A stretch of DNA of 64,000 bases, taken from IMG/VR virus record IMGVR_UViG_3300006175_000011, positions 3,017 to 67,016 of that record; one strand, given 5' to 3'. Both the position numbers and the translations under genes were made by a program. Shown here in pieces: positions 1-64,000 of the stretch (positions within the stretch are counted from its first letter, which is position 1; each line of letters begins with the position of its first letter). Under the pieces are notes generated by a model. It was not told where the DNA came from. It worked only from the letters and a program-made list of their open reading frames with translations, and did no database searches. Origin of the DNA: a virus.

Positions 1-2473
1 GTGACCATGCCCCGATCTTAGCTTCGGCTTCAATCGGTACACTCAATTCAATCTCAAAGTCTTCGAGTAACGAGGGATGACTCATGATCTCCAATCCTCG
101 TTTATACACATACTCGACCATATCGTTGCGAACCTCGATCAGCACAGCGTCATGAACTGTGCCGACAAGCCTGAACCAATTCCTGCTGAACTCCTCACGC
201 ATCTGAAGGGCGGCCATCAAGTTCAACTCATTGGCGAATGACTGTACTGGGCTGTTAATCGCTTGCCGTTGAGCTTCTCTGCGTTCAGGAGTGTCACGAC
301 CCCCTTGTGCAGCCGGTAGTCTACGTTTTCTACCAGACAGGCTCCGGACGTATCCATTAATCTGGGCAAACCTACGTTGCTTATCGTGCCATTTAGGAAA
401 GGCAGGATAGAGCTCGAAGAAAGCTTCTCGAGACGCCTGTGCTTCATCATCGCTAACGTCCACTCCGTAGTTGTCGCGGGCATACATCTTGAACTTCTTC
501 CACCACATGCCGTAGAGGTAGCCGAAGTTGATTGCCTTTGCTTTCTTGCGGGTTTCACCCCAGTTGATGAAGGCTTCTTTGAGATCCTGAGTCTCCTTCC
601 ACTCGTCAACAACTCGCTTGGCTTCATCACCGCCGATGCCAAGGATATACTCGATGGCATCACTGTAATTCATTTTCTCGCCGCTGTGCAACTTAGCGGT
701 TTTGATTACTTCCTTTCGATAGGCGGCACCACGTTCAATTTCGCGAATTGCAGTTTGCCAATGAGGGTCGCCCCCTTCATTGAAGACTCGCAACAGATTG
801 TGCTCATCAGCGAGCTCAGCGGCAATCCGGAGCTCGATCTGCGAGAGATCCATCTCGATGAGGGTCCAACCGAGCGCCGCCGATATAAGAGATCTGATGC
901 GAGGATCGCGAGGAACTTGCTGGAGGTTTGGATGCTCACAGGAAAGTCGGCCTGTAACAGTTCCATGAAGTTTGAAGACCGGATGCAGTCTTCCGGCAAC
1001 GTCAATGTAAGGTCTCCAACCTTCAATGAAAGCAGAGAGTTGTTTCTGAGCTGCTCTAACTCGGAGAAGGTCACCGACCATGGGATGGTCAATTCGAAGT
1101 AAGACGCTTTCACTAACACTGTTCTTGCCTCCCTTCGTTTTATCGACGGGCTTGATCTTTAGGACGTTAAAGAGCAGGTCGCCTAGCTGATCGGCGCTGC
1201 CCCAGTTAATCTTCCCAGTCTTCTTATCGACCAGCTTTGCTTTACCGGCCCACTTCTCCAGTTTACCCAACGCGTCGGCGAGCTCTTCCCGAAGGTATGC
1301 TTCAGCCTCATCCATCTTATCCAGATGAATGAATACGCCTTGGTACTCAGCCTCAATGAACAGCTTGATACAGGGAACCATGATGAGATCATGGACTCGC
1401 TTGACATCGTGGTCTTCATCGAGACCGTCCTTCAACGGCTTACGCAAAGCACGAGTGTAATAGACGTCGTGCGCCGCGTATTTAGCGTTCTTCGGAGACC
1501 ACTCAGTTTTGTCCTTACCCCCGATATCCCAGTCCGCCGCGCCCAGCATCATCTGTGCAAGATACTTCAGGCCGTGAAAATCATTCTCGTCGAGCAGGAA
1601 GTGCGCGAGCATCGTGTCGAATGCCACAGTCCACTTGACACCAAACCTGACAAGCATCCACAGGCAATCGAACTTGCCATTGTGGAAAATCATCTTGCAG
1701 TATTTGCGGATACGGATCGTCGTTAGGCGAACGATCTCTTTCAAATCCTTCGGCGACCAGATCCCCGCAGTCTCCATGGGAACAACCCATTGTCGCTTCT
1801 TGCAGCCGAACTGCATGGCGACGACGCGCGGTAGGTTATTCGATCCGTGAGTGCCCTTGTGCTGTGCGAGCAGTTCCTTCGAAGCACGACCTGACTCGAT
1901 CAACTCATCCTGCATCGTGGTAAACGGATAGAGTCGCGAGGTTTCAAGGTCGGCGGATACCCAACCCGACAGGTCCTTGAGCATCGCTTTCACCTTGGGC
2001 CAGGTGTCTACGATGTGATAGTCTAGTTCACGTTCTTCGGGAATACCCCCGAAGTCAACGCATTCCCTTAGTCTCTGTATATCGCCCTGGATGACATCGA
2101 TCCATTTCTCGTCATGGAGAGCGATGTTCGGGTGTAGAAGCGGGAGTACGACTCTTTTATCTCTTTCGATCGGCTTTCCTCGTAGCTTTGTGATGCCTTG
2201 TTGGTCGAGGAAAGCTTGGCAAGGAGTGTTCCCAAGTAGGACGACATATTTAGGATCCTTCTTTTCGAGCCGTTGCATGAATGCCGACTTGGCATTCTTA
2301 ATCATGGTCTTGGTTACATTCTTGCCTTCGGCCGGTGCATTCTCCAGAACGTTTGTCCACCGAAAGTCTGACTCTTCGAAGCCACACTTAAGCATGGCCT
2401 CCATGAGTATCTTCTTGGCGCGGGGATTGATCTCGTCGTGTTCGCCTACGACAGTGATTTGCTTTCGGCTCAC
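1..2473 (-). CDS. polA: Family A DNA polymerase with N-terminal degenerate uracil-DNA-glycosylase-like domain and 3'-5' exonuclease; runs off the window edge, so it is absent from the ORF track
   Basis: Manual translation from GTG at 2473 (GTGA overlap with the deaminase stop): MSRKQITVVGE..WTNV..YVVLLGN..GITKLRG..LLHP (UDG-like), ADLET (ExoI), FHNGKFD (ExoII), MDLSQIELR (motif A), RKKAKAINFGYLYG (motif B), TVHDAV (motif C). Frame spot-checked at four points. Confidence 0.93.
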   Translation of the reverse strand, partial: MSRKQITVVGEHDEINPRAKKILMEAMLKCGFEESDFRWTNVLENAPAEGKNVTKTMIKNAKSAFMQRLEKKDPKYVVLLGNTPCQAFLDQQGITKLRGKPIERDKRVVLPLLHPNIALHDEKWIDVIQGDIQRLRECVDFGGIPEERELDYHIVDTWPKVKAMLKDLSGWVSADLETSRLYPFTTMQDELIESGRASKELLAQHKGTHGSNNLPRVVAMQFGCKKRQWVVPMETAGIWSPKDLKEIVRLTTIRIRKYCKMIFHNGKFDCLWMLVRFGVKWTVAFDTMLAHFLLDENDFHGLKYLAQMMLGAADWDIGGKDKTEWSPKNAKYAAHDVYYTRALRKPLKDGLDEDHDVKRVHDLIMVPCIKLFIEAEYQGVFIHLDKMDEAEAYLREELADALGKLEKWAGKAKLVDKKTGKINWGSADQLGDLLFNVLKIKPVDKTKGGKNSVSESVLLRIDHPMVGDLLRVRAAQKQLSAFIEGWRPYIDVAGRLHPVFKLHGTVTGRLSCEHPNLQQVPRDPRIRSLISAALGWTLIEMDLSQIELRIAAELADEHNLLRVFNEGGDPHWQTAIREIERGAAYRKEVIKTAKLHSGEKMNYSDAIEYILGIGGDEAKRVVDEWKETQDLKEAFINWGETRKKAKAINFGYLYGMWWKKFKMYARDNYGVDVSDDEAQASREAFFELYPAFPKWHDKQRRFAQINGYVRSLSGRKRRLPAAQGGRDTPERREAQRQAINSPVQSFANELNLMAALQMREEFSRNWFRLVGTVHDAVLIEVRNDMVEYVYKRGLEIMSHPSLLEDFEIELSVPIEAEAKIGAWS

Positions 2474-2961
2474 GGTAGTTCTATGACCTCATGCGAGAAA
2501 TACTCAACAATATAGCCCGCTGGGGTGATAATGTAAACGCCTATATTCTTGTCCTGGAGTTTTTCGAGATGGCCATTGACTCGATAGAGTTTCTCGAAGA
2601 ACACCCGATCGATCAGGCCACAGGAGATGATCCGGTCGACGCACTCCTCGCAAGGACTGTCAGTGCAGTAGAGGTCGAACGCACTTTTCTTGGGGTGGTT
2701 CGGCTTGAATACCTCGAGCAATGCATCGATGGCATTAGCCTCAGCGTGTAACGTCCCGCAGTTGCCCGGCACAATACCAGGACAGTGATTGCCGGCGCAG
2801 TGAGGTAGACCGGCCGCTGCTCCATTCCAGCCGATACTGACAGGCACCTTGCGATTGCGCGTTATGATAGCGCCGACGTTCAAACGATGACAGGTGGAGC
2901 GTTTAGCCGCCACCTTCGTCATCTCCATGAACATAACTTCTCGCGATATCCTACCCATCAC
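2470..2961 (-). CDS. dCMP deaminase
   Basis: RSTC..VGA, GWNG, HAEANA and SPCEEC zinc-binding deaminase motifs. Confidence 0.9.
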   Translation of the reverse strand: MMGRISREVMFMEMTKVAAKRSTCHRLNVGAIITRNRKVPVSIGWNGAAAGLPHCAGNHCPGIVPGNCGTLHAEANAIDALLEVFKPNHPKKSAFDLYCTDSPCEECVDRIISCGLIDRVFFEKLYRVNGHLEKLQDKNIGVYIITPAGYIVEYFSHEVIELP

Positions 2962-3827
2962 TGCTTCCCGAACAGCATTATGAAGTCATTGCGGAAAATA
3001 TGAAGACTGCCGATCTGCATAAGAAATTTCCCGGGTCGAATGTCGTCCCACCGCGCGTCGAGAGAACGGAGTCGATCAAGGACCCAGAGAAGTAGCCGGG
3101 CGGTAAGGTACAGGTCATCACGGAAATGCCGCACGAAGTCGCAACTTCGGATATGGTAATTGATGTCAAGTCTTCCGTCGCGCATAAGAAAGTGGTATCC
3201 AATAGTACACGGCGCACGCTTCGAACCACCCCCCGTATCCTCGGGAAACCATACCGGAAGATAGGCCTGACGGGTAAGGGGATCCGCGGATAGTAGGGAT
3301 ACCACGTCATTGAGGTCACCGTACTCATAGAGGATGCCCTTGTGAGGGGTGTCGGTATCCAGGTCTGTGAGTCTGATCCCATAATCATCGGCGGTCCCAG
3401 TGGGTTCGGTAACGTGCCCGGCATACTTCGGCCAATATCGTTCCATATAGTTATGATTGAATTTGCCTCGTTCATCCAAGAACGTAGCGGCACTTTTTCC
3501 GTACGGCCAGTTCTGCCACTCTTTTCCGGGATTGATCGGGAACCCACAGACTCTCTCCTCGAAATGGTCGTCAGCCCAAGGCAGGTTGGGTTTGATATCG
3601 TCCTGCAGCGTACCAAGCGTTCCGCCGATTGCTGTGCTGGGAACCATCATCTCATCCATACTCACCCCGAAAGAGACGTGAGCGACTTCGTGCGTAGCCA
3701 TCTCGGGACGAGCACTGATATCGGATCCTTGCCACTTGTCAGTGTGTACGATCTTGCTTCGATATTGAAGCAGATGCGAGGCCTGCGTAATGGCCTGATT
3801 GAAAGTGTCGAACAATACGGGCTTCAT
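2958..3827 (-). CDS. Thymidylate synthase-fold pyrimidine-modifying enzyme (dCMP hydroxymethylase-like)
   Basis: DPLTRQA, catalytic PC, RSCD motif, GSLHIF. Asp occupies the position equivalent to E. coli ThyA N177. Confidence 0.85.
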   Translation of the reverse strand: MKPVLFDTFNQAITQASHLLQYRSKIVHTDKWQGSDISARPEMATHEVAHVSFGVSMDEMMVPSTAIGGTLGTLQDDIKPNLPWADDHFEERVCGFPINPGKEWQNWPYGKSAATFLDERGKFNHNYMERYWPKYAGHVTEPTGTADDYGIRLTDLDTDTPHKGILYEYGDLNDVVSLLSADPLTRQAYLPVWFPEDTGGGSKRAPCTIGYHFLMRDGRLDINYHIRSCDFVRHFRDDLYLTARLLLWVLDRLRSLDARWDDIRPGKFLMQIGSLHIFRNDFIMLFGKQ

Positions 3828-4657
3828 TCTTCGTCCTCCTCGGGTTCTTGATAATCGTTGCGATGACCGGGGTGGTTATCGCGAAGGTATTTGGTCAATT
3901 TCTTTCGAAGCCTTCCTTTGATGCGGTTGTCGGCGTCCATCTTCACTCGAAGCGCCTGTGCGAACTTGGCGATCCCGCGGTAGTGTTCTTCGCATAGGTA
4001 TCTTGCCGTCCACTTAATTATCCACTCGTAGAAATACTTATCCCTTACCTTGATCGCCTCAAGCTCAGCGATAGGGTCAGCCATGTGAGGGATGGCGGTA
4101 ACAAAATACTGAGGATGCACAGTGATGTTGGCAAAGTGGCAGGTAAGCCCCAGAAAATCCATACCAGAAAAATCAAAGTCCCTGAGCAAGACATCCCGAA
4201 TAAAAACCAAGTCAGCAGGAAACTTCTTAAGAAGTTCCGTTGTTCGGTAGAATACGTCAATGAAGTACGCACCGTTCTTTCCTCCTTTGACCTGAGTGAT
4301 TACCACCGACTGCAAGCAAGGCCCCATTACTGAGGCCCGCTTCGACTTCTTGATAGCATCATTCTTGACGAAGTGGTTGTAGCAGGTGAAGCCCACAGAT
4401 CCGTAGGACGTCTTTGACCTACGAAGTTTCCAGAGTGTCAACGCGGCTTCGATGCTTTCCTCATGGACATAAAGTCTTTTGAGGTGAGACATCTTTGCGC
4501 CAGTATAACCGGCATCCTCAAGGATGAGTGGATCTTTATGATCCCATAGGTCATCAAATCGTATGGATTTCCCCCGAATAATTTTGCGACAACCTGAATA
4601 GAAGTCAGCCTTACGACGTGACAACTTCAAGACCTCTTTGATCCACTCATCCTTCAT
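3824..4657 (-). CDS. Divergent second thymidylate synthase-fold protein
   Basis: GPCLQSV then FYRTTELLKKFPAD, which parallels the TS PC...RSxD......N/D pattern; adjacent to the TS homologue. Confidence 0.55.
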   Translation of the reverse strand: MKDEWIKEVLKLSRRKADFYSGCRKIIRGKSIRFDDLWDHKDPLILEDAGYTGAKMSHLKRLYVHEESIEAALTLWKLRRSKTSYGSVGFTCYNHFVKNDAIKKSKRASVMGPCLQSVVITQVKGGKNGAYFIDVFYRTTELLKKFPADLVFIRDVLLRDFDFSGMDFLGLTCHFANITVHPQYFVTAIPHMADPIAELEAIKVRDKYFYEWIIKWTARYLCEEHYRGIAKFAQALRVKMDADNRIKGRLRKKLTKYLRDNHPGHRNDYQEPEEDEE

Positions 4658-4658
4658 G

Positions 4659-5603
4659 TTATGCGTTTAATCCATCACCGATATAACCGGTATCAATGAT
4701 CTTACCCGAGTTGTCGGCCAGGTGCTGCGTAGCCTCGGGATGAAAGATCTCATCGAAGATCGCGTTATCTTGAACGAGGTCGCGATGATCCGGTGCTTGC
4801 CAACCGGCGGGCTTCCGAATGTCATACTTGACTTCACGGCCGCTATCCTGTGCGCCTGAGTCGTCAACAGCTCGAACCTTCGCCATGTTAGCCGTGACGA
4901 CCCGTCGCCAAGCCTCGTAGAAAGCTCTACGACCGAACTGCAAATCCGCGGTGCCCAGTATCACCCAGGCAGCATCGGCAAGAGCATCGAGTTGAAGCTC
5001 GAGGATATTGATGATATCTCGACGATCCTTGCGCTCAATGGCGTCGAGCAATTTCGGGTACTCATCCCGGTATTCGCCGGTCTCCTCGTCGTGGAACTTG
5101 ACGCGGAAATCATGGAGGTCGGCCGGTAACATGCGGGGCTTACCAAGATATTCCTGACCGAACTTGGCATGGAATGCCGAGACATCGCCGATGAAGTCCG
5201 GGAAGTCATGATCCCGAATGTGGAGGCCTCGAGTCACGGCTTCGGCCTGTGCCTTGAGAACAGTCTTGATCCAGCTCGTTTCTCCGATGGTCAATCGGCT
5301 ATTCTGGAGCGGCCCCGCACTGACGAGCATATAACGAACGTCGCCGGCGTCCCCGTGTTGGAAATTAAAGGCAGCAACGACTTCATCATCCTTGTCGGTC
5401 AAGGTAACCGAGGAGTTTTCGATACCTTGTGGCGTGAAGCGTTGACCCCATCGCTCAAGACTGGTCCAGAACATCATGCCTTCATCGTTTCGGTAAGCAA
5501 CACCGGGTACCCATTCTCCGTCGAACTCACTCTTGCCAAGCTGTTCGCCGATGTAGTGATAGAAGCCGCCATCCACATGGCGATGCGTCGGTAGAAACGT
5601 CAT
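4659..5603 (-). CDS. MazG/PRA-PH-like dNTP pyrophosphohydrolase with N-terminal DUF1653-like domain
   Basis: EETGEY..LDALAD..ANMAK..KPAGW.APD; N-terminal HRHVDGGFY..VAY..RF. Confidence 0.75.
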   Translation of the reverse strand: MTFLPTHRHVDGGFYHYIGEQLGKSEFDGEWVPGVAYRNDEGMMFWTSLERWGQRFTPQGIENSSVTLTDKDDEVVAAFNFQHGDAGDVRYMLVSAGPLQNSRLTIGETSWIKTVLKAQAEAVTRGLHIRDHDFPDFIGDVSAFHAKFGQEYLGKPRMLPADLHDFRVKFHDEETGEYRDEYPKLLDAIERKDRRDIINILELQLDALADAAWVILGTADLQFGRRAFYEAWRRVVTANMAKVRAVDDSGAQDSGREVKYDIRKPAGWQAPDHRDLVQDNAIFDEIFHPEATQHLADNSGKIIDTGYIGDGLNA

Positions 5604-5613
5604 CGATCTTTCC

Positions 5614-6105
5614 TTATGCTTGAGTGTATTGTTGATAGAAGTAGACGGTCGCGATTAGCTGATCCATGTCGTCGCCGATACGATAGCAGAAGTGGGCATA
5701 CTGTGCAGCCCACAGGCGATACTCCTGCAACAGGTTGTTATACTTCTCGTTGACCATCTTCATGTGGTCAGCGGTATCATGATCTTTCTCGACATGACCG
5801 TCGAGACCTCGTTGCTGCGCATCGCAGTAGATCAGGATGGGTTTGGCCTCATAGAAGATCATCTGACGACCAGGTGTAATAGGATCACCCTCGAGACGAA
5901 ACTTACCATATATCGCATTCGATACCACAGGATGCCTGACGAAGATCGTTCGTTCCATGTTTGCGTACCCGTCCACGCGAGCATTTATTTCGTCGTCCGA
6001 CCGCGGTGGCCCTTCACTTTCTTGCACACGCATGGTCATATACTCGCCGAACGCTCGGGCCAGCGTCGACTTGCCGGAGTTGTCCATACCTTCAATTACA
6101 ATCAT
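5614..6105 (-). CDS. P-loop deoxynucleoside monophosphate kinase (thymidylate kinase-like)
   Basis: IVIEGMDNSGKSTLA Walker A; RHP..S..IY motif. Confidence 0.8.
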   Translation of the reverse strand: MIVIEGMDNSGKSTLARAFGEYMTMRVQESEGPPRSDDEINARVDGYANMERTIFVRHPVVSNAIYGKFRLEGDPITPGRQMIFYEAKPILIYCDAQQRGLDGHVEKDHDTADHMKMVNEKYNNLLQEYRLWAAQYAHFCYRIGDDMDQLIATVYFYQQYTQA

Positions 6106-6134
6106 CGTAGAGTGCCCCTGTTTTACGATTGGCG

Positions 6135-6185
6135 TTGACCGTTAAATGTTTTGACAATATAATCCGGGACTCACGCCGCTGTCAA
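6135..6185. promoter_or_regulatory. Overlapping divergent sigma70-type promoters between the nucleotide operon and the primase operon
   Basis: Plus strand: TTGACC(6135)-17-TATAAT(6158). Minus strand: TTGACA(6185) with TATATT downstream. Confidence 0.7.
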
Positions 6186-6196
6186 CCGGGGTAAAA

Positions 6197-6394
6197 ATGG
6201 GCAGTCTCAAAGATTTCTATAGCGTTAAAGCAGCGGCGGAGATAATAGGCATAGAGTATATGGCCTTGCATCAACGCATTCATCGAGGAACGGTGGAAGT
6301 GGAACGACCGGGAGATAATATCGTTCTCATCAAAAGAGAGGAAGTACATAGGCTCAAAGAAATCGAACGTCTCAAGAAGGAGACGTCCGAGTGA
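6197..6394 (+). CDS. Small excisionase/MerR-like HTH DNA-binding protein
   Basis: YSVKAAAEIIGI....HQRI.RG pattern. Confidence 0.7.
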   Translation: MGSLKDFYSVKAAAEIIGIEYMALHQRIHRGTVEVERPGDNIVLIKREEVHRLKEIERLKKETSE

Positions 6395-8319
6395 GCGTCA
6401 TTACACAGATCTGGAAAAATCAACCAGGCAAGTTCTTCTGCATCTCAACAAAATCCGCGGGGGCTAAATGGAAAGATAATTTCTTTTCTCCCGAGGAGTT
6501 CGGTGAGATCAAGGCTTTCCTCAAGGATAATAGCGACAAGGACATATACTTCTGCCCGCACGGATTTAATCGCCGGTCTCGGTCAAAGACTGAAGCGGTA
6601 ATACCCAACCTACTGTGGGCTGACCTCGACTTCTCCGATCCCCGGGACAGGCGATTGTTCAAAGGACTCAAGCCAACCTACGCTTTCGAGTCATCGCCGG
6701 GCAGGTTCGTCGGCCTGTGGGAATTAAAGGAACCGATGACCGAGTCGTTAAACCGTCGACTCACCTATCACCTTGAGGCTGACCATGGGGGGTGGGACCT
6801 CACACAGGTCCTTCGCTTTCCCGGTACCCGAAACTTCAAATATAAAACTCAACCTGTTGTCCGAGTCCTGTGGGATGACGGGGCTAAGTACTCGATCAAA
6901 CGTATCGAAGCAATCGTTCCTCAAGAGGATGAGGATGACACCGAGGGGGGTGAAGATCTCTCACCCTCCGAAGTATTCGAAGAGTACCAGGGAAAGATGC
7001 CGCGTTGGCTTCGTCGTGAACTCATGGCGAAGAAAACTCACGGTCGTGCTGATCGCAGCGAGATGCTTTGGAAGCTTGAGAATGCCTGCATCGAATGCGG
7101 CATGTCGCTTGACGAGGCTTTTGCTGTCATCAAGAACAGCGTATGGAATAAGTTCGCGGGTCGTCGCAATGAAGACACGCAGCTCCGCCGGGAGCTTAAC
7201 AAGATCGTACAAGAAAACTTCAAGCAGAAACCTAAAGGCGCCAACAAACGCCATATGAAATCCGATGAAGAAGAGTCTCGTGAAGAGAAGACTCAAAACA
7301 ATTTCATCAAATTCGAGTCGATGGACGACGTCCAACAAGAAAAGCTAGACTTCCTGTGGAAACCATACCTTGCACGGGGTGAGGTGTCAATCCTCGAAGG
7401 TGATCCGGGATTAGGTAAATCTTATCTTGCACAGATGGTTGCCGGTAGCATTGCGACGGGTCGTAGGATCCCGTCCCCTTATAAGGGTCAACCGAGGGTG
7501 ACAGGCCCTATCGTTTACTTCGACATGGAGAACTCCGCCGGTACTGTAACAAAGCCCCGGCTCAGTCAAAACGGGTTCACTGACTTTGCTGGTCGTTACA
7601 ACGTCGTGCAGCAACCTTTCAGCATCGATGATGATGAAGCATTGGATTATATCTATGAAGAGCTTGAAGCTATCCAGCCGAGCCTTGTTGTCTTCGACAC
7701 ACTTAACACATACATCGGACGGGCAGATACTCATAAGGCTTCCGAGGTTGCCCAAGCCTTCGGCATGTTCATGCAGATCGCCAAAGACTTCAACTGTTCG
7801 GTACTTGTATTGCGACATCTTACGAAAGGGTCAGGTCCAGCGATATATCGTGGGCAAGGATCCGTGTCTTTCGGTGGATTGGCCCGAGTAGTTATGGTTG
7901 TGGGTGTTGATCCTGAAGATACTGACACCCGCGCTGTAGCAATCGTGAAGATGAACTTCGCTAAGCCACCACAGGCGATGACGTTCCGCATTGAAGAACG
8001 ACCGAAAGGAGCATCTGAGTTTGTCTGGGGAGACTATGTTAATCTATCTGCTCAAGAAATTCTCGATGCTTCGGCACAGGCTCGTCAAGAAGGTAAGCAA
8101 GGACAGGGTATCCAGGATGCGATGGAGTTCCTGGAGTCGACAATCACTGATGCAGCTGTAGAGCTGGAGAAACTGTATAGGATGGGTGAGAAGCGAAGCA
8201 TATCTAAGAAGATGCTTGATCGTGCTGCTTCTAAGATGAACGTCGAGAAAAAAGTCAAAGGACGCAAAGAAAACCGCGTCGAGAAGTGGATCATCAACAG
8301 CAAAGCAGCCAAAGAATAA
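6391..8319 (+). CDS. Primase-helicase (RepB-like primase plus AAA_25/RecA-family ATPase, C-terminal wHTH)
   Basis: LWADLD, ESSPGR, LRFPGTRNFK; GDPGLGKS Walker A; LVVFDT Walker B; RHLTK. Confidence 0.85.
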   Translation: MSVITQIWKNQPGKFFCISTKSAGAKWKDNFFSPEEFGEIKAFLKDNSDKDIYFCPHGFNRRSRSKTEAVIPNLLWADLDFSDPRDRRLFKGLKPTYAFESSPGRFVGLWELKEPMTESLNRRLTYHLEADHGGWDLTQVLRFPGTRNFKYKTQPVVRVLWDDGAKYSIKRIEAIVPQEDEDDTEGGEDLSPSEVFEEYQGKMPRWLRRELMAKKTHGRADRSEMLWKLENACIECGMSLDEAFAVIKNSVWNKFAGRRNEDTQLRRELNKIVQENFKQKPKGANKRHMKSDEEESREEKTQNNFIKFESMDDVQQEKLDFLWKPYLARGEVSILEGDPGLGKSYLAQMVAGSIATGRRIPSPYKGQPRVTGPIVYFDMENSAGTVTKPRLSQNGFTDFAGRYNVVQQPFSIDDDEALDYIYEELEAIQPSLVVFDTLNTYIGRADTHKASEVAQAFGMFMQIAKDFNCSVLVLRHLTKGSGPAIYRGQGSVSFGGLARVVMVVGVDPEDTDTRAVAIVKMNFAKPPQAMTFRIEERPKGASEFVWGDYVNLSAQEILDASAQARQEGKQGQGIQDAMEFLESTITDAAVELEKLYRMGEKRSISKKMLDRAASKMNVEKKVKGRKENRVEKWIINSKAAKE

Positions 8320-8625
8320 GGCCGCCCCGCGTAATTGCGAAGCGACCTCGGTTCAGAACTGGGATAACACGCGAGGATCAATAGCTACGGCCAAGTCATT
8401 GGAACGACGCTCCCTAGTTAATCATGCCTGATGCGGAATTGCAATCGGGCAGCGCCGGCGCCGCGGCCGACCAGGCTGATCGAGATATAAAAATCAAGTA
8501 CCGTCATCTGACGGCCGGTAGCCGAATGGCTAGCCACGATAGTGAGAGTGCATTGGAGTTTCTCCTTCACGTTGTCGATTAACGTTCGACACCTTTATAA
8601 TCGCGCATCGCGTGCTACCTGTCAA
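8319..8625 (-). ncRNA. Candidate structured antisense RNA with two minigenes
   Basis: TTGACA(8625)-17-GATTAT promoter, consecutive hairpins, SD-led mini-ORFs MHSHYRG (8553-8530) and MTWP (8399-8385), two GC-AATTNC-GC hairpins. Confidence 0.45.
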
Positions 8626-8670
8626 CTTCATTATTCTTGACTTTTATTTCCGTAGAGTGGCATATGGAAG

Positions 8671-8721
8671 TTGACACCATCAGTGGCAAGTGGTAACGTC
8701 GATTTGCGTCATCAATGACGT
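8671..8721 (+). promoter_or_regulatory. Early promoter with variant leader hairpin
   Basis: TTGACA-17-TAACGT then GCGTCAT-CA-ATGACGT. Confidence 0.6.
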
Positions 8722-8742
8722 GTCTCAGACTGGAGAAAATCA

Positions 8743-9489
8743 ATGGCGAATGACCTCGCGAAGCTTAATAGGCTTCGTGTCAACGCCGGGAAACCGGAAC
8801 TCAAATCTTGGAAGGCATCCCAAGCGAAGCTCGATGCCGCGGTGAAGGTTTTGACCGACGCCGGCCACCTCGATGTCTTACCGGGGGCTAACACCGAAGC
8901 GAAAGCCGAGACGCCCGATCCCGTTGTTGCTGCAGCTCGACAGGAACCCGATGCACCGCCGTCCCTATCCGAAAGCGCGCTGTCCAAGAACATCTCAACA
9001 CCGGCCAAACCCGAGGAAAAGGCGACTACTCACGTCAAGGCTCATCTCGCACGTGGCCTCGACACCGACGGGTATGCTCGGCATTCTCGTGAACGGGTCC
9101 GCGACCTGCGCGAGGCCGAGAAGAGGGCGAAGAAAAAAGTCAAGCTGTCCGACGAGGACAAGAAGCAGATCAAAGATGAAGCCGAAGCTCGCGGCAAGGT
9201 CGATCCCAAGAAGGATCCTGTAAAGGCCGCTCGTCAGCAAAAGCATATCGCTGACAAGAAAGCTGCGCGTCAGGCCACCGGCAAGACGACAGCCAAGCAG
9301 GTCAATGCCAACGAGACTACTGTGGCGGATATCGCCCGTGACCTCGGCATCGACCCCAAGGTCGCCCGCGCCAAGCTTCGTCGCCACGAGGACAAGCTGA
9401 CCAAGCTTCACACCAAGGGTCAGGATCGCTGGACATTTCCGAAGACCGCGGCTTCGGACATCAAGAAAATTCTGCAGGGAGCAAAGTAA
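8743..9489 (+). CDS. Lys-rich protein with C-terminal HTH-like domain (paralogue family)
   Basis: TVADIARDLGIDPKVARAKLRR...RWTF; GGAG SD. Confidence 0.7.
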   Translation: MANDLAKLNRLRVNAGKPELKSWKASQAKLDAAVKVLTDAGHLDVLPGANTEAKAETPDPVVAAARQEPDAPPSLSESALSKNISTPAKPEEKATTHVKAHLARGLDTDGYARHSRERVRDLREAEKRAKKKVKLSDEDKKQIKDEAEARGKVDPKKDPVKAARQQKHIADKKAARQATGKTTAKQVNANETTVADIARDLGIDPKVARAKLRRHEDKLTKLHTKGQDRWTFPKTAASDIKKILQGAK

Positions 9490-9690
9490 ATGTCGACCAA
9501 AGCAAAGCGCAAGACTCGCGGCGATCTTCAACTGGAAGCCGAGAGCAAGAAGAAACTCCGGGCCGAGTTCGGTCTGGATTTCAAAGGATCGAAGATCTAT
9601 CAGAACTTGCCCGCGCAACTGCAGCCCAGCGACTACCATATCTTTCATCAACAGATGAAGAAGCTTCGTCGGCAAACGCGCAAACGCTGA
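9490..9690 (+). CDS. Hypothetical basic protein
   Basis: GGAG SD; abuts the upstream gene. Confidence 0.55.
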   Translation: MSTKAKRKTRGDLQLEAESKKKLRAEFGLDFKGSKIYQNLPAQLQPSDYHIFHQQMKKLRRQTRKR

Positions 9691-9712
9691 AGAATGTAAC
9701 GGCATCGAGGAG

Positions 9713-9768
9713 TTGCGTTATGGCTCCTCGTGTCGTATTGTCATAACATCGCAATTACGCGATGGAGG
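9713..9768 (+). promoter_or_regulatory. Early promoter + GCAATTACGC hairpin + SD
   Basis: TTGCGT-17-TATTGT, CATCGC-AATTAC-GCGATG, GGAGG. Confidence 0.75.
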
Positions 9769-9773
9769 AATAT

Positions 9774-9986
9774 ATGGCTACCGTAATCAATACGCCCGAC
9801 GGTATCAAGCGATACCAGGCGTTATGCGCGAAGCAAGGGCTCAAAGCCATCAAGCTCGGCCTGCGCATCAACACCGCCTACACCCCGAAGAACTGTCGCT
9901 TGATGGCTGAGAAGCTGACGGGCAAGAAGTTCAAGGCGCGGGACTACGACGGCATGATTGCCGCGCTCGAGGAGTTCATCGCATGA
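9774..9986 (+). CDS. Hypothetical protein
   Basis: GGAGG SD before ATG 9774 (later than the track start). Confidence 0.7.
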   Translation: MATVINTPDGIKRYQALCAKQGLKAIKLGLRINTAYTPKNCRLMAEKLTGKKFKARDYDGMIAALEEFIA

Positions 9987-10693
9987 ACGACAACATCGAA
10001 GATATCAAGCGCAAGATTACAGCGCTGTTGGCGAAGGCCAATAACACGGCTGCGACCGAAGCGGAAGCCGAAGCTTTCAACAAGAAAGCTCATGAGCTTA
10101 TGGCCAAGTACAATGTGGCTCGAGCCGACCTCGACGCGAAGGCGCCGGCCGAACGAGTTCATCTCGAATTGACTGTGCAGCTCCGACCTTGGTCGCAGTA
10201 TGTCTTGGGAGGCATCACCAAGCTTTATTACTGCACCTACTTCAGCCAAAAGCTGGATCACAAGGGGCGACAACACAAGATTACCATCGTCGGCGAGAAG
10301 CAGAACGCCGCGGTCTGTCATGCTATCATGGTCATGGTCTTGCGTTCAATCCAACAAGCGGCTCGCGCTGCCGGCGATGGTCGCTCGTTTATGACCGGGG
10401 CGGGGATGACGGTCGCAGCTCGATGCGCTGAGATGTATTCGGCAACTCACACCACCCTGACCAGCGGTGTCGGCGCCGAGCCTCATCGTCTCGAGCACAA
10501 TCGAGAAGCCAACGCTCTTGTCTCCCTGGCCGCGGGTGAACGCGAAGGAAATACGGAATACATCCAGAAGACACTCGGCATCAATCTCGGGGTTCGTCGG
10601 TCGAGAGGCGCACAGGTCAATGATGCAAGCGGCTTTAGCCGGGGCGTTGCTCACGGCAAGACTGTTCAACTACGTAGGAACTTGCTAGCATAA
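9983..10693 (+). CDS. DUF2786-domain protein
   Basis: KITALLAKA...EAEAEAFNKKAHELMAKY. Confidence 0.75.
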   Translation: MNDNIEDIKRKITALLAKANNTAATEAEAEAFNKKAHELMAKYNVARADLDAKAPAERVHLELTVQLRPWSQYVLGGITKLYYCTYFSQKLDHKGRQHKITIVGEKQNAAVCHAIMVMVLRSIQQAARAAGDGRSFMTGAGMTVAARCAEMYSATHTTLTSGVGAEPHRLEHNREANALVSLAAGEREGNTEYIQKTLGINLGVRRSRGAQVNDASGFSRGVAHGKTVQLRRNLLA

Positions 10694-10708
10694 GCAAGAA
10701 ATGATGAG

Positions 10709-10767
10709 TTGCGTTAAGGCGTTATTCGTCGTAACGTAACTTCATCGCAATTACGCGATAATAGGAG
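10709..10767 (+). promoter_or_regulatory. Early promoter + GCAATTACGC hairpin + SD
   Basis: TTGCGT-17-TAACGT, ATCGC-AATTAC-GCGAT, AGGAG. Confidence 0.75.
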
Positions 10768-10774
10768 TTATGAA

Positions 10775-10966
10775 ATGAGTATTCAGTCACTCGATGATCT
10801 TCCCGCCTCGGATTACAAGAAAGCTGAGAAATCTATCAAGGCTTTCCGATCAGGCAAGATCGATGCTGATTGTCTCTACGACGACCTCAGCAACCTCGGC
10901 TTGAACTCGGAATATGTAAGCGAGTTCGTTCAGCTCGAGGAACAAATCGAAGCGGGGGAGATCTGA
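10775..10966 (+). CDS. Hypothetical acidic protein
   Basis: AGGAG SD, own promoter. Confidence 0.65.
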   Translation: MSIQSLDDLPASDYKKAEKSIKAFRSGKIDADCLYDDLSNLGLNSEYVSEFVQLEEQIEAGEI

Positions 10967-10967
10967 C

Positions 10968-11306
10968 ATGGCGGGCTCATTAACCTGGCCGATTGACGAA
11001 GCTTTCAAGGCGATGACCGCACAGGCGGTTGCCAACAAGGCTCCAGTCAAGTTCGTCAAGGATCAAGGTGTCTACCTGATGGCTTTCGGAAAGAAGCCCA
11101 AGGAGAACAAGATCATCTATGCCAAGGGTTTCGATCCCAACAAGGTGGCTTTCGATGACTGGTATGACAAGGCGCATAGCGTCTGTGGCGGGGACGACTT
11201 CGCCGAGGACATACCGACGGCCTTCCTTGAGAAGCTCATCGCCAAGGGCTCGAAAGGTTTCCGTATCAAGCTCACCTCGAGGAACATGACTATGGAGGAA
11301 GTGTGA
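10968..11306 (+). CDS. DUF3085-like protein
   Basis: VKDQGVYLM..YAKGFDP..GGDDFAE. Confidence 0.75.
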   Translation: MAGSLTWPIDEAFKAMTAQAVANKAPVKFVKDQGVYLMAFGKKPKENKIIYAKGFDPNKVAFDDWYDKAHSVCGGDDFAEDIPTAFLEKLIAKGSKGFRIKLTSRNMTMEEV

Positions 11307-11584
11307 TGATCGGCCGGGAGATATTCGCCGCGGCAAAGGAGAACCTCGAGAGCAAGTCGGATCGTCAGGTTCGTCTCGATTTCTTAGCCGCTCGACGGTG
11401 GTTCGGGTGGGGCGATCTTGGTAAGAATTATGACGAACCGACCCGGGCGGGTCAGGTCGAAGCAATTCTCGGCGCAGACCCTGTAGTTGTTGAAGGCGGA
11501 GCTTTTGACTTCTGGGCATCTCGGGGGATCATATCCAAGCGCCGACTCAAGGCTTGGCGCAACAGCGATGAGGGGTTCTACTGA
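11303..11584 (+). CDS. Hypothetical protein
   Basis: GGAGG SD, coupled overlap. Confidence 0.55.
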   Translation: MMIGREIFAAAKENLESKSDRQVRLDFLAARRWFGWGDLGKNYDEPTRAGQVEAILGADPVVVEGGAFDFWASRGIISKRRLKAWRNSDEGFY

Positions 11585-12135
11585 TGAGCTACGTTTTCTA
11601 CATCACGGGACAGCGACCGAAGGACGAACACCGCCGGGCCTATGTGCCGGTCATCAAGGACAGCCACAACAGGTATGCTCGATGGTTCCTGTCTTACTTC
11701 CTCAGGGGTCAGGAATATATCCGTCAAGGCAATACTTTGATCTTGACCAATGGCGACCGTCTGCGATGCGACCGACTCGATGAGCTACTGCCGTTGATCC
11801 CGGAGCCAGACTTTCATCACCTGAAGCCTGAGGATCATCAGCGTATCTTATCCTTCAAACATGGCATATGGGAAGAACAATCGACACCCAAGACCATAGA
11901 CACCATCACTGGTCCCGAGCTGGCAACCGTGATCGATCAAACGACCGCCCGGGTGACACGAGCGACACGTCCCGACGGTTATGTCACGATTACCGACCTG
12001 TGCGTCGCCTCAGGAGTCCTGCCGAGCGATGCGCGAGCGATCCTACGAACGTCAGGACGAGAAAAACCGCCGTACGGCTGGGCGTTTGCACCAGAGGAGA
12101 TACCGATCATTAAGAAATTGGTGGGCATCAGGTAG
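11584..12135 (+). CDS. Two-domain protein with C-terminal HTH-like domain; paralogue of 32188-32940
   Basis: YVTITDLC..SGVLPSDARAILR..KPPYGWAF. Confidence 0.7.
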   Translation: MSYVFYITGQRPKDEHRRAYVPVIKDSHNRYARWFLSYFLRGQEYIRQGNTLILTNGDRLRCDRLDELLPLIPEPDFHHLKPEDHQRILSFKHGIWEEQSTPKTIDTITGPELATVIDQTTARVTRATRPDGYVTITDLCVASGVLPSDARAILRTSGREKPPYGWAFAPEEIPIIKKLVGIR

Positions 12136-12191
12136 TTGATTGCGGAACCTGTATCGTTCATAATTCACGCAATCGCAATCACGCGATGGAG
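12136..12191 (+). promoter_or_regulatory. Early promoter + GCAATCACGC hairpin + SD
   Basis: TTGATT-17-CATAAT, ATCGC-AATCAC-GCGAT, GGAG. Confidence 0.7.
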
Positions 12192-12197
12192 AACATA

Positions 12198-12485
12198 ATG
12201 TCAAGGCCCATGTTATCTTTGAAGGCTCCCATCACTCGATGGAGAGTAGAGACCGCACAGATGGTGCGGATGCCTCAGGAAGTCGAGGCGTTGTCGCTCG
12301 AGGTATTACGCGAGCAACTACAATGCTATGCGGATACGTATCGAACGCGACCAGGCTTCCCGCCGCTCGGCTTGCTCACGTTTCGCTACGAGACCGATAA
12401 TCGTCTTCGCGTGAAGGTTGTTCACGCATACTTCACGGGTCGGGACAGGAAGCTCAAGCGCTTCGCTCGTCTGCGGAGGACGTGA
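12198..12485 (+). CDS. Hypothetical protein
   Basis: GGAG SD before ATG 12198. Confidence 0.6.
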   Translation: MSRPMLSLKAPITRWRVETAQMVRMPQEVEALSLEVLREQLQCYADTYRTRPGFPPLGLLTFRYETDNRLRVKVVHAYFTGRDRKLKRFARLRRT

Positions 12486-12775
12486 TCGTGGAAAGGTATG
12501 AAGACATCGAGGAATACCGAGGGTATGTCCTCATGGTTGATCGTCTTCGTGAAGATCATCCCTGGTTCGAGGTATGGTTCTCGGACGGCACTACGGTCAT
12601 CCCGGAAATCAGTCGCTTCTGCTTCAACTGGACTCAGGCACGGTTCAATTGGTTGATCGACCACGCATTCCCATCAGCACCCGTGGTTCACTCACCCCTC
12701 GGCGATATCCATGTACCTTGGTCCAATCGAACGATTGACCTTGCGAGGGGAGCATCCGATGCCGAGACCTCGTAA
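12482..12775 (+). CDS. Hypothetical protein
   Basis: GGAGG SD, GTGA coupling. Confidence 0.6.
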   Translation: MIVERYEDIEEYRGYVLMVDRLREDHPWFEVWFSDGTTVIPEISRFCFNWTQARFNWLIDHAFPSAPVVHSPLGDIHVPWSNRTIDLARGASDAETS

Positions 12776-13037
12776 GGTTGTCACGACTAAGATTGATGCG
12801 GTAGAGCTGCATAGCTCGGCGATCCAACGGGCCATAAAGCTGCATAGTCCGTTCGAGATAGTTGCCGGTGATCTTGTAGGTCGTGATCCTGATGTTTACT
12901 GCGTAGTTTATACTGCGCCGCTCGGGGGTGATCGCAAAGTCATGGCCGAGCGGACTGTGCGAGCTAATGCAAAGACCCTACGAGACATGCTTAGCGAAGC
13001 ATGGGCGGAGGGCATGTGGTCTTCGGGCAGAACATAA
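12711..13037 (+). CDS. Hypothetical protein (true start probably at MPRPRK)
   Basis: GGGAG SD before the internal ATG. Confidence 0.55.
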   Translation: MYLGPIERLTLRGEHPMPRPRKVVTTKIDAVELHSSAIQRAIKLHSPFEIVAGDLVGRDPDVYCVVYTAPLGGDRKVMAERTVRANAKTLRDMLSEAWAEGMWSSGRT

Positions 13038-13040
13038 CAG

Positions 13041-13106
13041 TTGACGTGTAGACGCCATCGTCGCATTATGTATGTGTCCATGCAATGACGCATGACATAA
13101 ACGGAG
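13041..13106 (+). promoter_or_regulatory. Early promoter + GCAATGACGC hairpin + SD
   Basis: TTGACG-17-CATTAT, CATGC-AATGAC-GCATG, GGAG. Confidence 0.75.
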
Positions 13107-13107
13107 A

Positions 13108-13407
13108 ATGTCCATGAACGTCCGTGAATACTTTCAGATGAGGATGTCGCCTGTCTGCGGCGGTGCTATCATCTTTCTCGACAAAGTCCACCCGAACAAT
13201 GATCCCAAGGATCATACCACATTCGGTGAGATCCTCGCAACAATGCCTGCCGACTCGCCCTGCGGCACGGAATGCATCAGCGCTATCGACAACGCGGCTG
13301 CCGTATGTCAGGATATCCGTAACGCGTTCGGTGATGACAAGACTCGCTTGTTCGAGAACGTCGTCTACGCCAACCTTCGCACGCTCTCGTGCTTCATCTG
13401 TGGATAA
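13108..13407 (+). CDS. Hypothetical Cys-rich protein
   Basis: ORF downstream of a promoter and SD. Confidence 0.6.
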   Translation: MSMNVREYFQMRMSPVCGGAIIFLDKVHPNNDPKDHTTFGEILATMPADSPCGTECISAIDNAAAVCQDIRNAFGDDKTRLFENVVYANLRTLSCFICG

Positions 13408-13419
13408 GGAGAAATACTG

Positions 13420-13938
13420 ATGTCCGACAAGTCGTATGTTCTGTCCGAAGAGCTTCGAGCCGAGCTCATGTCAATCCTCGAAGATGTCTATGAAGGCTAT
13501 CAAGGCGTATCGGGTCCACCCATCCCAATTGAAACCTTGATGGGCATCTTCAGAGAACCCATCACCCTCGACGTTCCCATCATTCCGTGGCTGTCGCCGC
13601 CTTTCACCGATGAAGATCGTAGCCGCATGATCCAAGACGTCATGAGCGAGATTCAAGATACTCTCAAGGGGGTTGCCGAGCATATGCTCGACGGCTATGA
13701 GTTCTTGGAGCTCGTCGGCTATGCTTCGCCTTACGATGTCGATGAGCTTGTCCGCATGCTTCAGCATCTCGACAATACTGAAGAATTGTACGTCACAGGT
13801 GAGTTCTTACGCGAGTCTGGAGAAGATGAAGATGACCTGCCCGGTCAGCTCGATTTCGCCAAGCGTATGGGCCTCATCAACGAAGAAGAGACTGAGCTCA
13901 CGGAGCTTGGCAAGGAATTTGTCAAGGAACGCATATAG
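13420..13938 (+). CDS. Hypothetical very acidic protein, possible C-terminal wHTH wing
   Basis: AAGGAG SD; MGLINEEETELTELGKEFV. Confidence 0.6.
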   Translation: MSDKSYVLSEELRAELMSILEDVYEGYQGVSGPPIPIETLMGIFREPITLDVPIIPWLSPPFTDEDRSRMIQDVMSEIQDTLKGVAEHMLDGYEFLELVGYASPYDVDELVRMLQHLDNTEELYVTGEFLRESGEDEDDLPGQLDFAKRMGLINEEETELTELGKEFVKERI

Positions 13939-13948
13939 CATGTTGAAG

Positions 13949-14002
13949 TTGACATGAGCAGCTTAACGCGCGATTGTATGTGATCGCAATAACGCGATGG
14001 AG
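13949..14002 (+). promoter_or_regulatory. Early promoter + GCAATAACGC hairpin + SD
   Basis: TTGACA-17-GATTGT, ATCGC-AATAAC-GCGAT, GGAG. Confidence 0.75.
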
Positions 14003-14009
14003 ACTTGAA

Positions 14010-14147
14010 ATGCGTTCGTTCAGCTATGTCCTCTTGATGGTCCTTTCCTTCGTCGTCTTCGGCGCGCTCCTTGAGGTTGTCGCCACGACGGTTCAGGCCT
14101 CGATTGATCGTTCCGCGGCGATCATCGATAACTCGACTTCGCGGTAA
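14010..14147 (+). CDS. 45-aa membrane peptide (not in ORF track)
   Basis: MRSFSYVLLMVLSFVVFGALLEVVATTVQASIDRSAAIIDNSTSR, directly after promoter and SD. Confidence 0.65.
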   Translation: MRSFSYVLLMVLSFVVFGALLEVVATTVQASIDRSAAIIDNSTSR

Positions 14148-14157
14148 GGAGTAACCC

Positions 14158-14397
14158 ATGAGTCATATCAGCCACGAGGTAGCGTCGGCTATCTCGAATA
14201 AGTTTTTCTCGGAACATACGCCGGTGACCTCACAACCCGCACAGGATCGGGTGAAGTTGGTCTACGATGGCGTGACTTATTATGCGGTCGTTCTCACCGA
14301 AGAGGAAATGCTCAAGACTCGAGACGCCCTCAATCATGCGGAAGAAGATGATTTTCACGGAGCGTTGGACATCTTGATCGAGCGTTTCGCGGTTTAA
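14158..14397 (+). CDS. Hypothetical protein
   Basis: AAGGAG SD. Confidence 0.65.
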   Translation: MSHISHEVASAISNKFFSEHTPVTSQPAQDRVKLVYDGVTYYAVVLTEEEMLKTRDALNHAEEDDFHGALDILIERFAV

Positions 14398-14402
14398 ACC
14401 AG

Positions 14403-14470
14403 TTGCGCTTCAGCGTCCGTTGTCGTAACGTGTAATTGTCGATATGCAATGACGCATTGCGACAACGGAG
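14403..14470 (+). promoter_or_regulatory. Early promoter + extended GCAATGACGC hairpin + SD
   Basis: TTGCGC-17-TAACGT, TTGTCG.ATGC-AATGAC-GCAT.CGACAA, GGAG. Confidence 0.75.
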
Positions 14471-14475
14471 TTTGA

Positions 14476-14748
14476 ATGATGACCAACCCGGCCAATGATT
14501 ATCTCATCGCCGCGTTCCGTGCTTACTTCGCCGACGCGGGCGATATCACCGTCGATTTCGACGGCGATGAAAGGATCCTGGTTCATGTCCTTCGGCCGAC
14601 GAACGTGGCTGACAACTTCCGCCTCGTCTCGTGGGAATGCGTAATCGGCTCCGACGATGATCGTTACCTCTTCGTCCGCGCCCCTTATCTCGCATGGGAC
14701 GGCGACGTTAATCGCGTCTTGACCGTTCCTCTGATGCCGGAGGCCTGA
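14476..14748 (+). CDS. Hypothetical protein
   Basis: GGAG SD, own promoter. Confidence 0.65.
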   Translation: MMTNPANDYLIAAFRAYFADAGDITVDFDGDERILVHVLRPTNVADNFRLVSWECVIGSDDDRYLFVRAPYLAWDGDVNRVLTVPLMPEA

Positions 14749-14749
14749 C

Positions 14750-14962
14750 ATGCCGCAACTCATCCAGATCAATCGCTTCCCGACATCGGGCTGCGAAGCC
14801 GCATTTCGATGCGGAAGGGAATTTGCGGACAACTGTCTGCCGATCACCGACATCCCATTAGCGCTGTCATTCTGTGACACGCCGCAGGAAGAAACGTGGT
14901 TGTTGATAGGCATCGACTACGAAAAGCTCGAGATGCTCACCGCTATGGAAAGGAGACGGTAG
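14750..14962 (+). CDS. Hypothetical protein
   Basis: GGAGG SD. Confidence 0.55.
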   Translation: MPQLIQINRFPTSGCEAAFRCGREFADNCLPITDIPLALSFCDTPQEETWLLIGIDYEKLEMLTAMERRR

Positions 14963-15286
14963 ATGGTACAGGGTAAGTTGATGACGTTCGCTTGCGTCCA
15001 TTGTGGAATGATCCACACAGCCGGTGAAGCGCCATTCATCCTTCGTGATGTCTACAAACCCGAGTGTATGGATTTGGGTCATCGCGAAAGTCTCATCTGC
15101 GAGCTCAAGCAAGTGAGTCCGCTCCGTCGTGATGTCTGCGAAGTCGTGATTGCTCGACTGATGGAATACGACGATGATGTTTTCGAGATCACGAAGTTCG
15201 AGACTCGTGAACCGGCTGTCGGCATCATTATCCATTATATCGATCTCCATGGGCATGAGCTTACCTACATGGAAAGGCCTCGATAA
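14963..15286 (+). CDS. Hypothetical protein
   Basis: AGGAG SD, tandem arrangement. Confidence 0.55.
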   Translation: MVQGKLMTFACVHCGMIHTAGEAPFILRDVYKPECMDLGHRESLICELKQVSPLRRDVCEVVIARLMEYDDDVFEITKFETREPAVGIIIHYIDLHGHELTYMERPR

Positions 15287-15708
15287 TGGTAGCTCGTCAA
15301 AAGCGCGGACATCTTCCGCCTGTCGATCCACAGCTCAAGGCTGCGATCAACGCCAACCTCAAATACATCCGTAGCGGTCAAGCTGCACGCGATAAGGCTG
15401 CAGCCGCGGGTGTTCGACGCGAACAACGTCGTCGGCTGAAGGAGCTCAACAGACTCGTCAAGCAACTCAACAAGAAAGAGGACAGTTTGCGTGACGAGCT
15501 CGTGCAGACCGATCGGTTCTTCGAGCAATGTGAAGCCAGCGACAATCCCTTGGGTTATGCGGAAGGCATGACGGCCGCACAGAAGCAAGGCTTGCTTGAG
15601 GAGATCGACTCTGCCCGTGAGGGTTGTCTCACAGAACTACTCAAGGTGGAAACTGACCGTGACATCGCCTTGAAGGAAATCATCCACTTGGAAGGAAAAC
15701 TATCATGA
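15286..15708 (+). CDS. Hypothetical coiled-coil protein
   Basis: Coupled start, heptad-like composition. Confidence 0.55.
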   Translation: MVARQKRGHLPPVDPQLKAAINANLKYIRSGQAARDKAAAAGVRREQRRRLKELNRLVKQLNKKEDSLRDELVQTDRFFEQCEASDNPLGYAEGMTAAQKQGLLEEIDSAREGCLTELLKVETDRDIALKEIIHLEGKLS

Positions 15709-15872
15709 AGTCTTATCCGATGATGTTGGGCATGTTCTTCTTTGCCTTGATCGTGGCAAGCGTGAACATCCACAAAGCCGAATACGGTTGGGCGACGTGG
15801 TTCATCGGCATCGCGCTGCTCACGCTCGTATGGATCGGCGTAGCACTATTCAAGGAGAACCACCATGGCTGA
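15705..15872 (+). CDS. 55-aa two-TM membrane protein (not in ORF track)
   Basis: MKSYPMMLGMFFFALIVASV...WATWFIGIALLTLVWIGVALF; ATGA coupling. Confidence 0.55.
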   Translation: MKSYPMMLGMFFFALIVASVNIHKAEYGWATWFIGIALLTLVWIGVALFKENHHG

Positions 15873-16029
15873 AGAGTATTACGTCGAGATCATCGAGATC
15901 AAGACCATGAAGGTCGAGAGCCGCATGGGGCCATACTCCTCGAAGCGGGTGGCCGAACAATGCAAGCGTGGTGCGGACATCAATCTTAACCACGCTGAAT
16001 ACTATGTCGATCTGAGAAAGGTGAAGTAA
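15865..16029 (+). CDS. 54-aa hypothetical protein (not in ORF track)
   Basis: AAGGAG SD; MAEEYYVEIIEIKTMKVESRMGPYSSKRVAEQC... Confidence 0.65.
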   Translation: MAEEYYVEIIEIKTMKVESRMGPYSSKRVAEQCKRGADINLNHAEYYVDLRKVK

Positions 16030-16030
16030 C

Positions 16031-16396
16031 ATGGCTGAGTGGAAATACATCATGCTCGAGCACGACACCGAACAGGCTACGAGCAACTACCCGATCATCT
16101 TCCCCGGACACATGATCCACAGTGACGTGGCCGAACGGGTGATGAGAGTGCCGATCTTAAACCAGATCCATCGGCTGCAGCCCGTGTCTGCCGGCTTCAT
16201 CAACTTCATAGCCAGCGGCTGTTCGGGTGAAAGCGAGAGTATGCGACTCGCATCACGGCCGGAGGATCGTGCGATCATCAACCTGATGCCGTACAGCAAC
16301 GGTAGAAGGGATGCTATGCTCGCAATCGAGCCGATGATGCTCATGAAGCACGTCGAGCACTGCCTCGCGCTTATCAAGGACCTGAACGATGACTAA
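16031..16396 (+). CDS. Hypothetical phage protein
   Basis: KYIM..PIIFP..HSDVA..PVSAGF..GESES pattern; AAGGTG SD. Confidence 0.6.
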   Translation: MAEWKYIMLEHDTEQATSNYPIIFPGHMIHSDVAERVMRVPILNQIHRLQPVSAGFINFIASGCSGESESMRLASRPEDRAIINLMPYSNGRRDAMLAIEPMMLMKHVEHCLALIKDLNDD

Positions 16397-16559
16397 CAGG
16401 CCTATACCGCACAGGTCGTGGTCACCGTGGTTTAAGCGTCGGCATCAGGCCAGAAGACTTCATAAACACATCCAGGAACAGTTGCTGACTCGGCAATATA
16501 TGTATAGCAGAGGTCTCGGCGATGTCATCTATCAACTTAACGATTGGCTCGGTAGCTAC

Positions 16560-16739
16560 TCACGGCACTAATTGCCAGATCTTATGCTCGAAGTCGTGCT
16601 TACCTCTCTTGAAGTATGCTTCCGCAGATGGTAAGTCTTTCTCAATATAATCCTGCGCGGATTTAAGGGTTGTGGTTATGCAGCGCACTTCGGGCATAAT
16701 TTCCTTGCTGCTCTCAATGGTTACCATATACTTCATCAT
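16560..16739 (-). CDS. Hypothetical protein
   Basis: AGGAG SD, coupled to the upstream minus gene. Confidence 0.45.
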   Translation of the reverse strand: MMKYMVTIESSKEIMPEVRCITTTLKSAQDYIEKDLPSAEAYFKRGKHDFEHKIWQLVP

Positions 16740-17284
16740 TAGTCTTCTCCTGTTTCTGGTAGCGACCATACGCTGTCGCCTGCGGGTACTCGATCTTTAA
16801 CTACGCCAAGAGCTTTTGCAGCTGTGCGGAGTTGCTTACGGCTGTACCCGCCGCTATTCGCTGCCTTTTGGATATCTTCCCAATTCATAGGTCCGTGGGA
16901 TAATAAGTTTCTTATGTGGACTTCGCATTCACGGTACTGATAAGATTGTATCTCGATCTCTTCAAGTAGTTCTGTGGAGTTAGGTATCCGGGCGAGTGCA
17001 TCGCGGACATATGCTGCGTGAGCTCGTGCAGGTGAACCTCTGCGGCCTTTGATCCCAATCATCATATGCTTGATAGCTGTACGGAGGATTAGGTTCCACC
17101 ATGGCCATTGTGGAGGTTGCTTGATCCACCTATCCCATGTCCTACGGTCTATTGCCAAGATACGGCAGGTTGCGCTGATATTGCCATTTGTGGCTTCATA
17201 TAACAGATCTGTCAGAGCCTCGAACTCCTTGAGATCTAGCGTTGGAAGATCTGCGAATTGATTATATCTTTTCTTGACTTTCAT
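16739..17284 (-). CDS. Double HTH/wHTH DNA-binding protein, candidate origin-binding protein
   Basis: GNISATCRILAIDRRTWDRW HTH; C-terminus resembles the wHTH tail of the primase-helicase. Confidence 0.6.
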   Translation of the reverse strand: MKVKKRYNQFADLPTLDLKEFEALTDLLYEATNGNISATCRILAIDRRTWDRWIKQPPQWPWWNLILRTAIKHMMIGIKGRRGSPARAHAAYVRDALARIPNSTELLEEIEIQSYQYRECEVHIRNLLSHGPMNWEDIQKAANSGGYSRKQLRTAAKALGVVKDRVPAGDSVWSLPETGED

Positions 17285-17379
17285 GGTTACGGCCTTGTTT
17301 AACGTAATGGGTTGGTGCTTACAAACACAAGTATACCTTTTTTTCGCCTTAATGTCAAACCACTGTGCTCTTATGCTCA

Positions 17380-17750
17380 AATACGGGTTGGTTGGTCTTG
17401 TATTTGGGTAAAGATTAGCATAAATGGCATACTGGCGTAATGGATTTACATATATGTAAAAAAAGAGAGAGTTGTTTTGTATTCGCGCGAACCTTTTGGC
17501 CCACGTGATTTATTGTCAATGGATATGAGTCTGTATAATAGTCTTATGGGACCAGCTGGACCAGCCGAGAGACGGGCCAAATATAGACCACGTAATTACG
17601 TGTCTCTGTTAGAGACCGCGTAGAACGGGTAGCAGCTTGGCCAACATCTTGTCTATGCAGACAGCTAACTAAGTGGCACTAAGATGCGTGTCACTGGAAG
17701 ATACAGATAGCTATTGAGTCTGGCCAAGCCAGAATACTCGATGGAAATAA
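17380..17750. other. AT-rich, palindrome-rich noncoding region; candidate origin or genome-end region
   Basis: TTTACATATATGTAAA, TTCGCGCGAA and CACGTAATTACGTG palindromes; no ORF. Confidence 0.4.
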
Positions 17751-17754
17751 ACAG

Positions 17755-17809
17755 TTGATCTCTGGATATTTATGTTCGATTGTGTATTATCGCAATGACG
17801 CGATGGGAG
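17755..17809 (+). promoter_or_regulatory. Early promoter + GCAATGACGC hairpin + SD
   Basis: TTGATC-17-GATTGT, ATCGC-AATGAC-GCGAT, GGGAG. Confidence 0.75.
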
Positions 17810-17816
17810 CTACGAC

Positions 17817-18020
17817 ATGATTATCAAAACCACATTGGTCATCGGCTGCGATGCGACGGACCCGTCTGCCAATGACGTGACATTGGATCTACGCGAGCTG
17901 CTCGTGACAAAGCTCCAATCGATTGGTCGTTGCGAATTGGTCGGGATGATCGATGACGGCTTGATTGTCGAATTGGATCTCGACGTAGCCGATCCGTCCG
18001 TATATCGCGTGGCCGATTGA
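17817..18020 (+). CDS. Hypothetical acidic protein, monocistronic
   Basis: Own promoter, SD and downstream hairpin. Confidence 0.65.
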   Translation: MIIKTTLVIGCDATDPSANDVTLDLRELLVTKLQSIGRCELVGMIDDGLIVELDLDVADPSVYRVAD

Positions 18021-18233
18021 TAATGATGCGGGTCTCACGGCCCGTTTCATTTGGGCAACGATTGGCTTGGCCAAGCTTAGTGTTAGAGACCGTATGGTAC
18101 GGGTAGCGCATCTGTGGGAATAAGGCGGATTGGCCAATCTCACTATCTCTGGTTGGGCCAGCCATGTACACATGGAGCTTATGATGCGTGCATACGCGTG
18201 CATTTAATGCATGTACGATTGCATTATTTGCAA

Positions 18234-18293
18234 TCGACAACATGCGATTGCGTTCGTATATTGATGACATCGAAACGCAATGACGCGTTCGAT
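18234..18293 (+). promoter_or_regulatory. Island promoter + GCAATGACGC hairpin
   Basis: TCGACA-17-TATATT, ATCGAA.CGC-AATGAC-GCG.TTCGAT. Confidence 0.65.
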
Positions 18294-18314
18294 ATGATGA
18301 AAGTGAAACACGCA

Positions 18315-18623
18315 ATGTCACGCAACAACAAAACGATTGCATTTCCGTGCGTTTTGAAAACGATCATTTCGCACACGCATCGCGACGACAAAACGTTCGC
18401 ACGCAACGACAAACAAATTCGCGCGACATTGCGCGCAAAATCGATCAACGATCACATTCGCAACACGTCGTGGATCGCAACGAATATGCGTGAATATGAC
18501 GCGATACGTCGCGCATACGATGCGCGTTACGATGCGTCGTTCGCACGCGCAAAGCGTGTCACGAAATCGCGTGTCGCGCCGAACGTCGTCGTTGTCGACG
18601 ACAATGCGAACGTTGACGCGTAA
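18315..18623 (+). CDS. 102-aa basic Gly-free protein, divergent member of the HTH-like paralogue family
   Basis: MSRNNKTIAF...NDKQIRATLRAKSINDHIRNTSW; ATG after promoter and GAAAGTG. Confidence 0.65.
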   Translation: MSRNNKTIAFPCVLKTIISHTHRDDKTFARNDKQIRATLRAKSINDHIRNTSWIATNMREYDAIRRAYDARYDASFARAKRVTKSRVAPNVVVVDDNANVDA

Positions 18624-18685
18624 CGCAATCGCATGGCGTTGAACGCGAATACGCGCAACGCTACACGTTGAAAGGATAACACGCG

Positions 18686-18763
18686 ATGACACGCATTGAC
18701 GTATATGCGTTAACAATGATCGTTTGCGTAACGTTGATCGTTGTAACGTATTTGTCGCATTGA
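18686..18763 (+). CDS. 25-aa single-TM peptide (not in ORF track)
   Basis: AAAGGA SD; MTRIDVYALTMIVCVTLIVVTYLSH. Confidence 0.55.
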   Translation: MTRIDVYALTMIVCVTLIVVTYLSH

Positions 18764-18889
18764 ACGCACGCGACACGCATATGACCGCCCGCATGCAAAA
18801 ACCGGGCCATATGCGTACAGCACGCACCTGGTCCCCATCTATATTTCTAAGGTTTTAAGACTTAACGTAATTACGTGTCGAGGTAAATC

Positions 18890-19171
18890 ATGAACCTAAT
18901 GTCTGATGCTCCACAAGACGGACAATGCATCCTTCTACTCTTTTGGCCTAGGCTCTACAAGAACAAACGGGTCAAGGGAATAAACTTCAACGGCTACGAG
19001 AGGACGACCTTTCCCAAGTGGGAAGAGTGTCGGTGGATCAGTAACGAAGCAAGGACTGGATCTCCACCTCACTGGGAACCTTGGTGTGGGGAGAAGAATA
19101 CCTATAGCTCCCAGCATATAAACAACAAAGACGCTATAGGCTGGCTACCTGTACCTGAAAGAGGAGACTGA
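18890..19171 (+). CDS. Hypothetical protein (DUF551-like)
   Basis: MSDAPQDG..ILL...GWLPVPE; GAGG SD. Confidence 0.55.
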   Translation: MNLMSDAPQDGQCILLLFWPRLYKNKRVKGINFNGYERTTFPKWEECRWISNEARTGSPPHWEPWCGEKNTYSSQHINNKDAIGWLPVPERGD

Positions 19172-19172
19172 T

Positions 19173-19520
19173 ATGGAGATCTATCAACAAGCGCACGACC
19201 TAATCGAGAGACTCGAACGTCAAGACAGGAACACAATGAACATGGACTGTGACGCAGCAGCTCAATTCTTGACAACCCTCTTCGGCAAACCACCTCCTCG
19301 GCCAAGTCTCCCCGAACCCAAACCGCAATATCTCGAAGACGGCTACTATTGGTTCAAGTGCGAGAGAGCCTCAGCCCGATCCATCGCTCAGCACGTCAGA
19401 GGACACTGGTACACCGTCAATGAAGACGGACCAATCGACATACTCGAACTTAACCGTCGAGGTTGGATACTGGACGAGATGGTCCACGACGAGAAAGCTT
19501 GGAGGCCGGGAGAAGACTGA
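19173..19520 (+). CDS. Hypothetical protein
   Basis: AGGAG SD; EDGYYWFK. Confidence 0.6.
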   Translation: MEIYQQAHDLIERLERQDRNTMNMDCDAAAQFLTTLFGKPPPRPSLPEPKPQYLEDGYYWFKCERASARSIAQHVRGHWYTVNEDGPIDILELNRRGWILDEMVHDEKAWRPGED

Positions 19521-19704
19521 ATAAAGACAAGCCGGCGGCACTACGTGTTATAGACATAAAGGAAGTACCTGTGAGACTAATACCCCTATTACTCTTGATC
19601 GCAGTAATCATGTTGGCCGGCTATGGCAGCACAATGATGCGAGGCCTGTCCTGGGGCGTAGGCCGGGAGGTCGCCCACACCGCATTCCACCACAGGCGGT
19701 ATAG

Positions 19705-19935
19705 ATGACCTACTTCGTAGAACGAACAGTATTCGAAGCTGAAGCTTTTGCGAGCAACACCCGAGAAGCTATGATAGATAATCAACTCAACGATTATCTA
19801 GACGATCGACACAACCACTCTCAGCCTAGAGGGCTAGTGTCGGTACAACAGACTTCGGAGAACAGCAAAGACAAAACCTTAAAGGTTGAATTTCTTCTAG
19901 TCTGGCGAAATCACAAAGTGGAAGCCTACAGATGA
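19705..19935 (+). CDS. Hypothetical protein
   Basis: Coupled ORF; resembles the C-terminal part of the next ORF. Confidence 0.5.
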   Translation: MTYFVERTVFEAEAFASNTREAMIDNQLNDYLDDRHNHSQPRGLVSVQQTSENSKDKTLKVEFLLVWRNHKVEAYR

Positions 19936-20234
19936 AGACACCCAGCTGTCCGTACTGTGGCGAGCCCATGATACGGCAGCTAAAACAAAAGCCTTTCTAC
20001 TCTTGGATATGCTACAACAGTCACAAGGAGAACACCATGAAGTTCCGTACCGAGATCTTTGTCACCGAGTCACGTGGCCGAGACATGAGTCGACACCTCG
20101 ACGTTCTATTGAATGAACGACGATTTCCCGTAACCCGCCTGGTGTCAGTCGCCCCGTTCGGACCACCGGCACCTTCAAGCCATCACGACTTCAAGGACCT
20201 GTGTCAATTCCTCGTAACGTGGGAAGTGCCGTGA
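19932..20234 (+). CDS. Hypothetical protein with N-terminal Zn ribbon; internal SD/ATG at MKFRTE
   Basis: CPYCG..C...H; internal AAGGAG. Confidence 0.5.
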   Translation: MKTPSCPYCGEPMIRQLKQKPFYSWICYNSHKENTMKFRTEIFVTESRGRDMSRHLDVLLNERRFPVTRLVSVAPFGPPAPSSHHDFKDLCQFLVTWEVP

Positions 20235-20476
20235 AGGCATGGACTCCCGAGCATCGCAGGAAAGAGTGGCGTAGGTGCGTCTGCACTTACCTCCCGAAAG
20301 CATTCGCTAAGACCACGCCGCCACACCCGAGCAGCAAGGTTATACCAAACCTCCTGTTCAGCGCAACGTTGGTCAATCACGGTCCGCGGTATTGGGCGTT
20401 TGCATCCGTCGCGCAACGTGATAGGTTCGTTCAATACATCCACGGCGCTCAAGCATGCGAGGATCCCTGCCCATGA
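20231..20476 (+). CDS. Hypothetical protein
   Basis: GTGA coupling. Confidence 0.45.
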   Translation: MKAWTPEHRRKEWRRCVCTYLPKAFAKTTPPHPSSKVIPNLLFSATLVNHGPRYWAFASVAQRDRFVQYIHGAQACEDPCP

Positions 20477-20871
20477 TATTCCGACGAAAGCCGAAACCCG
20501 TTCCTTGTCCGAGCGACATTCTCGCACAGCTAGTAGCCGCTCGTATGATTGCCGCCCCAGAGACTGTGAGGTATCATTCCGCCCATTCCTCCGCCCTGTG
20601 GGAAGACAAGGACACGGGTATTAAGCTTAAGGCGGAGTCACTCCACAAATCCTGGCTTTTCACGGGTGTTGATACTTTCACTCACCGGGGGGTGGAGCTT
20701 CGACCAACGGGTCTCGGCACAGATGCACTCATAAAGGCCTTGAACTTTTGCCGAGACGTCCAACTAGCTAGGATCCAGGCAGAGAAACAATATGCGGGAG
20801 ACATGGCGGCACTTGACGCAATGGAGAAACTACTGAAAATAGGAAGTAGCAATGGCGAAGAAACTAACTGA
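20473..20871 (+). CDS. Hypothetical protein
   Basis: GAGG SD, ATGA coupling. Confidence 0.5.
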   Translation: MIFRRKPKPVPCPSDILAQLVAARMIAAPETVRYHSAHSSALWEDKDTGIKLKAESLHKSWLFTGVDTFTHRGVELRPTGLGTDALIKALNFCRDVQLARIQAEKQYAGDMAALDAMEKLLKIGSSNGEETN

Positions 20872-21374
20872 GCAACAAGATGAAAACCTAGGTCAAATCC
20901 ACCACAGCGCCTTGGAACTGTGTCGTCTGGTGCTGCTGTGTACGATCAACCGACGGGTAGGTCGTGAGTGGTGGCTGAAAATGACTCACGCCCACGAATA
21001 CATCGGCAAAGCACTGGAGAAGATACAGCCATGAATAAAGTTCACTTTCGCTATCCCATCTTCTGGACTGCTTGTAACCTGGCGGCTCGACGCAGGGCAC
21101 TCGGTTCAAAGATTAGGGTCACCAGCAACAAGGCGCTAGTCACCTGTGGTAGCTGCAGGAATACTCAAGGGTTCTTCACTATGGATGACAAGCCCGACGA
21201 CGTTGTGACCGACAAGACACCATCACTTCGGAAGGACGGGTAGGTTGAAGGGGTTATTGGCCACGCCGATCCCGCTTTGGCAACTAGCGCTGATCCTTGC
21301 GATCTACGTTATCTACAAAGAGGTCGTGAAGCTTCTGTGGAAGCTAAGCATCAAGGCGATCAAAGGAAAGATCA

Positions 21375-21590
21375 ATGGAAGAGAAAGCTTACAACAGCCT
21401 GAGTACGAAAGTCAGGAACGCCCTGCACCGCAACAGAGCCAAGAGCTTCCCGCCGCTGACCGGGTTTCACAGCCCGCTGGTTGACACGAAGCCTTGGGAG
21501 TTGCCGATCAGGGATCTGCTCAAGATCAAGGGTATTGGGCCGGCGGCGATTAAGGAAATTGCTCAAGTAGCGGAGAAACTCTGTGTCTGA
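21375..21590 (+). CDS. RNA polymerase alpha-CTD-like helix-hairpin-helix protein
   Basis: LSTKVRNALHR...DLLKIKGIGPAAIKEI matches the alpha-CTD LSxRxxNxL..LLKxxNLGxKSxxEI pattern. Confidence 0.65.
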   Translation: MEEKAYNSLSTKVRNALHRNRAKSFPPLTGFHSPLVDTKPWELPIRDLLKIKGIGPAAIKEIAQVAEKLCV

Positions 21591-22476
21591 TATGGAAAAG
21601 GTTTATTGGCGCTTTGCAAATGAGCGCCTGCGCATGTATCACCGTCGGCTCAAGGGTAAGGAGTCACTGACGAAGGATTCCATTCTTCGGGATCATCGGT
21701 TCACCAACGCCTATCGCGCCAGCGACCGCGTCAGTCAATACCTGATCCGTGAAGTTCAATACGGCGAAGAAGAACGCAAGAAAGAACTGTTCTTCCGGAC
21801 ATTGCTCTTTAAGATCTTCAATAAGATCGAGACCTGGCAAATGATCCAAGGCCATTTCGACGAACCTATCACTAGTCATGACCTTAAACATATTCGCAAG
21901 CTTCTGGTGAAACACGGGGGCAAAGGCCTTTACTCCGCAGCGTACATCCAGGCAAGTCCGGCCGGCAAGGGTGTCAGTAAAGCTATCGCACACATTGATC
22001 TATTGACAGCTCTCATGGATTTACCTCTTTGGAAGAACGTCCGCGATGCCCGATCACTCGAGGAAGTTTTTCTTCACATGAGGTCTATCCGTAGTTTCGG
22101 TGATTTCCTTGCCTACCAATATACTATCGACTTGAATTACTCTACGATGATCGACTTCGACGAGAACGACTTCGTAGTTCCTGGGCCCGGAGCACTGGAC
22201 GGTATCAGCAAGATTATGCCCGGCACGCATCCCGTGAAGGCGATACGCCATATGACCAAGCGTGCCCGCGATGAGATGGGTGATACCCTCTTCGGTAGAC
22301 AGCTTCACCTGATCGATTGTCAGAATCTCTTCTGTGAGATCAGCAAATACACCCGCGTTAGTCATCCGACGATCCAGGGCGTATCAGGTAGGACCACGAT
22401 CAAACAGAACTATACGCCACACTCAGAGCCTTTGCCTCGACCATTCTTTCCGCCGAAGTGGAACCTCGAGTATTGA
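21583..22476 (+). CDS. aGPT-Pplase1 / 5-hmdU DNA kinase helical-domain family DNA base hypermodification protein
   Basis: FANER..DSILRDHRFTNAYRASDRVSQYLI, FKIFN..ETW, GDFLAYQY.IDLNYS, GPGA..G, DCQNLFCEISKY.R. Confidence 0.85.
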   Translation: MSDMEKVYWRFANERLRMYHRRLKGKESLTKDSILRDHRFTNAYRASDRVSQYLIREVQYGEEERKKELFFRTLLFKIFNKIETWQMIQGHFDEPITSHDLKHIRKLLVKHGGKGLYSAAYIQASPAGKGVSKAIAHIDLLTALMDLPLWKNVRDARSLEEVFLHMRSIRSFGDFLAYQYTIDLNYSTMIDFDENDFVVPGPGALDGISKIMPGTHPVKAIRHMTKRARDEMGDTLFGRQLHLIDCQNLFCEISKYTRVSHPTIQGVSGRTTIKQNYTPHSEPLPRPFFPPKWNLEY

Positions 22477-22531
22477 CCGGTTGACGCCGGTGACCAGTCA
22501 ACACACAATGACATAGTGAAAGGAGACTAAG

Positions 22532-22780
22532 ATGTCCAGCAGTAATCAAGACATCCTCGATGCACTCGAGTCCATTGCTCGTGAGGCACCAGTGAGTTTA
22601 CTCGAACAACGAGGTATGATGGCCTGCGCTCACATATCCGCGGCAATCAGCCTCAAACGCATCGCCGATAAGCTCGAGGAAGGACTCCCCGTCAGCGTTC
22701 CTCAAGAGACCTATCTCAAGGTCATCGACCTGGCTTATGAAGCCGGTCAATCATTTACTCGCGGAAGGAATGCAGGATGA
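22532..22780 (+). CDS. Hypothetical protein
   Basis: TTGACG promoter and AAGGAG SD; AISLKRIAD. Confidence 0.6.
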   Translation: MSSSNQDILDALESIAREAPVSLLEQRGMMACAHISAAISLKRIADKLEEGLPVSVPQETYLKVIDLAYEAGQSFTRGRNAG

Positions 22781-22974
22781 GCCGTACCAAGATTAGCACG
22801 TTGACGAGGCAACCGCTCTACCTTCGGCAGCCCACCGAGGCGGAACAAAAAGAGATTAATCCACAGGGATCGGCAACCTTCCTTCTGGTTGATGGATCTA
22901 ACAAGGCGGTTGCTATGATCGAGATCGATGACCTGTTCGACGAGAACGGTAATCGTTTCGAGGACGATACGTGA
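22777..22974 (+). CDS. Hypothetical protein
   Basis: ATGA coupling. Confidence 0.5.
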   Translation: MSRTKISTLTRQPLYLRQPTEAEQKEINPQGSATFLLVDGSNKAVAMIEIDDLFDENGNRFEDDT

Positions 22975-23042
22975 GATTTAACCGGTTGACGTAGACTCCC
23001 ATCATTGCGATAACAGTGATGTCATCAACGAGGAGATAATCA

Positions 23043-23201
23043 ATGCCGAAGACCACCCTGAAGCTCGACCGCGACACCAAGGGCACGTTCGTTTTCAAGA
23101 ACGACGCCGAGGACGCGCCGATCCCATCGCTCTACATCAAGAAGCATGCCTTTCCCGGCGATGCGCCGAAGTCGATCACCGTCGAGTTCAAGGCTGCCTG
23201 A
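23043..23201 (+). CDS. 52-aa small beta-rich protein (not in ORF track)
   Basis: TTGACG-17-GATAAC promoter, AGGAG SD; MPKTTLKLDRDTKGTFVF...SLYIKK. Confidence 0.7.
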   Translation: MPKTTLKLDRDTKGTFVFKNDAEDAPIPSLYIKKHAFPGDAPKSITVEFKAA

Positions 23202-23482
23202 TGCCTGTCTACCGCCCGAAGCTCGTTTCCCAGAAGGCGGTCGTGGAGTACCGGTCCTCGTCGGATCGGTACTTCATTTGCTATCCCGATCTCAAGATGG
23301 AGTTGGTGATGGCGTTCAAGAGTAAGCAGACTGCTGCCGAGATAGCGATCAACGCTGAAGCCGGCACTCCCTTCTTTACGATGATCCCGACTGTGGATTA
23401 TGACACGCCCTATCCCCGGCCGGATTATGAATATCCGCCGGTGCGCAATCCCGCGGTGTTTCCGCTGGTATTGAAGGATTGA
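23201..23482 (+). CDS. Hypothetical protein
   Basis: TGATG coupling. Confidence 0.5.
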   Translation: MPVYRPKLVSQKAVVEYRSSSDRYFICYPDLKMELVMAFKSKQTAAEIAINAEAGTPFFTMIPTVDYDTPYPRPDYEYPPVRNPAVFPLVLKD

Positions 23483-23533
23483 CATTTTAACGTGATTGCG
23501 TTAATGTCTCATAGTCGCATTTCGCGACTGGAG
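23479..23533 (+). promoter_or_regulatory. Promoter + variant hairpin + SD
   Basis: TTGACA-17-TAATGT, AGTCGC-ATTTC-GCGACT, GGAG. Confidence 0.65.
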
Positions 23534-23541
23534 ATAATCGT

Positions 23542-23844
23542 ATGTCCATGACAGTGCGAGTTCAGGCACGAGCCTGGGGCGCTATCGTGACCGTCGCCAA
23601 GACGACTCAGGGCGAGGAAGGTCACATCACCGAAGACCACGAGGAACACGTTCTCGGCGCAAACGAGGATCGAGTCTTCCACGTCGAGCCCGGTTATTCG
23701 GTGACCGCCGTTCACGGCAAGGAACCCACCGCCGAAGAGGAAACTGCCGAAACCGTTTCGGCCGAGGATCCCGCGGCATCCGGCAAACGCAAGGGCTTCA
23801 AATCGCCCGCCGACAATGAGTCGGCTACCGACACGCAGATCTAA
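23542..23844 (+). CDS. Hypothetical acidic protein
   Basis: Own promoter and SD. Confidence 0.65.
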   Translation: MSMTVRVQARAWGAIVTVAKTTQGEEGHITEDHEEHVLGANEDRVFHVEPGYSVTAVHGKEPTAEEETAETVSAEDPAASGKRKGFKSPADNESATDTQI

Positions 23845-23852
23845 CCTCGAAC

Positions 23853-23876
23853 GAGGGGTCGTTTCGACGGCCCCTC
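23853..23876 (+). terminator. Stable hairpin with UUCG loop
   Basis: GAGGGGTCGT-TTCG-ACGGCCCCTC; no U-tract. Confidence 0.4.
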
Positions 23877-23883
23877 ACAGGAG

Positions 23884-24270
23884 ATGACAATGGCCAAGAA
23901 CGGCATCCCGAAGACCGCCATAACTGAGAAAACCCTGAGGAAGCACATTCGGGGAGCCGCGAAGTCTCACTCTTCCGTTAGTGCATGGGCTGTGGAAAAC
24001 GGACTCACAGCACAGCAAGTCACGGCTTTTCTGCGTAAGACGCAAGGTGCTGGACTCAAATTGCCCGAACTACTCGGGTATCGGCCTCAGTTAATCTTCA
24101 TCCCATTGAATGAGGACCTGATCTGCACCCTTCCACCGCCGCGCGTAAAAGCTACCAAAAGGCCCACGAAAAAGGTCGATCATAGCCTTGAACCTGTTGT
24201 AAAGAAGGGCAACAAGCCTAAGGACGACCGTAAAGACACCAAAAAGCGATTGAAAAAGAGGAAGAAATAA
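23884..24270 (+). CDS. HTH-like DNA-binding protein with Lys-rich tail
   Basis: SVSAWAVENGLTAQQVTAFL. Confidence 0.55.
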   Translation: MTMAKNGIPKTAITEKTLRKHIRGAAKSHSSVSAWAVENGLTAQQVTAFLRKTQGAGLKLPELLGYRPQLIFIPLNEDLICTLPPPRVKATKRPTKKVDHSLEPVVKKGNKPKDDRKDTKKRLKKRKK

Positions 24271-24617
24271 TGCCCCTGCTTTTCTACGGGGTTTTGCCCA
24301 ATAAGCGTAAACGAAGGCTATACAGCAAGAATTTACGCGAGATCGAGACCTCTTTGTTCGATCATTTCAAGATCAAAGACCTTGCGCCTTACAGTCGACT
24401 GCATCATGTGGCCAATTTCTGGCACCTGATCTCGCTCGACACCACGGCGATTGCTTGGCACACCGACGACGGTGAGAAAGAGCAAGTCATATTCATTCCC
24501 GGTATTCATAACCAGATTGACTCGTTAGCTATCGCTCGACTTGAGTTTGGATCGGTTATGCCCGGCGCCACGACATTCCGGTTCAACAACAAGGTCTATG
24601 TCCATGAGTATACTTAA
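24270..24617 (+). CDS. Hypothetical protein
   Basis: Coupled ORF. Confidence 0.5.
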   Translation: MPLLFYGVLPNKRKRRLYSKNLREIETSLFDHFKIKDLAPYSRLHHVANFWHLISLDTTAIAWHTDDGEKEQVIFIPGIHNQIDSLAIARLEFGSVMPGATTFRFNNKVYVHEYT

Positions 24618-24816
24618 TGGGATGGTGAACGTAGTTCTACCACCGGAGGCGGTTGACTTTCTCATTCGTAACTGCGATGACAGCATCAAGCAAGGTCAAC
24701 GTCTGCTGATGCCTTTAGCTGATGTCGAATTGACGCCGCCTCAAAGGGACGACATTCGGAGCATGATGACCAAGTTTGAGATCATCAAGGCCGCGGCGGA
24801 AAGGTCATTACGATGA
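24604..24816 (+). CDS. Hypothetical protein
   Basis: Fills the gap to the ligase, ATGA coupling. Confidence 0.45.
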   Translation: MSILNGMVNVVLPPEAVDFLIRNCDDSIKQGQRLLMPLADVELTPPQRDDIRSMMTKFEIIKAAAERSLR

Positions 24817-25712
24817 TAAAGCGCCCGATGAAGGGACCTCAGGCTACGGACCTGACAATCATCAAGTTTCCTGTGATCGCTTTTCCCAAGATTGACGGAT
24901 TCCGCTGCATCCTCGGCACAGAGCCGATGACGAGCCGTTTATCTCCTTTTCCTAACAAGCACTTCATGAAGGAAGCGTCCGGCCTTTTGGACTGCGGTGC
25001 CTTACTCGATGGCGAAATCGTCTGTGGCAGTAAAAAGAAGAAAGGCGTCCTCGGGCGCACGAGCAGCGGACTGACGACCCGAGAAGGCGAGCCCGATTGG
25101 ACTCTATGGGTATTTGATGCACCGAGCGTCGGCTTCTTTCGTGTTCGTTTCCTCGAGGCTACTCAAATTGTCAAGGATCTTGACCATCCCCGAATAAAGA
25201 TCCTAAAGGGTCGGATCATTGAAAACTTGCCATCCTTGAACCGGTTCATTGAGGAATGTCTGGCCAAAGGTTATGAGGGTGTAATCACCCGTAATCCGGA
25301 AGGTTTCTACAAACAGGGTAAGTCCACACTCCGTGAACAAGGCATGCTGAAGATTAAACCCTTCGAAGATGCCGAGGGTCGAGTTACAGGTTACTTCGAA
25401 GAGGAGAAGAACAACAATGAAGCAAAAAGGGAAATCACCGGCAAGCTCAAGCGATCAAGCGCCAAAGCGGGTAAAGTCGGAAAAGGACGTCTCGGAGGAC
25501 TCATACTCGAGGATGTTAAATCAGGCGTTGAGGTCCGGGTGGGAGGCGGCTTCACCCAACAGGAACGGATCAACCTCTGGCCAATTCGTAAAAGCCTCCT
25601 CGGCAAACTTGTCAAATACAAGAAGCAGCAAGTCGGAGAAAAGGATAAGCCGCGCCATCCGGGCTTTCGCGAATTTATTGGGTGGCGACCGGATTGGGAT
25701 CTGGCAGAATAA
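24813..25712 (+). CDS. lig: ATP-dependent DNA ligase
   Basis: PKIDGFR (motif I), LDGEI, VFD, GYEGVI.R, LKIKP, OB-fold GGGF. Confidence 0.92.
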   Translation: MIKRPMKGPQATDLTIIKFPVIAFPKIDGFRCILGTEPMTSRLSPFPNKHFMKEASGLLDCGALLDGEIVCGSKKKKGVLGRTSSGLTTREGEPDWTLWVFDAPSVGFFRVRFLEATQIVKDLDHPRIKILKGRIIENLPSLNRFIEECLAKGYEGVITRNPEGFYKQGKSTLREQGMLKIKPFEDAEGRVTGYFEEEKNNNEAKREITGKLKRSSAKAGKVGKGRLGGLILEDVKSGVEVRVGGGFTQQERINLWPIRKSLLGKLVKYKKQQVGEKDKPRHPGFREFIGWRPDWDLAE

Positions 25713-25717
25713 ACCAG

Positions 25718-25769
25718 TTGATGGACAGTTATCCGTATGCGATAATGTTGACGCAACGACGCAACGGAG
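25718..25769 (+). promoter_or_regulatory. Promoter + degenerate GCAACGACGC motif + SD
   Basis: TTGATG-17-GATAAT, GC-AACGAC-GC, GGAG. Confidence 0.65.
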
Positions 25770-25776
25770 ATATAAC

Positions 25777-26007
25777 ATGCGAACGATTGAACTCGAGGAC
25801 GACGACTTCGCACAGGTACGAGCTGCATTGATGACGATGAGTGAGGTCAGCGACATGCAGATCAACACATCGCTTGAACTGATCGCTCGACTAAGGCGCG
25901 ATGAGCCTGACGCCGCTGCGGGGACAATCACCGACCTCGAGGGACAGGTTCAAGACTTCGAGCTCGACAGCGAAAACCTTAAGCGCATCGCGCAACTATT
26001 CAGCTAA
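25777..26007 (+). CDS. Hypothetical acidic coiled-coil protein
   Basis: GGAG SD before ATG 25777; the upstream extension in the track overlaps the ligase. Confidence 0.65.
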   Translation: MRTIELEDDDFAQVRAALMTMSEVSDMQINTSLELIARLRRDEPDAAAGTITDLEGQVQDFELDSENLKRIAQLFS

Positions 26008-26018
26008 GGAATTGATCG

Positions 26019-26447
26019 ATGAATGGACTTGAAGCAATGACGCGGGTTCTTGCGCTCTCCGAGCAGGCCATCCGCGACAGAGGTATCGATCCCCAGGATC
26101 CCGCCAACATGGAAGATCGAGACGTCATAGCTATGGCGGTTATAAGCGCTCTGCTTAATACGGCTATGCCGATTGTGCGTTTCCGCGCTCACGTCCAGAT
26201 TGAGGATTGCGAGACCAAGAAGGTACCTCAGGGGGAGTTCACCGTACTCGGTGTCAACATGACCTCGATCCGCGCCGGTCTCGAAACGCTGATGCAACAT
26301 CCGCTGAAGGTTCATGTGTCCCTGTGGGAACAACGCGCTACGGGTGCTGATATGATCTCTGGTTATCAGGGCCCAACAAAGGCACAGAACTTTCGAGTAT
26401 GGATACGCAGCATCGAGTCGCTGCAAGCAATGCCTACTGTGCAATGA
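26019..26447 (+). CDS. Hypothetical protein
   Basis: AAGGA SD. Confidence 0.55.
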   Translation: MNGLEAMTRVLALSEQAIRDRGIDPQDPANMEDRDVIAMAVISALLNTAMPIVRFRAHVQIEDCETKKVPQGEFTVLGVNMTSIRAGLETLMQHPLKVHVSLWEQRATGADMISGYQGPTKAQNFRVWIRSIESLQAMPTVQ

Positions 26448-26800
26448 CACGCAAACGATCATCCAAAGACGTTGACACGTCGCGTCAGAAGCGCGTCAGG
26501 TCGTCGCGTTCAAGTGATCGTAGGAAACAACGCGCAACGAAGGACAACGCACCTGAGAGCGTCGAGTGGTTGACCAGGTCATCAGCTCGTATGTCAGCGA
26601 TGAAGATTCTGAACGACTATAGAGAACGTCCCTACGTTTTGTCCATGCCTCGAGAAGAAGGTCCCGAACCCATATCGGGGTTTTATCCCTGCTCAATTGT
26701 GGTTCGCGGCAATCGAGTATTCTACTATTTCTTATTTCGTGAGCATCGGGACGCAACTTGCGCGAAATGGCCTGACGCTCGCAAGGAGTTTACACCCTAA
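26444..26800 (+). CDS. Hypothetical protein with Arg/Ser-rich N-terminus
   Basis: ATGA coupling. Confidence 0.5.
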   Translation: MTRKRSSKDVDTSRQKRVRSSRSSDRRKQRATKDNAPESVEWLTRSSARMSAMKILNDYRERPYVLSMPREEGPEPISGFYPCSIVVRGNRVFYYFLFREHRDATCAKWPDARKEFTP

Positions 26801-26841
26801 CGCTATGGTGCGATAATACCTTCGGCAGTGTCGGAGGTATT

Positions 26842-27207
26842 ATGAGTAGCGTTCAGTCCCTAAGCAACGAGAAACTCGCCCAAGAACTGGAACGGGTTAA
26901 CGGCGAACGTTGGTTGCAAGAACTACTCCTCGAAGTGGCTCATCGCCTGCGTCAATCCGACGTGCAAGGCTTGCTGTTTGCCACCGAGGCAGTTGACGCG
27001 ATCACCAAATCTCCAATGGTCAGCAAAGAGACAGCGGAGTTGGTTGAGACGCTCATCATGGCGCCGGTCTTGAAGCGCCAATCTTCCTCAAAGCTTTCAA
27101 CGATTGCTGGTCGTATCTTAAACGGTGCTGACTACACCCACGGCGAAGTCATATCATTAGCGGCATGTGTGATGTCTCAGGACGAAACACGAGGACAATC
27201 GCAATGA
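26842..27207 (+). CDS. Hypothetical protein
   Basis: TTTACA-17-GATAAT promoter, GGAGG SD. Confidence 0.65.
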   Translation: MSSVQSLSNEKLAQELERVNGERWLQELLLEVAHRLRQSDVQGLLFATEAVDAITKSPMVSKETAELVETLIMAPVLKRQSSSKLSTIAGRILNGADYTHGEVISLAACVMSQDETRGQSQ

Positions 27208-27284
27208 TGCATCAATCGACGTTTTTGATCGATCCTGAGGCGTCTGAGGCGCGTCTCAGGTGCATTATTCGACGTTGCGACGTA

Positions 27285-27602
27285 TCAACGTGCGCGATTG
27301 CGTGACGACAACGCCTTGGGCGTCTTTTTCACGACGGCCTTGATGTCACCCATCCACTTCACAAATCTCTTGCGTTTTGAAGCCGCTCGGCGTTCGATAC
27401 GCTCACGATCCAGTCCATTGCGATCGATGAAATAGTTGAGGGCATTGAGAACGTCAGCGGCTTCGTCCTCGACCGACAGGATGACCGAACGTTTGCGAGC
27501 CGGGTGCTTTCCCGTTGGGAATGCCGCAAGCTTCATCAACTCCACACCCAGTTCATTGAGTTCTTCCTGCAGCTTGATGATACCCCGCCATTGCTTCGCC
27601 AT
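27285..27602 (-). CDS. MazG-like NTP pyrophosphohydrolase
   Basis: KLQEELNEL...EDEAADV; GGAGG SD. Confidence 0.7.
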   Translation of the reverse strand: MAKQWRGIIKLQEELNELGVELMKLAAFPTGKHPARKRSVILSVEDEAADVLNALNYFIDRNGLDRERIERRAASKRKRFVKWMGDIKAVVKKTPKALSSRNRAR

Positions 27603-27676
27603 ATGTCCTCCTGTGGTAATGTCGCACTATATCTTGTTGGTTCAGGTAGGTCAATCACCATGTTCTATCCTCTTAA

Positions 27677-28225
27677 GTGCCCTCGGTATATAAAGTGAGC
27701 CATCATTCGGGCGTAATGGGGGCCAAGGTGATACGAGAGACATTGGATATGTGGGTTCAAATGAAGAAACACTTCGAGGTTCGTGCCACGGAGTGGTACA
27801 GTGCTCTGGTCCTGTCAGGGTGGGGCGCCTACACCATACTTCATCCCGGGCTTTATCGAGGTCCGGCGAACCCCTACTTTCAATCCATGCTCGAGTATGC
27901 TCCCCAAGAGAGATGGGGACTAGCCGCCTTCATGGTAGGCTTCATCCGTATCACCGCCCTCTTTATCAACGGTAAGTGGGGAGTAACACCCACAGTTCGC
28001 ATCGCCACCAGCTTTGTCTCGATGCTGGTCTGGTTCTGCGTATCTGTTGGTCTGTTCAAATCGGGCTTGCCCAATTACGGACTTATCCTGTACCCCGCTT
28101 TACTGCTCGCCGACGCTCATTCCTCGTATCGAGCGGCAATCGATGCTGCCGAGGCCCGTGAGCTGAAGAAACTCCATAAAGCAGCAGGGGCAGAAAACAA
28201 TGTCAGAGCCTTCCGCCGCGGTTAG
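27677..28225 (+). CDS. Four-TM membrane protein
   Basis: Four hydrophobic segments; start uncertain. Confidence 0.6.
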   Translation: MPSVYKVSHHSGVMGAKVIRETLDMWVQMKKHFEVRATEWYSALVLSGWGAYTILHPGLYRGPANPYFQSMLEYAPQERWGLAAFMVGFIRITALFINGKWGVTPTVRIATSFVSMLVWFCVSVGLFKSGLPNYGLILYPALLLADAHSSYRAAIDAAEARELKKLHKAAGAENNVRAFRRG

Positions 28226-28538
28226 TCATGCCGCGTCCGTCGACTGGAACATCGTTGCTGCCGCTCTAGCCACCTTCTCCGGAACCCTGTGCGTTACAGT
28301 CTGGGGTTTCTTGACAGGCAAGAAGAAAATCACCGAGCGGTTAGAAGGCAGGGATGGAAACGGCGGCGTCAACAGCGCTGCAATCCTCGACAACACAATG
28401 ATCCTTCAGCAGGTGCTGATCCAACGCGAGACTCGCGACGGGCTGTTACTCAACAGTCATGCTCTGACAGCTCTGTGTTCAGCAATCGAAGATAACACGA
28501 ACGCCGTAGAGAAGTTGACCAAGAAACTCGACGGATAA
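28200..28538 (+). CDS. Single-TM coiled-coil protein (holin/antiholin-like)
   Basis: N-terminal TM segment, C-terminal coiled coil. Confidence 0.5.
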   Translation: MSEPSAAVSHAASVDWNIVAAALATFSGTLCVTVWGFLTGKKKITERLEGRDGNGGVNSAAILDNTMILQQVLIQRETRDGLLLNSHALTALCSAIEDNTNAVEKLTKKLDG

Positions 28539-28675
28539 TCTCTTAAAGCCTTCACCGCTAGTATTAGGCGGTCGGATTGTTCCAGAGGTTCCCGTCGCCA
28601 TCGCGTTGAGCTTGCTCCGCCATCCGCGCCCGGTCCGCTCAGGTTCCCGATATTCCCACACATAGGAGAATAGCA

Positions 28676-28999
28676 ATGTACGTTATTGCGAAGATGGGCG
28701 TTCAGTCGATTGAGGATTATGGCTGGAGTCGCAAGTTGAAGATGTCCTGTGTCTATGACAACGGCATCAACACGGGCGACAACGAGGAAAATAAATCCTT
28801 CACCCGCGCGAGCCCCAGTGGCGAGCTGTGGATGACCATCGATAATAAGAATGTTTGGCCGGCATTCCGTTTGCCGGACGGCGTTGGCCAACAACAGTCC
28901 CAGCACTACGTTGTCTTCATCGACGCAGCGGAACATAGCCTCGCCGACGTTTACAAGATGCTCGGATCACTTCCTCTTAAGGAAGAGACTGTAGACTAA
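28676..28999 (+). CDS. Hypothetical phage protein
   Basis: AGGAG SD; EENKSFTRASPSGEL.MTIDN. Confidence 0.65.
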   Translation: MYVIAKMGVQSIEDYGWSRKLKMSCVYDNGINTGDNEENKSFTRASPSGELWMTIDNKNVWPAFRLPDGVGQQQSQHYVVFIDAAEHSLADVYKMLGSLPLKEETVD

Positions 29000-29081
29000 T
29001 AGTCGAACCGGGGGCCATGAAGCCGAGTTCCTGCTATCATGCCTTTTCGAGCTTCGCGCTCTTTGCCCCCGGTTCACACTT

Positions 29082-29465
29082 TCAGTTGAGGTCGATCTTC
29101 TTAAAGCTGATCCCTCGTTCCCGAAGCATCTGCTCGAAGTGTTCAACGAAGCTTCGTTCCTCACCTGTGCTAACTATCAAGCCCATGTCGGCTAAAACAG
29201 TCTGGATGATCTGTGCACTTGGCGTTTGGTCACACAGACTCAATCCTTGGAAGAACAAAGCCACCTTATCTCTGTCATTGTCGAACCACTCTTTCAAGTA
29301 ATGCTGCATAGCTCGACGTGAACAATGCGGGTCGCCGCATTCGCAAGGGAGAGTCTCGACATGATCGTAGAATTGCTGAGCTCCCGGGTACCTCTTGACC
29401 ATGTCGAGGAAGACTTCCTGACAAGAGGATCCCAGAATAACGGCAAGGTCAAGTATCTCGATCAT
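29082..29465 (-). CDS. Hypothetical protein
   Basis: ATGA coupling to thyX. Confidence 0.55.
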   Translation of the reverse strand: MIEILDLAVILGSSCQEVFLDMVKRYPGAQQFYDHVETLPCECGDPHCSRRAMQHYLKEWFDNDRDKVALFFQGLSLCDQTPSAQIIQTVLADMGLIVSTGEERSFVEHFEQMLRERGISFKKIDLN

Positions 29466-30316
29466 ACGCGTGTCTCCATTATGGCTTCATGAGGAATAGT
29501 CTTGCGGTACTGTATCCAACCCTCAAAATTGCCGTGCAGTTGAGGATGTCCCCAACTTTCATCATCTTTCCACTTACCCGAATTTACTCGAGTATCCGGC
29601 GTTGCCTGATGTTCCGCTGGTGAGGCGTGAACCGGTTGGCTCACAACGAGTTTCTCGTAACGCGCCATCTCTGAGACGAAGTCCGCCTTACCGTCGAAGG
29701 GTGCATAGCTGAGCCTTGCGCTCCGAGCTGTGGAGATCATCTTCAACTCGTCAAGTGTGTAGCCGCCCTCTCGTTCGTCCTCGGTAACCCAAGGCAAGTG
29801 CCAACTGCCCGGCTGACGAAGCACGGGTTGAGATTGTTCCATTGCCTTAAGCATCAACTGCGCGAGCTCGTCAAGTTCAGGTTGAGCGTATTCGCTGATC
29901 CGTAGAGTGAAGAAATTCTTCCACCATGTTGCGGTCACTTGTACGTCGATCCAGCCGAACCACTCGAGCGGTCGATTGGCCCACTGTTTGTGAACACCTA
30001 ATGCCTGAAGCTTAGACACTGCAATTCTAGTATCTTTCGCAAGGTCGATCCAGATGGATTGAGCCTCATATTGCTGAGCAAGTGTCAGCTTCTCCGTAGA
30101 TTGCATACCCGGCTTATTCATTCCAAACTGGGGAACGAAGACCTCCTCGGTCAATAGGATCTTGCTAGGCACTGCCCGACTTGACCGAGCATTGCGACTG
30201 AAGACTCGATGCGTCATCAGCTCAGCGTGGATCGCACGCCAGTATCTCAAGTGAAATGTCGTCAGCCTGATACCCTGTGGGCTAACGCTATCGGCGATGA
30301 TCTTTACTTCGGCCAT
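29462..30316 (-). CDS. thyX: Flavin-dependent thymidylate synthase
   Basis: AELMTHRVFSRNARSSRAVP signature; HKQWANR.LE; F.LR...AQPE; HASPAEH. Confidence 0.88.
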   Translation of the reverse strand: MAEVKIIADSVSPQGIRLTTFHLRYWRAIHAELMTHRVFSRNARSSRAVPSKILLTEEVFVPQFGMNKPGMQSTEKLTLAQQYEAQSIWIDLAKDTRIAVSKLQALGVHKQWANRPLEWFGWIDVQVTATWWKNFFTLRISEYAQPELDELAQLMLKAMEQSQPVLRQPGSWHLPWVTEDEREGGYTLDELKMISTARSARLSYAPFDGKADFVSEMARYEKLVVSQPVHASPAEHQATPDTRVNSGKWKDDESWGHPQLHGNFEGWIQYRKTIPHEAIMETRV

Positions 30317-30507
30317 TTAAACCACCATTTACCTTTCTTGTCTGCTTTCTTGATCTTAGTTTGCCACTTCTTTCTTAATCGACCATCCTCCTTGGATTGC
30401 TTGACAGATTTCCATACCCATTTGCCATTCTTTGACTTGACGGCAACGGCTATGGGCTTGATACCAGTGCTGGGCGGTGGTCCCAACGGTATTGACTTCG
30501 CCATCAT
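30304..30507 (-). CDS. Small Lys/Trp-rich protein
   Basis: GGAGG SD; KWVWK..KKW..KWWFKWPK. Confidence 0.55.
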   Translation of the reverse strand: MMAKSIPLGPPPSTGIKPIAVAVKSKNGKWVWKSVKQSKEDGRLRKKWQTKIKKADKKGKWWFKWPK

Positions 30508-30584
30508 TCCTCCGTAATGTGAGGGAACCATTTACGCTGACGAGCGTTTATGGCATTGAGGGAACGTTCCACAAGGAGAAAACC

Positions 30585-31037
30585 ATGAGTACGTTTGGTG
30601 AAGGTACACTGAACCCCGGTTCGCAAGTCGACAAAGACAACCCAACGCCCGAGGAAGTTCATGAGGCCGAGGAAGGCCAGCAAAAGCAGGAAACTGTTCC
30701 GCCGGCCAATCCCAATGAGCCGACCGAGATCCTCGACGAGTCGGACGACGAAACGCGGGACCGTCACATCGCTTCGACGGAACTGCCCGTCGGTGAGCTG
30801 ACCCACCCGGAAACGCAGGCCGATACCGCGCTGGCGGACGATGCGAAGGAACTGATCGTTCCCGGCGCCGCAACCGGCCCTGATCCTGCCGGTGTGGTTC
30901 GCAATGACCACGGCCGCGTCGCCTATGCGCCTCCGGGATCGATGGACGCTGCGGTCAACGGCGTTCAACAGGATGCGTCTGGTCACGTCTCGTCGGTCGG
31001 CACCGACAACAGTCCGGCGTCGAATACCCGCATCTAA
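30585..31037 (+). CDS. Acidic disordered protein, monocistronic
   Basis: AAGGAG SD; terminator follows. Confidence 0.7.
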   Translation: MSTFGEGTLNPGSQVDKDNPTPEEVHEAEEGQQKQETVPPANPNEPTEILDESDDETRDRHIASTELPVGELTHPETQADTALADDAKELIVPGAATGPDPAGVVRNDHGRVAYAPPGSMDAAVNGVQQDASGHVSSVGTDNSPASNTRI

Positions 31038-31059
31038 CTTCGGGTGAGGGACAGAGAAG

Positions 31060-31090
31060 GGAGTCATCGGAAACGGTGGCTCCTTTTTCT
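31060..31090 (+). terminator. Rho-independent terminator
   Basis: GGAGTCATCG-GAAA-CGGTGGCTCC-TTTTT. Confidence 0.75.
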
Positions 31091-31299
31091 TAGAAATCGA
31101 TCTTCGTAGCATAATCCCACCGATGATTGCCCGACATATTCTTACATCTATGTTCCACTGAACCATCCCTGATACACTTGACACGGTAGATCACCATCGT
31201 CAGGTTGCAATAATCCCGTTTGATAATCTCGATGATCTTCCACTTATAACCCTCGCCCCATTCTCGGTTGAGTGCGGCCTTGATTTCCCTTTTCTTCAT
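31090..31299 (-). CDS. Hypothetical protein
   Basis: ATGA coupling. Confidence 0.5.
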   Translation of the reverse strand: MKKREIKAALNREWGEGYKWKIIEIIKRDYCNLTMVIYRVKCIRDGSVEHRCKNMSGNHRWDYATKIDF

Positions 31300-31790
31300 G
31301 TATTATCCCCGAAGGATCGACGCAGCCGTTTCTTGCTGCAGTCTGGACCATACCCTTCCTTGATCGATGTCGGATCAGTCAATTCAAGGCCACACATGCC
31401 GCAGCGACCGACGTGATAGAACGTCACGCCCGTCGGCACAGTCTTATCGCGATTGAGTATCAGCCAAAACCAGTCGAACGCTCTGAAGGCTTCGCTGCGG
31501 GCTTCTTTCATCCCTGTGCGACGAGTCGTTCGGAATAGCATATCGTCTTTGAAGATTGCACCAAGATAAAGGTACTCGTTGTCCGAGGTTAGACGAGAAA
31601 CATACCAGATGCCCGTATCCTTGTCCTTGCGAACTTTGAAGGTGAAGTGCTTTCCGGTCTTGTTGGATTTGATGCTGAACTTGGCATTGCCCGCAAGGAT
31701 GAACTCATACACGAGTTCGCCCTTGTCCATAGGCTCTATTAGAGTAAGCCCTTCAGGATACCCGAACAGGTCAGCTCCTTGGGTCATCAT
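31296..31790 (-). CDS. DUF6011-like zinc-finger protein
   Basis: GRCGMCGLELTDPTSI..GYGPDC. Confidence 0.75.
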   Translation of the reverse strand: MMTQGADLFGYPEGLTLIEPMDKGELVYEFILAGNAKFSIKSNKTGKHFTFKVRKDKDTGIWYVSRLTSDNEYLYLGAIFKDDMLFRTTRRTGMKEARSEAFRAFDWFWLILNRDKTVPTGVTFYHVGRCGMCGLELTDPTSIKEGYGPDCSKKRLRRSFGDNT

Positions 31791-32191
31791 ACTCTTCTCC
31801 CCGCGGTGTTAGCCAAGAATCTTGCTATCTCTTTGCCTATCGTAATTCCTAAGCATGACACGGCTTCGGGTCCATCAAGCAAATGGATTTGCTCCGCTCG
31901 AATAATGTATTCCGCCGTGGGCGAGGGCCTTATAAACTCGAGCGAAGCCGCCACCTTCATTGAACCCGGATTTAGGGCGGCTAATCTGATGTCCACATGG
32001 GGCTCAAGGGTTGCTATCATCCGAGCGATCTCACCCTCAAACTGGACTAAACGTTGTTGTAGTGCTCGCTTGTCCGATGTTAAGCTTGAAATATCCTCAG
32101 CGGCGATGTCATGAAGACGGGTTAATTCCTTCAGCTCGTTCTCGGTCTCCCGAGCGCGCCGTCGCTGGTTTCTTCCAAATCGCTTGCTCAT
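31787..32191 (-). CDS. Hypothetical coiled-coil protein
   Basis: MSKRFGRNQRRRAR start, coupling. Confidence 0.6.
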   Translation of the reverse strand: MSKRFGRNQRRRARETENELKELTRLHDIAAEDISSLTSDKRALQQRLVQFEGEIARMIATLEPHVDIRLAALNPGSMKVAASLEFIRPSPTAEYIIRAEQIHLLDGPEAVSCLGITIGKEIARFLANTAGRRV

Positions 32192-32940
32192 TTCTTCTTC
32201 GCCTTGTTACGTGCTTTGAGATCTGCGGCTAACTGATCGACAACCTTCTTTTCAATCTTCCCAGCCTCGTCTTTGGGCCAGGACCACCCATGGTCGGGTT
32301 TGGTGAGTTTGAGCGCTCGGAGAACTCCCCGGACTTCGCGACCCTCGAGTTTGAGTTTCTGTGCAATGTCATTGGCAGAGATGAAACCATCCGTATTAGG
32401 TTTGGGCTTCGGCTCGCGTTTAGGCAGTCGATCCTTTCTTGCGGACTTAGGGGTTTTTGACTGAACGTCACTTCCGCTTCCGTCATCATGAATTGTTGAC
32501 CGCCCGGCATCGTCAGTATCATGGGACCGAGTACTATCGTTGTCGTCTCGCCTTCCATAGAGAAAGTTGGCAACGGACCTGATGAGCTGATCGTCTCGCC
32601 ACTCGATTTCCGCTTCCGTGTACTCATGGTTCATGATATCCTTCAGTTGATCCTTGTGAGCTCGGACCTTCACACCACGCGATGTAACGATCATGGCATC
32701 TCGATCAAGCCAAAGCTCCCATTCATATTCGTCTTTGGCAATGACCCGCTCGACAAACTGTTTCGCAGCATGGGTTCCGTAGAACTTCAGAACGAGCACC
32801 TTACCGATAGGATCACCCGTGCGCGCATACGTGCAGTAGATGACGTATCGATGGCCGTCGACTTTGGCAGAGTAAGCGGGTTCGAGTTTATTCTTCGCTT
32901 TCTCTTCATCCGTTACATGGGATTTTCTTGCTCGTGCCAT
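32188..32940 (-). CDS. Protein with C-terminal HTH-like domain; paralogue of 11584-12135
   Basis: FISANDIAQKLKLEGREVRGVLR..KPDHGWSW. Confidence 0.7.
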   Translation of the reverse strand: MARARKSHVTDEEKAKNKLEPAYSAKVDGHRYVIYCTYARTGDPIGKVLVLKFYGTHAAKQFVERVIAKDEYEWELWLDRDAMIVTSRGVKVRAHKDQLKDIMNHEYTEAEIEWRDDQLIRSVANFLYGRRDDNDSTRSHDTDDAGRSTIHDDGSGSDVQSKTPKSARKDRLPKREPKPKPNTDGFISANDIAQKLKLEGREVRGVLRALKLTKPDHGWSWPKDEAGKIEKKVVDQLAADLKARNKAKKK

Positions 32941-33007
32941 ATGAACGTTGCTCCTATCGGGGAATGACGATCATTATAGACAAAACTTATTAAAAGAGCA
33001 ACCGCTA

Positions 33008-33559
33008 ATGTCTCGTTTCATCCGAACTTACAAATGCCGGAAGATCTTTCTGGATTGTCTGGCTGCGGGTGACTCCGTATCAAGGGCTGCTCATGCCGCC
33101 GGCGGAACGACCAGCAACTTCAAGGCATGGAAAAAGTCCGACCCCGATTTTTCGTCTGATTGGGATGACGCCATCGAGGAAGGAACGGATTTCATCGAGG
33201 ACGTTGCGACAGAACGAGCGATGAAGAAGTCGGATCCTCTGATGTTGGCAATCCTCAAGGCTCGTCGTCCCGAGAAGTATGACCGCAATTCCGGCAGGGC
33301 CGGCGTGGAGTTAACCATCAATGTTGAAGGCGCGAAATCCAAGCTGCTCAATAAGATTGCGCGGCTCCAGGCTCAGGGGCAACTTCCCGAAGGAAGCCCG
33401 GAAGCGGTCTCACAAATATCTGGGGATAAAGAAAAAGAGTCGACCACAGTCGAGGAGACAAAGTTACTCCCCGCCCCCGGAGACGAGGGAATACCTCTTA
33501 AGGGACGGAAGCGCCGAGCCGTTGAACCAGGCAATCGACGGAAAGCTGCTGCGCAATGA
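33008..33559 (+). CDS. terS: Terminase small subunit
   Basis: HTH, W..SDPDF..DWDDAIEEG, SD.L...LKARRPEKY; precedes TerL. Confidence 0.85.
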   Translation: MSRFIRTYKCRKIFLDCLAAGDSVSRAAHAAGGTTSNFKAWKKSDPDFSSDWDDAIEEGTDFIEDVATERAMKKSDPLMLAILKARRPEKYDRNSGRAGVELTINVEGAKSKLLNKIARLQAQGQLPEGSPEAVSQISGDKEKESTTVEETKLLPAPGDEGIPLKGRKRRAVEPGNRRKAAAQ

Positions 33560-35147
33560 GCATCTCAAGACCATTGACCTCAGCAAACTCGATGACCTAA
33601 CCGATGAAGAGGCGGACGAACTTCTCCACACTTGGGAACTCTGGGCTCGACCCAATCAGCTCGAACCCGAAGTCATTTTACCCAATGGTGAGCGGTGGAC
33701 CACCTGGCTCATCTTGGCGGGTCGCGGTTTCGGAAAGACTCGATGTGGTGCAGAGACAATTATTAAGTGGGTTCGTTCCGGTCACTGTAAGCGAGTTGCA
33801 CTCGTTGCTGAAGACTCCGCCGATGCGCGAGACGTTATGGTGGAGGGTGAGAGCGGGATCCTTGCCTGTTCTCCACGAGACTTCATTCCTAAGTACGAAC
33901 CTTCTAAACGACGTCTCACCTGGCCTAATGGCGCAGTTGCTACACTTTTCTCCGCTGAGGATTATGATAGTCTTCGCGGACCTCAGTTCGATGGGGCCTG
34001 GTGCGATGAGCTGTGTAAATGGCGCTACGCTCAGGAGGCTTGGGACAATCTCCAATTTGGACTCCGTCTTGGAGACCATCCCAAGCAAATCGTTACTACA
34101 ACTCCTAAGCCTATCCGACTGCTGAAGGACATTATCCTTCGCAGCGATACCGCGATCACCAAGGGTAATACCCGCGAGAACCTGGTCAATCTTGCTCCCC
34201 CGTTCGTTAAGGCGGTGATCGAGAAGTATGAGGGAACGCGGATCGGTAGACAGGAGCTTAACGCAGAAATTCTGGATGACGTTCCCGGCGCATTGTGGTC
34301 TCGCCCGATGATCGACGAGCATCGCATCAGACCTGTGGACAGTCAAACGCCTCTCATCCTTCCCCATTTCGTCCGAGTAGTTGTTGCTGTCGATCCTCCG
34401 AAAGAGGTGGGAGAAGCCGGTGCGGAATGCGGTATTACCGTTACGGCTAAAGACATCAATGGTCATGGGTATCTGCTCGAGGATCTGTCACTTCCCGGTT
34501 CACCCGAAGAATGGGGACGAGTTGCTGTCCAAGCCTATGACGAGTGGGAAGCCGACCTTGTTGTCTATGAAGCTAACCAAGGCGGTGAGATGGTGGCAGC
34601 CGTTCTACGTCAAGCCGCGAAGTCTTTGCGTGACGACGGGATGAGGACTGCTGACTTCGTTCCTTTGAAAGCGGTTCATGCAACTAAGGGCAAGTATGTT
34701 CGTGCCGAGCCGGTGTCTCAGCTTTATGAACAGGGCAAGATGCATCACGTTGGTTACTTCCCCGATCTTGAGGATCAGCTGTGCGAATACACGCCGGACG
34801 GCTCAATGGGTTATTCACCTGACCGAATGGACTCTTTGGTGTGGGGCTTCACTGAGTTGCTTGTCGGATCGATCAGCCATGAAGGATTGATGGATTACTA
34901 CCGTCAGGAAGCACAGGCGATAAAGGATCGGGTATCGGGCAAATTGCTCGTTGCTCCTGGCACTTTCGTTTCTCTTCAAGGGCCTGCGGGTATAAATACG
35001 GCATTCGGGATTAGTGGGGCTAAGTATCTTCTGAACGCTGAAGGTAAATTCGACGTAAAAGAAGAAGACGTTTCAGGTCTGCAAAGTGCCGGTTTTGTTA
35101 GGGTATTCGCCAAGGCGATTGATGGGGGTTCGACTGTAAATGGCTGA
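33522..35147 (+). CDS. terL: Terminase large subunit (start uncertain; TTG at 33522 preferred)
   Basis: AGRGFGKT, LRGPQF, WCDE, TTTP, VAVDP, E.NQGG, SPDRMD. Confidence 0.93.
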   Translation: MNQAIDGKLLRNEHLKTIDLSKLDDLTDEEADELLHTWELWARPNQLEPEVILPNGERWTTWLILAGRGFGKTRCGAETIIKWVRSGHCKRVALVAEDSADARDVMVEGESGILACSPRDFIPKYEPSKRRLTWPNGAVATLFSAEDYDSLRGPQFDGAWCDELCKWRYAQEAWDNLQFGLRLGDHPKQIVTTTPKPIRLLKDIILRSDTAITKGNTRENLVNLAPPFVKAVIEKYEGTRIGRQELNAEILDDVPGALWSRPMIDEHRIRPVDSQTPLILPHFVRVVVAVDPPKEVGEAGAECGITVTAKDINGHGYLLEDLSLPGSPEEWGRVAVQAYDEWEADLVVYEANQGGEMVAAVLRQAAKSLRDDGMRTADFVPLKAVHATKGKYVRAEPVSQLYEQGKMHHVGYFPDLEDQLCEYTPDGSMGYSPDRMDSLVWGFTELLVGSISHEGLMDYYRQEAQAIKDRVSGKLLVAPGTFVSLQGPAGINTAFGISGAKYLLNAEGKFDVKEEDVSGLQSAGFVRVFAKAIDGGSTVNG

Positions 35148-36684
35148 TCGTGCTGCCGCCGGCGGAGGACGCGCCATCGCGCTTAACCCCAACAGTCTTA
35201 ATTTCGGCTACACCATCGGCGGTACTTATGGCAACAGCGGCCAGGGTGCCGCAGGGTTCTTCGGTCCCGGTCAGCCGATGTCGCCGCAGGCACCACCGGA
35301 AGTGGCGGGCCGAGCGTTCGATTTTCCCCAAGGTGTCAACCTCCTCACGTCGACTCGCCCCTACTCGCCGGTCACCTATGAGCAGTTGCGGTCATTCGCC
35401 GATGGCTATGATATCCTTCGCCTCATCATCGAGACGCGTAAGGATGCCATGGAACGTTTGCGTTGGGTTATCCAACCGAAGGACCCCAAGGAGAAGATCA
35501 CCCCGCAGCGCAAAAATAAAGTGAAGGCGCTGACCAAGTTCTTCATGAAGCCCGATGGTGAACACCACTGGAATGCTTGGCTTCGAATGATGCTTGAAGA
35601 CCTATTCGTGATCGACGCGGCGACTGTTCACCGTCGTCGCACTCGCGGCGGCAAGCTGATCGCCCTCGATCAGATCGACGGTGCCACAATGCGTCGTGTC
35701 CTCGACGACTGGGGTCGTACACCCGAAGGGGATGATGTTGTCTCATATCAGCAGATACTGAAGGGAATGCCGGCCGTCAACTACACGAACAAGGAAATCT
35801 TGTTCCGGCCGCGTAACCTTCGCATTCATAAGATCTACGGCTACTCGCCCGTCGAGCAGCTGCTGATGACAATCAATATCGGTCTTCGTCGTCAGATCTT
35901 CCAGCTTAATTTCTTCACGGAAGGCAACGTGCCGGCCGCGTTGATCGGTGTTCCCGAAACTTGGACACCCGACCAGATCCGCACATTTCAGGAATGGTTT
36001 GACGGTATCCTTGCCGGCAATCTCGCTGAAAGGCGTAAGGCACGGTTTGTTCCGAACGCCGTCGGCAATACTTATATACCCACGCAAGAGACTGAGCTTT
36101 TCGGTAAAGCTGAAGAGTGGCTTGCTCGCGTAGCTTGCTTCGCCTTCAACGTTTCGCCCCAGCCTTTTATTCAGATGATGAACCGAGCCACCGCGGATAC
36201 AGCTCAACGGGAAGCAGCTGCGAACGGTTTGGCTCCCATCCAGATGTGGGTGAAGGATCTTGTCGACTCCGTACTGTCCGAAGATCTGGATGCAGAGGAC
36301 TTCGAGTTTGTCTGGCGCGGCGACGATGAACTTGATCCAGTCAAACGTCAGCAGATCACCGCGGACAACGTTAAGATCGGTTTGCTTACTGTCAACGAAG
36401 GTCGAGTTGCTCAAGGCAATGAGCCCTACGATGATCCGATCTACGACAAGCCCATGTTTGTGACCTCGAATGGTCTCGCACCCTTGCTAAGTCCCGCACA
36501 GGGTACTCATGGTGTGGACAGTCAGGGTAACCCGGTTTCCAAGCCACAACCGGATCCCAATCCCGATGATGCGAGTCAGGAAGGGGATGATGTCGAAAAG
36601 ACACTCAACTCCCTTATCGCCAATGGGGATCAAGAAGCGTTGGCTGAATACCTGCGTAAGTTAAACAAGGAGCACTACTCATGA
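35140..36684 (+). CDS. Portal protein
   Basis: YGYSPVE, F.EGNVP, LTVNEGR; position after TerL. Confidence 0.9.
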   Translation: MADRAAAGGGRAIALNPNSLNFGYTIGGTYGNSGQGAAGFFGPGQPMSPQAPPEVAGRAFDFPQGVNLLTSTRPYSPVTYEQLRSFADGYDILRLIIETRKDAMERLRWVIQPKDPKEKITPQRKNKVKALTKFFMKPDGEHHWNAWLRMMLEDLFVIDAATVHRRRTRGGKLIALDQIDGATMRRVLDDWGRTPEGDDVVSYQQILKGMPAVNYTNKEILFRPRNLRIHKIYGYSPVEQLLMTINIGLRRQIFQLNFFTEGNVPAALIGVPETWTPDQIRTFQEWFDGILAGNLAERRKARFVPNAVGNTYIPTQETELFGKAEEWLARVACFAFNVSPQPFIQMMNRATADTAQREAAANGLAPIQMWVKDLVDSVLSEDLDAEDFEFVWRGDDELDPVKRQQITADNVKIGLLTVNEGRVAQGNEPYDDPIYDKPMFVTSNGLAPLLSPAQGTHGVDSQGNPVSKPQPDPNPDDASQEGDDVEKTLNSLIANGDQEALAEYLRKLNKEHYS

Positions 36685-38570
36685 GTAAGGCGAAGGCGCC
36701 GCGGGTATTCGTCCCGCTGACCAAAGTGGACGAGGAACAGCGCCTCGTCTACGGTCGTATCACCCAGGAAATTCTCGACAAGTCGGGCGAGGTCATGGAC
36801 TATGACTCGTCCAAGCCGCATTTCGAGAAGTGGTCAAACGAGATCAGTGAGGCCTCCGGCGGTTTGTCGAAGGGCAATGTCCGTGTTATGCACGGCCTGT
36901 CTGTCGCAGGCAAGTTGACCGATCTCTCGTTCGATGACGAGGACAAAGCAATCGACGTCTGTGCGAAGATCGTGGACGACGCCGAATGGCTCAAGGTTGT
37001 CGAGGGCTGCTATACGGGCTTCAGCGTCGGCGGCAAGTATGAGAAGCGTTGGACCGAGACGGCGAACGACAACAGCAAGATCAAGAAGTTCACTGCCGGC
37101 CCCAATGAGGTTTCGCTGGTCGATAACCCCTGCGTGCCGTCCGCGACCTTCGCAATGGTCAAGGCCGACGGCGCCGAAGAGCAGGTCGCTTTCAAGGTCG
37201 AGAATGACGACGACGTCTGGCCGTCTTTCTCGAAAGCTGATGCGGATGCTGCCGAAGCGGTCACCGAAGAACCCACCGAGCAACCGAAGACCGCCATCGA
37301 AAAGGCGATTGCTTCGGTTACTGTGGCCCCGACGAATGACGCCGTGGTTTCCCGTGCCGAGGAATTGGCCAAAGTTGCCAATGACGGGACGACGTGGATG
37401 ACCCACGTGGAAGCTGCCCGGGATCAGCTCGTGAAGGAAGCCAACGGGGGTTCAACCGATGAAAGCCAGAAAGACGGGGACAAATCCAAGAAAAAGAAAA
37501 CTGAAGCAGGATCGAGCGACGATGATGAGACTGCCGACGATGAGACCAACGAGGATGAAGTGGAGAAAACCACCCCTCCCGGCGTGAAGCAGGTGTGGAC
37601 GGCCAGCGACGGCGAAGTCTTCGAGAAGAAGGCCGACGCCGAAGCTCATGAGGCCAAGCTCAGCAAGGGTACCGCTCCGAAGACGGAAGCCGAGAAGCTT
37701 CGTGAACGTCTCGAGAAAGCAACCACGCCGGCAGAACCTGTGGTCGTTGTCGGCCTGTTCGAGGATTACGACCGACTCGAGAAGGTCTTCAATGCGCTGA
37801 CCACGCCGTGGGATGCCGAAGCGAGTTCGCCGAAACTCGAGAAGGGCATGTACTCGATCAATCGCTTCTCGAACGTGTTGTCCGACATGGCTTCATTGTC
37901 TCGATGCATCAAGGCTGAGGCAGCTCGTGAAGATGGCGACGAGGAAGACAAGGCCGTCAGCCAGGCACTGATCGATTGCGTCAAATCGCTCGGTACGTCG
38001 TTCCTCGACTACGCCAAGAACCAGATCGAGGAATTGCTCGCCGGCCAGGATGACGAAGTCCTTGTCTCAACCTACGACTATTACTATGCGGCAACCAAGG
38101 AAGACGGTGAAAACCAACTCGCCAAGGATGTCTGTTCGGTGATTGACGAAGGTCGCGAGTCCAGCCGTGATCGTCGCGAGGAACTGTCGAAGGCCTTCGG
38201 TTATGTCGAGGGGAATGAAGCAACGGAGGACGACGAGCTGTCGCCGCCGATGCAGAAGCGCTTCGATGAACTGACCGCACACAATGAGTCGCTGACCAAG
38301 GTTGCCACCGAGGCAGTCGAGAAGGTCGAGGAATTGACCAAGCGGATGCAGGTTATCGAGGACACTCCGCTGCCCCGGGCACCGAACCCGGCGAACATCG
38401 CCATGCGTCCCGGTGACGGTAGCTTCTTCGGCAAGGCCGCCGGCACTCAGGAAGAGAAGGTAGCAGTGTTGCATGACATGCTCAAGACTCATGGCCCTGA
38501 CGGACTTGCGCTTGAGCTCATCAAGGCATCACAGATGAACCCGCAGCAGATCATGCACCGCGGGCAATAA
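36681..38570 (+). CDS. Prohead protease fused to scaffold
   Basis: KVDEEQRLVYG, VMH, TGFSVGG, EVSLVDNP; long acidic coiled-coil C-terminus. Confidence 0.85.
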   Translation: MSKAKAPRVFVPLTKVDEEQRLVYGRITQEILDKSGEVMDYDSSKPHFEKWSNEISEASGGLSKGNVRVMHGLSVAGKLTDLSFDDEDKAIDVCAKIVDDAEWLKVVEGCYTGFSVGGKYEKRWTETANDNSKIKKFTAGPNEVSLVDNPCVPSATFAMVKADGAEEQVAFKVENDDDVWPSFSKADADAAEAVTEEPTEQPKTAIEKAIASVTVAPTNDAVVSRAEELAKVANDGTTWMTHVEAARDQLVKEANGGSTDESQKDGDKSKKKKTEAGSSDDDETADDETNEDEVEKTTPPGVKQVWTASDGEVFEKKADAEAHEAKLSKGTAPKTEAEKLRERLEKATTPAEPVVVVGLFEDYDRLEKVFNALTTPWDAEASSPKLEKGMYSINRFSNVLSDMASLSRCIKAEAAREDGDEEDKAVSQALIDCVKSLGTSFLDYAKNQIEELLAGQDDEVLVSTYDYYYAATKEDGENQLAKDVCSVIDEGRESSRDRREELSKAFGYVEGNEATEDDELSPPMQKRFDELTAHNESLTKVATEAVEKVEELTKRMQVIEDTPLPRAPNPANIAMRPGDGSFFGKAAGTQEEKVAVLHDMLKTHGPDGLALELIKASQMNPQQIMHRGQ

Positions 38571-38662
38571 GAGGCAACGAGGCAACCGGGGACGGGAGCC
38601 GACTTCACCCTTACCGGGGACGGTGAGGTTAACCACCAACTGCAAAAGAAAGTGAGTACAGT

Positions 38663-40174
38663 ATGCAGAATTTTCAGGAACAGGGCCTCGTTGCTGGCGC
38701 ATCGATGGATGCCCTGATGAAGGCGTTGGCAAGTTCGCCCGCGCTCACGGCGGAGACCAGCAACCTCCCCGATCTGGCCAAGTCGACGTTCTCGCAGTCG
38801 GGATCGGCAACCACCGGGTTGACGTTCTATGACCTCGAGGCCGGCGCAAAGATGCTCTATCCGGTTCTCACTCCGCTTCGGAATGAGATCCCCCGCGTTT
38901 CGGGCAAGGGCGGTATCCAGGCAAACTGGAAGGCCGTTACGGGCATCAATACCTCGGGCATCCGCGTCGGCGTTTCGGGCGGTAACCGCGGTGCGGTCAT
39001 GGCTGTTAGCGTTGCCGACTATGCGGCTGCCTACAAGGGCATCGGCATCGAAGACAACGTGGACTTCGAGGCGCAGTACGCCGGTCAGGGTTTCGCGGAC
39101 ATTCGTGCCCTCGCAGCCAAGGTCGGTCTCCAGGCGCTGATGCTCGCCGAAGAGATCCTGCTCCTCGGCGGTAACGGCACTCTCGCCCTCGGCACGACCC
39201 CGACGCCCAGCGTCTCGGTTGTTACGACCGGCGGTGCTCTGGCCGCCACGCAGTATGTCAATGTCGTCGCCCTCACCCTCGAGGGTTACCTGAACGCCTC
39301 GGTTACCGCGGGCATCCCGACCAGCGTGACGCGTACCAACGCGGACGCTTCGACGGACACCTTCGGCGGCGGATCCGCTCAGGTATCGGCTCAGGCCACT
39401 GCAACTGTCTCGTCGGGAACGACCAACTCGATCACCGCTACTGTGGCGGCCGTTCGGGGTGCCGTTGCTTACGCGTGGTTCTGGGGCTCATCGACTTCGA
39501 ACGGCGTGCTCGGGGCGATCACCACGAAGAATGCCTACACGATCACGGCGGCTGCTGCCGGAACTCAGACGTTGGCTTCTTTGCCCGCGTCGGACAACTC
39601 CGTCAACAACCTCGTCTTCGACGGTCTGCTCATCCAGGCGATGCGTTCGGGCAGCAATGCCTATTACAAGTCGCTCGACGGTGCATCGCTGACTGCCGAC
39701 GGCGCAGGCGGTATCGTGGAGATCGACGCGGCTCTCAAGAACCGCTGGGATCTCTACAAGCTGACTGCCGATACGATCTGGATCAGCTCCGATCTGGCTT
39801 TGTCCATCTCGCAGAAGATCCTGCAGGGCAACGCGAACGGCGCTTACCGCATCGTCGTCAACATGGAGCAGGGGATGATGGTCGGGGGCGTGATGGTCGC
39901 CACCTACCTGAACCGCTTCTCGATGGCCGGCGCGAACGTGGTGAAGATCCGCATCCACCCGAACATGCCACAGGGTATGATCCTGATGACCTCCAATACG
40001 ATCCCCTATCCGGTCTCCGGCGTCGGGAACGTGATGCAGGTCCGTACTCGTCAGGAATACTACCAGATCGAATGGCCGCTGCGCACTCGTAAGTACGAGT
40101 ACGGCGTCTACGCCGACGAGGTTCTGCAGCACTACTTCCCGCCGTCGATGTCCGTCATCGCGAACATCGGTTAA
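38663..40174 (+). CDS. Major capsid protein with central Thr/Ala-rich inserted domain
   Basis: Position, strong codon bias, YDLE..AK.LYP.LTPLRN; downstream hairpin. Confidence 0.85.
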   Translation: MQNFQEQGLVAGASMDALMKALASSPALTAETSNLPDLAKSTFSQSGSATTGLTFYDLEAGAKMLYPVLTPLRNEIPRVSGKGGIQANWKAVTGINTSGIRVGVSGGNRGAVMAVSVADYAAAYKGIGIEDNVDFEAQYAGQGFADIRALAAKVGLQALMLAEEILLLGGNGTLALGTTPTPSVSVVTTGGALAATQYVNVVALTLEGYLNASVTAGIPTSVTRTNADASTDTFGGGSAQVSAQATATVSSGTTNSITATVAAVRGAVAYAWFWGSSTSNGVLGAITTKNAYTITAAAAGTQTLASLPASDNSVNNLVFDGLLIQAMRSGSNAYYKSLDGASLTADGAGGIVEIDAALKNRWDLYKLTADTIWISSDLALSISQKILQGNANGAYRIVVNMEQGMMVGGVMVATYLNRFSMAGANVVKIRIHPNMPQGMILMTSNTIPYPVSGVGNVMQVRTRQEYYQIEWPLRTRKYEYGVYADEVLQHYFPPSMSVIANIG

Positions 40175-40238
40175 TGGGAACGGGGGGAGGCATTGCGCGG
40201 TGTCTCCTCCCACTCTCTGCGCGCACGGGAAAATAGTC

Positions 40239-40913
40239 ATGCCGGGAACCACGAAATTATGGGCGCCTCCCGAGATAGCGCCGGGATCGGACATTACCAC
40301 CGCATACGGTAACTATAAGGTGGGGAGCGACTCGACCGTGACTGTGGATAGTCGGGTGGTCACCACCCTACTCAACGCAGGGTATAATATGTCGGCCATG
40401 ACTCCTTACCCCATTGTTACGGGCGTCACCGAGGTCGCCATCGACGGTACCCATTCCACCTACTATGTTACTTCTGGAGGTACGGGGGGTCACGAGCCAC
40501 TTCGGCTAAACTTCCCTTTCTTGGACATCGGCGGCTTCGTCAATGCCCAGCTTATCGGCCTCAGAACAACCATCGTGTTGGTCAACCAACCGAACGGTTC
40601 GGACGTTGTCGATCTAACTGTGGGTCTCGGGGGCAACCTCAAGTCTTACATCGAGAACAACGTTCCTCTCGGTGTCGAAAGGGAAATCTCTGACATCCAA
40701 CTTGATTACGTTGGAGCTTTCGTCTGCTTAATGTGGGCTGGGGATCACTGGGCAATCGACATGGGACTCAGTCGTAACCAGTCGACATATACTCCGATCA
40801 ATCTTGCAGGTGACTGGAGCCAAATCCTTGTTCAGAACCTTCCCACGGCTGACCCCGGCGTTCTCGGCCAGCTGTGGAGCAATCTCGGCATTCTTTCCAT
40901 CAGCGCCGGGTAA
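40239..40913 (+). CDS. Virion structural protein (possible head decoration)
   Basis: Position after capsid; C-terminal LPTADP...GQLW. Confidence 0.55.
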   Translation: MPGTTKLWAPPEIAPGSDITTAYGNYKVGSDSTVTVDSRVVTTLLNAGYNMSAMTPYPIVTGVTEVAIDGTHSTYYVTSGGTGGHEPLRLNFPFLDIGGFVNAQLIGLRTTIVLVNQPNGSDVVDLTVGLGGNLKSYIENNVPLGVEREISDIQLDYVGAFVCLMWAGDHWAIDMGLSRNQSTYTPINLAGDWSQILVQNLPTADPGVLGQLWSNLGILSISAG

Positions 40914-40943
40914 TATCAACATCTATCTTGAAGGGACACAACG

Positions 40944-41240
40944 ATGACGAAGATTTTCATGCAAGCCCCGAAGGGGACCACGTCCGCGACCATCGAAGGT
41001 CACGAATACGAAATTCCCAAGAACGGGAAGATCGAAGTGAAATCCGACAACCATGTCGAGACACTGAAGCGCCACGGGTTCATCGAGACCGATCCCGACG
41101 GCGAGCCGGACTTCGACGGCATGGAAGACGGTGAACTCATCACCTACATCGAGGAACACGGCGGCGATGCCGATGACTCGATGAAGCGTCGCAAGCTGCT
41201 CCGCCTGGCGAACGAGGCTTACGAAGAGTCGAAGGGCTAA
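40944..41240 (+). CDS. Small head-associated protein with C-terminal HeH/Rho-N-like region
   Basis: DFDGM...EL..YI...GG...MKRRKLL. Confidence 0.55.
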   Translation: MTKIFMQAPKGTTSATIEGHEYEIPKNGKIEVKSDNHVETLKRHGFIETDPDGEPDFDGMEDGELITYIEEHGGDADDSMKRRKLLRLANEAYEESKG

Positions 41241-41243
41241 ACC

Positions 41244-42059
41244 GTGAAAACTGAGAGGCTGACAACACTTGCCGCCGTCAAGGATTGGCTGGACATCACG
41301 GGTGATGAGAGCGACAGCACTCTCACTCGCTTGATAGATGCGGCCTCTCAGTTTATCCTGAGCTGGACAAGCCGGGATAGCTTTCAATCTCAACCCTATA
41401 CCCAAACCTTTCGAGGCAATGGGAAACAGTCCACCCTTCTGAAGAATTGGCCGGTCCTTTCGGTCAGCTCTGTGGGTTTGGGTGGAATGTCTGTTTCTCC
41501 ATCTTCTGCATTCGTCAACGGCCTGCCTGGTCGCGGGTACTTCATTAGCGATCCTCGCGATGCACCACAGTCGCTTGAGCTGGTCGGCTATTGCTATACC
41601 TATCAATGCCTGTGTCAGGTAACCTATGTCGCGGGCTTTCGTACCTCACAGACTTCGGAGATCCCGGCACTAGCGGATGGAGCGACGTATGCAGTCATTG
41701 TTCCGAATAGTGGTGGCTGTTGGTCTAATGACCTTGGCGTCACTATCAATGGTATCGATGCGCCGCTGTCAGATACCGGCACTCCCGATGTCGGTCAGTA
41801 TGCCGTGGACGAGTGGGGCACCTACTCCTTCAATGCCGCCGACATAGGTCAAGTCGCAGTGATCTCTTACGACTATACTCCTTGGGTATTGTCGCAAGCA
41901 GCAACCGAACTGATCGGTGAGTGGTTCAAGCGGAAAGATCGTATTGGTCTCTTGTCGAAGACTTTGGGTGGTCAGGAAACCATCACTTTCTCGCAAAGGG
42001 ATATGAACGACTCCATCAAGTCGGCGTTGCAGCTTTACAGCAATGTGATACCTCTCTGA
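41244..42059 (+). CDS. Head-tail adaptor
   Basis: LTTLAAVKDWL..D..L.RLI.AAS; VTYVAGF. Confidence 0.8.
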   Translation: MKTERLTTLAAVKDWLDITGDESDSTLTRLIDAASQFILSWTSRDSFQSQPYTQTFRGNGKQSTLLKNWPVLSVSSVGLGGMSVSPSSAFVNGLPGRGYFISDPRDAPQSLELVGYCYTYQCLCQVTYVAGFRTSQTSEIPALADGATYAVIVPNSGGCWSNDLGVTINGIDAPLSDTGTPDVGQYAVDEWGTYSFNAADIGQVAVISYDYTPWVLSQAATELIGEWFKRKDRIGLLSKTLGGQETITFSQRDMNDSIKSALQLYSNVIPL

Positions 42060-42565
42060 TGGATGCTGACTTCCTCTATGTCGATCTCGTCGGAGATCGT
42101 GCTCTTACGAGAAACCTTGGTCAGATGCCCGACATTGTTCGGGAGATACTTCTGGCTAAGGTAGAGTCGTGGACAGCTGAACTTAAGCAGAAAGTCGAAG
42201 ATAACATCGCTGACCGCCTGCAGAAGAAAACGGGAAAATTAGCCGAGAGCGTTCAGATGGAAGTAACCTCTGACGGTGTGAAGGTTGATGGCCGTGTCTA
42301 TATCGCCGGCGTACCCTACGCACAGATACAGGAAGAAGGCGGGTTCACTCCCGCTCACGACATCTTTCCGAGAAACGGTAAGGTCCTTGCTTTCATGGCG
42401 GCGACGGGACACAAGGTGTTCGCGACCCATGTGTTTCATCCGGGCGGCCATATCCCCGGAAAGCACTTCATGAAGGATGCCTATCGCGAGATGGGCCCGA
42501 AGTTAAGTAAGGGTGTTAAGAACGCCGTCGTTCAAGGTATCCGCGAACATATGAGGTCGTCATGA
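42059..42565 (+). CDS. HK97 gp10-like tail completion protein
   Basis: TGKLAES, PYA.IQE.G, HPG..IP..FM. Confidence 0.75.
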   Translation: MDADFLYVDLVGDRALTRNLGQMPDIVREILLAKVESWTAELKQKVEDNIADRLQKKTGKLAESVQMEVTSDGVKVDGRVYIAGVPYAQIQEEGGFTPAHDIFPRNGKVLAFMAATGHKVFATHVFHPGGHIPGKHFMKDAYREMGPKLSKGVKNAVVQGIREHMRSS

Positions 42566-43041
42566 TCGACGAGGAAGCCATCTACTATGCCTTGGCCGAA
42601 CTCATGTCAACGGTTCGTTGGACTCGTGCGGGGGACACAACACCCAGCACCCGCAAGTTCGTCACGATCTCTCGACGGGTCAAGCTATTTGCGGATGTCG
42701 GTGCGAGCCAACAGCCCGCATGCTTCCAGGCAGAGTGGGCGTCCGACGAGCAGCAGACTAGCAATCTGCCCTATAAGACAACACTGATGGCCAACTGGAT
42801 TATCTATCAGTGTGTGGCGAACGACCCCAAGGGTATCGGCGCCATCGAGAATAACCTGATCCTCAAGGGAGTTCGCGCAGCCCTTGCGCCGAAGCCTAAC
42901 GACATTGGATTTTCAGACAAGCGAAATACTCTTAATGGTTTGGTGTACCATTGCTTTATTCAGGGACGACTGTTCCGTGACCCGGGCGACATCGATGGTC
43001 AGGGCATGTTGATCGTTCCTATTAAACTTTTGGTGCCATAA
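42562..43041 (+). CDS. Tail terminator-like protein
   Basis: Position; TL.GLV. Confidence 0.65.
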   Translation: MIDEEAIYYALAELMSTVRWTRAGDTTPSTRKFVTISRRVKLFADVGASQQPACFQAEWASDEQQTSNLPYKTTLMANWIIYQCVANDPKGIGAIENNLILKGVRAALAPKPNDIGFSDKRNTLNGLVYHCFIQGRLFRDPGDIDGQGMLIVPIKLLVP

Positions 43042-43132
43042 TGATTTTCACGGGCCCGGAGGCGGGGGATAACCTCAAATCTGTGAAAGCGGGGAATGAG
43101 CCCTGTGGGGTTAATAACAAGGAGCTTGAAGT

Positions 43133-43888
43133 ATGACTCAGTATGTCTTCGGCACCGGGCAGCTCTTTGCTATGCCCGTAGGCGGTGGTGCCCCGCTTCG
43201 TTTCGGCGCGTTGCAGGACGTGTCGGTGGATTTCAACGGCGACATCAAGCAGCTGTTCGGGCAGTATCAGTACGCGCTCGATACGGCTCGCGGCAAGACG
43301 AAGATCGAATGGAAAGCGTCGACCGGCAATATCGACATCGAGGCTTTCAATCAGCTCTTCTTCGGCGGCACGGTCGATACGGGTAACGAGCTGATCCAGG
43401 TGTTCAACGAAACGGGTACTGTCCCGGCGATGACCACCTATACGATCACCGTCGCCCATGCTGCCGACTTCGTGATGGACCTGGGCGTGAAGAAAGCGTC
43501 GGACGGTACGCCCATGAAGCAGGTCCCCTCGAGTCCGGCCGCCGGTGAATATAGTGTCAGCACCGGCGGTGTCTATACCTTCGCCGTTGCCGATGCGTCA
43601 CTTGCCGTCCTGATCGATTATATGTACGAGTCGTCTTCCACGGGCGGTTCGCTGGAACTGACCAACCAGCTGATGGGATCGACGCCTCGTTTCCAGATGG
43701 TGCTGTCGCAGGTGTACGAGGGCAAGACCTTCACCCTCATTCTGTACAGTAATACCGCCGAGAAGCTGTCGCTCCCGCTCAAGCAGGACGACTATCTGAT
43801 CGGGGAGATGTCGGGTCAGTCGTTCGCCGACGCCGCCAACCGCGTTGCTCGCATCACCACGACTTCGGTCACGGGCGGCGGCGCGTAA
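43133..43888 (+). CDS. Major tail protein
   Basis: Position, AAGGAG SD, codon bias, downstream terminator. Confidence 0.8.
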   Translation: MTQYVFGTGQLFAMPVGGGAPLRFGALQDVSVDFNGDIKQLFGQYQYALDTARGKTKIEWKASTGNIDIEAFNQLFFGGTVDTGNELIQVFNETGTVPAMTTYTITVAHAADFVMDLGVKKASDGTPMKQVPSSPAAGEYSVSTGGVYTFAVADASLAVLIDYMYESSSTGGSLELTNQLMGSTPRFQMVLSQVYEGKTFTLILYSNTAEKLSLPLKQDDYLIGEMSGQSFADAANRVARITTTSVTGGGA

Positions 43889-43905
43889 TAGTTGAACGCG
43901 AGCCT

Positions 43906-43937
43906 GTGGGAGGGATTTCGGTCTCTCCCACTTTTTC
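43906..43937 (+). terminator. Rho-independent terminator
   Basis: GTGGGAGGGAT-TTCG-GTCTCTCCCAC-TTTTT. Confidence 0.8.
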
Positions 43938-43958
43938 ATTCTATGAGAGGGACAACTC

Positions 43959-44414
43959 ATGGCTAAGATCAAAATCGGTGACCGGGATTATGTGATCCCC
44001 CCTTTGAACTTCATCGCGCTGGAACGCGCCTGGCCTTACATCGAGAAGGCTACGGTAACGATCCATCCCATCGATGGCCCTTCAGCCATTATTCGGGTGA
44101 TCGCCGCCGGCCTGATGGAGGACAACAACTTCGATCCCAAGCTCTTCGGCTGGACTCCGCCCGAGACCCCGAAAGACGCTGATGCGCTGGAGGTGTTGGC
44201 CACGCAGTTGCCGCCAAGCGACGAAGAGATCTTCGATGCGGTGACAATCTTCTTGAAGAAGAATTTGAAGTCTTCTCAGTTGCCCGAGCTCACTGCGACT
44301 CTCGATGAGATTACTGTGGAGGCTGGCCTGGTCGCCCCCGAGGGGGAAGCTCCGGCTCCGGTGGAGATGGAGATCGCTTCGCCGGAGACTGCAGCGAATA
44401 CATCGCAGAACTAA
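43959..44414 (+). CDS. Tail assembly chaperone (G)
   Basis: Between major tail protein and tape measure; slippery GGGGGAA at 44342-44348. Confidence 0.75.
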   Translation: MAKIKIGDRDYVIPPLNFIALERAWPYIEKATVTIHPIDGPSAIIRVIAAGLMEDNNFDPKLFGWTPPETPKDADALEVLATQLPPSDEEIFDAVTIFLKKNLKSSQLPELTATLDEITVEAGLVAPEGEAPAPVEMEIASPETAANTSQN

Positions 44415-44662
44415 TAGCCGCGGGGATTGAGGGCGGCAGTTGGGATACGATACGAAAGAAATGGGGGCTTGCCCGCTACAACGTGATGCTCGATTGGTGG
44501 GAGAATAACGGCCCACCCGTCTACGTCGCTGCTGCCGCTTATCTCGGTCTCATCAAGGCACCCGGTAAGAAAAAGAAAAACGGCAAAGTCGATGCATCCG
44601 CTGGTAAAGGCAATCTCGACGAATTGCTGAAGTTAGCTGGACCTGGCGGGATGATAAACTGA
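44342..44662 (+). CDS. -1 frameshift extension of the tail chaperone (GT)
   Basis: Open -1 frame GSSGSGGDGDRFAGDCSEYIAELIAAG...PPVYV...MIN ends at the TGA overlapping the tape measure ATG. Confidence 0.7.
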   Translation, partial: GGSSGSGGDGDRFAGDCSEYIAELIAAGIEGGSWDTIRKKWGLARYNVMLDWWENNGPPVYVAAAAYLGLIKAPGKKKKNGKVDASAGKGNLDELLKLAGPGGMIN

Positions 44663-47600
44663 TGGCTGATGACGTAAACATTAACATAGGCATCAATCCC
44701 ACAACGGCTGAGACCGGTGCTAAGAAGGCTGTGAAGGCGGTTAACACCGTCTCGCAGTCTTCTAAGGATTTGGAAGCCTCCTTCAGGCGTATCAAGACCG
44801 CGCTTGATCCCACCTGGCAAGCTCAGCAAAAATACAACCAGGCTTTGGCCGATGTCGTGAAGCTACAGAAGGCTGATCGACTTTCGAAGGACGAAGCAAC
44901 GGCCGCTCGTAAGGCGGCCAAAGCGGCGTATGACGCAGAGACCGCGTCGATCACTCGTCGCATTGCCGCAGCTCAAGCCTTGGCCAGTGCTGATAAGGCA
45001 GCGGCTAGTGAGTCTGCGGCGGCGGCGCGTAAAAGGTCTCAGGAAGAAGTTGCCGCAGCACGACTTGCGACCCAGGAAAAGATCAACCTCGCTCGTCAAG
45101 AACGAGCCGAGAAGCAAAAGCTGTTTCAACAGGAACAAGCTCAGATCAAGCTGGCTGCTCAGCTCGCCCGCCAGGCAGCGCTTGACGCGGCTCGAGCAAA
45201 TAAGCCTATATCTCAACGCGCCATCGGCCCTGTGGAACCAGGATCCCGTAATAGCGATGCATCAATCAAGCAACTTGAATACCGCATTCAGCAAGCGATG
45301 GGTAAGCTTTCTCGATTGACCGAGGAGGCTGAGGCTGCGGCAGTCCGAGCAGCGGGCGCGGCTAGCACGGAAATTGCACAACGGGCTCAGCAGACCGCCA
45401 CAGCTCGTGCGGCGTCAGCGCAAGAAACCCGTGATCGTATCCTTGAGATGGAGCGCGACCTTTCCTCCCAGATTGGTGCACTTGAGGCGGAGGAGGCTGC
45501 ACAAGCTAAGGCTGCGAACGAGGCACGTAAAACATCGGCCAAGGATGCTGCCGATGCTGCGGCCAAAGGGGCTCGTGATACAGCTGCTGCAAAGAAAGCT
45601 GAGCTTCAAGCTATTCGTGATGCCCAAAAGGCCACTGAGGATGAAGCAAAAGCAATCGCTCGTCAGGCACAAGAACTTCAGGAGTTCCGTGCTCAGCTGA
45701 ACCCCGCCTATGCTGCTCAGCTTCGTTATAATGAGACCATGCAGCGCGCGACCGCGTTGCTCATGCAGAACAAGCTTGCTGAGGGTGAATGGATTGCCAT
45801 TCAAAGGCAAGCGAATATTCAGATGGATATCAACACTCGGCAGATGGGTCGAGCAAATCAGGTTGGTATTCAGCTAGGTTATCAGGTTCAGGACGTTGCA
45901 GCTTCGCTCGCGTCCGGGATCAAGCCACTTGTTATCTTCGCTCAACAATCTGGTCAGTTCGCTTATGCTCTTCAGATGGCCGGTGGCAGAGCAGCACAGT
46001 TCGCTTCGATCTTGGGCGGTGTCTGGGTACAAGGTGCACTTGCCGCGGTCATCGTTCTATCCCAGCTGTGGGGTAAAGTTGATGAGGGTAAGACCAAGAC
46101 GATCGACTTGCAGAATGCGGAACAACGTCGCACAGCTACGGTTCAAGAACTTACGAAAGCTCTAAAGGAATATACCGAAGCTCAGCAAAAGAGCAACAAT
46201 ACTCTGCTCGAGGGCTTGAGAATTACCGATGCCGTTAACTTCACCGAAGCGGGTAAGTTGTCCACTCAGCTCGCCAAAGCGAAGGAGGAGTTAGAACAAG
46301 CTAAGAGAAATAGAGATGCAACTCCCACTACCGGTGGTGGTGTCGCTGGTACCGGTGGTGCTGCACGAGCTCAGGCTGATACTGAAGTCGCGAAGGCTCA
46401 GGAGAAGGTTGACGATCTAATCAAGGCAGTCGGCGCGGCAACTAACGCATTAACCGAGTCTCGTGTTGCCCTGGGTAAAGCCACGGGTACGATGACCGCT
46501 GAGGACATCCTCTACAACAAGAACCAACAGAAGATCATCGATACCTATCGGAAGAGTTCTCAGAGTCTTCTGGAGTACATGACCTATCTGAAACAGCTTC
46601 GGGCCGAGGAGGATCGTCACAAGGCTGCTAAGGCTGCGGAGTCTCAAGATAGAAAGATCTTAAATAACGTTCAGGATGAAGACTTCCGTAATCCCCTGGA
46701 CTCAATGACGGTTACCTCGCCGTTCGGTATGCGTAACGGCAAGTTGCATGCCGGCGTAGATCTACGCGCAGCTGTGGGAACTCCCGTCTATGCACCTCAG
46801 GGCGGTGTAGTAGATAAGAAAACCGGACTCAACCTTGATCCCAAGGGGTATGGCAATCTCATCACCCTTGACTTCGGCGCGGGGACAAAGGCACTATTCG
46901 GTCACCTGAGTAAGATCCTCGTGAAGCCAGGTCAGGCTGTCAACATGGGTGATCTGATAGGTTACACCGGCGGCACTAAAGGTGCCACGGGTGCCGGCGA
47001 TAGTCAAGCTCCCCACCTTCACTATGAGGTTCGTCGCGACAACAAACCCGTAAACCCACTGCTGAGCAGGTATCCCACCGACGGCAGCGCGACGGGTGCC
47101 GCAGCATTGAAGGCCGCAGATGAAGCAGCAAAGCAACTTGCTCGAGACCTGTCGGCAGCTATCGACGTAAAAGAGGAATTGATTAAGGAGGATGACTCCA
47201 AGCCGCTCGAGGCGCAACTCAGCGAGATCACCAAGCTCGAAGATGCGCGTATCGAGATTATGCGTAATGCTTTCCACGAGGGTTCAAAGGAATTTGAGGA
47301 AGCACAACGACATAAGCTTAAAGTCGTAGATCAGATCAATCAGCAGATCGTTCAGCGTGAGATGGCCCGCATCAAGCAGGAACTCTCGCTTCAAGAGACT
47401 GCGGCTAAATCGCGTCAAGACGTCGAGAATGAGAAGCAGGGCGGTAAGGCCGACATAGTTGACTACAAGGCCAGTACCGGGATCATCACCGCACGTCAGG
47501 CAGTAATCGAGAAAGCTCGTCTTCTCGATGAAGAGTACCAGATGCAGCAGCGTCACGAACGGGAGATGTATGAGCTTAAGAAAAATGCCCTTATGGCTGA

Positions 47601-48663
47601 GCTTGCTCTCGACAACCTGAAACCTGAAGAAAAGCTTAAGATCAACAATGAGTTGAAGCAGATTGAAGCCGAGTATCTCGGTCAGGATGAAACCGCACAG
47701 GCGCAGTATGCTCGACGTGTTGCGGATATCAACCGTCAGCAGGCCGAAGCCGCTATGGCCGGCTGGAAGGAAATCACGTCTCAACTGTCGAGTACTTTAG
47801 CTTCAACGTTTCAGGGACTGTGGACTCGGTCGACCACACTCGCACAGGCATTGCTTAACATGGCAGATCAGATGGTATTCCGTCTGGTCGACATCGGGTT
47901 AAGGGCGGGTCAGCAACAGCTGGAGAACTGGATCCGTGTTCATATCTTGAAACAGAGAATGGACGATGCTGAGGTTCTTCACAAGCAAGTTAATGAGGCA
48001 GCGAAGACCGCAATAGTCTTGAGCGGTACGGGAGTACAGACCGGAGCGCATGTTGCCGCGGGCGGTACCGAGATGGCGATACACGCTGCGACCACAGCCT
48101 CCAAGGTTGCCTCTGAAGCAATTCAAACAGGCGCTGCGGTCACCGGCGCGACCACCCAGACTGCGGTTGCTGCGGTTGCGGGTACCACCGAGATTGGTAC
48201 GAACGCGGCTGTTGCTGCGGCCGGCGCGTACAAGTCGACGGTTGTTATTCCGTTCATCGGTCCCGTTGCGGCGCCCGTTGCTGCGGGTCTCGCCCTTGCG
48301 GCTGTGTTGGGTTTTGCCTCACTGATCTCGGCTCGAGGCGGTCAAGGTGAAGTTTCTGATGACGGGCAGTTGTCCGTGCTTCACAAAAAGGAAATGGTCC
48401 TTCCTGAAAAGTTCGCTGTTCCTCTGCGTCGTCAGCTGACCGCACGTAGCAGTTCGGGAATGATCGGGTCCGCCGCGTTCCTCGGCACTTCTGTGCGCGA
48501 GAGCAGCACGTTGAACCAAGGCGGCCCGACCTTCAACTATCAGCCGCAGCATAAGAACATGGGCGCAAGCCTTGACACTCTCCTCCGCGAAGATGGTAGA
48601 ACGATGCGCCGTTGGCTTCAGAACGAATGGCGCAATGGTCGCTTCAAAGGACAATCCGCATGA
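44662..48663 (+). CDS. Tape measure protein with internal M23 peptidase
   Basis: 1333 aa Ala/Gln-rich; YQVQD..ASLASG..P..IFAQQ; HAGVDL, GYGN, HLS, PHLHYEVR. Confidence 0.92.
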   Translation: MADDVNINIGINPTTAETGAKKAVKAVNTVSQSSKDLEASFRRIKTALDPTWQAQQKYNQALADVVKLQKADRLSKDEATAARKAAKAAYDAETASITRRIAAAQALASADKAAASESAAAARKRSQEEVAAARLATQEKINLARQERAEKQKLFQQEQAQIKLAAQLARQAALDAARANKPISQRAIGPVEPGSRNSDASIKQLEYRIQQAMGKLSRLTEEAEAAAVRAAGAASTEIAQRAQQTATARAASAQETRDRILEMERDLSSQIGALEAEEAAQAKAANEARKTSAKDAADAAAKGARDTAAAKKAELQAIRDAQKATEDEAKAIARQAQELQEFRAQLNPAYAAQLRYNETMQRATALLMQNKLAEGEWIAIQRQANIQMDINTRQMGRANQVGIQLGYQVQDVAASLASGIKPLVIFAQQSGQFAYALQMAGGRAAQFASILGGVWVQGALAAVIVLSQLWGKVDEGKTKTIDLQNAEQRRTATVQELTKALKEYTEAQQKSNNTLLEGLRITDAVNFTEAGKLSTQLAKAKEELEQAKRNRDATPTTGGGVAGTGGAARAQADTEVAKAQEKVDDLIKAVGAATNALTESRVALGKATGTMTAEDILYNKNQQKIIDTYRKSSQSLLEYMTYLKQLRAEEDRHKAAKAAESQDRKILNNVQDEDFRNPLDSMTVTSPFGMRNGKLHAGVDLRAAVGTPVYAPQGGVVDKKTGLNLDPKGYGNLITLDFGAGTKALFGHLSKILVKPGQAVNMGDLIGYTGGTKGATGAGDSQAPHLHYEVRRDNKPVNPLLSRYPTDGSATGAAALKAADEAAKQLARDLSAAIDVKEELIKEDDSKPLEAQLSEITKLEDARIEIMRNAFHEGSKEFEEAQRHKLKVVDQINQQIVQREMARIKQELSLQETAAKSRQDVENEKQGGKADIVDYKASTGIITARQAVIEKARLLDEEYQMQQRHEREMYELKKNALMAELALDNLKPEEKLKINNELKQIEAEYLGQDETAQAQYARRVADINRQQAEAAMAGWKEITSQLSSTLASTFQGLWTRSTTLAQALLNMADQMVFRLVDIGLRAGQQQLENWIRVHILKQRMDDAEVLHKQVNEAAKTAIVLSGTGVQTGAHVAAGGTEMAIHAATTASKVASEAIQTGAAVTGATTQTAVAAVAGTTEIGTNAAVAAAGAYKSTVVIPFIGPVAAPVAAGLALAAVLGFASLISARGGQGEVSDDGQLSVLHKKEMVLPEKFAVPLRRQLTARSSSGMIGSAAFLGTSVRESSTLNQGGPTFNYQPQHKNMGASLDTLLREDGRTMRRWLQNEWRNGRFKGQSA

Positions 48664-49796
48664 CCAATCGAATTGTAGATGGCCTTGATTGGTTTGCTTC
48701 GGGGCAGAACACCGCAACAAGACAAATGCTCTTTGCCGCGAACGGGTGGTATGCTTATGGACAGCAGCTCTCGGACCCTTGTGATGTTATCACGGGGGCT
48801 TTCGGCTTTGGTAAAGCTTTCCTCTACGACAAGACCGTTGGCAGCTTCTCCTCCTACACCAACGGCTATGTTATCCCCATCGGTGTAAGCGTTAGTGAGG
48901 GGTTTGTCGGATTTCACTATTACAGGTATGACGACAGCTTTTTCGGTCAACCAGGAATGGTCTGCTTCTTTGACGCGGTTAACAATCAGTGTCAAGTCAG
49001 CATCTGCTTCGAAGATTATGGCATTATCAAGGTTTGGAGAGGTTTCCGTCCCAACGGGACTTCACCTTCAACTGCCGATCTTCTAGGCACCTCAGCGGTT
49101 GGGGCTTATCAAGACGGCGAACAGTTTCACGTTGAGGCTTACGTTAAGGTGGACTCGACTGATGGGGAGGTGGAGGTAAGAATAAACACCGCTCAGAAAG
49201 TTAGCATCGTTGGCTCGAATACGAAGGGGTCGTCGGGCTCGTCGGTGGCAGACTCCCTCTGGATTGGTGCGTGTCAGACTGCCGTGTCGGGAGTCCACGC
49301 AACACACTATTGGCTGGATAATCTCTTCTTCAACGATACGGCGGGGACGATCAATAACGATTGGCTCGGGAACGTTCGAGTGAAGACGCAGTTCATGATC
49401 GCTAATGGTCCTCACATCTCCTTCTCAATTGGTGGTAGTTCGCCGGCGGCAACTAATTGGCAATCTGTGCAGAACACTTTGCTCGATGGGACCAAGTTCG
49501 TCTATTCGGGAACGGTTGGTAATTATGATCTCTACGACCCTGATCCCAACTTGAATGCGCCCCTTGTCCACTCGCTCCAGATCCGCGGAGCCCTGTGGCA
49601 GGATGACGCAACGCAACGGGTTGCGAAGTACCTCGTCCAGATTGCCGGCGTGGATTATGATGCACCGACCAGTTTCTACACAAATCAGACACCCACCTTC
49701 TACAAGGATCGTATGGAAGTTAACCCGGCTACCAGCGCAGGATGGACAGGTGCAGATGTTAACGGACTTTATGCTGGTGTGAAGGTCGAGGCATGA
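48660..49796 (+). CDS. Tail-associated beta-sandwich protein; paralogue of 54688-56247
   Basis: DG.D.F N-terminus, HVE..V....G.VEV.IN, NPAT..GWT...VN.L..G.K end. Confidence 0.65.
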   Translation: MTNRIVDGLDWFASGQNTATRQMLFAANGWYAYGQQLSDPCDVITGAFGFGKAFLYDKTVGSFSSYTNGYVIPIGVSVSEGFVGFHYYRYDDSFFGQPGMVCFFDAVNNQCQVSICFEDYGIIKVWRGFRPNGTSPSTADLLGTSAVGAYQDGEQFHVEAYVKVDSTDGEVEVRINTAQKVSIVGSNTKGSSGSSVADSLWIGACQTAVSGVHATHYWLDNLFFNDTAGTINNDWLGNVRVKTQFMIANGPHISFSIGGSSPAATNWQSVQNTLLDGTKFVYSGTVGNYDLYDPDPNLNAPLVHSLQIRGALWQDDATQRVAKYLVQIAGVDYDAPTSFYTNQTPTFYKDRMEVNPATSAGWTGADVNGLYAGVKVEA

Positions 49797-50674
49797 CTGG
49801 TCAGCTTCAAGACGATCTGTTTAACCTGGAGCCCTTGACTGAGGGTAGTCCAAACCTGACAGTGCCGTTAGTCAACCTCGAACCACTCGCCGAAGGTCAA
49901 CCTAACACCCAAGTTAATCTTTTTGTTCTTGAGCCTCTCTCCGAGTCTGTTCGTCATCTACGCGCTAATCTCTTTGTTCTTGAGTCGCTTCAACCTGTTG
50001 TGCCGGAGTTTGATATGACCACGACGCCGTTTCCCGGTTTCGGTAATTCGACAATCGATCCGACGAAGCCCGCCGCTGCTGACCCGTTCAACACGGCTCT
50101 TCCTGGATTAGCTTTCTCGGTTCATAAGAAACCGTTATTCAAGACGAACATCCATGAAGCCCCTTCGGGCAAGGAAGTTCGTAATTCCATGGCGCAATAC
50201 CCGCGTTGGGAGTTCAACTTGACTTATGAGTTTCTTGAGGACAAGACTGGGGCTGACTCTTCTCTCAAGACAATCATGGGTTTCTTTATGCTATGCGGGG
50301 GCAGCTTTGCAGCTTGGCTGTTCAAGGATCCTGACGACTACCTAGTCGTCAACGGTCTATGCGGTGTTGCGGACGGGACAATTACTGCGTTTCCATTTCT
50401 TCGTGACATGGGAGGCTTCCCCGAACAGGTCGGTCAGGTGGATCAATCCAACGACATCAACGTCTATGTTGACGGTGTTCTTCAAGACCCAGGTGACTAT
50501 ACGATCAATGGCGATGAGTTCATCTTCACTTCAGCACCGTCGAGCGGTAATGTGACCGCCGACTTTCAATTCTTCTTTGTCTGTCGTTTCCTCGAGGATC
50601 AATTGGACTTTGAGAAATTCATGGATAAACTCTGGCAACTGCAAGAATGTGACTTCAGGAGTATTATCCAGTGA
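49793..50674 (+). CDS. DUF2460-like (GTA-type) distal tail protein with N-terminal 17-aa repeats
   Basis: SGKEVR..PRWEF.L.Y, FKDPDD, GV.DG..T.F, TADF.F...CRF..D. Confidence 0.8.
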   Translation: MTGQLQDDLFNLEPLTEGSPNLTVPLVNLEPLAEGQPNTQVNLFVLEPLSESVRHLRANLFVLESLQPVVPEFDMTTTPFPGFGNSTIDPTKPAAADPFNTALPGLAFSVHKKPLFKTNIHEAPSGKEVRNSMAQYPRWEFNLTYEFLEDKTGADSSLKTIMGFFMLCGGSFAAWLFKDPDDYLVVNGLCGVADGTITAFPFLRDMGGFPEQVGQVDQSNDINVYVDGVLQDPGDYTINGDEFIFTSAPSSGNVTADFQFFFVCRFLEDQLDFEKFMDKLWQLQECDFRSIIQ

Positions 50675-51573
50675 GACCAATTACTCCTCAACCCGGATAC
50701 ACGGAAGCCGACGTTGTAGCTGCGTTGGTTTCGGGTCAGTTTATATATGCAGATTGTATAACCTTCATTCCGAAGACCGGTCCCAAGCTTCGATATACGA
50801 CCGCACAGAAGATGGTTACCGTTGTTCCCATCGGCGAGGTTGGTCGGCAATCTTACACAACTGAGGTTCTTGTCGAGGGTCTCAAGACCAAGAACACCCT
50901 CGGCACTGATGTCGATGAGCAAGAGGTGACCCTCACTTATCCCGATAGTCCGGTCTATCAAGCCTCGATGACTTGGGCTCAGGCTCTACTGAAGGGTCGT
51001 CTCGACGGAGCACTTGTTGTTCGGGATCGATACATCGCCCTAAGTTGGGACAGTCCATGGCTTGGAGGCATGCCCATGTTTATGGGTTTGGTGTCCACCC
51101 TTAATGGCGTCGGCGATATGTCCGCCACAATGAACGTCAAGTCAAACCTCATCCTGCTCAATCGACAGGCTCCCGCATACCTGTGGGAAGCAAGCTGCAA
51201 GAACACTTGGGGAGACTCTGGCTGCGGTGTCGATCAGGGAGCCTGGTCAGTGTTGGCAGCTATCGGCGCATCTCCAACTCGTTCGGTTATTCCCTGGTCC
51301 GGTGCAACGGATGACTACAACTCTGGCAAGATCCACATTGTCGGCGGCGACAGTGTGACCCGTGTTCGGACGATTGCTAGAGTTGCCGGCGGTGATCTAT
51401 ACCTTGCATTCCCGCTGGACTATGATCCTACCGCCGGTGATAGCTTCATCGCCTTTCCCGGATGCACCCGCACCAACGATGCCACGCATGGTTGTCCGAA
51501 GTATTGGGGCAGTGCGTGGCCTAGTCACTTCGCGGGAGTACCCTTCATACCTGTTGCGGAAACAGCCGTATGA
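50671..51573 (+). CDS. DUF2163/BR0599-like baseplate hub protein
   Basis: GRLDGA, C...WGD.GC.V, PGC.R...C, F.G.PFIP. Confidence 0.82.
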   Translation: MRPITPQPGYTEADVVAALVSGQFIYADCITFIPKTGPKLRYTTAQKMVTVVPIGEVGRQSYTTEVLVEGLKTKNTLGTDVDEQEVTLTYPDSPVYQASMTWAQALLKGRLDGALVVRDRYIALSWDSPWLGGMPMFMGLVSTLNGVGDMSATMNVKSNLILLNRQAPAYLWEASCKNTWGDSGCGVDQGAWSVLAAIGASPTRSVIPWSGATDDYNSGKIHIVGGDSVTRVRTIARVAGGDLYLAFPLDYDPTAGDSFIAFPGCTRTNDATHGCPKYWGSAWPSHFAGVPFIPVAETAV

Positions 51574-52046
51574 CGGTCGATGAGCAACGAGCGCTGGTGC
51601 GCGACATCGCGAGGAGCTGGGTTCGCACTCCCTATCGTCACCGGGCGGCGATCCTGGGCGTCGGCGTCGATTGCGCGCGCATACTCATTGAAGTATATGC
51701 GTCAGCCGGGCTAATCGAACGTTTCGACCCAGGCAAATACTCAAGGGATTGGCACCTTCATCGCAATGAGGAAAGATACCTCGCCACCATCGAACGCTTC
51801 GCTGGTCCACCGATCAAAGACAATACGTCCATTGATGCCTGGGATGATGGGGTTTACAAACCCTTAACGGGGGACATCCTAGTATGGCGAGTGGGGAGAA
51901 CCTTCAGTCATAGCGCGATTGTGACGGATTGGCCTTTCGTCGTCCATGCCTCCGCCCCGTCGGAGATAGTTGAGGAAGTATCCGTTATGGACACGATTGT
52001 CTACCGTCGCCCTGTGAAGGTGTATTCCTTGTGGAGGGGTGAATGA
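51570..52046 (+). CDS. NlpC/P60 tail peptidase
   Basis: ARSW..TPYRH..GVGVDC; HSAIV; VHA. Confidence 0.88.
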   Translation: MTVDEQRALVRDIARSWVRTPYRHRAAILGVGVDCARILIEVYASAGLIERFDPGKYSRDWHLHRNEERYLATIERFAGPPIKDNTSIDAWDDGVYKPLTGDILVWRVGRTFSHSAIVTDWPFVVHASAPSEIVEEVSVMDTIVYRRPVKVYSLWRGE

Positions 52047-54688
52047 GTCTTTTTCTCGGGGGCAGCAAGAATAAGGTAAAGCCTCAGTTCACGGGGCTTT
52101 CTGTCCAGACATCCACAGGTGCTGTCCCGATACCCCTGTGGTACGGGAAGAACCGCGGCGCACCCAACATCATCTGGCAAGATGACTTTCAGTCTCACAA
52201 ACAGAAGCAAACTGGCAAGGGCGGCGGCGGTAAAGGTGTTGACTCCTACACCTACTCCGCTAGTTTCATTCTTGGTTTGTGTTGGGGTGAGATCAATAAC
52301 ATCACCAAGGTTTGGAAAGATCAGTCAACTGAAGCTGATTTCTCCAGTCTCGGTTTTTCGCTATTCAAGGGCACCAATCCGCAGGCGCCTTGGGGATACC
52401 TGACATCGGCTCATCCGACTGCCGCCTTGGGGTATCCGAACATCGCGTATCTCGCAACGCAGAACTATGACCTTGGCCAATCCAATTCATTTCCGCAACA
52501 CAGCTTCGAGGCCGAGGCTTTGCTTTACAATACAGGTGTCGGTGGAACTGTTCCCGATGCTGACCCCGCGTTGCTTATTCAAGATTACCTTGCTAATCCG
52601 ATCCACGGTGTCGGCTTCGACCTGTCTGTTCTGTCGAACCTAGAGTCAACGCCCGACGCCCCGACGACTGGGGATAGTACTTTTCAGACGTATTGCCGTG
52701 CAATGGGGTTTGCCCTGTCGCCGTTTCTGTCCACACAGGAGCAAGCCGGGGCGACCCTCTCGCGCTGGGTGGACCTGTGCAATACTGCGGTTGCCTGGAC
52801 GGGTTATAGCTTGAAGCTTCATCCATATGGTTCTGATGAGGTTACAGCTAACGGAGTTACATATCTTCCTGATTTCCCGATCCGGTACTCTATTGGGTTC
52901 GGCGATGTTATCTACAGTGAGGGTGAAGATCCCGTTACCTTTGATCGTAATGAGCCTGCGGATGCATACAACGCCTTTTCGATTGTTATCTCCAATGCCG
53001 CTAACTCATACAATGACAAACCCGTCCAGTGGCGCGATCAAGGATTAGTAGACGAGTTCGGTTTGAAGAACGCCGACTCGATGGATGCGAAGGAGGTAAC
53101 CAGCGCCGAGATGGCAGCTATAATGGTTACCTACATGGGTCAACGTAAAGCTTATATCCGCAACAAATTCAAGTTCAAGTTACCGCCGAGCTATTGCCGA
53201 CTAGAGCCCGCTGACATCCTTGAAGTTACCACTCCCCGATTGGGGACTTTCTTGGTTATGATAACTGACATAACCGAAGACGACGTTGATGATCTTGAGA
53301 TTGAGGCCGACGAATACTTTGGCAGCATCTCCGGGAAGACCTCAACTCAATCTCAGGCGACGAGCAATAACCCGATCAATACCAACGTTCCTCCCGGACC
53401 CGTCAATCCACCGGTAATCTTTGAACCGCCCTCGTCGCTTGCTTCATCTCCCCAGGTCTGGGCTGCGATCTCCGGCGGCGATGGGACAATCATGAACCCG
53501 AACTGGGGCGGTGCTTTCGTCTATATCAGTACGGACAACGTGAAGTTTGACAAGATCGGTGAGGTCGATCAGTCTTCACGTCAGGGCATTTTGACCGCGG
53601 GACTTGCTACCTATGGCGGAACGAACCCCGATACCGTGCACACCTTGAGCGTTAGCTTGTTGATGAGCGGAGGCGAGTTGGAGGATGCTTCACCCGATGA
53701 TGCAGAGGCGGGCGTAACTGTCAGCTATGTCGGCGGTGAACTCCTGTCCTACGAAACGACAAACTTGACAGGCACTGACGCCTATGACCTGACAGATCTG
53801 TGGAGAGGCCAATACGGCTCGACCATCGGGGCTCACCTAACTAACGATCAGTTTGCCCGCCTGGATAATTCGATCTTCAAGTATAACCTGCCCGCCGACT
53901 ACATCGGTAAAACGCTATATCTCAAGTTCCAGTCGTTCAATATCTTTGGCGGGGCCGTAGAGGACCTGTCCACCTGTGCAGTCTACACGATTGTCACCAC
54001 CGGTGCGGGATTTGGTACCGGCACAGATGGTAAGCCGAAGACTCCGACAGGACTATCGGGTTCTGCGGGTTCGGTGTTCGCGAAACTGACCTGGACAGCC
54101 AACTCGGTTAATGACAACGTGACAGGTTATCAGGTTTGGCGCGCCACGGGTGCGTCACAACCGTTCGGCAGTGCAACACTCATCAACACAACGACCGCTG
54201 CAGCCTCGGAGTATGTTGACGCGTCTGTGACTGCCCAACAGGCATATACATACTTCCTCGTTGCGGTGAACGTCATAGGTGACAGTGCAAACACGAGTGG
54301 GATCAATTTGACGCCGACGGCCTCGACAGCCCCGCAGCCCTATGGGTTTGCGTTCGGTCAGACTCCGGTGGTCAGCAAGAACCTTGCTTATTTCGATACG
54401 CCTTTAGCTTGGACGATACCCACAGGGCTGACCGATGCGCAAGGAACGATTGTCGATAACGATACAGACACCGCGGTTGCTCCCACGTCTCAGACTGACT
54501 TCGACATCCAGTCACCGCCGGGGACATCGATAGGAACGATGAGGTTTGCAACGTCTTCACTGACAGCAACCTTCATTAAGGCATCCTCCACCTCTGTGCC
54601 TTTGGGACAGATCACTCAGATTGTCGCTCCCTCAAACCTCAACGGTATCAAGGGTAAGATTACTGGCTCCATCAAGGGAACACGATAA
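52043..54688 (+). CDS. Central tail tip/host specificity protein with FN3 domain
   Basis: PIPL.YG..R, phage-tail_3-like core, RGQYGS, LTW...VTGYQVWR FN3. Confidence 0.82.
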   Translation: MSLFLGGSKNKVKPQFTGLSVQTSTGAVPIPLWYGKNRGAPNIIWQDDFQSHKQKQTGKGGGGKGVDSYTYSASFILGLCWGEINNITKVWKDQSTEADFSSLGFSLFKGTNPQAPWGYLTSAHPTAALGYPNIAYLATQNYDLGQSNSFPQHSFEAEALLYNTGVGGTVPDADPALLIQDYLANPIHGVGFDLSVLSNLESTPDAPTTGDSTFQTYCRAMGFALSPFLSTQEQAGATLSRWVDLCNTAVAWTGYSLKLHPYGSDEVTANGVTYLPDFPIRYSIGFGDVIYSEGEDPVTFDRNEPADAYNAFSIVISNAANSYNDKPVQWRDQGLVDEFGLKNADSMDAKEVTSAEMAAIMVTYMGQRKAYIRNKFKFKLPPSYCRLEPADILEVTTPRLGTFLVMITDITEDDVDDLEIEADEYFGSISGKTSTQSQATSNNPINTNVPPGPVNPPVIFEPPSSLASSPQVWAAISGGDGTIMNPNWGGAFVYISTDNVKFDKIGEVDQSSRQGILTAGLATYGGTNPDTVHTLSVSLLMSGGELEDASPDDAEAGVTVSYVGGELLSYETTNLTGTDAYDLTDLWRGQYGSTIGAHLTNDQFARLDNSIFKYNLPADYIGKTLYLKFQSFNIFGGAVEDLSTCAVYTIVTTGAGFGTGTDGKPKTPTGLSGSAGSVFAKLTWTANSVNDNVTGYQVWRATGASQPFGSATLINTTTAAASEYVDASVTAQQAYTYFLVAVNVIGDSANTSGINLTPTASTAPQPYGFAFGQTPVVSKNLAYFDTPLAWTIPTGLTDAQGTIVDNDTDTAVAPTSQTDFDIQSPPGTSIGTMRFATSSLTATFIKASSTSVPLGQITQIVAPSNLNGIKGKITGSIKGTR

Positions 54689-56247
54689 TGGCTCTTCCTG
54701 ATTACATCTTCACAGAGGGTTTCGACAAGTACGGCCCCACGGGAGAGCCGAACATCTCCACCAACATTACCCTATTCGGCGAGTGGACCAGTGCTATCTT
54801 GAATAGCGGTCCCGGAGGTATGAACCTAGTAGCCGCACTCTCAGGAACGGGTTATGCGCTTAGCATATCGGAGGCAGGTTCTTCCGGTGGTACTCTGTTA
54901 AACAAGACGGTATCGGGAAACTTTCCACGCGTTCTTGGGGGTTATACTTTTTCCGTCGCTACACTCTCGGGCGGAAATCAACAGGGTATTCAATTCAACG
55001 ACGGATCCACCGCCCAATTGTCCATCGGCATCAACGACTCCGGCCATATTGAGGTTCGTAGGGGAGGATTTGCCTCGGGCACGGTTATAGGAACTTCCAC
55101 GAGTTCTTACTCACCGGGAACTAACCACGTCCTTGAGTATGACGTTACCTTCAGTGCGGCCTCCGGTATAGTTAAGATTTGGGTGGATACTATCCTTACC
55201 TCCATAAACCTGACAGGTCAGAATACCAAAACCACCGCTAATGCTTACTCGAATGCCTTCACCCTCGGAGCGGGTACGAACTTCAACTCCTATAATATCA
55301 CCTTCGATCACCTCTATTTCTGGGGATACCTCGCGGCAGGCGGATCAGAAACACCCGCATTAACTAACCCAATCATCGAGACGCAGTTCCCGATCAGCGA
55401 CGACACAAAGGTCTTCACCTTCGGTGCTGCGGTGTTTGGGCAGGTTTATTCTACAGTCGCGACAACGACCACGAATGCTCCCGGCGCGAATCGTCTATCA
55501 TTGAGGAAGTACACCGCTGAAGTCGCCGGCACTCTTAACGCGATCAACATTATCCCCGGCGCGACTAGCGTTGGTGTAAAAAACAAGGGAGTTATCTACG
55601 CAGACTCCTCGGGAGCACCGGGGACTCTGTTGTCCTCCGGTAACGAGATTGTGGGGATGACCAGTGGAACAACCTTACTCTTGCCCCTAGTAACCCCTCA
55701 ATCCCTGGTAGCCGGCACTGTCTACTGGATCGGGTATATCACCGACACTAGCGTGGCTGTGAGAGTCACCGATGCAAGCAACCTCGGCTATGGTGCCGCT
55801 AACACCTATGCCTCCGGTGCTCCCGGCACAGCTCCGGCGATGACCTCGGCTCAGTCAAGTTGGATGATGTGGGGAAGCGTCTCTGGTGTTGCAACAAACT
55901 GGAACGAGGTGAACAAGAATCCGCCACTCGGTAACCTCAGCTACGTTCAATCTTCAACGATTGGCGATGAGGATCTGTATAATTTCCCCGCCCTCAGCAG
56001 CACTCCTTCTGTGGTTTACTCGGTCGCAGTCAAGGCAAACGTGGCAAAGAGCGACTCCGGTGCTAGAACTGTAGACCTTCGAACCAAGTCTGTGTCAACC
56101 TCCAGTTCCGGTAGCAATACGGGATTGGCTCCCTTGACCACCTACAGTTTCTTAGCTTCCTACTTCACGGTCGATCCAGCAACGGGCGTAGCTTGGGTAG
56201 GATCGGGTGTCAATGCCGCAAGGCATGGCTTGAAGATCGCTTCGTAA
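54688..56247 (+). CDS. Tail fibre/adhesin; paralogue of 48660-49796 with inserted domain
   Basis: EGFD.Y start; DPATG.AW....VNA...G.K end. Confidence 0.65.
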   Translation: MALPDYIFTEGFDKYGPTGEPNISTNITLFGEWTSAILNSGPGGMNLVAALSGTGYALSISEAGSSGGTLLNKTVSGNFPRVLGGYTFSVATLSGGNQQGIQFNDGSTAQLSIGINDSGHIEVRRGGFASGTVIGTSTSSYSPGTNHVLEYDVTFSAASGIVKIWVDTILTSINLTGQNTKTTANAYSNAFTLGAGTNFNSYNITFDHLYFWGYLAAGGSETPALTNPIIETQFPISDDTKVFTFGAAVFGQVYSTVATTTTNAPGANRLSLRKYTAEVAGTLNAINIIPGATSVGVKNKGVIYADSSGAPGTLLSSGNEIVGMTSGTTLLLPLVTPQSLVAGTVYWIGYITDTSVAVRVTDASNLGYGAANTYASGAPGTAPAMTSAQSSWMMWGSVSGVATNWNEVNKNPPLGNLSYVQSSTIGDEDLYNFPALSSTPSVVYSVAVKANVAKSDSGARTVDLRTKSVSTSSSGSNTGLAPLTTYSFLASYFTVDPATGVAWVGSGVNAARHGLKIAS

Positions 56248-56248
56248 G

Positions 56249-56704
56249 ATGGCTCTGGGAACCTTTACCTGGTTTGACAAGGCGCTCGTCAAGATCGCCA
56301 ACGGAACCATCAATCTTGCGGGCACCAACTTCAATGTGGTGCTTGCGACTATCAGTCAACCTATGTCGAAGTCATTTGTGGGATCGTCGGGAGCCGCACG
56401 TTACGCCGACCTTACTGCGGAACTTGCAACGGCAAACGGATACACCAATGGTGGTCTTGCATTAAGTGGTTTCAGCTTGATCGGGTCAGGATCCTCAGTC
56501 AGCTGGAGTACCGCCGCAATGACTTGGACCTTGACCGGGGGCGGCATAGCATTTCGGTATGCCTTGATCTTCGATAACTCGGCGACCAATAAAGACTTAC
56601 TTTGTTTCCTTGACATGGATACTTCGGCCGGAAGCAACATTACCGTGTCCGCGGGTCCTTTGGTTATTACGCCTAATCCCTCAATTGTAGGCTGGAGTTC
56701 TTAA
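56249..56704 (+). CDS. Tail fibre-associated structural protein
   Basis: E..TANGYT.GG..L, WT..GG.I..RYA.I. Confidence 0.6.
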
Positions 56705-56705
56705 G

Positions 56706-58052
56706 ATGGGCACTGCTACCAACCTACTTAATCGCGTTAAGGTAAATACCGCCACCACCGGGACGGGAACGGTCAACCTTGGAACTGCATCAGGGTTCTA
56801 TCAGACTTTTGTTGCCGCGGGTGCTATATCGGGTCAAATCTATTCTTACCTGATCGAGGATGCCGCCGCTTGGGAGATCGGGTATGGTATTTACACTGCG
56901 GGCAGCCCGGGGACTTTAACTCGTTTGATGACGCAATCTTCCACAGGATCTTTACTCAACCTTTCTGGCAGCGCTACCGTCGCCTGCGTTGCTTTGGCCG
57001 ATAGCTACGATCACGGTTTCTGGACACCCGCCCCCGCATTTCTGCTTAATCCATCAGCGCTCGCCGCAACTCCCACGGGTGCTTTTAGCGGGACAGCTCT
57101 ACAAGCACTGCAGGCTTACTATGTCGATAGTTTCTTCTGGACAACCACATCGGGCGCACAACAACTTGTTATGGATTTTGTTGACAGCGTTCCTCTTGCC
57201 GGTATTATGCCCATTCAGAATGTTGCCGGAGCTCAGGGATTGTGGGACATCGGAGGCTCTACTGACAACGTAAGCTACACAACCCTTGCGGCTAGTCAAG
57301 ATTGGGGAACTAATCAATACTCGCCCATAACCTTTAACAACACAAGCTATTATCGCTACTACCGTTTGCTTAAGGCATCGGGTTCAACCTCTAGTACACC
57401 TTATCAGCGATGGTTCCACTTCAAGGCTCTTGCTCAGTCTCGAATTAGTACGGGAGCGGCTGCCCCCTCAATTCGCAATAGCTCAATCACCTCCTCCAGC
57501 AATAACGTCTATACTGTTACCTGGCCTTCGGGCGCCGCTGCAAATGACACGGTCTTTATTTTCGTGGGTCATGGTTACGGGTACAGCAGTAATTCGGGAA
57601 CAGCCTGGAATGTTGCTCAGAACCTGACGGGATCGAACTTCAATGGCGTGATGCTTTACAAGACATTAACTGCTGCGGATATCACCGCCGGATCAATGAC
57701 GATCACCATGGGAGGTTCCTATAATGGTGTCATTTGTGCGGTCTGCATGGTAGGGACAGTTAATGTTCGCGGCATATCTGCTTCGCGTAATGGGTCGGGC
57801 TCGTCCCCCATTGTTCTTCCCACCACTGTCGCCCCTCAGGTTAATGATCGCGTACTACACTTCGGGTCCAACCGCGGAAACTCGGTCAATACTGTGAGTC
57901 TTGGAACAAGTGTCCAAAACGTTGCAGCTGTGGAGGCGTCCGGTATTCTCACGAGTCAGTCTATATCAAGCGCGGGGAATATCTCTCCAAGCTTTGCCTA
58001 TGCGACGCCCGGATCGGGTAACTATCAAGCTTCAGTGTCGATGTATCAGTAA
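56706..58052 (+). CDS. Tail fibre/receptor-binding protein with discoidin-like domain
   Basis: [20 protein letters not shown]-terminus; [15 protein letters not shown]. Confidence 0.72.
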
Positions 58053-58645
58053 TGGCCGGCTTTGATCCCATTGGCTCACCGCCAGTTGCTTCACTGGGTG
58101 GTGGATCGATACCGCCGGGGTATTATTATCCTGGTCCCGGTATTCTAACCTTTGGCGGCTTCTCACCAATCACCACGGGCATCACGCCAACCTTTGCGTC
58201 GGTGGTATTCCGCGAGGCTCTGTATTCAGGTAACAGTGCTACAAGGATATCTATACTAAGTCGCGAGTCCTTGTATGCCGCCACAGCTGTACTAAGGGAA
58301 GGACTAGCCGTTCGAGAGATAATGATCTCGAGCACATCACCGCTTCCTCGCACCGTATCACTTCATTCAATTAGTCGAGAAATCCTGAAGTCTTTCCACT
58401 CGACCTCAATGTCGGCGATTGCTCGCGAGGTTCTACACGACGCTACGGCTACCACTCGGATTGCTGAGGTATCTCGAGAAATTCTCTTTGCGATAAGTTC
58501 CGCTGTTAAAGACAGTCAACTAATCCGTGAAGCTTTGTATGCTGCTAATCCTCGTGCTGCAATATCCAGCGTAGTTCGAGAAGTCATGAGATCCGGCGGT
58601 GTTGCGGCTACGCAGGATGACGGGTTTGTATCAATTCTTTGGTAG
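58052..58645 (+). CDS. Structural protein with eight RE(hydrophobic)x repeats
   Basis: REALY/RESLY/REIMI/REILK/REVLH/REILF/REALY/REVMR at ~17-aa spacing. Confidence 0.6.
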   Translation: MAGFDPIGSPPVASLGGGSIPPGYYYPGPGILTFGGFSPITTGITPTFASVVFREALYSGNSATRISILSRESLYAATAVLREGLAVREIMISSTSPLPRTVSLHSISREILKSFHSTSMSAIAREVLHDATATTRIAEVSREILFAISSAVKDSQLIREALYAANPRAAISSVVREVMRSGGVAATQDDGFVSILW

Positions 58646-58655
58646 GAGAAAGACT

Positions 58656-59159
58656 ATGCATATCTGGGGCGACAGCAATAAGTCAAAGATCGCTTTGCTT
58701 CATCCGAACTTTCAGAGGGTGTTGAACCGTTACATCGAGATCTCGCGTCACGACTCGACTATCGTGGAGGGTCTTCGCACAGACGAACAATGCTACATCA
58801 ACTTCGGCAAAGGTCGTACGGCAGCTCAATGCCTGGCCGGTGGGTGTCCCGCGAAGTATGCTCAGCCGTCACTGGCGAAGGTCACCTGGCTCGGCCACGC
58901 GCTGTCGAGTAATCATCGCAAGCAGGCCGACGGTTGGGGACACGCTGCGGATATATACCCGTACCCTGTGAGCCTGGTGCTCGGTCGTCCCGACAAGGAG
59001 TGGTTGCCGATCTTCAAGGAAATGAATGAGGACATGATCCAGGCCGCAAAGGATGTCGGCATGGCGGGCAAGATCCGCTACGGGGCGGATTGGAACGGCA
59101 ACAACGTGTTGCATGAGCGGGGAGAGACCGACAACCCGCATTGGGAATATGTCGGATAA
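58656..59159 (+). CDS. Endolysin, M15 (L-Ala-D-Glu peptidase-like)
   Basis: LHP, EGLRT..Q, SNH...GHAAD, DNPHWE; AGGAG SD. Confidence 0.87.
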   Translation: MHIWGDSNKSKIALLHPNFQRVLNRYIEISRHDSTIVEGLRTDEQCYINFGKGRTAAQCLAGGCPAKYAQPSLAKVTWLGHALSSNHRKQADGWGHAADIYPYPVSLVLGRPDKEWLPIFKEMNEDMIQAAKDVGMAGKIRYGADWNGNNVLHERGETDNPHWEYVG

Positions 59160-59169
59160 GGAGGAATGT

Positions 59170-59544
59170 ATGGTTGACATGCCGGACTACGACAAACCCT
59201 TGGATGAAGATCCCGCAGTGCTGAAGGTGAATGCCTCAGCGTCTGTGGCACTTCTCGGGGTGGCTCTGAGGCAGATCGGATTGATCGGCGGCGGTGTCGC
59301 CTCGATCTACAGCTACCTCGGTGCTCACGATATCAAGGGACTCTTCACCTACCTCGGAAGTCATGAGTTCCTGGTAATCGTCCTGATGTTGGGGGGCTTC
59401 GTCGCAACAGCTTGGGGATACGTCACCGCGTGGACTCACAAGAAGCTGTTGCGGGAAGTCGCCGACACCAAACCCTCGGACATCGTTATCGTCCATGAAG
59501 GGTTTTGGTATCGGCTGACACATCTGTTTACCGGGGACAGATAA
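59170..59544 (+). CDS. Putative holin (2 TM)
   Basis: Follows the endolysin; AAGGAGG SD; two hydrophobic helices. Confidence 0.6.
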   Translation: MVDMPDYDKPLDEDPAVLKVNASASVALLGVALRQIGLIGGGVASIYSYLGAHDIKGLFTYLGSHEFLVIVLMLGGFVATAWGYVTAWTHKKLLREVADTKPSDIVIVHEGFWYRLTHLFTGDR

Positions 59545-59546
59545 CC

Positions 59547-60209
59547 CTAGGAGATAGCACCAAAATCAGATCCGCCTAGGCGGAGAGTGGGAGTCGGCTT
59601 GAATTGTCCCTCCGAGTCGGCTCCCACTTCATATTCATACTTCTCGAACTCTTCCTGCACAGCAAGGCTCAGCTCAAGTGCATTCTGCTGCTGACGCAAC
59701 AGTCCTTCGATATTTTCGATCTTGCCCTTGAAGATCTCGGCGATAGGGTCCTGTTCCTGAAGTGACTTGAAACGACTCGCTAGCTTTTTGGCTATGCGAA
59801 GTTTCTTCTCCGTCGCTTTGATGTCGGCAACAACTTGACGCCGTGACGTCTTCATGCTGACAACGATCTTCAACTTGATGTCTTGCCAATCGACGTTGCT
59901 CTCTCCCGCACTGAACGGATGATCTGCGGCAGTCACCTCCGAGTCGATGACGTTCTGGATCATGCCGTCCATCACCGAACGAATAGCCTCCGGAGTTACC
60001 GGATTGGGATCGGTCTTGCCGGTCTCATCGTAGCGCTTGCGTCGCTCAGGATCGCTGAGTATGTCAAACGCTTCTTTGATCTCTTCGAACTTCGCCTTGT
60101 CGCCGCCATCCTTGTCGGGATGGTAGATCTTCGACAGCGCACGATACTGCGCCTTGACCTGTGCGAGTCCGGCATCCCGGTCTACCTGCAAGACATCGTA
60201 CGGGTTCAC
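59547..60209 (-). CDS. J-domain (DnaJ-like) co-chaperone
   Basis: NPYDVL..YR.L...YHPDK.GGD...F..I.EAF.ILSDPERR.RYD. Confidence 0.88.
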   Translation of the reverse strand: MNPYDVLQVDRDAGLAQVKAQYRALSKIYHPDKDGGDKAKFEEIKEAFDILSDPERRKRYDETGKTDPNPVTPEAIRSVMDGMIQNVIDSEVTAADHPFSAGESNVDWQDIKLKIVVSMKTSRRQVVADIKATEKKLRIAKKLASRFKSLQEQDPIAEIFKGKIENIEGLLRQQQNALELSLAVQEEFEKYEYEVGADSEGQFKPTPTLRLGGSDFGAIS

Positions 60210-60526
60210 TGCTTGATTTCCTTTGTCGTCAGGTTATGCGCAGCCGCCCAATCGATGATCGACTGACGCATAGAGTCATAGAGGGAAGTCTTCGCATCAT
60301 TGCGACGTTGACAGCCCGCGTAATCATATGCAGCGTTGGCGTCTTCGGTCACGATTGTTGCGATAGACTTATCGTGGAGCTGGTTCAGGGGCAGGCACCG
60401 GGCACGTAACTCCGCCGTCAGCGGTGGCGGCACAGGGACTACTGTTGCTGGCGCTGCGGGCCTTGTTGAGGACCCGAAGCATCCCGTCAGAGATACCAGC
60501 ATTGGGATCAGTAAAGCGTACTTCAC
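60206..60526 (-). CDS. Outer-membrane spanin (Rz1-like lipoprotein)
   Basis: Signal peptide with LTGC lipobox, Pro-rich, overlaps the i-spanin. Confidence 0.75.
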   Translation of the reverse strand: MKYALLIPMLVSLTGCFGSSTRPAAPATVVPVPPPLTAELRARCLPLNQLHDKSIATIVTEDANAAYDYAGCQRRNDAKTSLYDSMRQSIIDWAAAHNLTTKEIKQ

Positions 60527-60830
60527 TCTTTATCTCCTTCGTGAGCGTGGGTTGAACGATTGTCTTGTTCTCGATGTCGAGGTTGCTGAGTTGATCGTGG
60601 AGTTTCTGATCGACACCCGTAAGGAAAGTTTGCATTTTAGCTTCCGCTGCTTTCTTGTCCTCGTTCAACATTCCTTGAAGCTTGAGGTTAACAGCATCCT
60701 GTCGAGCTTGAGCCAGTTTGTTCTGAGTCTCCGCTCGTTGATAACCTTGATGATCGATGAACCACACAGCCGCGGCTAAGGCCAACGCCGCTACGCCGTA
60801 GGGAACAAGTTTCAATAACCATAGTGGCAT
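60369..60830 (-). CDS. Inner-membrane spanin (Rz-like)
   Basis: N-terminal TM segment plus coiled coil; overlapped by the lipoprotein gene. Confidence 0.72.
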   Translation of the reverse strand: MPLWLLKLVPYGVAALALAAAVWFIDHQGYQRAETQNKLAQARQDAVNLKLQGMLNEDKKAAEAKMQTFLTGVDQKLHDQLSNLDIENKTIVQPTLTKEIKSEVRFTDPNAGISDGMLRVLNKARSASNSSPCAATADGGVTCPVPAPEPAPR

Positions 60831-60831
60831 G

Positions 60832-61224
60832 TTACTTCTCCTTGATCTTGACTTGATAGAGCTTGTGAACCCAGGTGACTAACTCGGGTGATGCGCGATA
60901 GCCCGCATTCCACACTGTCGAGATCTTGCCCTGTGCGCCGGCACGCTGGAGCACCTTGCGAAGTCTGGTGATGTTGACTGCGAAGATCTTGGGCTCGGGG
61001 CCGCCGTCACTGCGATCACTATAGAAGATGACGTGGAGAGCATTGCGTGAAACGATGGCAGGTGAACGCTTCACGAGGATATGCAGTATCAAGGCCATGC
61101 GGTTGGTCATGCCAAACCCAAGAGACTGGAGGACACCCACTTCCTCACTCGATCCGGTGAATGCGGATAACTGCTGCTTGAGCAGCTCAATCTCGTCTTC
61201 GAGTTCTTGTTCCCTTGATACCAT
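60832..61224 (-). CDS. OmpR/CtrA-type winged-helix DNA-binding protein lacking a receiver domain
   Basis: PEPKIFAVNITRLRK.L...ISTVWNAGY; short N-terminal coiled coil. Confidence 0.78.
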   Translation of the reverse strand: MVSREQELEDEIELLKQQLSAFTGSSEEVGVLQSLGFGMTNRMALILHILVKRSPAIVSRNALHVIFYSDRSDGGPEPKIFAVNITRLRKVLQRAGAQGKISTVWNAGYRASPELVTWVHKLYQVKIKEK

Positions 61225-61484
61225 TACTGCCCCCAACCCGGCTGTCGAATGTTGGCAGCATGATACTTCCTGGCAATGTTTTGGTCAACGGGCACCTATT
61301 AACGCGTATCGATCGACGCGATATGGCACGATGTCGTCGCGCTGAGCGCGTCGTGAGGCGTGTTTGCTAGGTGTCACGTCGCGTTATGCGTCAACGCCTA
61401 GCGAAATCGCCTAAGGCAGCCAAGAAAAAACCCCCGACGCGCGATGGCATCGAGGGCTTTTCGTCTCAGACCGCAGCTGAGGGA

Positions 61485-61844
61485 TCAGTCGTCCGACTTG
61501 TCCTTCTTGCCCTTGGCCTTCTTACCCTTGGCGGGCTTTTCCTCGGCTTTCGCCTTCTTGCCCTTGGCCGGCTTCTCGTCGGAGTCGTCGGAGCTGATCT
61601 GGTCGATCACTTCCTGCATCTCCTTCTTGGTGTCCCAGCCATAGGACTTGCCGGCCTTTTCGATGCTGGCATTGCGCAGCTTGACGCGAACCGACGCGGG
61701 CTTCAGATCCATCGCCTTGGCGATGTCCTCGACGCCGAACTCGAACTCGGGCGCGGCCTCCTTCGTCTTGGTCTCGGTTTCCTTGTTCTTGCCCTTGGCC
61801 TTCGTGTCGGCCTTCGAGCCCTTGTCCTTCTTCGCCATCGTCAT
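61485..61844 (-). CDS. Lys-rich histone-like protein with central HTH-like domain (paralogue family)
   Basis: FGVEDIAKAMDLKPASVRVKLRN..IEK.GKSYGW; KPAKGKKAK repeats. Confidence 0.72.
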   Translation of the reverse strand: MTMAKKDKGSKADTKAKGKNKETETKTKEAAPEFEFGVEDIAKAMDLKPASVRVKLRNASIEKAGKSYGWDTKKEMQEVIDQISSDDSDEKPAKGKKAKAEEKPAKGKKAKGKKDKSDD

Positions 61845-61849
61845 ATCCC

Positions 61850-63451
61850 TCAGGTTAAGCGATCATAGAACGTTTCTGTGATCGACTTCTTCTTCTTTAC
61901 AGCAGAAACGACGTCCGTGTCAATAGACTTACGTGCCGCGAAGATAAAAAATTCTGCGGGCTCGTTTTGTTCCAAGAAGTCGCCTCGACTAAGCATCTGA
62001 TCGAAATCGATAAAAGAATGACCCATGGAGTATACGAAAAACTTACGCGCGCGATACAAATCGACACCCACGCCGCCTGTTCGTTGCTGGCATATCATCC
62101 ACTTGAGTTTGCCGGCTTGAAAATCGAGGAGCATGTTTGTCCGTCGCTTGTCGCGTTTGATATCCTTGACCTTACCCCACAGGGACGCTCCCGGCCCTAG
62201 TTCGAGGCGTTCGAGCATGCGGTGAAGTCGATGAACCTCAAAGACGTACTTGCAGAAGATGACGAACGGTTCTTTCTTCTTGACGCGTTCGAGGATGTGC
62301 TGACGCATAAGCCGACGCTTTGTTGTTCCCGTTTGATGAACCTCGCCGTCTTCATCTTTGATATGCCCGCCGGTCAGCTGTTGAAGTTTTCCGATCTTGG
62401 TTATCTTCAAGGGAGTCTTGATGACCACGCCTTTGTGCTTCACGACCATCGTCTTCTCGAGCTGATCGTATCGGCGACGTTCCCGTGGGTCTAAGTCAAA
62501 TCGAATGATCTTGATCTTGGCCGGTACAATACCCGCATCCTGTTTCGAGATACGCATAACGTGGGGACTGACCAAGTCCGCGAACTCGTCAAGTCGATCC
62601 TCCCGCATTGGTGCTTTGCGTTTGGCTATCTGGTATGCAAGCAACATCTTCTTACGTTGGATCATGCCCATCTTTTTCTTGAGATCGATGCTTGGCTGCA
62701 CTAAGAAGTGAGCTTCGAAGTGTTTCCACACATCCCCGAGTGCTGTGACCTCCACGAAACGCATGATACCCCACAGGTCTTTGGGGTCAAGATCCATCGG
62801 GGTTCCGGTGAGCGCTAGGCGACGACGTGCGCTCTTGGCGATCAACGCTGCATCGCGTGATGATTGCGAGCTGCGGTTCTTAAGACGTTGAGCCTCGTCC
62901 CAGATGAAGTAATCCCACTTGCGTCGTTTGAGTTTATCTCGGATCGGTGTGACCTGTTCGGGATTGAGCAGAAGGACGCGATAACCTGTGGGATTGTTCT
63001 TTTTGTCTTTGTCGTATGAAACTAGATCACGGTGCACCGAGTACCAGGGGAGGCGCTCGCTTAGGAACTTTTCCCAGGTGCTGGACAAATTGGTGAGTGG
63101 CCCAACGAGCAGAACGTCGTGGCACTCTTGCTTTAGAACGGTTAGAACGGCGCCCGTAACCCAGGTCTTCCCCGTGCGCTGAGCGAAGAGTGCGGCAAAT
63201 CCACTTGTAGAGACGATCGCCTCTGTACCGGTTCGCTGATGCGGCCTGAGCTTCTTTAACCAGGGATATTGCTTGCTCAGGCGTTTCCACGATACATGCG
63301 ATAGCTCCCTCGTCCCGCCATTCAGCGAGAGTTTGGAGTTGAATGTCCGAAGGCTTTCCTTCGAGAGGGAGTTTGACTTCGAACTTGAAGCTGATCCCGC
63401 CACAGACGCCGTCGATGTCCGGTTGACCGCTTTCTTGGAATGCCGACCCAT
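61850..63451 (-). CDS. SNF2-family helicase (start uncertain)
   Basis: LRPHQ, QRTGKT, WDEAQ, LTGTP, GGVGVDL, Q..SR. Confidence 0.88.
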   Translation of the reverse strand: MGRHSKKAVNRTSTASVAGSASSSKSNSLSKESLRTFNSKLSLNGGTRELSHVSWKRLSKQYPWLKKLRPHQRTGTEAIVSTSGFAALFAQRTGKTWVTGAVLTVLKQECHDVLLVGPLTNLSSTWEKFLSERLPWYSVHRDLVSYDKDKKNNPTGYRVLLLNPEQVTPIRDKLKRRKWDYFIWDEAQRLKNRSSQSSRDAALIAKSARRRLALTGTPMDLDPKDLWGIMRFVEVTALGDVWKHFEAHFLVQPSIDLKKKMGMIQRKKMLLAYQIAKRKAPMREDRLDEFADLVSPHVMRISKQDAGIVPAKIKIIRFDLDPRERRRYDQLEKTMVVKHKGVVIKTPLKITKIGKLQQLTGGHIKDEDGEVHQTGTTKRRLMRQHILERVKKKEPFVIFCKYVFEVHRLHRMLERLELGPGASLWGKVKDIKRDKRRTNMLLDFQAGKLKWMICQQRTGGVGVDLYRARKFFVYSMGHSFIDFDQMLSRGDFLEQNEPAEFFIFAARKSIDTDVVSAVKKKKSITETFYDRLT

Positions 63452-63536
63452 GAACCTTCCACCACTTCCCGCCGCACTCGGCTTTAAGGCGTTTCTTAAT
63501 TCGCTGTTGAAGTCGACTCTCCGATTTCTTAGCCAT
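63027..63536 (-). CDS. VRR-NUC nuclease (Holliday junction resolvase-like)
   Basis: ES.LQ..I, KVHG, GQPDI, FEVK, S.IQ. Confidence 0.85.
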   Translation of the reverse strand: MAKKSESRLQQRIKKRLKAECGGKWWKVHGSAFQESGQPDIDGVCGGISFKFEVKLPLEGKPSDIQLQTLAEWRDEGAIACIVETPEQAISLVKEAQAASANRYRGDRLYKWICRTLRSAHGEDLGYGRRSNRSKARVPRRSARWATHQFVQHLGKVPKRAPPLVLGAP

Positions 63537-63918
63537 GAGTCTCTTCAGCCAGAAGAGCTAGACAACTTTCGATGGTATCACCAGGTCGCCGACGCCACTC
63601 GATCTGTGGGTTATTGAACCAGGTGCCGTTCTCCCGGCCCGGGTCGCCGATCAATATCACTCGTTTGCCGAGCGCTAACGCCGCACCGAGTTCCACGAGC
63701 ACTCCCTTGAGACGTTCATCTGGAGCTACAACGGCGATCAGGACATCGCAGTTCGCTACGTCCTCCATGCACCACGTCCACAACTCAGCAAAATTTACCT
63801 CGTCATCCGACAGGCCATCTGCAACGTCGATCCATCGTGAAATGAAAGGGGCACCAGCGTCACGAAGCTCACGCCACCGCGGGCGTCGTATTGCCTTCGA
63901 GGCAATGTAAATCTTCAT
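63529..63918 (-). CDS. Nucleoside 2-deoxyribosyltransferase/nucleotide N-hydrolase-like protein
   Basis: KIYIAS, D...CDVL, G..VELGAALALGKRV. Confidence 0.75.
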   Translation of the reverse strand: MKIYIASKAIRRPRWRELRDAGAPFISRWIDVADGLSDDEVNFAELWTWCMEDVANCDVLIAVVAPDERLKGVLVELGAALALGKRVILIGDPGRENGTWFNNPQIEWRRRPGDTIESCLALLAEETHG

Positions 63919-64000
63919 GTCAATTCCTCTCCACAAACTTCAAGGTGAAACTCACCATCTCAAAGTCGTCGTGGAGTGTATCGGTTGATTGTCCGACGCC

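What the first reader, a model, noticed from the sequence alone, without database searches (positions are those of the whole stretch)
9731..25766. The CY/RG avoidance recurs as short patches over the -10 to +25 region of early promoters
Seen: stretches such as 9731-9764, 12151-12188, 13963-13999, 14419-14467, 17765-17805 and 25735-25766 contain no CC/CT/GG/AG up to the SD, while flanking coding DNA uses them freely. The patches extend upstream of the shared hairpin, into sequence that is otherwise dissimilar between copies. Inference: this independently supports the idea that modified CY sites obstruct open-complex formation or initial transcription, and it ties the large island to transcription.
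Basis: partly seen in the sequence, partly recalled or inferred. Interest (0 to 1): 0.72.

Follow-up and report, generated by a model that had tools for sequence, protein, structure and literature searches.

The report
Dinucleotide-purged early promoter cores in a phage
In this phage and its close relatives, the part of each early promoter that RNA polymerase encloses, plus one whole small gene, is written without the base steps CC, CT, GG and AG, which points to something acting on those steps in the DNA that is incompatible with starting transcription.

Summary
All six listed stretches lie inside maximal CC/CT/GG/AG-free runs. They belong to 8 stereotyped sigma70-type promoter plus 5'-hairpin leader cassettes.

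The free zone starts sharply 8 nt upstream of the -10 hexamer and ends at the SD. It survives the proposed refutation:
- With the -10 and hairpin masked, 3 of 143 dinucleotides are CY/RG, against 25.2±3.6 in composition-matched shuffles.
- With position-specific composition kept, 2 of 144 against 18.6±2.9.

The 600-bp island is a real gene for a conserved, glycine-free ~100-aa protein, together with its own promoter.

Zone and island densities move together across five related phage genomes, and both are relaxed to ~0.09 in one clade. The same hairpin cassette occurs unpurged in more distant phages. This indicates a lineage-specific, strand-symmetric, DNA-level cause.

The 5-hmdU DNA kinase is not that cause: a complete purged relative lacks it. 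A cytosine-specific thymidylate-synthase-like module suggests neighbour-dependent cytosine modification instead. The agent and the transcription mechanism remain inferred.

The parts
9713..9769 (+). Early promoter/leader cassette 1. -35 TTGCGT 9713-9718; -10 TATTGT 9736-9741; CY/RG-free run 9728-9764; hairpin ATCGC-AATTAC-GCGAT 9748-9763; SD GGAGG 9765-9769; start ATG 9774.
10709..10767 (+). Cassette 2. -35 TTGCGT 10709-10714; -10 TAACGT 10732-10737; zone 10724-10762 with one CT at 10740-10741; the same hairpin; SD AGGAG from 10763.
12136..12191 (+). Cassette 3. -35 TTGATT 12136-12141; -10 CATAAT 12159-12164; free run 12150-12188; hairpin with loop AATCAC; SD GGAG 12188-12191.
13041..13106 (+). 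Cassette 4. -35 TTGACG 13041-13046; -10 CATTAT 13064-13069; zone 13056-13102 with one CC at 13078-13079; compensated hairpin CATGC-AATGAC-GCATG; SD GGAG from 13103.
13949..14002 (+). Cassette 5. -35 TTGACA 13949-13954; -10 GATTGT 13972-13977; free run 13963-13999; hairpin with loop AATAAC; SD GGAG from 13999.
14403..14470 (+). Cassette 6. -35 TTGCGC 14403-14408; -10 TAACGT 14426-14431; free run 14418-14467; compensated hairpin ATGC-AATGAC-GCAT; SD GGAG from 14467.
17755..17809 (+). Cassette 7. -35 TTGATC 17755-17760; -10 GATTGT 17778-17783; free run 17765-17805; hairpin with loop AATGAC; SD GGGAG from 17805; gene 17817-18020.
25718..25769 (+). Cassette 8. -35 TTGATG 25718-25723; -10 GATAAT 25741-25746; free run 25734-25766; variant leader GACGCAACGACGCAAC; SD GGAG from 25766.
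18179..18785 (+). The large CY/RG-free island: 9 such dinucleotides in 607 bp at normal base composition. It holds its own fully purged promoter (TCGACA-17-TATATT, 18234-18262), an extended version of the same hairpin around 18268-18292, gene 18315-18623, and a 25-codon hydrophobic ORF 18686-18763 with SD AAGGA at 18673.
18315..18623 (+). Island gene: a 102-aa basic protein (P0039). The family is conserved and glycine-free, with one invariant Pro and one invariant Trp. The only CY/RG steps inside the gene are two CCG (Pro), one TGG (Trp) and one AAG.
8693..8724 (+). CY/RG-free run downstream of a further sigma70-like promoter (TTGACA-17-TAACGT from 8670), upstream of gene 8743-9489. It does not carry the canonical hairpin.
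23477..23508 (+). CY/RG-free run over the spacer and -10 of promoter TTGACA-17-TAATGT. It is followed by CTC and then a different hairpin, GTCGC-ATTTC-GCGAC, and SD GGAG.
27194..27314 (.). Two CY/RG-free runs (27194-27234 and 27260-27314) flanking G+C-rich terminator-like hairpins at the end of the early block. Equivalent runs exist in two complete relatives, including the relaxed one.
21583..22476 (+). 5-hmdU DNA kinase homologue (PF18723, E 8e-79). Among the five related genomes compared it is present only in this one, so it is not the cause of the purge.
2958..3827 (-). Thymidylate-synthase-like enzyme with Asp at Cys+31, the pyrimidine-specificity position. Predicted to act on dCMP.
3824..4657 (-). 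Second thymidylate-synthase-fold protein, 277 aa, with 935 homologues. Its best structural match is a phage dCMP hydroxylase.

Best explanation
**What it is (shown).** The patches are the cores of a family of stereotyped early promoter/leader cassettes. Each has an AG-TTGNNN -35, a 17-nt spacer, a TANNNT-type -10, a 5-bp hairpin with loop AAT-N-AC placed where transcription should start, then GGAG. From 8 nt upstream of the -10 hexamer to the SD, about 35-50 bp, these cassettes avoid the steps 5'-CY-3' and 5'-RG-3' on both strands. The avoidance goes beyond what their motifs and base composition require. The same four-dinucleotide ban shapes one complete small transcription unit, the island. 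The ban is an overlay specific to one phage lineage, and it weakens in promoters and island together.

**How it most likely works (inferred).** These phages replace cytosine with a 5-substituted cytosine made before replication. A further, neighbour-dependent step then treats C followed by a pyrimidine differently from C followed by a purine, so CY/RG steps carry (or lack) a bulky major-groove group in virion DNA. Unmodified host sigma70 RNA polymerase must load and melt the -20 to +20 segment of the incoming DNA. That segment, and the whole of one gene needed from such DNA, is therefore kept free of those steps. Elsewhere they are harmless.

The thymine-hypermodification kinase of this genome is not the agent.
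For: **The avoidance is real and goes beyond motif and composition.**
- All four dinucleotides are depleted in the non-motif segments of 31 promoters from four genomes: AG 2 against 20.1 expected, CC 8 against 25.2, CT 1 against 36.9, GG 1 against 17.1. The other twelve dinucleotides have O/E 0.64-2.05.
- The column-permutation control gives 9 of 558 against 72.9±5.4.
- Of 93 deviations from the consensus that would create a CY/RG step, only 14 do so, because the neighbouring base changed as well.

**It acts on DNA, not only on RNA.** The untranscribed 8 nt upstream of -10 give the strongest signal.

**The island follows the same rule.**
- It has 9 such steps in 607 bp at 49% G+C.
- It is a real gene with 35 homologues.
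- In this genome the gene keeps only the two unavoidable Pro codons, the one Trp codon and one AAG.

**Promoters and island share a cause.**
- Zone and island densities co-vary across five genomes.
- In the relaxed genome the zone has 13 of 144, against 12 of 1154 in the constrained group (Fisher p 4e-7).
- In the relaxed genome the island gene has 33 exceptions, mostly at synonymous and codon-junction positions, while the protein is still glycine-free.

**It is an overlay, not a property of the cassette.** 18 distinct cassettes with the identical hairpin in other phage contigs carry 38 of 287 in non-motif segments, against 12 of 537 in the constrained group (p 1e-9).

**It is local.** Long genes show no synonymous avoidance.

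**Cytosine chemistry is plausible.**
- The thymidylate-synthase-like enzyme has Asp at Cys+31 in 5 of 5 genomes.
- A second thymidylate-synthase-fold protein best matches a phage dCMP hydroxylase.
- A dCMP deaminase, a MazG-like pyrophosphatase and a dNMP-kinase-like gene lie next to them.

**Precedent for the effect on transcription.**
- Bulky major-groove groups block bacterial RNA polymerase, probably at initiation (PMC4838386, abstract).
- Caged or phosphorylated hydroxymethyl-pyrimidines switch E. coli RNA polymerase off (PMC6457204, passages).
Against: - No modification was measured. No sequencing run could be listed, so there are no reads to inspect.
- No glycosyltransferase, methyltransferase or other DNA-tailoring enzyme with a plausible CY preference was found among the proteins scanned. 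Many small ORFs were not scanned.
- The relaxed clade keeps the same nucleotide-metabolism genes, so the determinant is unidentified.
- CY/RG steps are conserved at about -21, -26, -37 and -47 of the same promoters. Such steps are therefore tolerated, or even used, within the wider polymerase footprint.
- A strong consensus promoter at 6135-6163 is not purged downstream of its -10.
- Obstruction of initiation alone does not explain a purge across 309 coding bases plus flanks, or the purged runs beside terminators at 27194-27314.
- Transcription start sites are inferred from spacing, not mapped.
- The column-permutation controls can be inflated by promoter sub-families. The control region upstream of the zone also fell below its permutations, though far less (68 of 434 against 96.3±5.5).
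Confidence: 0.4

Rival explanations
1. Protein read-out. CY/RG-free duplex DNA is itself the recognition feature, by shape or flexibility, for a lineage-specific DNA-binding protein. Candidates are the island-encoded basic protein, or the early proteins P0037/P0038. This protein would coat or regulate the promoter cores and its own gene, for example to shut off or time early transcription.
For: - The constraint is at the dinucleotide level rather than a fixed motif.
- The island contains the gene of a small basic protein of unknown fold together with its promoter.
- The purged DNA is enriched in alternating purine-pyrimidine steps and CpG (O/E 2.65).
- P0037 (172 aa, acidic) and P0038 (70 aa) are present in 4 of 4 constrained genomes and absent from the one complete relaxed genome.
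- Purged runs also occur beside terminators.
Against: - No DNA-binding fold was recognised in the island protein.
- The island protein is conserved in the relaxed clade too.
- The phyletic pattern rests on a single independent loss.
- No known protein reads the absence of four dinucleotides.
Confidence: 0.2
2. Protection of exposed single strands. A host or phage enzyme that acts on single-stranded DNA in a CY (or RG) context, such as a deaminase, a base ADP-ribosyltransferase or a nickase, would hit DNA that is open longest. That means long-lived open complexes and a very heavily transcribed gene, and these segments have been purged of its target.
For: - The purge is local, strand-symmetric and centred on the melted promoter region.
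- It is lineage-specific, as expected for a host-dependent pressure.
- It covers a whole transcription unit.
Against: - The zone extends well beyond the roughly 13-nt bubble, on both sides.
- The other early genes are transcribed from the same promoters but are not purged.
- G+C in the island is near normal, so simple mutational erosion is excluded.
- No such enzyme was identified.
Confidence: 0.12
3. RNA-level leader design. The short 5' leader avoids SD-like (AG, GG) and anti-SD-like (CC, CU) sequences, so that the single SD next to the 5' hairpin stays free and unique.
For: - The zone ends exactly at the SD in 8 of 8 cassettes of this genome, even when the leader is long.
- The hairpin is a true pairing element: 93.5% of cells are paired, with 25 double-change cells against 7.8 in shuffles.
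Against: - The strongest depletion lies in the 8 nt upstream of the -10, which is not transcribed.
- The island's purge covers its promoter, about 55 bp upstream of that promoter, and the codon junctions.
- Identical leaders in other phages are not purged.
- The island RNA is no more structured than dinucleotide-preserving shuffles (z +0.91).
Confidence: 0.08
4. By-product. The patches merely reflect the shared hairpin, an A+T-rich -10 and the common descent of duplicated cassettes. There is no independent constraint.
For: - In this genome alone, the -10 hexamer and the hairpin core are explained by their own position-specific composition (0 against 1.2 and 0 against 1.7).
- The cassettes are highly stereotyped.
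- A mild depletion, 38 of 287 against 62.3±5.0, is also seen in unpurged relatives.
Against: - Controls that mask or preserve the motifs still give 3 of 143 against 25.2 and 2 of 144 against 18.6.
- 79 of 93 would-be creating changes are compensated by a change in the neighbouring base.
- The same cassette is unpurged elsewhere.
- The island obeys the same rule without being a cassette.
Confidence: 0.05
5. Thymine hypermodification at CT sites. The 5-hmdU DNA kinase pathway of this genome modifies T preceded by C, and those sites are kept out of the promoters.
For: - A strong kinase homologue lies at 21583-22476.
- Phosphorylated 5-hmU templates support little transcription in vitro (PMC6457204, passages).
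Against: - The kinase is absent from four related genomes, including a complete purged one. tblastn found no hit below E 0.2.
- It cannot explain avoidance of CC/GG.
- Reported contexts for this pathway are TG, then TC (PMC6449724 and PMC13458397, passages), and these steps are abundant in the purged DNA.
- The hydroxymethylase-like enzyme carries the cytosine-type Asp.
Confidence: 0.05

Closest known systems
PeSL (promoter-early stem-loop) cassettes of T4-like phages (PMC4122927, abstract read; PMC2839356, search listing only)
   Same: Small, conserved, repeated regulatory cassettes sit between variable early genes. Each combines a sigma70-type early promoter with a stem-loop.
   Different: PeSLs are described as composite terminator/promoter elements. 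Here the stem-loop lies after the promoter, abuts the SD and has no T-run. No dinucleotide purge is described in the PeSL text I read.
Switching of bacterial RNA polymerase by major-groove pyrimidine modifications in vitro (PMC4838386, abstract; PMC6457204, passages)
   Same: Bulky groups on 5-substituted pyrimidines block transcription, probably at initiation. Plain 5-hmU or 5-hmC is tolerated or even stimulatory. This is the effect the favoured explanation needs.
   Different: Those templates were fully substituted synthetic DNA with a laboratory promoter. Nothing there concerns neighbour-dependent modification or genomes that avoid sites.
Context-dependent thymine hypermodification through 5-hmdU DNA kinase (PMC6449724 and PMC13458397, passages; PMC8989533, passages)
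   Same: It is a post-replicative, partial modification with dinucleotide-level preference in phage DNA, and a kinase homologue is present in this genome.
   Different: The reported preference is T followed by G or C, not C followed by Y. The kinase is missing from purged relatives. The nucleotide enzymes here look cytosine-directed.
T4-type cytosine replacement pathway (dCMP hydroxymethylase with Asp179; PDB 1b5d and 6l18 appear among the matches) and phage dCMP hydroxylase (PDB 9iqu; PMC13326640, passages)
   Same: A thymidylate-synthase-fold enzyme carries Asp at the specificity position, and a dCMP deaminase, a pyrophosphatase and a dNMP-kinase-like gene are its neighbours.
   Different: No DNA glycosyltransferase was found. 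There are two tandem thymidylate-synthase-fold proteins. The chemistry has not been determined. That T2/T6 glucosylation depends on neighbouring bases is my recollection only, and I could not confirm it.
Restriction-site or CRISPR PAM avoidance in phage genomes (recalled knowledge)
   Same: Both involve selective loss of short sequence words. RG on both strands would also remove NGG/NAG-type PAMs.
   Different: Such avoidance only helps if it is genome-wide. Here the rest of the genome uses the words freely.
Vertebrate CpG islands (recalled knowledge; an analogy only)
   Same: In both cases promoter-centred patches have a dinucleotide content that differs from the rest of the genome because of a base modification.
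   Different: The sign is inverted (words are absent rather than retained). The words differ and the scale is about 40 bp. In vertebrates the cause is mutational decay, whereas here it appears to be selection.

Membership tests
sigma70-type bacterial promoter | TTGACA-like -35, spacer of 17±1 nt, TATAAT-like -10 with A2 and T6 | tested here: met
   8 of 8 cassettes of this genome have TTGNNN, a 17-nt spacer and NANNNT. The generic scan found 4 of them: 12136, 13041, 17763 (a different register) and 25718.
sigma70-type bacterial promoter | Mapped transcription start 6-8 nt downstream of the -10 | not testable with these tools
   No sequencing run could be listed. The start is inferred from spacing.
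PeSL-type early promoter/stem-loop cassette | Conserved promoter plus stem-loop repeated between early genes | tested here: met
   The core GCAATNACGC has 10 exact copies against about 0.5 expected, 9 of them on the + strand. 38 cassettes were aligned from five genomes.
PeSL-type early promoter/stem-loop cassette | The stem-loop acts as a terminator placed with the promoter | tested here: not met
   The hairpin lies 3-12 nt after the -10 and is followed by GGAG, not by a T-run.
5'-terminal RNA stem-loop leader | Base pairing maintained by compensatory change | tested here: met
   3 of 5 pairs covary. 25 double-change cells against 7.8±2.1 in shuffles, and 93.5% of cells are paired.
5'-terminal RNA stem-loop leader | The hairpin begins within a few nucleotides of the RNA 5' end | tested here: inconclusive
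   The gap from the -10 to the stem is 5-7 nt in 5 of 8 cassettes, and 3, 9 and 11 nt in the other three. No 5'-end data are available.
Thymidine hypermodification system (5-hmdU DNA kinase pathway) | 5-hmdU DNA kinase present | tested here: met
   PF18723, E 7.9e-79, at 21583-22476.
Thymidine hypermodification system (5-hmdU DNA kinase pathway) | The kinase co-occurs with the purge in relatives | tested here: not met
   0 of 4 related genomes have it, including the complete purged G004.
Thymidine hypermodification system (5-hmdU DNA kinase pathway) | dUMP-specific hydroxymethylase (Asn at the pyrimidine-specificity position) | tested here: not met
   Asp at Cys+31 in 5 of 5 genomes. It aligns with the Asn229 position of L. 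casei thymidylate synthase, and the best hits are variants carrying Asp there. The residue's role is recalled, though it is consistent with the title of PDB 6l18.
T4-like cytosine-replacement module | dCMP-directed thymidylate-synthase-fold enzyme, with deaminase, pyrophosphatase and kinase neighbours | tested here: met
T4-like cytosine-replacement module | DNA glycosyltransferase or another post-replicative tailoring enzyme | tested here: inconclusive
   None was found among the 59 protein queries answered in Pfam or PHROGs. Several ORFs have no match and many small ones were not scanned.
Genome-wide word avoidance (restriction sites or PAMs) | Depletion across the genome, including synonymous sites | tested here: not met
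   The overall frequency is 0.242. CTN makes up 80% of Leu codons and AAG 72% of Lys codons. Codon-junction O/E is 0.72-1.06.

The most novel reading that the evidence does not exclude
This phage lineage carries a so far undescribed neighbour-dependent hypermodification of its substituted cytosines, in which C followed by a pyrimidine is treated differently from C followed by a purine. Its genome has answered with a 'modification-blind' regulatory script. Promoter cores, leaders and one master early gene are written in a 12-dinucleotide alphabet, so that naive host RNA polymerase can read incoming virion DNA. The conserved CY/RG steps at about -21, -26, -37 and -47 would then act as modification-sensitive switches that time the other early promoters.
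Probability: 0.2. Interest if true: 0.9.

Novelty: new variant of a known kind. Interest (0 to 1): 0.75.

Why it matters
If it holds, sequence alone reveals where a DNA modification (or a protein that reads it) must not sit. It would also give the modification's sequence context, C followed by Y, before any chemistry is done.

It offers a natural experiment on how base modification and promoter function constrain each other, because purged, half-relaxed and unpurged versions of the same promoter cassette already exist in related phages. The conserved 277-aa enzyme of this phage group has 935 homologues in public assemblies, so the group is common enough to study.

It also shows that a protein family can be pushed to lose glycine altogether by a constraint on its DNA.

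Practically, such purged cassettes would be candidate promoters that stay active on heavily modified templates.

Tried and rejected

- The look-up of sequencing runs listed no run, and no RNA holder was listed.
- A mistaken family search on a 10-base reference returned an error. A literature query with terms that were too short returned an error.

**Searches for relatives.**
- DNA search of the island against cultured phages found no match.
- Structural genes matched only Brevundimonas phages Strzyga and Polewnik, at 75-78% identity over 10-20% of the query.
- Strzyga (first 50 kb examined) has no island, and its only long run is a single 54-nt one.
- A kinase-based search of IMG/VR found no relative.
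- Cultured phages match the kinase at 41% identity or less.
- A Pfam-family search of five related records rang nowhere, the controls included, so it was uninformative. It was replaced by protein searches.

**Tests on the island.**
- ORF length alone does not show that the island is coding (p 0.11 against Markov simulations). Homologues settled the question.
- The fold of the island protein (AlphaFold2, pLDDT 73.6) gave no Foldseek match at E ≤ 0.001 and a best VIA Z of 4.3. The ESM Atlas gave no usable hit.
- The Atlas search for P0037 returned only weak winged-helix-like leads.
- Island RNA structure beyond composition was rejected (z +0.91).

**Explanations rejected.**
- A genome-wide mutational or codon bias.
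- A general property of non-coding DNA.

**Promoter assignment.**
- The first automatic assignment was too strict and missed TAACGT-type -10 elements. It was replaced, with two automatic rows substituted and three added by hand.
- Hairpin-core matches without a promoter or an SD were left out of the promoter tests. In the window these are 26034, 37719, 61367(-) and 8338(-).
- The three island promoters of the relatives were also left out. The island promoter of this genome never entered the set, because it has no SD match.

**Literature.** Searches for a described purge of this kind and for neighbour-dependent glucosylation in T2/T6 found nothing relevant. Supplementary files were not consulted.

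Full report
**What the window is.**

The window is bases 3017-67016 of a 67,016-bp phage genome. It encodes:
- a family A DNA polymerase with a UDG-like domain, a dCMP deaminase, a thymidylate-synthase-like protein, a primase-helicase, a ligase, a ThyX-like protein and a 5-hmdU DNA kinase homologue;
- a MazG-like pyrophosphatase and a dNMP-kinase-like protein;
- an SNF2 helicase, a PD-(D/E)XK nuclease and an OmpR-type regulator.

The only cultured relatives found are Brevundimonas phages, and they are distant.

**Checking the observation.**

- CC, CT, GG and AG together make up 0.242 of all dinucleotides in the window.
- In 200 first-order Markov simulations of the genome, runs of 37 nt or more averaged 0.62 (maximum 6). 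There are 13, of which 7 lie outside the large island.
- Long genes use the four dinucleotides freely at synonymous sites and codon junctions.
- Intergenic gaps in the late region have densities of 0.30-0.33.
- The patches are therefore local and not a feature of non-coding DNA in general.

**Anatomy of the cassettes.**

- Each patch is the core of a stereotyped cassette: AG-TTGNNN, a 17-nt spacer, a TANNNT-type -10, a gap of 3-12 nt, a 5-bp stem with loop AAT-N-AC, then GGAG and a start codon.
- The core GCAATNACGC has 10 exact copies in the window, where about 0.5 are expected.
- The stem is a true pairing element. In 38 aligned copies, 93.5% of cells pair, three of five pairs covary, and there are 25 double-change cells against 7.8±2.1 in shuffles.
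- Its position suggests that it forms the 5' end of the transcript. This is inferred from spacing, because no RNA data could be obtained.
- The free zone has a sharp upstream edge 8 nt before the -10 hexamer.
- Just upstream of that edge, CY/RG steps are conserved rather than avoided. They occur at about -15/-16, -20, -31 and -41 from the end of the -10, which is roughly -21, -26, -37 and -47 from the inferred start.

**Controls for motif and composition.**

| Control | Set | Observed | Expected |
|---|---|---|---|
| -10 and 16-nt hairpin masked, bases shuffled within the remaining segments | 8 cassettes, this genome | 3 of 143 | 25.2±3.6 |
| Same | 31 cassettes, four related genomes | 12 of 537 | 99.4±7.1 |
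| Columns permuted, keeping position-specific composition | this genome | 2 of 144 | 18.6±2.9 |
| Same | four genomes | 9 of 558 | 72.9±5.4 |
| Same, control stretch over the -35 and early spacer | four genomes | 68 of 434 | 96.3±5.5 |

- All four dinucleotides are depleted (O/E 0.03-0.32). The other twelve lie between 0.64 and 2.05.
- In this genome alone, the -10 hexamer and the hairpin core are explained by their own motifs. The untranscribed 8 nt upstream of the -10 (1 of 64 against 13.1) and the variable gap (1 of 40 against 4.1) are not.
- Of 93 deviations from the consensus that would create a CY/RG step, 79 are accompanied by a change in the neighbouring base that prevents it.

**The island.**

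- Positions 18179-18785 have normal base composition (49% G+C) but only 9 CY/RG steps, with CpG at 2.65 times expectation.
- The island is not a repeat array.
- It contains a real gene, 18315-18623. Its 102-aa product has 35 homologues at 51-84% identity.
- The protein family has no glycine, one invariant proline and one invariant tryptophan.
- Inside the gene the only exceptions are two CCG, one TGG and one AAG.
- The island also holds its own fully purged promoter and an extended copy of the same hairpin.
- The protein's fold matched nothing.
- The island RNA is no more structured than dinucleotide-preserving shuffles.

**Relatives.**

Five IMG/VR contigs carry the island gene. Four records were read whole.

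| Genome | Island minimum density | Promoter-zone density |
|---|---|---|
| G005 | 0.000 | 0.003 |
| G001 | 0.017 | 0.004 |
| this genome (G000) | 0.010 | 0.010 |
| G004 | 0.017 | 0.032 |
| G002 | 0.087 | 0.090 |

- G002 against the rest gives Fisher p 4e-7.
- In G002 the island gene has 33 exceptions, mostly at synonymous and junction positions, while the protein remains glycine-free. The ban is therefore ancestral and was relaxed in that clade, in promoters and island together.
- Short metagenome contigs show the same two states.
- A scan for the exact hairpin plus SD found the cassette in nine further phage contigs with 52-66% G+C. There, 18 distinct cassettes carry 38 of 287 CY/RG steps in non-motif segments, against 12 of 537 in the purged group (p 1e-9).
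- The cassette is thus widespread, and the purge is a lineage-specific overlay on it.

**What is not the cause.**

- The 5-hmdU DNA kinase is present only in this genome. The complete, purged G004 has no homologue.
- The contexts reported for that pathway are TG and TC (PMC6449724 and PMC13458397, passages). Both are abundant in the purged DNA.
- Thymine chemistry cannot explain CC/GG.
- There is no genome-wide bias.
- RNA-level leader design cannot explain the untranscribed part.

**What may be the cause.**

- The thymidylate-synthase-like enzyme has Asp at Cys+31 in all five genomes. This residue aligns with the uracil-specifying Asn of L. casei thymidylate synthase, and the best PDB hits are variants carrying Asp there.
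- A second, highly conserved 277-aa protein with 935 homologues folds as a thymidylate synthase. Its best match is a phage dCMP hydroxylase (PMC13326640, passages).
- Together with the deaminase, the pyrophosphatase and the kinase-like gene, this resembles a cytosine-replacement module.
- A neighbour-dependent tailoring step on such cytosines would give exactly a CY/RG signature. This step is inferred and was not found.
- Published in vitro work shows that bulky major-groove groups stop bacterial RNA polymerase, probably at initiation (PMC4838386, abstract; PMC6457204, passages).
- Two small early proteins, P0037 and P0038, are present in all four purged genomes and absent from the relaxed one. 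This rests on a single independent loss and is only a lead.

**Verdict.**

- The link between patches and island is supported by co-variation.
- The specific claim that modified CY sites obstruct open-complex formation fits the geometry and the precedents, but it remains unproven.
- It does not by itself explain the purge of a whole gene, the purged runs beside terminators, or the conserved CY/RG steps just upstream of the zone.
- I found no description of such a purge in the papers searched.

Noticed in passing
window 18315-18623: The island gene encodes a ~100-aa basic protein family that lacks glycine entirely and has one invariant Pro and one invariant Trp. The protein's composition looks shaped by the ban on four dinucleotides in its DNA. 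No known fold was matched.
   Followed up: partly
window 2958-3827 (-) and 3824-4657 (-): Two tandem thymidylate-synthase-fold proteins. The first has Asp at the pyrimidine-specificity position in all five related genomes. The second (277 aa, 935 homologues at up to 92% identity) best matches a phage dCMP hydroxylase structure. Together they suggest a cytosine modification made before replication.
   Followed up: partly
window 21583-22476: The 5-hmdU DNA kinase homologue is an add-on of this genome only. Four related genomes lack it, which raises the question of what its substrate is in a phage whose hydroxymethylase looks cytosine-directed.
   Followed up: partly
window 27194-27314; G002 17026-17159; G004 9440-9559: Two CY/RG-free runs of 40-55 nt flank G+C-rich terminator-like hairpins at the end of the early gene block. 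They are conserved in both complete relatives, including the otherwise relaxed one.
   Followed up: partly
window 17590-17650 and 18060-18140: Repeated elements flank the small gene 17817-18020. There is a 27-nt repeat (17607 and 18081, 85% identical) and TTGGCCAA-centred palindromes at 17634, 18064 and 18127. Relatives have different palindromes (ATGGTTAAC-type) at the same place, next to a divergent HTH gene (16739-17380, -). They look like operator sites upstream of the island.
   Followed up: no
window 9774-9986 (P0038) and 13420-13938 (P0037): Two early proteins, one of 70 aa and basic and one of 172 aa and very acidic, are present in all four purged genomes and absent from the complete relaxed genome.
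   Followed up: partly
about 15, 20, 31 and 41 nt upstream of the end of the -10 in the cassettes (for example window 9712, 9722-9727): CY/RG steps are conserved at phased positions upstream of the purged zone: AG before the -35, GG/AG in the spacer, CC at the zone edge, and AG about 10 bp upstream of the -35.
   Followed up: partly
window 8318-8349 (-): The hairpin core GCAATTACGC also occurs on the minus strand, in the loop of a 13-bp terminator-like stem just after the primase-helicase gene.
   Followed up: no
whole genome: GATC (7.9 per kb) and TCGA (8.9 per kb) are about twice as frequent as expected from length alone. GANTC is absent from the island.
   Followed up: no
window 18686-18763: A 25-codon hydrophobic ORF with its own SD (AAGGA at 18673) lies inside the downstream part of the island. 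Its conservation was not checked.
   Followed up: no
window 6135-6163: A near-consensus sigma70 promoter (TTGACC-17-TATAAT) sits between the divergent replication genes. It is not purged downstream of its -10, so the purge is specific to the hairpin-class cassettes.
   Followed up: partly

What the first reader, a model, noticed from the sequence alone, without database searches (positions are those of the whole stretch)
18181..18784. 600-bp island almost free of CC/CT (=GG/AG) dinucleotides: a candidate modification-free window in a hypermodified genome
Seen: a hand count gives only 9 CC, CT, GG or AG dinucleotides in ~604 bp (3 AG, 3 GG, 2 CC, 1 CT), against roughly 150 expected at uniform composition. 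The edges are sharp. TT/AA, TC/GA, CG, GC, CA and AC are abundant, so this is neither low complexity nor general dipyrimidine avoidance. Most exceptions are forced: two Pro codons, one Trp codon and two SD sequences. The island holds a complete expression unit (promoter, leader hairpin, 102-aa Gly-free ORF, 25-aa TM peptide), so protein sequence appears subordinated to DNA context. Inference: the phage installs a bulky base modification at CY (or RG) sites, and this segment is selected to stay unmodified, for example to be read first by host RNA polymerase, or for packaging or replication.
Basis: partly seen in the sequence, partly recalled or inferred. Interest (0 to 1): 0.93.

Follow-up and report, generated by a model that had tools for sequence, protein, structure and literature searches.

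The report
Phage early gene banning CY dinucleotides
A small, self-contained early gene of an uncultured soil phage, with its promoter, is written almost without the DNA steps CC, CT, GG and AG, and diverged relatives keep the same rule at the cost of their protein sequence, so something still unidentified must read that two-letter step on the phage DNA.

Summary
Window 18181-18784 holds 9 CC/CT/GG/AG steps, against 145±16 per 600 bp, and it is the only such stretch in the 67-kb phage genome.

It is not chance, low complexity or a mutational footprint. The island is one transcription unit: a sigma70-like promoter, a 5' hairpin and a conserved 102-aa Gly-free protein gene.
- The gene has 60 homologues and dN/dS of 0.11-0.64.
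- The ORF carries 4 banned steps. The minimum possible for this protein is 3, and neutral recoding gives 48±5.

Of 12 related loci, 5 keep a strict ban that also covers non-coding promoter and terminator DNA, 2 are intermediate and 5 (one clade) are relaxed. Weaker ban patches cover the cores of other early promoters in the strict genomes.

- The 5-hmdU kinase occurs only in this genome, and a complete relative with a strict island lacks it.
- All sufficiently complete relatives share a cytosine-replacement-type gene module.

My best reading is a DNA-level exclusion zone that keeps DNA which unaided host RNA polymerase must open free of an obstacle at CY steps.

This scan noted the same ban before on two other phage genomes.

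The parts
18180..18784 (.). CY/RG-free island: 9 CC/CT/GG/AG steps in 604 bp, both strands
18234..18262 (+). sigma70-like promoter TCGACA-17-TATATT (10 of 12), entirely inside the island; about 54 bp of banned-step-free DNA lie upstream of the -35
   Evidence: consensus scan only; the same position in relatives
18270..18292 (+). 5' leader hairpin with loop AATGAC, the same loop type (AAYNAC) as at the other early promoters
   Evidence: (hairpin present in the MFE; z-score of the whole 57 nt is not significant)
18315..18623 (+). gene for a conserved 102-aa basic, Gly-free protein of unknown fold; SD-like AAAGTG at 18300-18305
18686..18763 (+). 25-codon hydrophobic ORF after SD-like AAAGGA; lineage-specific extension that still obeys the ban; coding status doubtful
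   Evidence: no counterpart in 8 related loci, which carry a terminator hairpin here
18775..18816 (+). hairpin straddling the 3' edge of the island (no U-tract after it)
   Evidence: I21; z -2.07
18818..18889 (+). conserved CY-containing promoter-like element (consensus ..CACGCACCTGGTCCATATCTATATTTCT.AGGTTTTA..) with the palindrome ACGTAATTACGTG, then SD and the next operon (18890-)
   Evidence: D2, I9; 6 of 7 relatives' downstream segments align
18057..18140 (.). repeat scaffold just upstream of the island: TTGGCCAA-type palindromes and a 27-nt repeat also present at 17607-17647
   Evidence: D3, D4, D10, I15, I17
17765..17804 (+). example of a short ban patch over an early promoter core (from about -20 to the SD). 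Others: 8693-8723, 9728-9763, 12150-12187, 13963-13998, 14418-14466, 23477-23507, 25734-25765, 27194-27233, 27260-27313
2470..6105 (-). context: nucleotide module (dCMP deaminase, TS-fold 1 with Asp, TS-fold 2, MazG-like pyrophosphohydrolase, dNMP kinase) shared by all relatives with enough sequence
21583..22476 (+). context: 5-hmdU DNA kinase homologue (PF18723, 265 bits), unique to this genome among the relatives

Best explanation
The island is a self-contained early transcription unit. It has a host-type sigma70-like promoter, a 5' hairpin and the gene for a small basic protein, followed in relatives by an intrinsic terminator. Purifying selection acting on the duplex DNA itself keeps it free of 5'-CY-3'/5'-RG-3' steps on both strands.

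Shown:
- The ban is dinucleotide-level and strand-symmetric.
- It covers non-coding as well as coding DNA.
- It is held within one step of the theoretical minimum for the protein.
- It persists over saturating synonymous divergence.
- It recurs in weaker form over the cores of the other early promoters.
- It varies as a lineage-wide trait, strict or relaxed.

Inferred: in this family of lytic phages, whose gene set points to replacement of cytosine, something sits at or acts on CY steps and hinders the unaided host RNA polymerase. The hindrance would fall mainly on promoter opening. DNA that must be used first after injection has therefore been purged of those steps. The one gene whose product is needed before anything else is purged throughout. 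That 'something' could be a context-dependent secondary modification of the phage's own cytosines, or a host factor that recognises modified C followed by a pyrimidine. The sequence evidence does not decide between the two. I lean slightly to the host factor, because no candidate enzyme tracks the strict genomes.
For: - Statistics. Pooled over 6 strict islands (3,269 bp), O/E is AG/CT 0.07, CC/GG 0.10, CG 2.79, and no further trinucleotide signal stands out.
- Real gene: 61 proteins at E<=0.01, one of them the window's own, with identity down to 44%. dN/dS is 0.11-0.64 in the 55 of 66 pairs whose dS was not saturated, and pS is 0.39-0.68 among the eight strict or intermediate islands, leaving out the near-identical pair L014/L016 (0.12).
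- The ban overrides coding:
  - The ORF has 4 banned steps; the minimum possible is 3; random synonymous recoding with genome codon usage gives 48.1±5.4 (minimum 30 of 2000).
  - Codons holding a banned step, among amino acids that have a choice, make up 2% here against 60% in 13 long ORFs.
  - There is 1 Gly in 6,148 residues of 61 homologues. Dipeptides [KEQMW][VADEG], which force a banned junction, number 57 against 305 expected.
- DNA level: promoter, upstream DNA, leader and terminator are also free in WIN, L004, L008, L009, L015 and L019.
- Promoter cores:
  - Gaps of 37 nt or more number 13 (0.68 expected) in G000 and 11 (0.24) in G005, against 3 (0.47) in relaxed G003.
  - Banned density in the 15 nt before the leader hairpin is 2% and 4% (strict) against 18% (relaxed).
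  - The same promoter and hairpin architecture is present in all three.
- Lineage trait: the 5 relaxed loci form one side of a branch (support 94/95).
- Family context: the TS-fold module is in 6 of 7 records, with Asp at the L. casei Asn229 position.
- Literature, passages read: major-groove modifications 'primarily influence transcription initiation' (PMC4838386). Kinase-phosphorylated hmU templates drop to about 10% transcription (PMC6457204).
Against: - No modification has been measured.
- No enzyme or host factor with CY specificity is identified.
- The strict-only shared genes are few, small and unannotated (7 ORFs of 65-172 aa plus a DUF2786/DUF7168 protein whose equivalent G003 also has).
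- If the obstacle only affected initiation, there would be no need to purge the whole 300-bp coding region and terminator. My explanation for that (speed or priority of the first gene) is ad hoc.
- Early timing is inferred from promoter type and position, not shown. No RNA run holds the stretch.
- The promoter-core patches are short, rest on 4-7 promoters per genome, and partly reflect the shared -10 and hairpin sequences.
- The relaxed clade keeps the cytosine module, so base replacement alone cannot be the cause.
- Even the relaxed ORF is still below neutral expectation (30 vs 57±4.7).
Confidence: 0.45

Rival explanations
1. The phage's own 5-hmdU-kinase pathway installs a bulky group at CY (or RG) sites, and the island is the window left unmodified.
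For: A kinase homologue is present at 21583-22476. Thymidine hypermodification is described as sequence-specific, with motifs unknown (PMC5889632, passages). Phosphorylated hmU templates are poorly transcribed (PMC6457204).
Against: The kinase is absent from all other records searched (0 of 5; 1 of 5, G000 only; no tblastn hit in G005, G003 or Polewnik). Yet G005 has an equally strict island and 11 long gaps. A thymidine pathway would not explain the CC/GG ban. TS-fold 1 looks dCMP-specific.
Confidence: 0.08
2. A target-free first-entry region, as in the T7 early region or T5 first-step transfer. A host nuclease or other DNA-damaging defence reads CY steps. The island enters or acts before the phage's counter-measure, which the 102-aa protein may be.
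For: A self-contained unit with its own promoter and terminator. The protein is of unknown function with no known fold. Early-injected-region motif avoidance is described for Autographiviridae (PMC12455610, listing and start of abstract only). Two earlier follow-ups of this scan chose this as the closest known (leads only).
Against: Entry order is unknown, and the island lies about 14.5 kb upstream of TerL in a co-linear map. The T4-type terminase often means headful packaging with no fixed end (recalled). A cut anywhere else would still kill the phage. The ban also covers about 40-bp promoter cores of other early genes whose coding DNA is not purged, which a nuclease target model does not predict. 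The island is rich in common restriction palindromes (CGCG 17, ACGT 9, GCGC 8, GATC 6).
Confidence: 0.2
3. The inverse model. The protective modification can only be completed at C followed by a purine, so the island is written so that every C is fully protected.
For: All 148 C's but 3 are in CA/CG context. In T-even phages glucosylation depends on the neighbouring base (recalled, not checked here).
Against: There is no evidence for any such enzyme. Local full protection does not save a genome that is vulnerable elsewhere. The model shares all the untested steps of the main explanation.
Confidence: 0.1
4. RNA-level selection. The transcript avoids CC/CU/GG/AG to escape an RNase, Rho, CsrA-like binding or internal SD/anti-SD pairing.
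For: The patches end at the SD, and the SD is trimmed to AAAGG/AAAGTG. Non-forced exceptions on the sense strand are mostly AG.
Against: The ban is equally strong on both strands. It covers 10-95 bp upstream of the -35, which this promoter does not transcribe. Rho's YC preference (recalled) does not fit, because TC is not depleted (O/E 1.10). No Rfam family matches (0 matches).
Confidence: 0.07
5. A physical DNA property (Z-DNA-prone, flexible or easily melted DNA), or a mutational footprint such as deaminase hypermutation.
For: Alternating purine-pyrimidine steps number 424 of 600 against 293±20. There are runs such as an 18-nt perfect RY alternation at 18186-18203.
Against: GA/TC and AA/TT steps are not depleted, so alternation is not the target. 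GC content is only slightly lower (48.7% vs 53%), and TY/RA steps are not enriched, unlike a C-to-T process. The protein is under purifying selection.
Confidence: 0.05

Closest known systems
Recognition-motif avoidance in the first-injected or first-expressed DNA of lytic phages (T7 early region with Ocr, T5 first-step-transfer region, Murciavirus early region vs Type I R-M, PMC12455610)
   Same: A local stretch that must work before the phage is protected lacks the sequences that a hostile reader needs, and it encodes small early proteins.
   Different: Here the 'motif' is a class of 4 of the 16 dinucleotides. The ban rewrites the protein (no Gly). It also covers promoter cores of other early genes. 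Entry order is unknown. Ordinary restriction palindromes are abundant in the island. T7 and T5 facts are recalled; for PMC12455610 I saw only the listing and the start of the abstract.
Dinucleotide-context phage DNA hypermodification (dPreQ0 at GA and GGC in phage CAjan, PMC7544227; sequence-specific thymidine hypermodification via 5-hmdU DNA kinase, PMC5889632 and PMC8989533)
   Same: It shows that phage base modification can be set by one neighbouring base. This genome carries a kinase homologue of that pathway.
   Different: No modification-free windows are described in the passages I read. The kinase is absent from relatives that keep the ban. No enzyme with CY/RG context is known or found here.
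T4-type cytosine replacement (dCTPase, dCMP hydroxymethylase, dNMP kinase)
   Same: The same logic of genes sits next to the polymerase: a MazG-like pyrophosphohydrolase, a TS-fold enzyme with Asp at the base-selecting position and a dNMP kinase.
   Different: The parts are not T4 homologues, and the chemistry is unknown. Pre-replicative replacement is context-free, so by itself it cannot explain a CY rule. The relaxed clade keeps the module.
Lambda N / nut-type immediate-early regulator with RNA hairpins in early leaders
   Same: A small basic protein comes from a stand-alone first unit, and a hairpin with a conserved loop and covarying stems lies at the 5' end of each early transcript, including its own.
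   Different: This is analogy only. There is no sequence or fold similarity and no test of RNA binding.

Membership tests
Early-region motif avoidance (T7/T5 type) | The region enters or is expressed first | not testable with these tools
   Promoter type and position suggest early expression. No RNA holder is listed. The termini are unknown.
Early-region motif avoidance (T7/T5 type) | The region lacks the recognition sites of a defined defence system | tested here: inconclusive
   It lacks CY/RG, but no known system reads that. Common 4-bp palindromes are enriched.
Early-region motif avoidance (T7/T5 type) | It encodes a recognised anti-defence protein | tested here: inconclusive
   No Pfam or PHROG family. 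Best fold match Z 4.4, Foldseek E>1. No Atlas hit.
5-hmdU-kinase thymidine hypermodification system | Kinase gene present in phages that show the feature | tested here: not met
   Present in G000 only. The strict island in G005 exists without it.
5-hmdU-kinase thymidine hypermodification system | Modified base present in virion DNA, in a CY/RG context | not testable with these tools
   Needs LC-MS and nanopore or SMRT data.
Rho-utilisation-site avoidance | Depletion of YC (UC and CC) on the transcript strand only | tested here: not met
   TC O/E is 1.10, and the ban is CY, on both strands. The YC rule is recalled.
Z-DNA / alternating purine-pyrimidine tract | All RR/YY steps are disfavoured | tested here: not met
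   GA/TC 75 vs 91.5±9.8 and AA/TT 92 vs 69.6±12.1.
Context-specific hypermutation (deaminase / RIP-like) | Loss of target C with gain of TY/RA, a drop in GC, and decay of coding | tested here: not met
   GC is 48.7% vs 53%, and the compensation is in CG, GC and AC/GT. dN/dS<1.
Known RNA families | Match to an Rfam model | tested here: not met
   0 matches at gathering score in the whole window; 0 tRNA genes.

The most novel reading that the evidence does not exclude
A still unknown agent reads a single dinucleotide step (C followed by a pyrimidine) on cytosine-replaced phage DNA and blocks host RNA polymerase at promoters. It could be a new context-specific cytosine hypermodification or a new host defence. 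In response, a family of lytic soil phages has evolved a 'stealth' immediate-early gene and stealth promoter cores. The 102-aa product would be the factor that then lets the rest of the genome be read.
Probability: 0.35. Interest if true: 0.9.

Novelty: new variant of a known kind. Interest (0 to 1): 0.8.

Why it matters
If the reading holds, a two-letter DNA step is the recognition unit of some process that decides whether a phage's first gene can be expressed. That resolution is far below any described restriction, CRISPR or silencing system.

The ban gives a purely computational handle (CY-free windows) for three things:
- finding immediate-early genes and early promoter cores in uncultured phages;
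- guiding experiments on how host RNA polymerase copes with modified phage DNA.

It is also a clear natural case of DNA-level selection overriding protein sequence: 1 glycine in 6,148 residues of 61 homologues.

Tried and rejected
- Chance ORF: dinucleotide-Markov copies of the island give an ATG ORF of 102 aa or more in 27.7% of 2000 trials. ORF length alone is therefore no evidence; homologues settled the question.
- Repeat or iteron explanation: no dominant k-mer, and only short 11-30-nt repeats.
- DNA similarity to 50,697 phage records: none for 17000-20000. The island protein by tblastn: none.
- GTDB genomes: no relative of the protein.
- The search for related loci with the kinase as a single protein: no relative.
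- Protein function: no Pfam or PHROG family. AlphaFold model pLDDT 72.5. Foldseek PDB had no match at E<=0.001. VIA wide best Z was 4.4. ESM Atlas gave no usable hit.
- Gene-content correlation of strict (G000, G005) against relaxed (G003, Polewnik) genomes: only small unannotated ORFs differ. The DUF2786/DUF7168 protein that looked strict-specific has an equivalent in G003.
- GANTC sites: 0 in the island, about 1.4 expected; not informative.
- No RNA holder listed, and only one DNA contig run holds 7% of the words.
- PF00303 missed the G005 TS-fold gene, although tblastn finds it. That blank was discarded.
- Literature search for dinucleotide avoidance in phage early genes returned nothing relevant (30 papers held at least 4 of the 5 terms, 12 listed). 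I ran no other search for this, so 'not in print' rests and on the passages read.
- (T-even glucosylation context) gave no usable source, so that point is marked as recalled.
- Supplementary files were not opened.
Full report
**Observation.** Window 18181-18784 (604 bp) holds 3 AG, 3 GG, 2 CC and 1 CT, exactly as reported.
- Sliding 600-bp windows over the 64-kb window give 145.4±16.4 such steps, and the minimum, 9, is at this place.
- By strand-symmetric class: AG/CT 4 vs 70.7±10.5; CC/GG 5 vs 74.6±13.1; CG rises to 95 vs 48.6±10.1; GA/TC (75 vs 91.5±9.8) and AA/TT are not depleted.
- The edges are sharp. There are 18 banned steps in the 56 nt before 18179, and they are dense again from 18785.
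- The window is bases 3017-67016 of a 67,016-bp virus record rated complete. In the whole record the next-lowest 600-bp window has 106.

**Not an artefact of composition or mutation.**
- No k-mer dominates and repeats are short.
- GC is 48.7% against 53% for the window. The missing steps are replaced by CG, GC, AC/GT, AT and CA/TG, not by the TY/RA steps that a C-to-T process would leave.
- Alternating purine-pyrimidine steps are enriched (424 of 600 vs 293±20). Because GA/TC and AA/TT stay normal, alternation is a consequence and not the target.
- Pooled over six strict islands (3,269 bp), O/E is 0.07 for AG/CT and 0.10 for CC/GG. Given the dinucleotides, no trinucleotide stands out. The rule really is dinucleotide-level: C is never followed by a pyrimidine, and G is never preceded by a purine.

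**Anatomy.** Inside the island lie:
- a sigma70-like promoter, TCGACA-17-TATATT, at 18234-18262 (consensus scan only);
- a leader hairpin at 18270-18292 with loop AATGAC;
- an SD-like AAAGTG;
- an ORF at 18315-18623;
- a 160-bp extension with a 25-codon hydrophobic ORF (18686-18763).

Eight related loci inspected show the same order of promoter, hairpin (loop AAYNAC), SD AAAGG and ORF. Instead of the extension, the strict ones carry a strong hairpin followed by a U-rich run right after the stop codon (L008 z -4.0, L015 z -4.2). The small ORF is thus lineage-specific and doubtful, yet its DNA obeys the ban.

Right after the island comes a conserved element that does contain CY steps (consensus CACGCACCTGGTCCATATCTATATTTCT.AGGTTTTA..GA.TCACGTAATTACGTG). 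It aligns in 6 of 7 relatives' downstream segments and is followed by the next operon.

**The gene is real and the ban overrides it.**
- ORF length alone proves nothing: 27.7% of Markov copies have an ORF this long.
- A search of 5.8 billion proteins found 61 at E<=0.01, one of them the window's own, 94-134 aa long and down to 44% identity.
- Thirty of them align with 19 invariant positions, including the forced Pro18 and, nearly invariant, the forced Trp60.
- For 12 of the 13 orthologues with DNA (L007, whose protein is identical to L006, was left out; 66 pairs), dN/dS is 0.11-0.64 in the 55 pairs whose dS was not saturated. The proportion of synonymous differences is 0.39-0.68 among the eight strict or intermediate islands, leaving out the near-identical pair L014/L016 (0.12). 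The ban has therefore been held through long divergence.
- The ORF has 4 banned steps. The minimum any encoding of this protein allows is 3. Random synonymous recoding with the genome's codon usage gives 48.1±5.4, with a minimum of 30 in 2000.
- Among amino acids that have a choice, 1 of 52 codons holds a banned step, against 60% in 13 long ORFs of the window. No codon junction is banned, against 25%.
- The 61 homologues hold 1 Gly in 6,148 residues, 2.9% Leu and 1.6% Pro. They hold 57 dipeptides of the type [KEQMW][VADEG], which force a banned junction, where 305 are expected.

**Relatives.** I therefore fetched DNA with the search for related loci: 6 loci from viral contigs, 6 from metagenome contigs and none from GTDB genomes.

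| Group | Loci | Banned steps per 100 bp |
|---|---|---|
| Strict | L004, L008, L009, L015, L019 | 1.3-2.6 over 490-560 bp, flanking promoter and terminator included |
| Intermediate | L014, L016 | 3.5-3.7 |
| Relaxed | L005, L006, L007, L017, L018 | 8-13 |
| Flanks of these loci | | 21-27 |

- The five relaxed loci form one side of a branch (support 94/95) nested among strict ones on a midpoint root. The simplest reading is a single weakening.
- Even there the ORF has 30 banned steps against 57.2±4.7 under neutral recoding, so the ban is weakened and not gone.

**Genome context.**
- The phage is a siphovirus-like lytic phage. It has a PolA with an N-terminal UDG-like stretch, a RepB-primase/AAA protein, a T4-type TerL, a portal and a tape-measure-size ORF.
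- Its nearest isolates are Brevundimonas phages Polewnik and Strzyga (TerL 64%; broad synteny).
- Next to PolA sits a block of dCMP deaminase, two TS-fold proteins, a MazG-like pyrophosphohydrolase and a dNMP kinase. ThyX is elsewhere.
- TS-fold 1 aligns to L. casei thymidylate synthase with Asp at the Asn229 position, as in the dCMP-acting N229D mutant entry that it matches. This suggests a 5-substituted dCMP and hence replaced cytosine. That is inference.
- The block is shared by G005, G003 and Polewnik. TS-fold 2 is found in 4 of 5 further records; the miss is a 67%-complete fragment.
- The 5-hmdU DNA kinase homologue (21583-22476, 265 bits) occurs only in this genome.
- G005, complete and with a strict island, lacks it. 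Pfam gave nothing but ThyX for the 8 G005 and 2 G003 early ORFs I scanned.

**Promoter cores.**
- Outside the island the strict genomes have many long gaps free of banned steps. Gaps of 37 nt or more number 13 in G000 (0.68 expected from 100 Markov genomes; 6 of the 13 lie in the island) and 11 in G005 (0.24 expected). Relaxed G003 has 3 (0.47 expected) and Polewnik 3 (0.18 expected).
- In G000 most of these gaps sit on early promoters of one design: GTTGA/C-type -35, a -10, a 5-bp hairpin with loop AAYNAC, and SD GGAG. They run from about -20 to the SD.
- G003 has the same design, but with CY/RG steps between the -10 and the hairpin.
- Aligned on the hairpin, banned density in the preceding 15 nt is 2% (7 promoters, G000), 4% (5 promoters, G005) and 18% (4 promoters, G003). 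Coding DNA downstream is normal in all three (20-26%).
- These patches are short and rest on few promoters, so they are supporting evidence, not decisive.

**What it is not.**
- General restriction-site avoidance: the island is rich in CGCG (17), ACGT (9), GCGC (8), GATC (6) and TGCA (6).
- Rho-site avoidance: the recalled YC rule predicts loss of TC, which is normal, and a one-strand effect.
- An RNA-only constraint: both strands are equally purged, and 10-95 bp upstream of the -35 are included.
- A known RNA family or tRNA.
- A known protein family or fold.

**Mechanism.** What is shown is a selection-maintained, strand-symmetric, DNA-level exclusion of CY/RG steps from one complete early unit and, more weakly, from early promoter cores. 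It varies as a lineage trait within a phage family that shares a cytosine-replacement-type module.

- A few exceptions are tolerated, and the other early genes are purged only where RNA polymerase binds and melts DNA. I therefore favour an obstacle to transcription initiation over a cutting enzyme.
- In vitro, bulky major-groove groups block bacterial polymerases mainly at initiation (PMC4838386, abstract and conclusions read). Kinase-phosphorylated hmU templates fall to about 10% of the hmU level (PMC6457204, passages read).
- Dinucleotide-context hypermodification exists (GA and GGC in CAjan; PMC7544227, abstract and results passages read).
- Motifs of thymidine hypermodification were reported as unknown (PMC5889632, passages read).

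The obstacle may be the phage's own secondary modification or a host factor bound to modified C in CY context. No enzyme tracks the strict genomes, and this tilts me slightly to a host factor.

Why the whole gene is purged is unexplained. My guess is that its product is needed before anything else, perhaps acting on the leader hairpins or on the conserved element just downstream, in analogy to lambda N. This was not tested.

**Earlier notes and novelty.**
- This scan noted the same CC/CT/GG/AG ban before on two other phage genomes (e1-5933008, e1-5940397). It also noted a mirror-image GR/YC ban in giant phages (e1-5960403, e1-6131045, e1-5868441). These are leads and not evidence. By shared words their sequences are not close to mine.
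- New here:
  - the kinase is uncoupled from the ban;
  - there is a relaxed clade that keeps both the protein and the cytosine module;
  - the ORF is within one step of the theoretical minimum;
  - the island is rich in ordinary restriction palindromes.
- I found no description in print (plus the passages read). That is a thin search.

**Limits.**
- There are no modification, expression or terminus data.
- The hosts are unknown.
- Only three complete relatives and one isolate were compared for gene content.
- Promoter calls are consensus matches.
- Supplementary files were not opened.

Noticed in passing
window 18818-18889; also 17548-17604; L004, L008, L014, L015, L019 just after their islands: A conserved promoter-like element that does contain CY steps (..CACGCACCTGGTCCATATCTATATTTCT.AGGTTTTA..) with the palindrome ACGTAATTACGTG directly follows the island and precedes the next operon. 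It is a candidate target of a phage-specific factor.
   Followed up: partly
window 9753, 10749, 12177, 13988, 17794, 18279; G005 22906-27971; G003 1933-64671: Early promoters share a 5' leader hairpin with the conserved loop AAYNAC and differing but complementary stems, abutting the SD. The design is kept in strict and relaxed relatives but not found in Polewnik.
   Followed up: partly
L002 (Polewnik ON529863) 6861-7140: The cultured Brevundimonas phage Polewnik has a partial CY/RG-poor intergenic stretch (7.9 per 100 bp vs about 27) at the syntenic place, next to a minus-strand HTH-like gene. It has no homologue of the island protein and no 5-hmdU kinase.
   Followed up: partly
L008 about 9790-9900, L009 about 9850-9930, L019 about 2530-2640, L006 about 5430-5520, Polewnik 7460-7540: Tandem ATGGTTAA-type repeats (operator- or iteron-like) lie just upstream of the island in several relatives. 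The window has TTGGCCAA palindromes instead (18064-18140).
   Followed up: no
window 27194-27313: Two banned-step-free patches (41 and 55 nt) flank a GC-rich hairpin (cctgaggcgtctgaggcgcgtctcagg) near a minus-strand ORF. This may be a divergent or terminator-promoter junction.
   Followed up: no
window 2-2473 (-): The PolA ORF carries an N-terminal uracil-DNA-glycosylase-superfamily stretch (PF03167, residues 19-119) before the exonuclease and polymerase domains.
   Followed up: no
window 2958-4657 (-): There are two adjacent TS-fold genes. The first has Asp at the base-selecting Asn position. The second has no PDB sequence match and only distant phage hits annotated as pyrimidine hydroxymethylase.
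   Followed up: partly
G003 17015-17160: The relaxed genome keeps a second short CY/RG-poor stretch (47 per 300 bp; gaps of 44 and 42 nt) outside its island gene.
   Followed up: no
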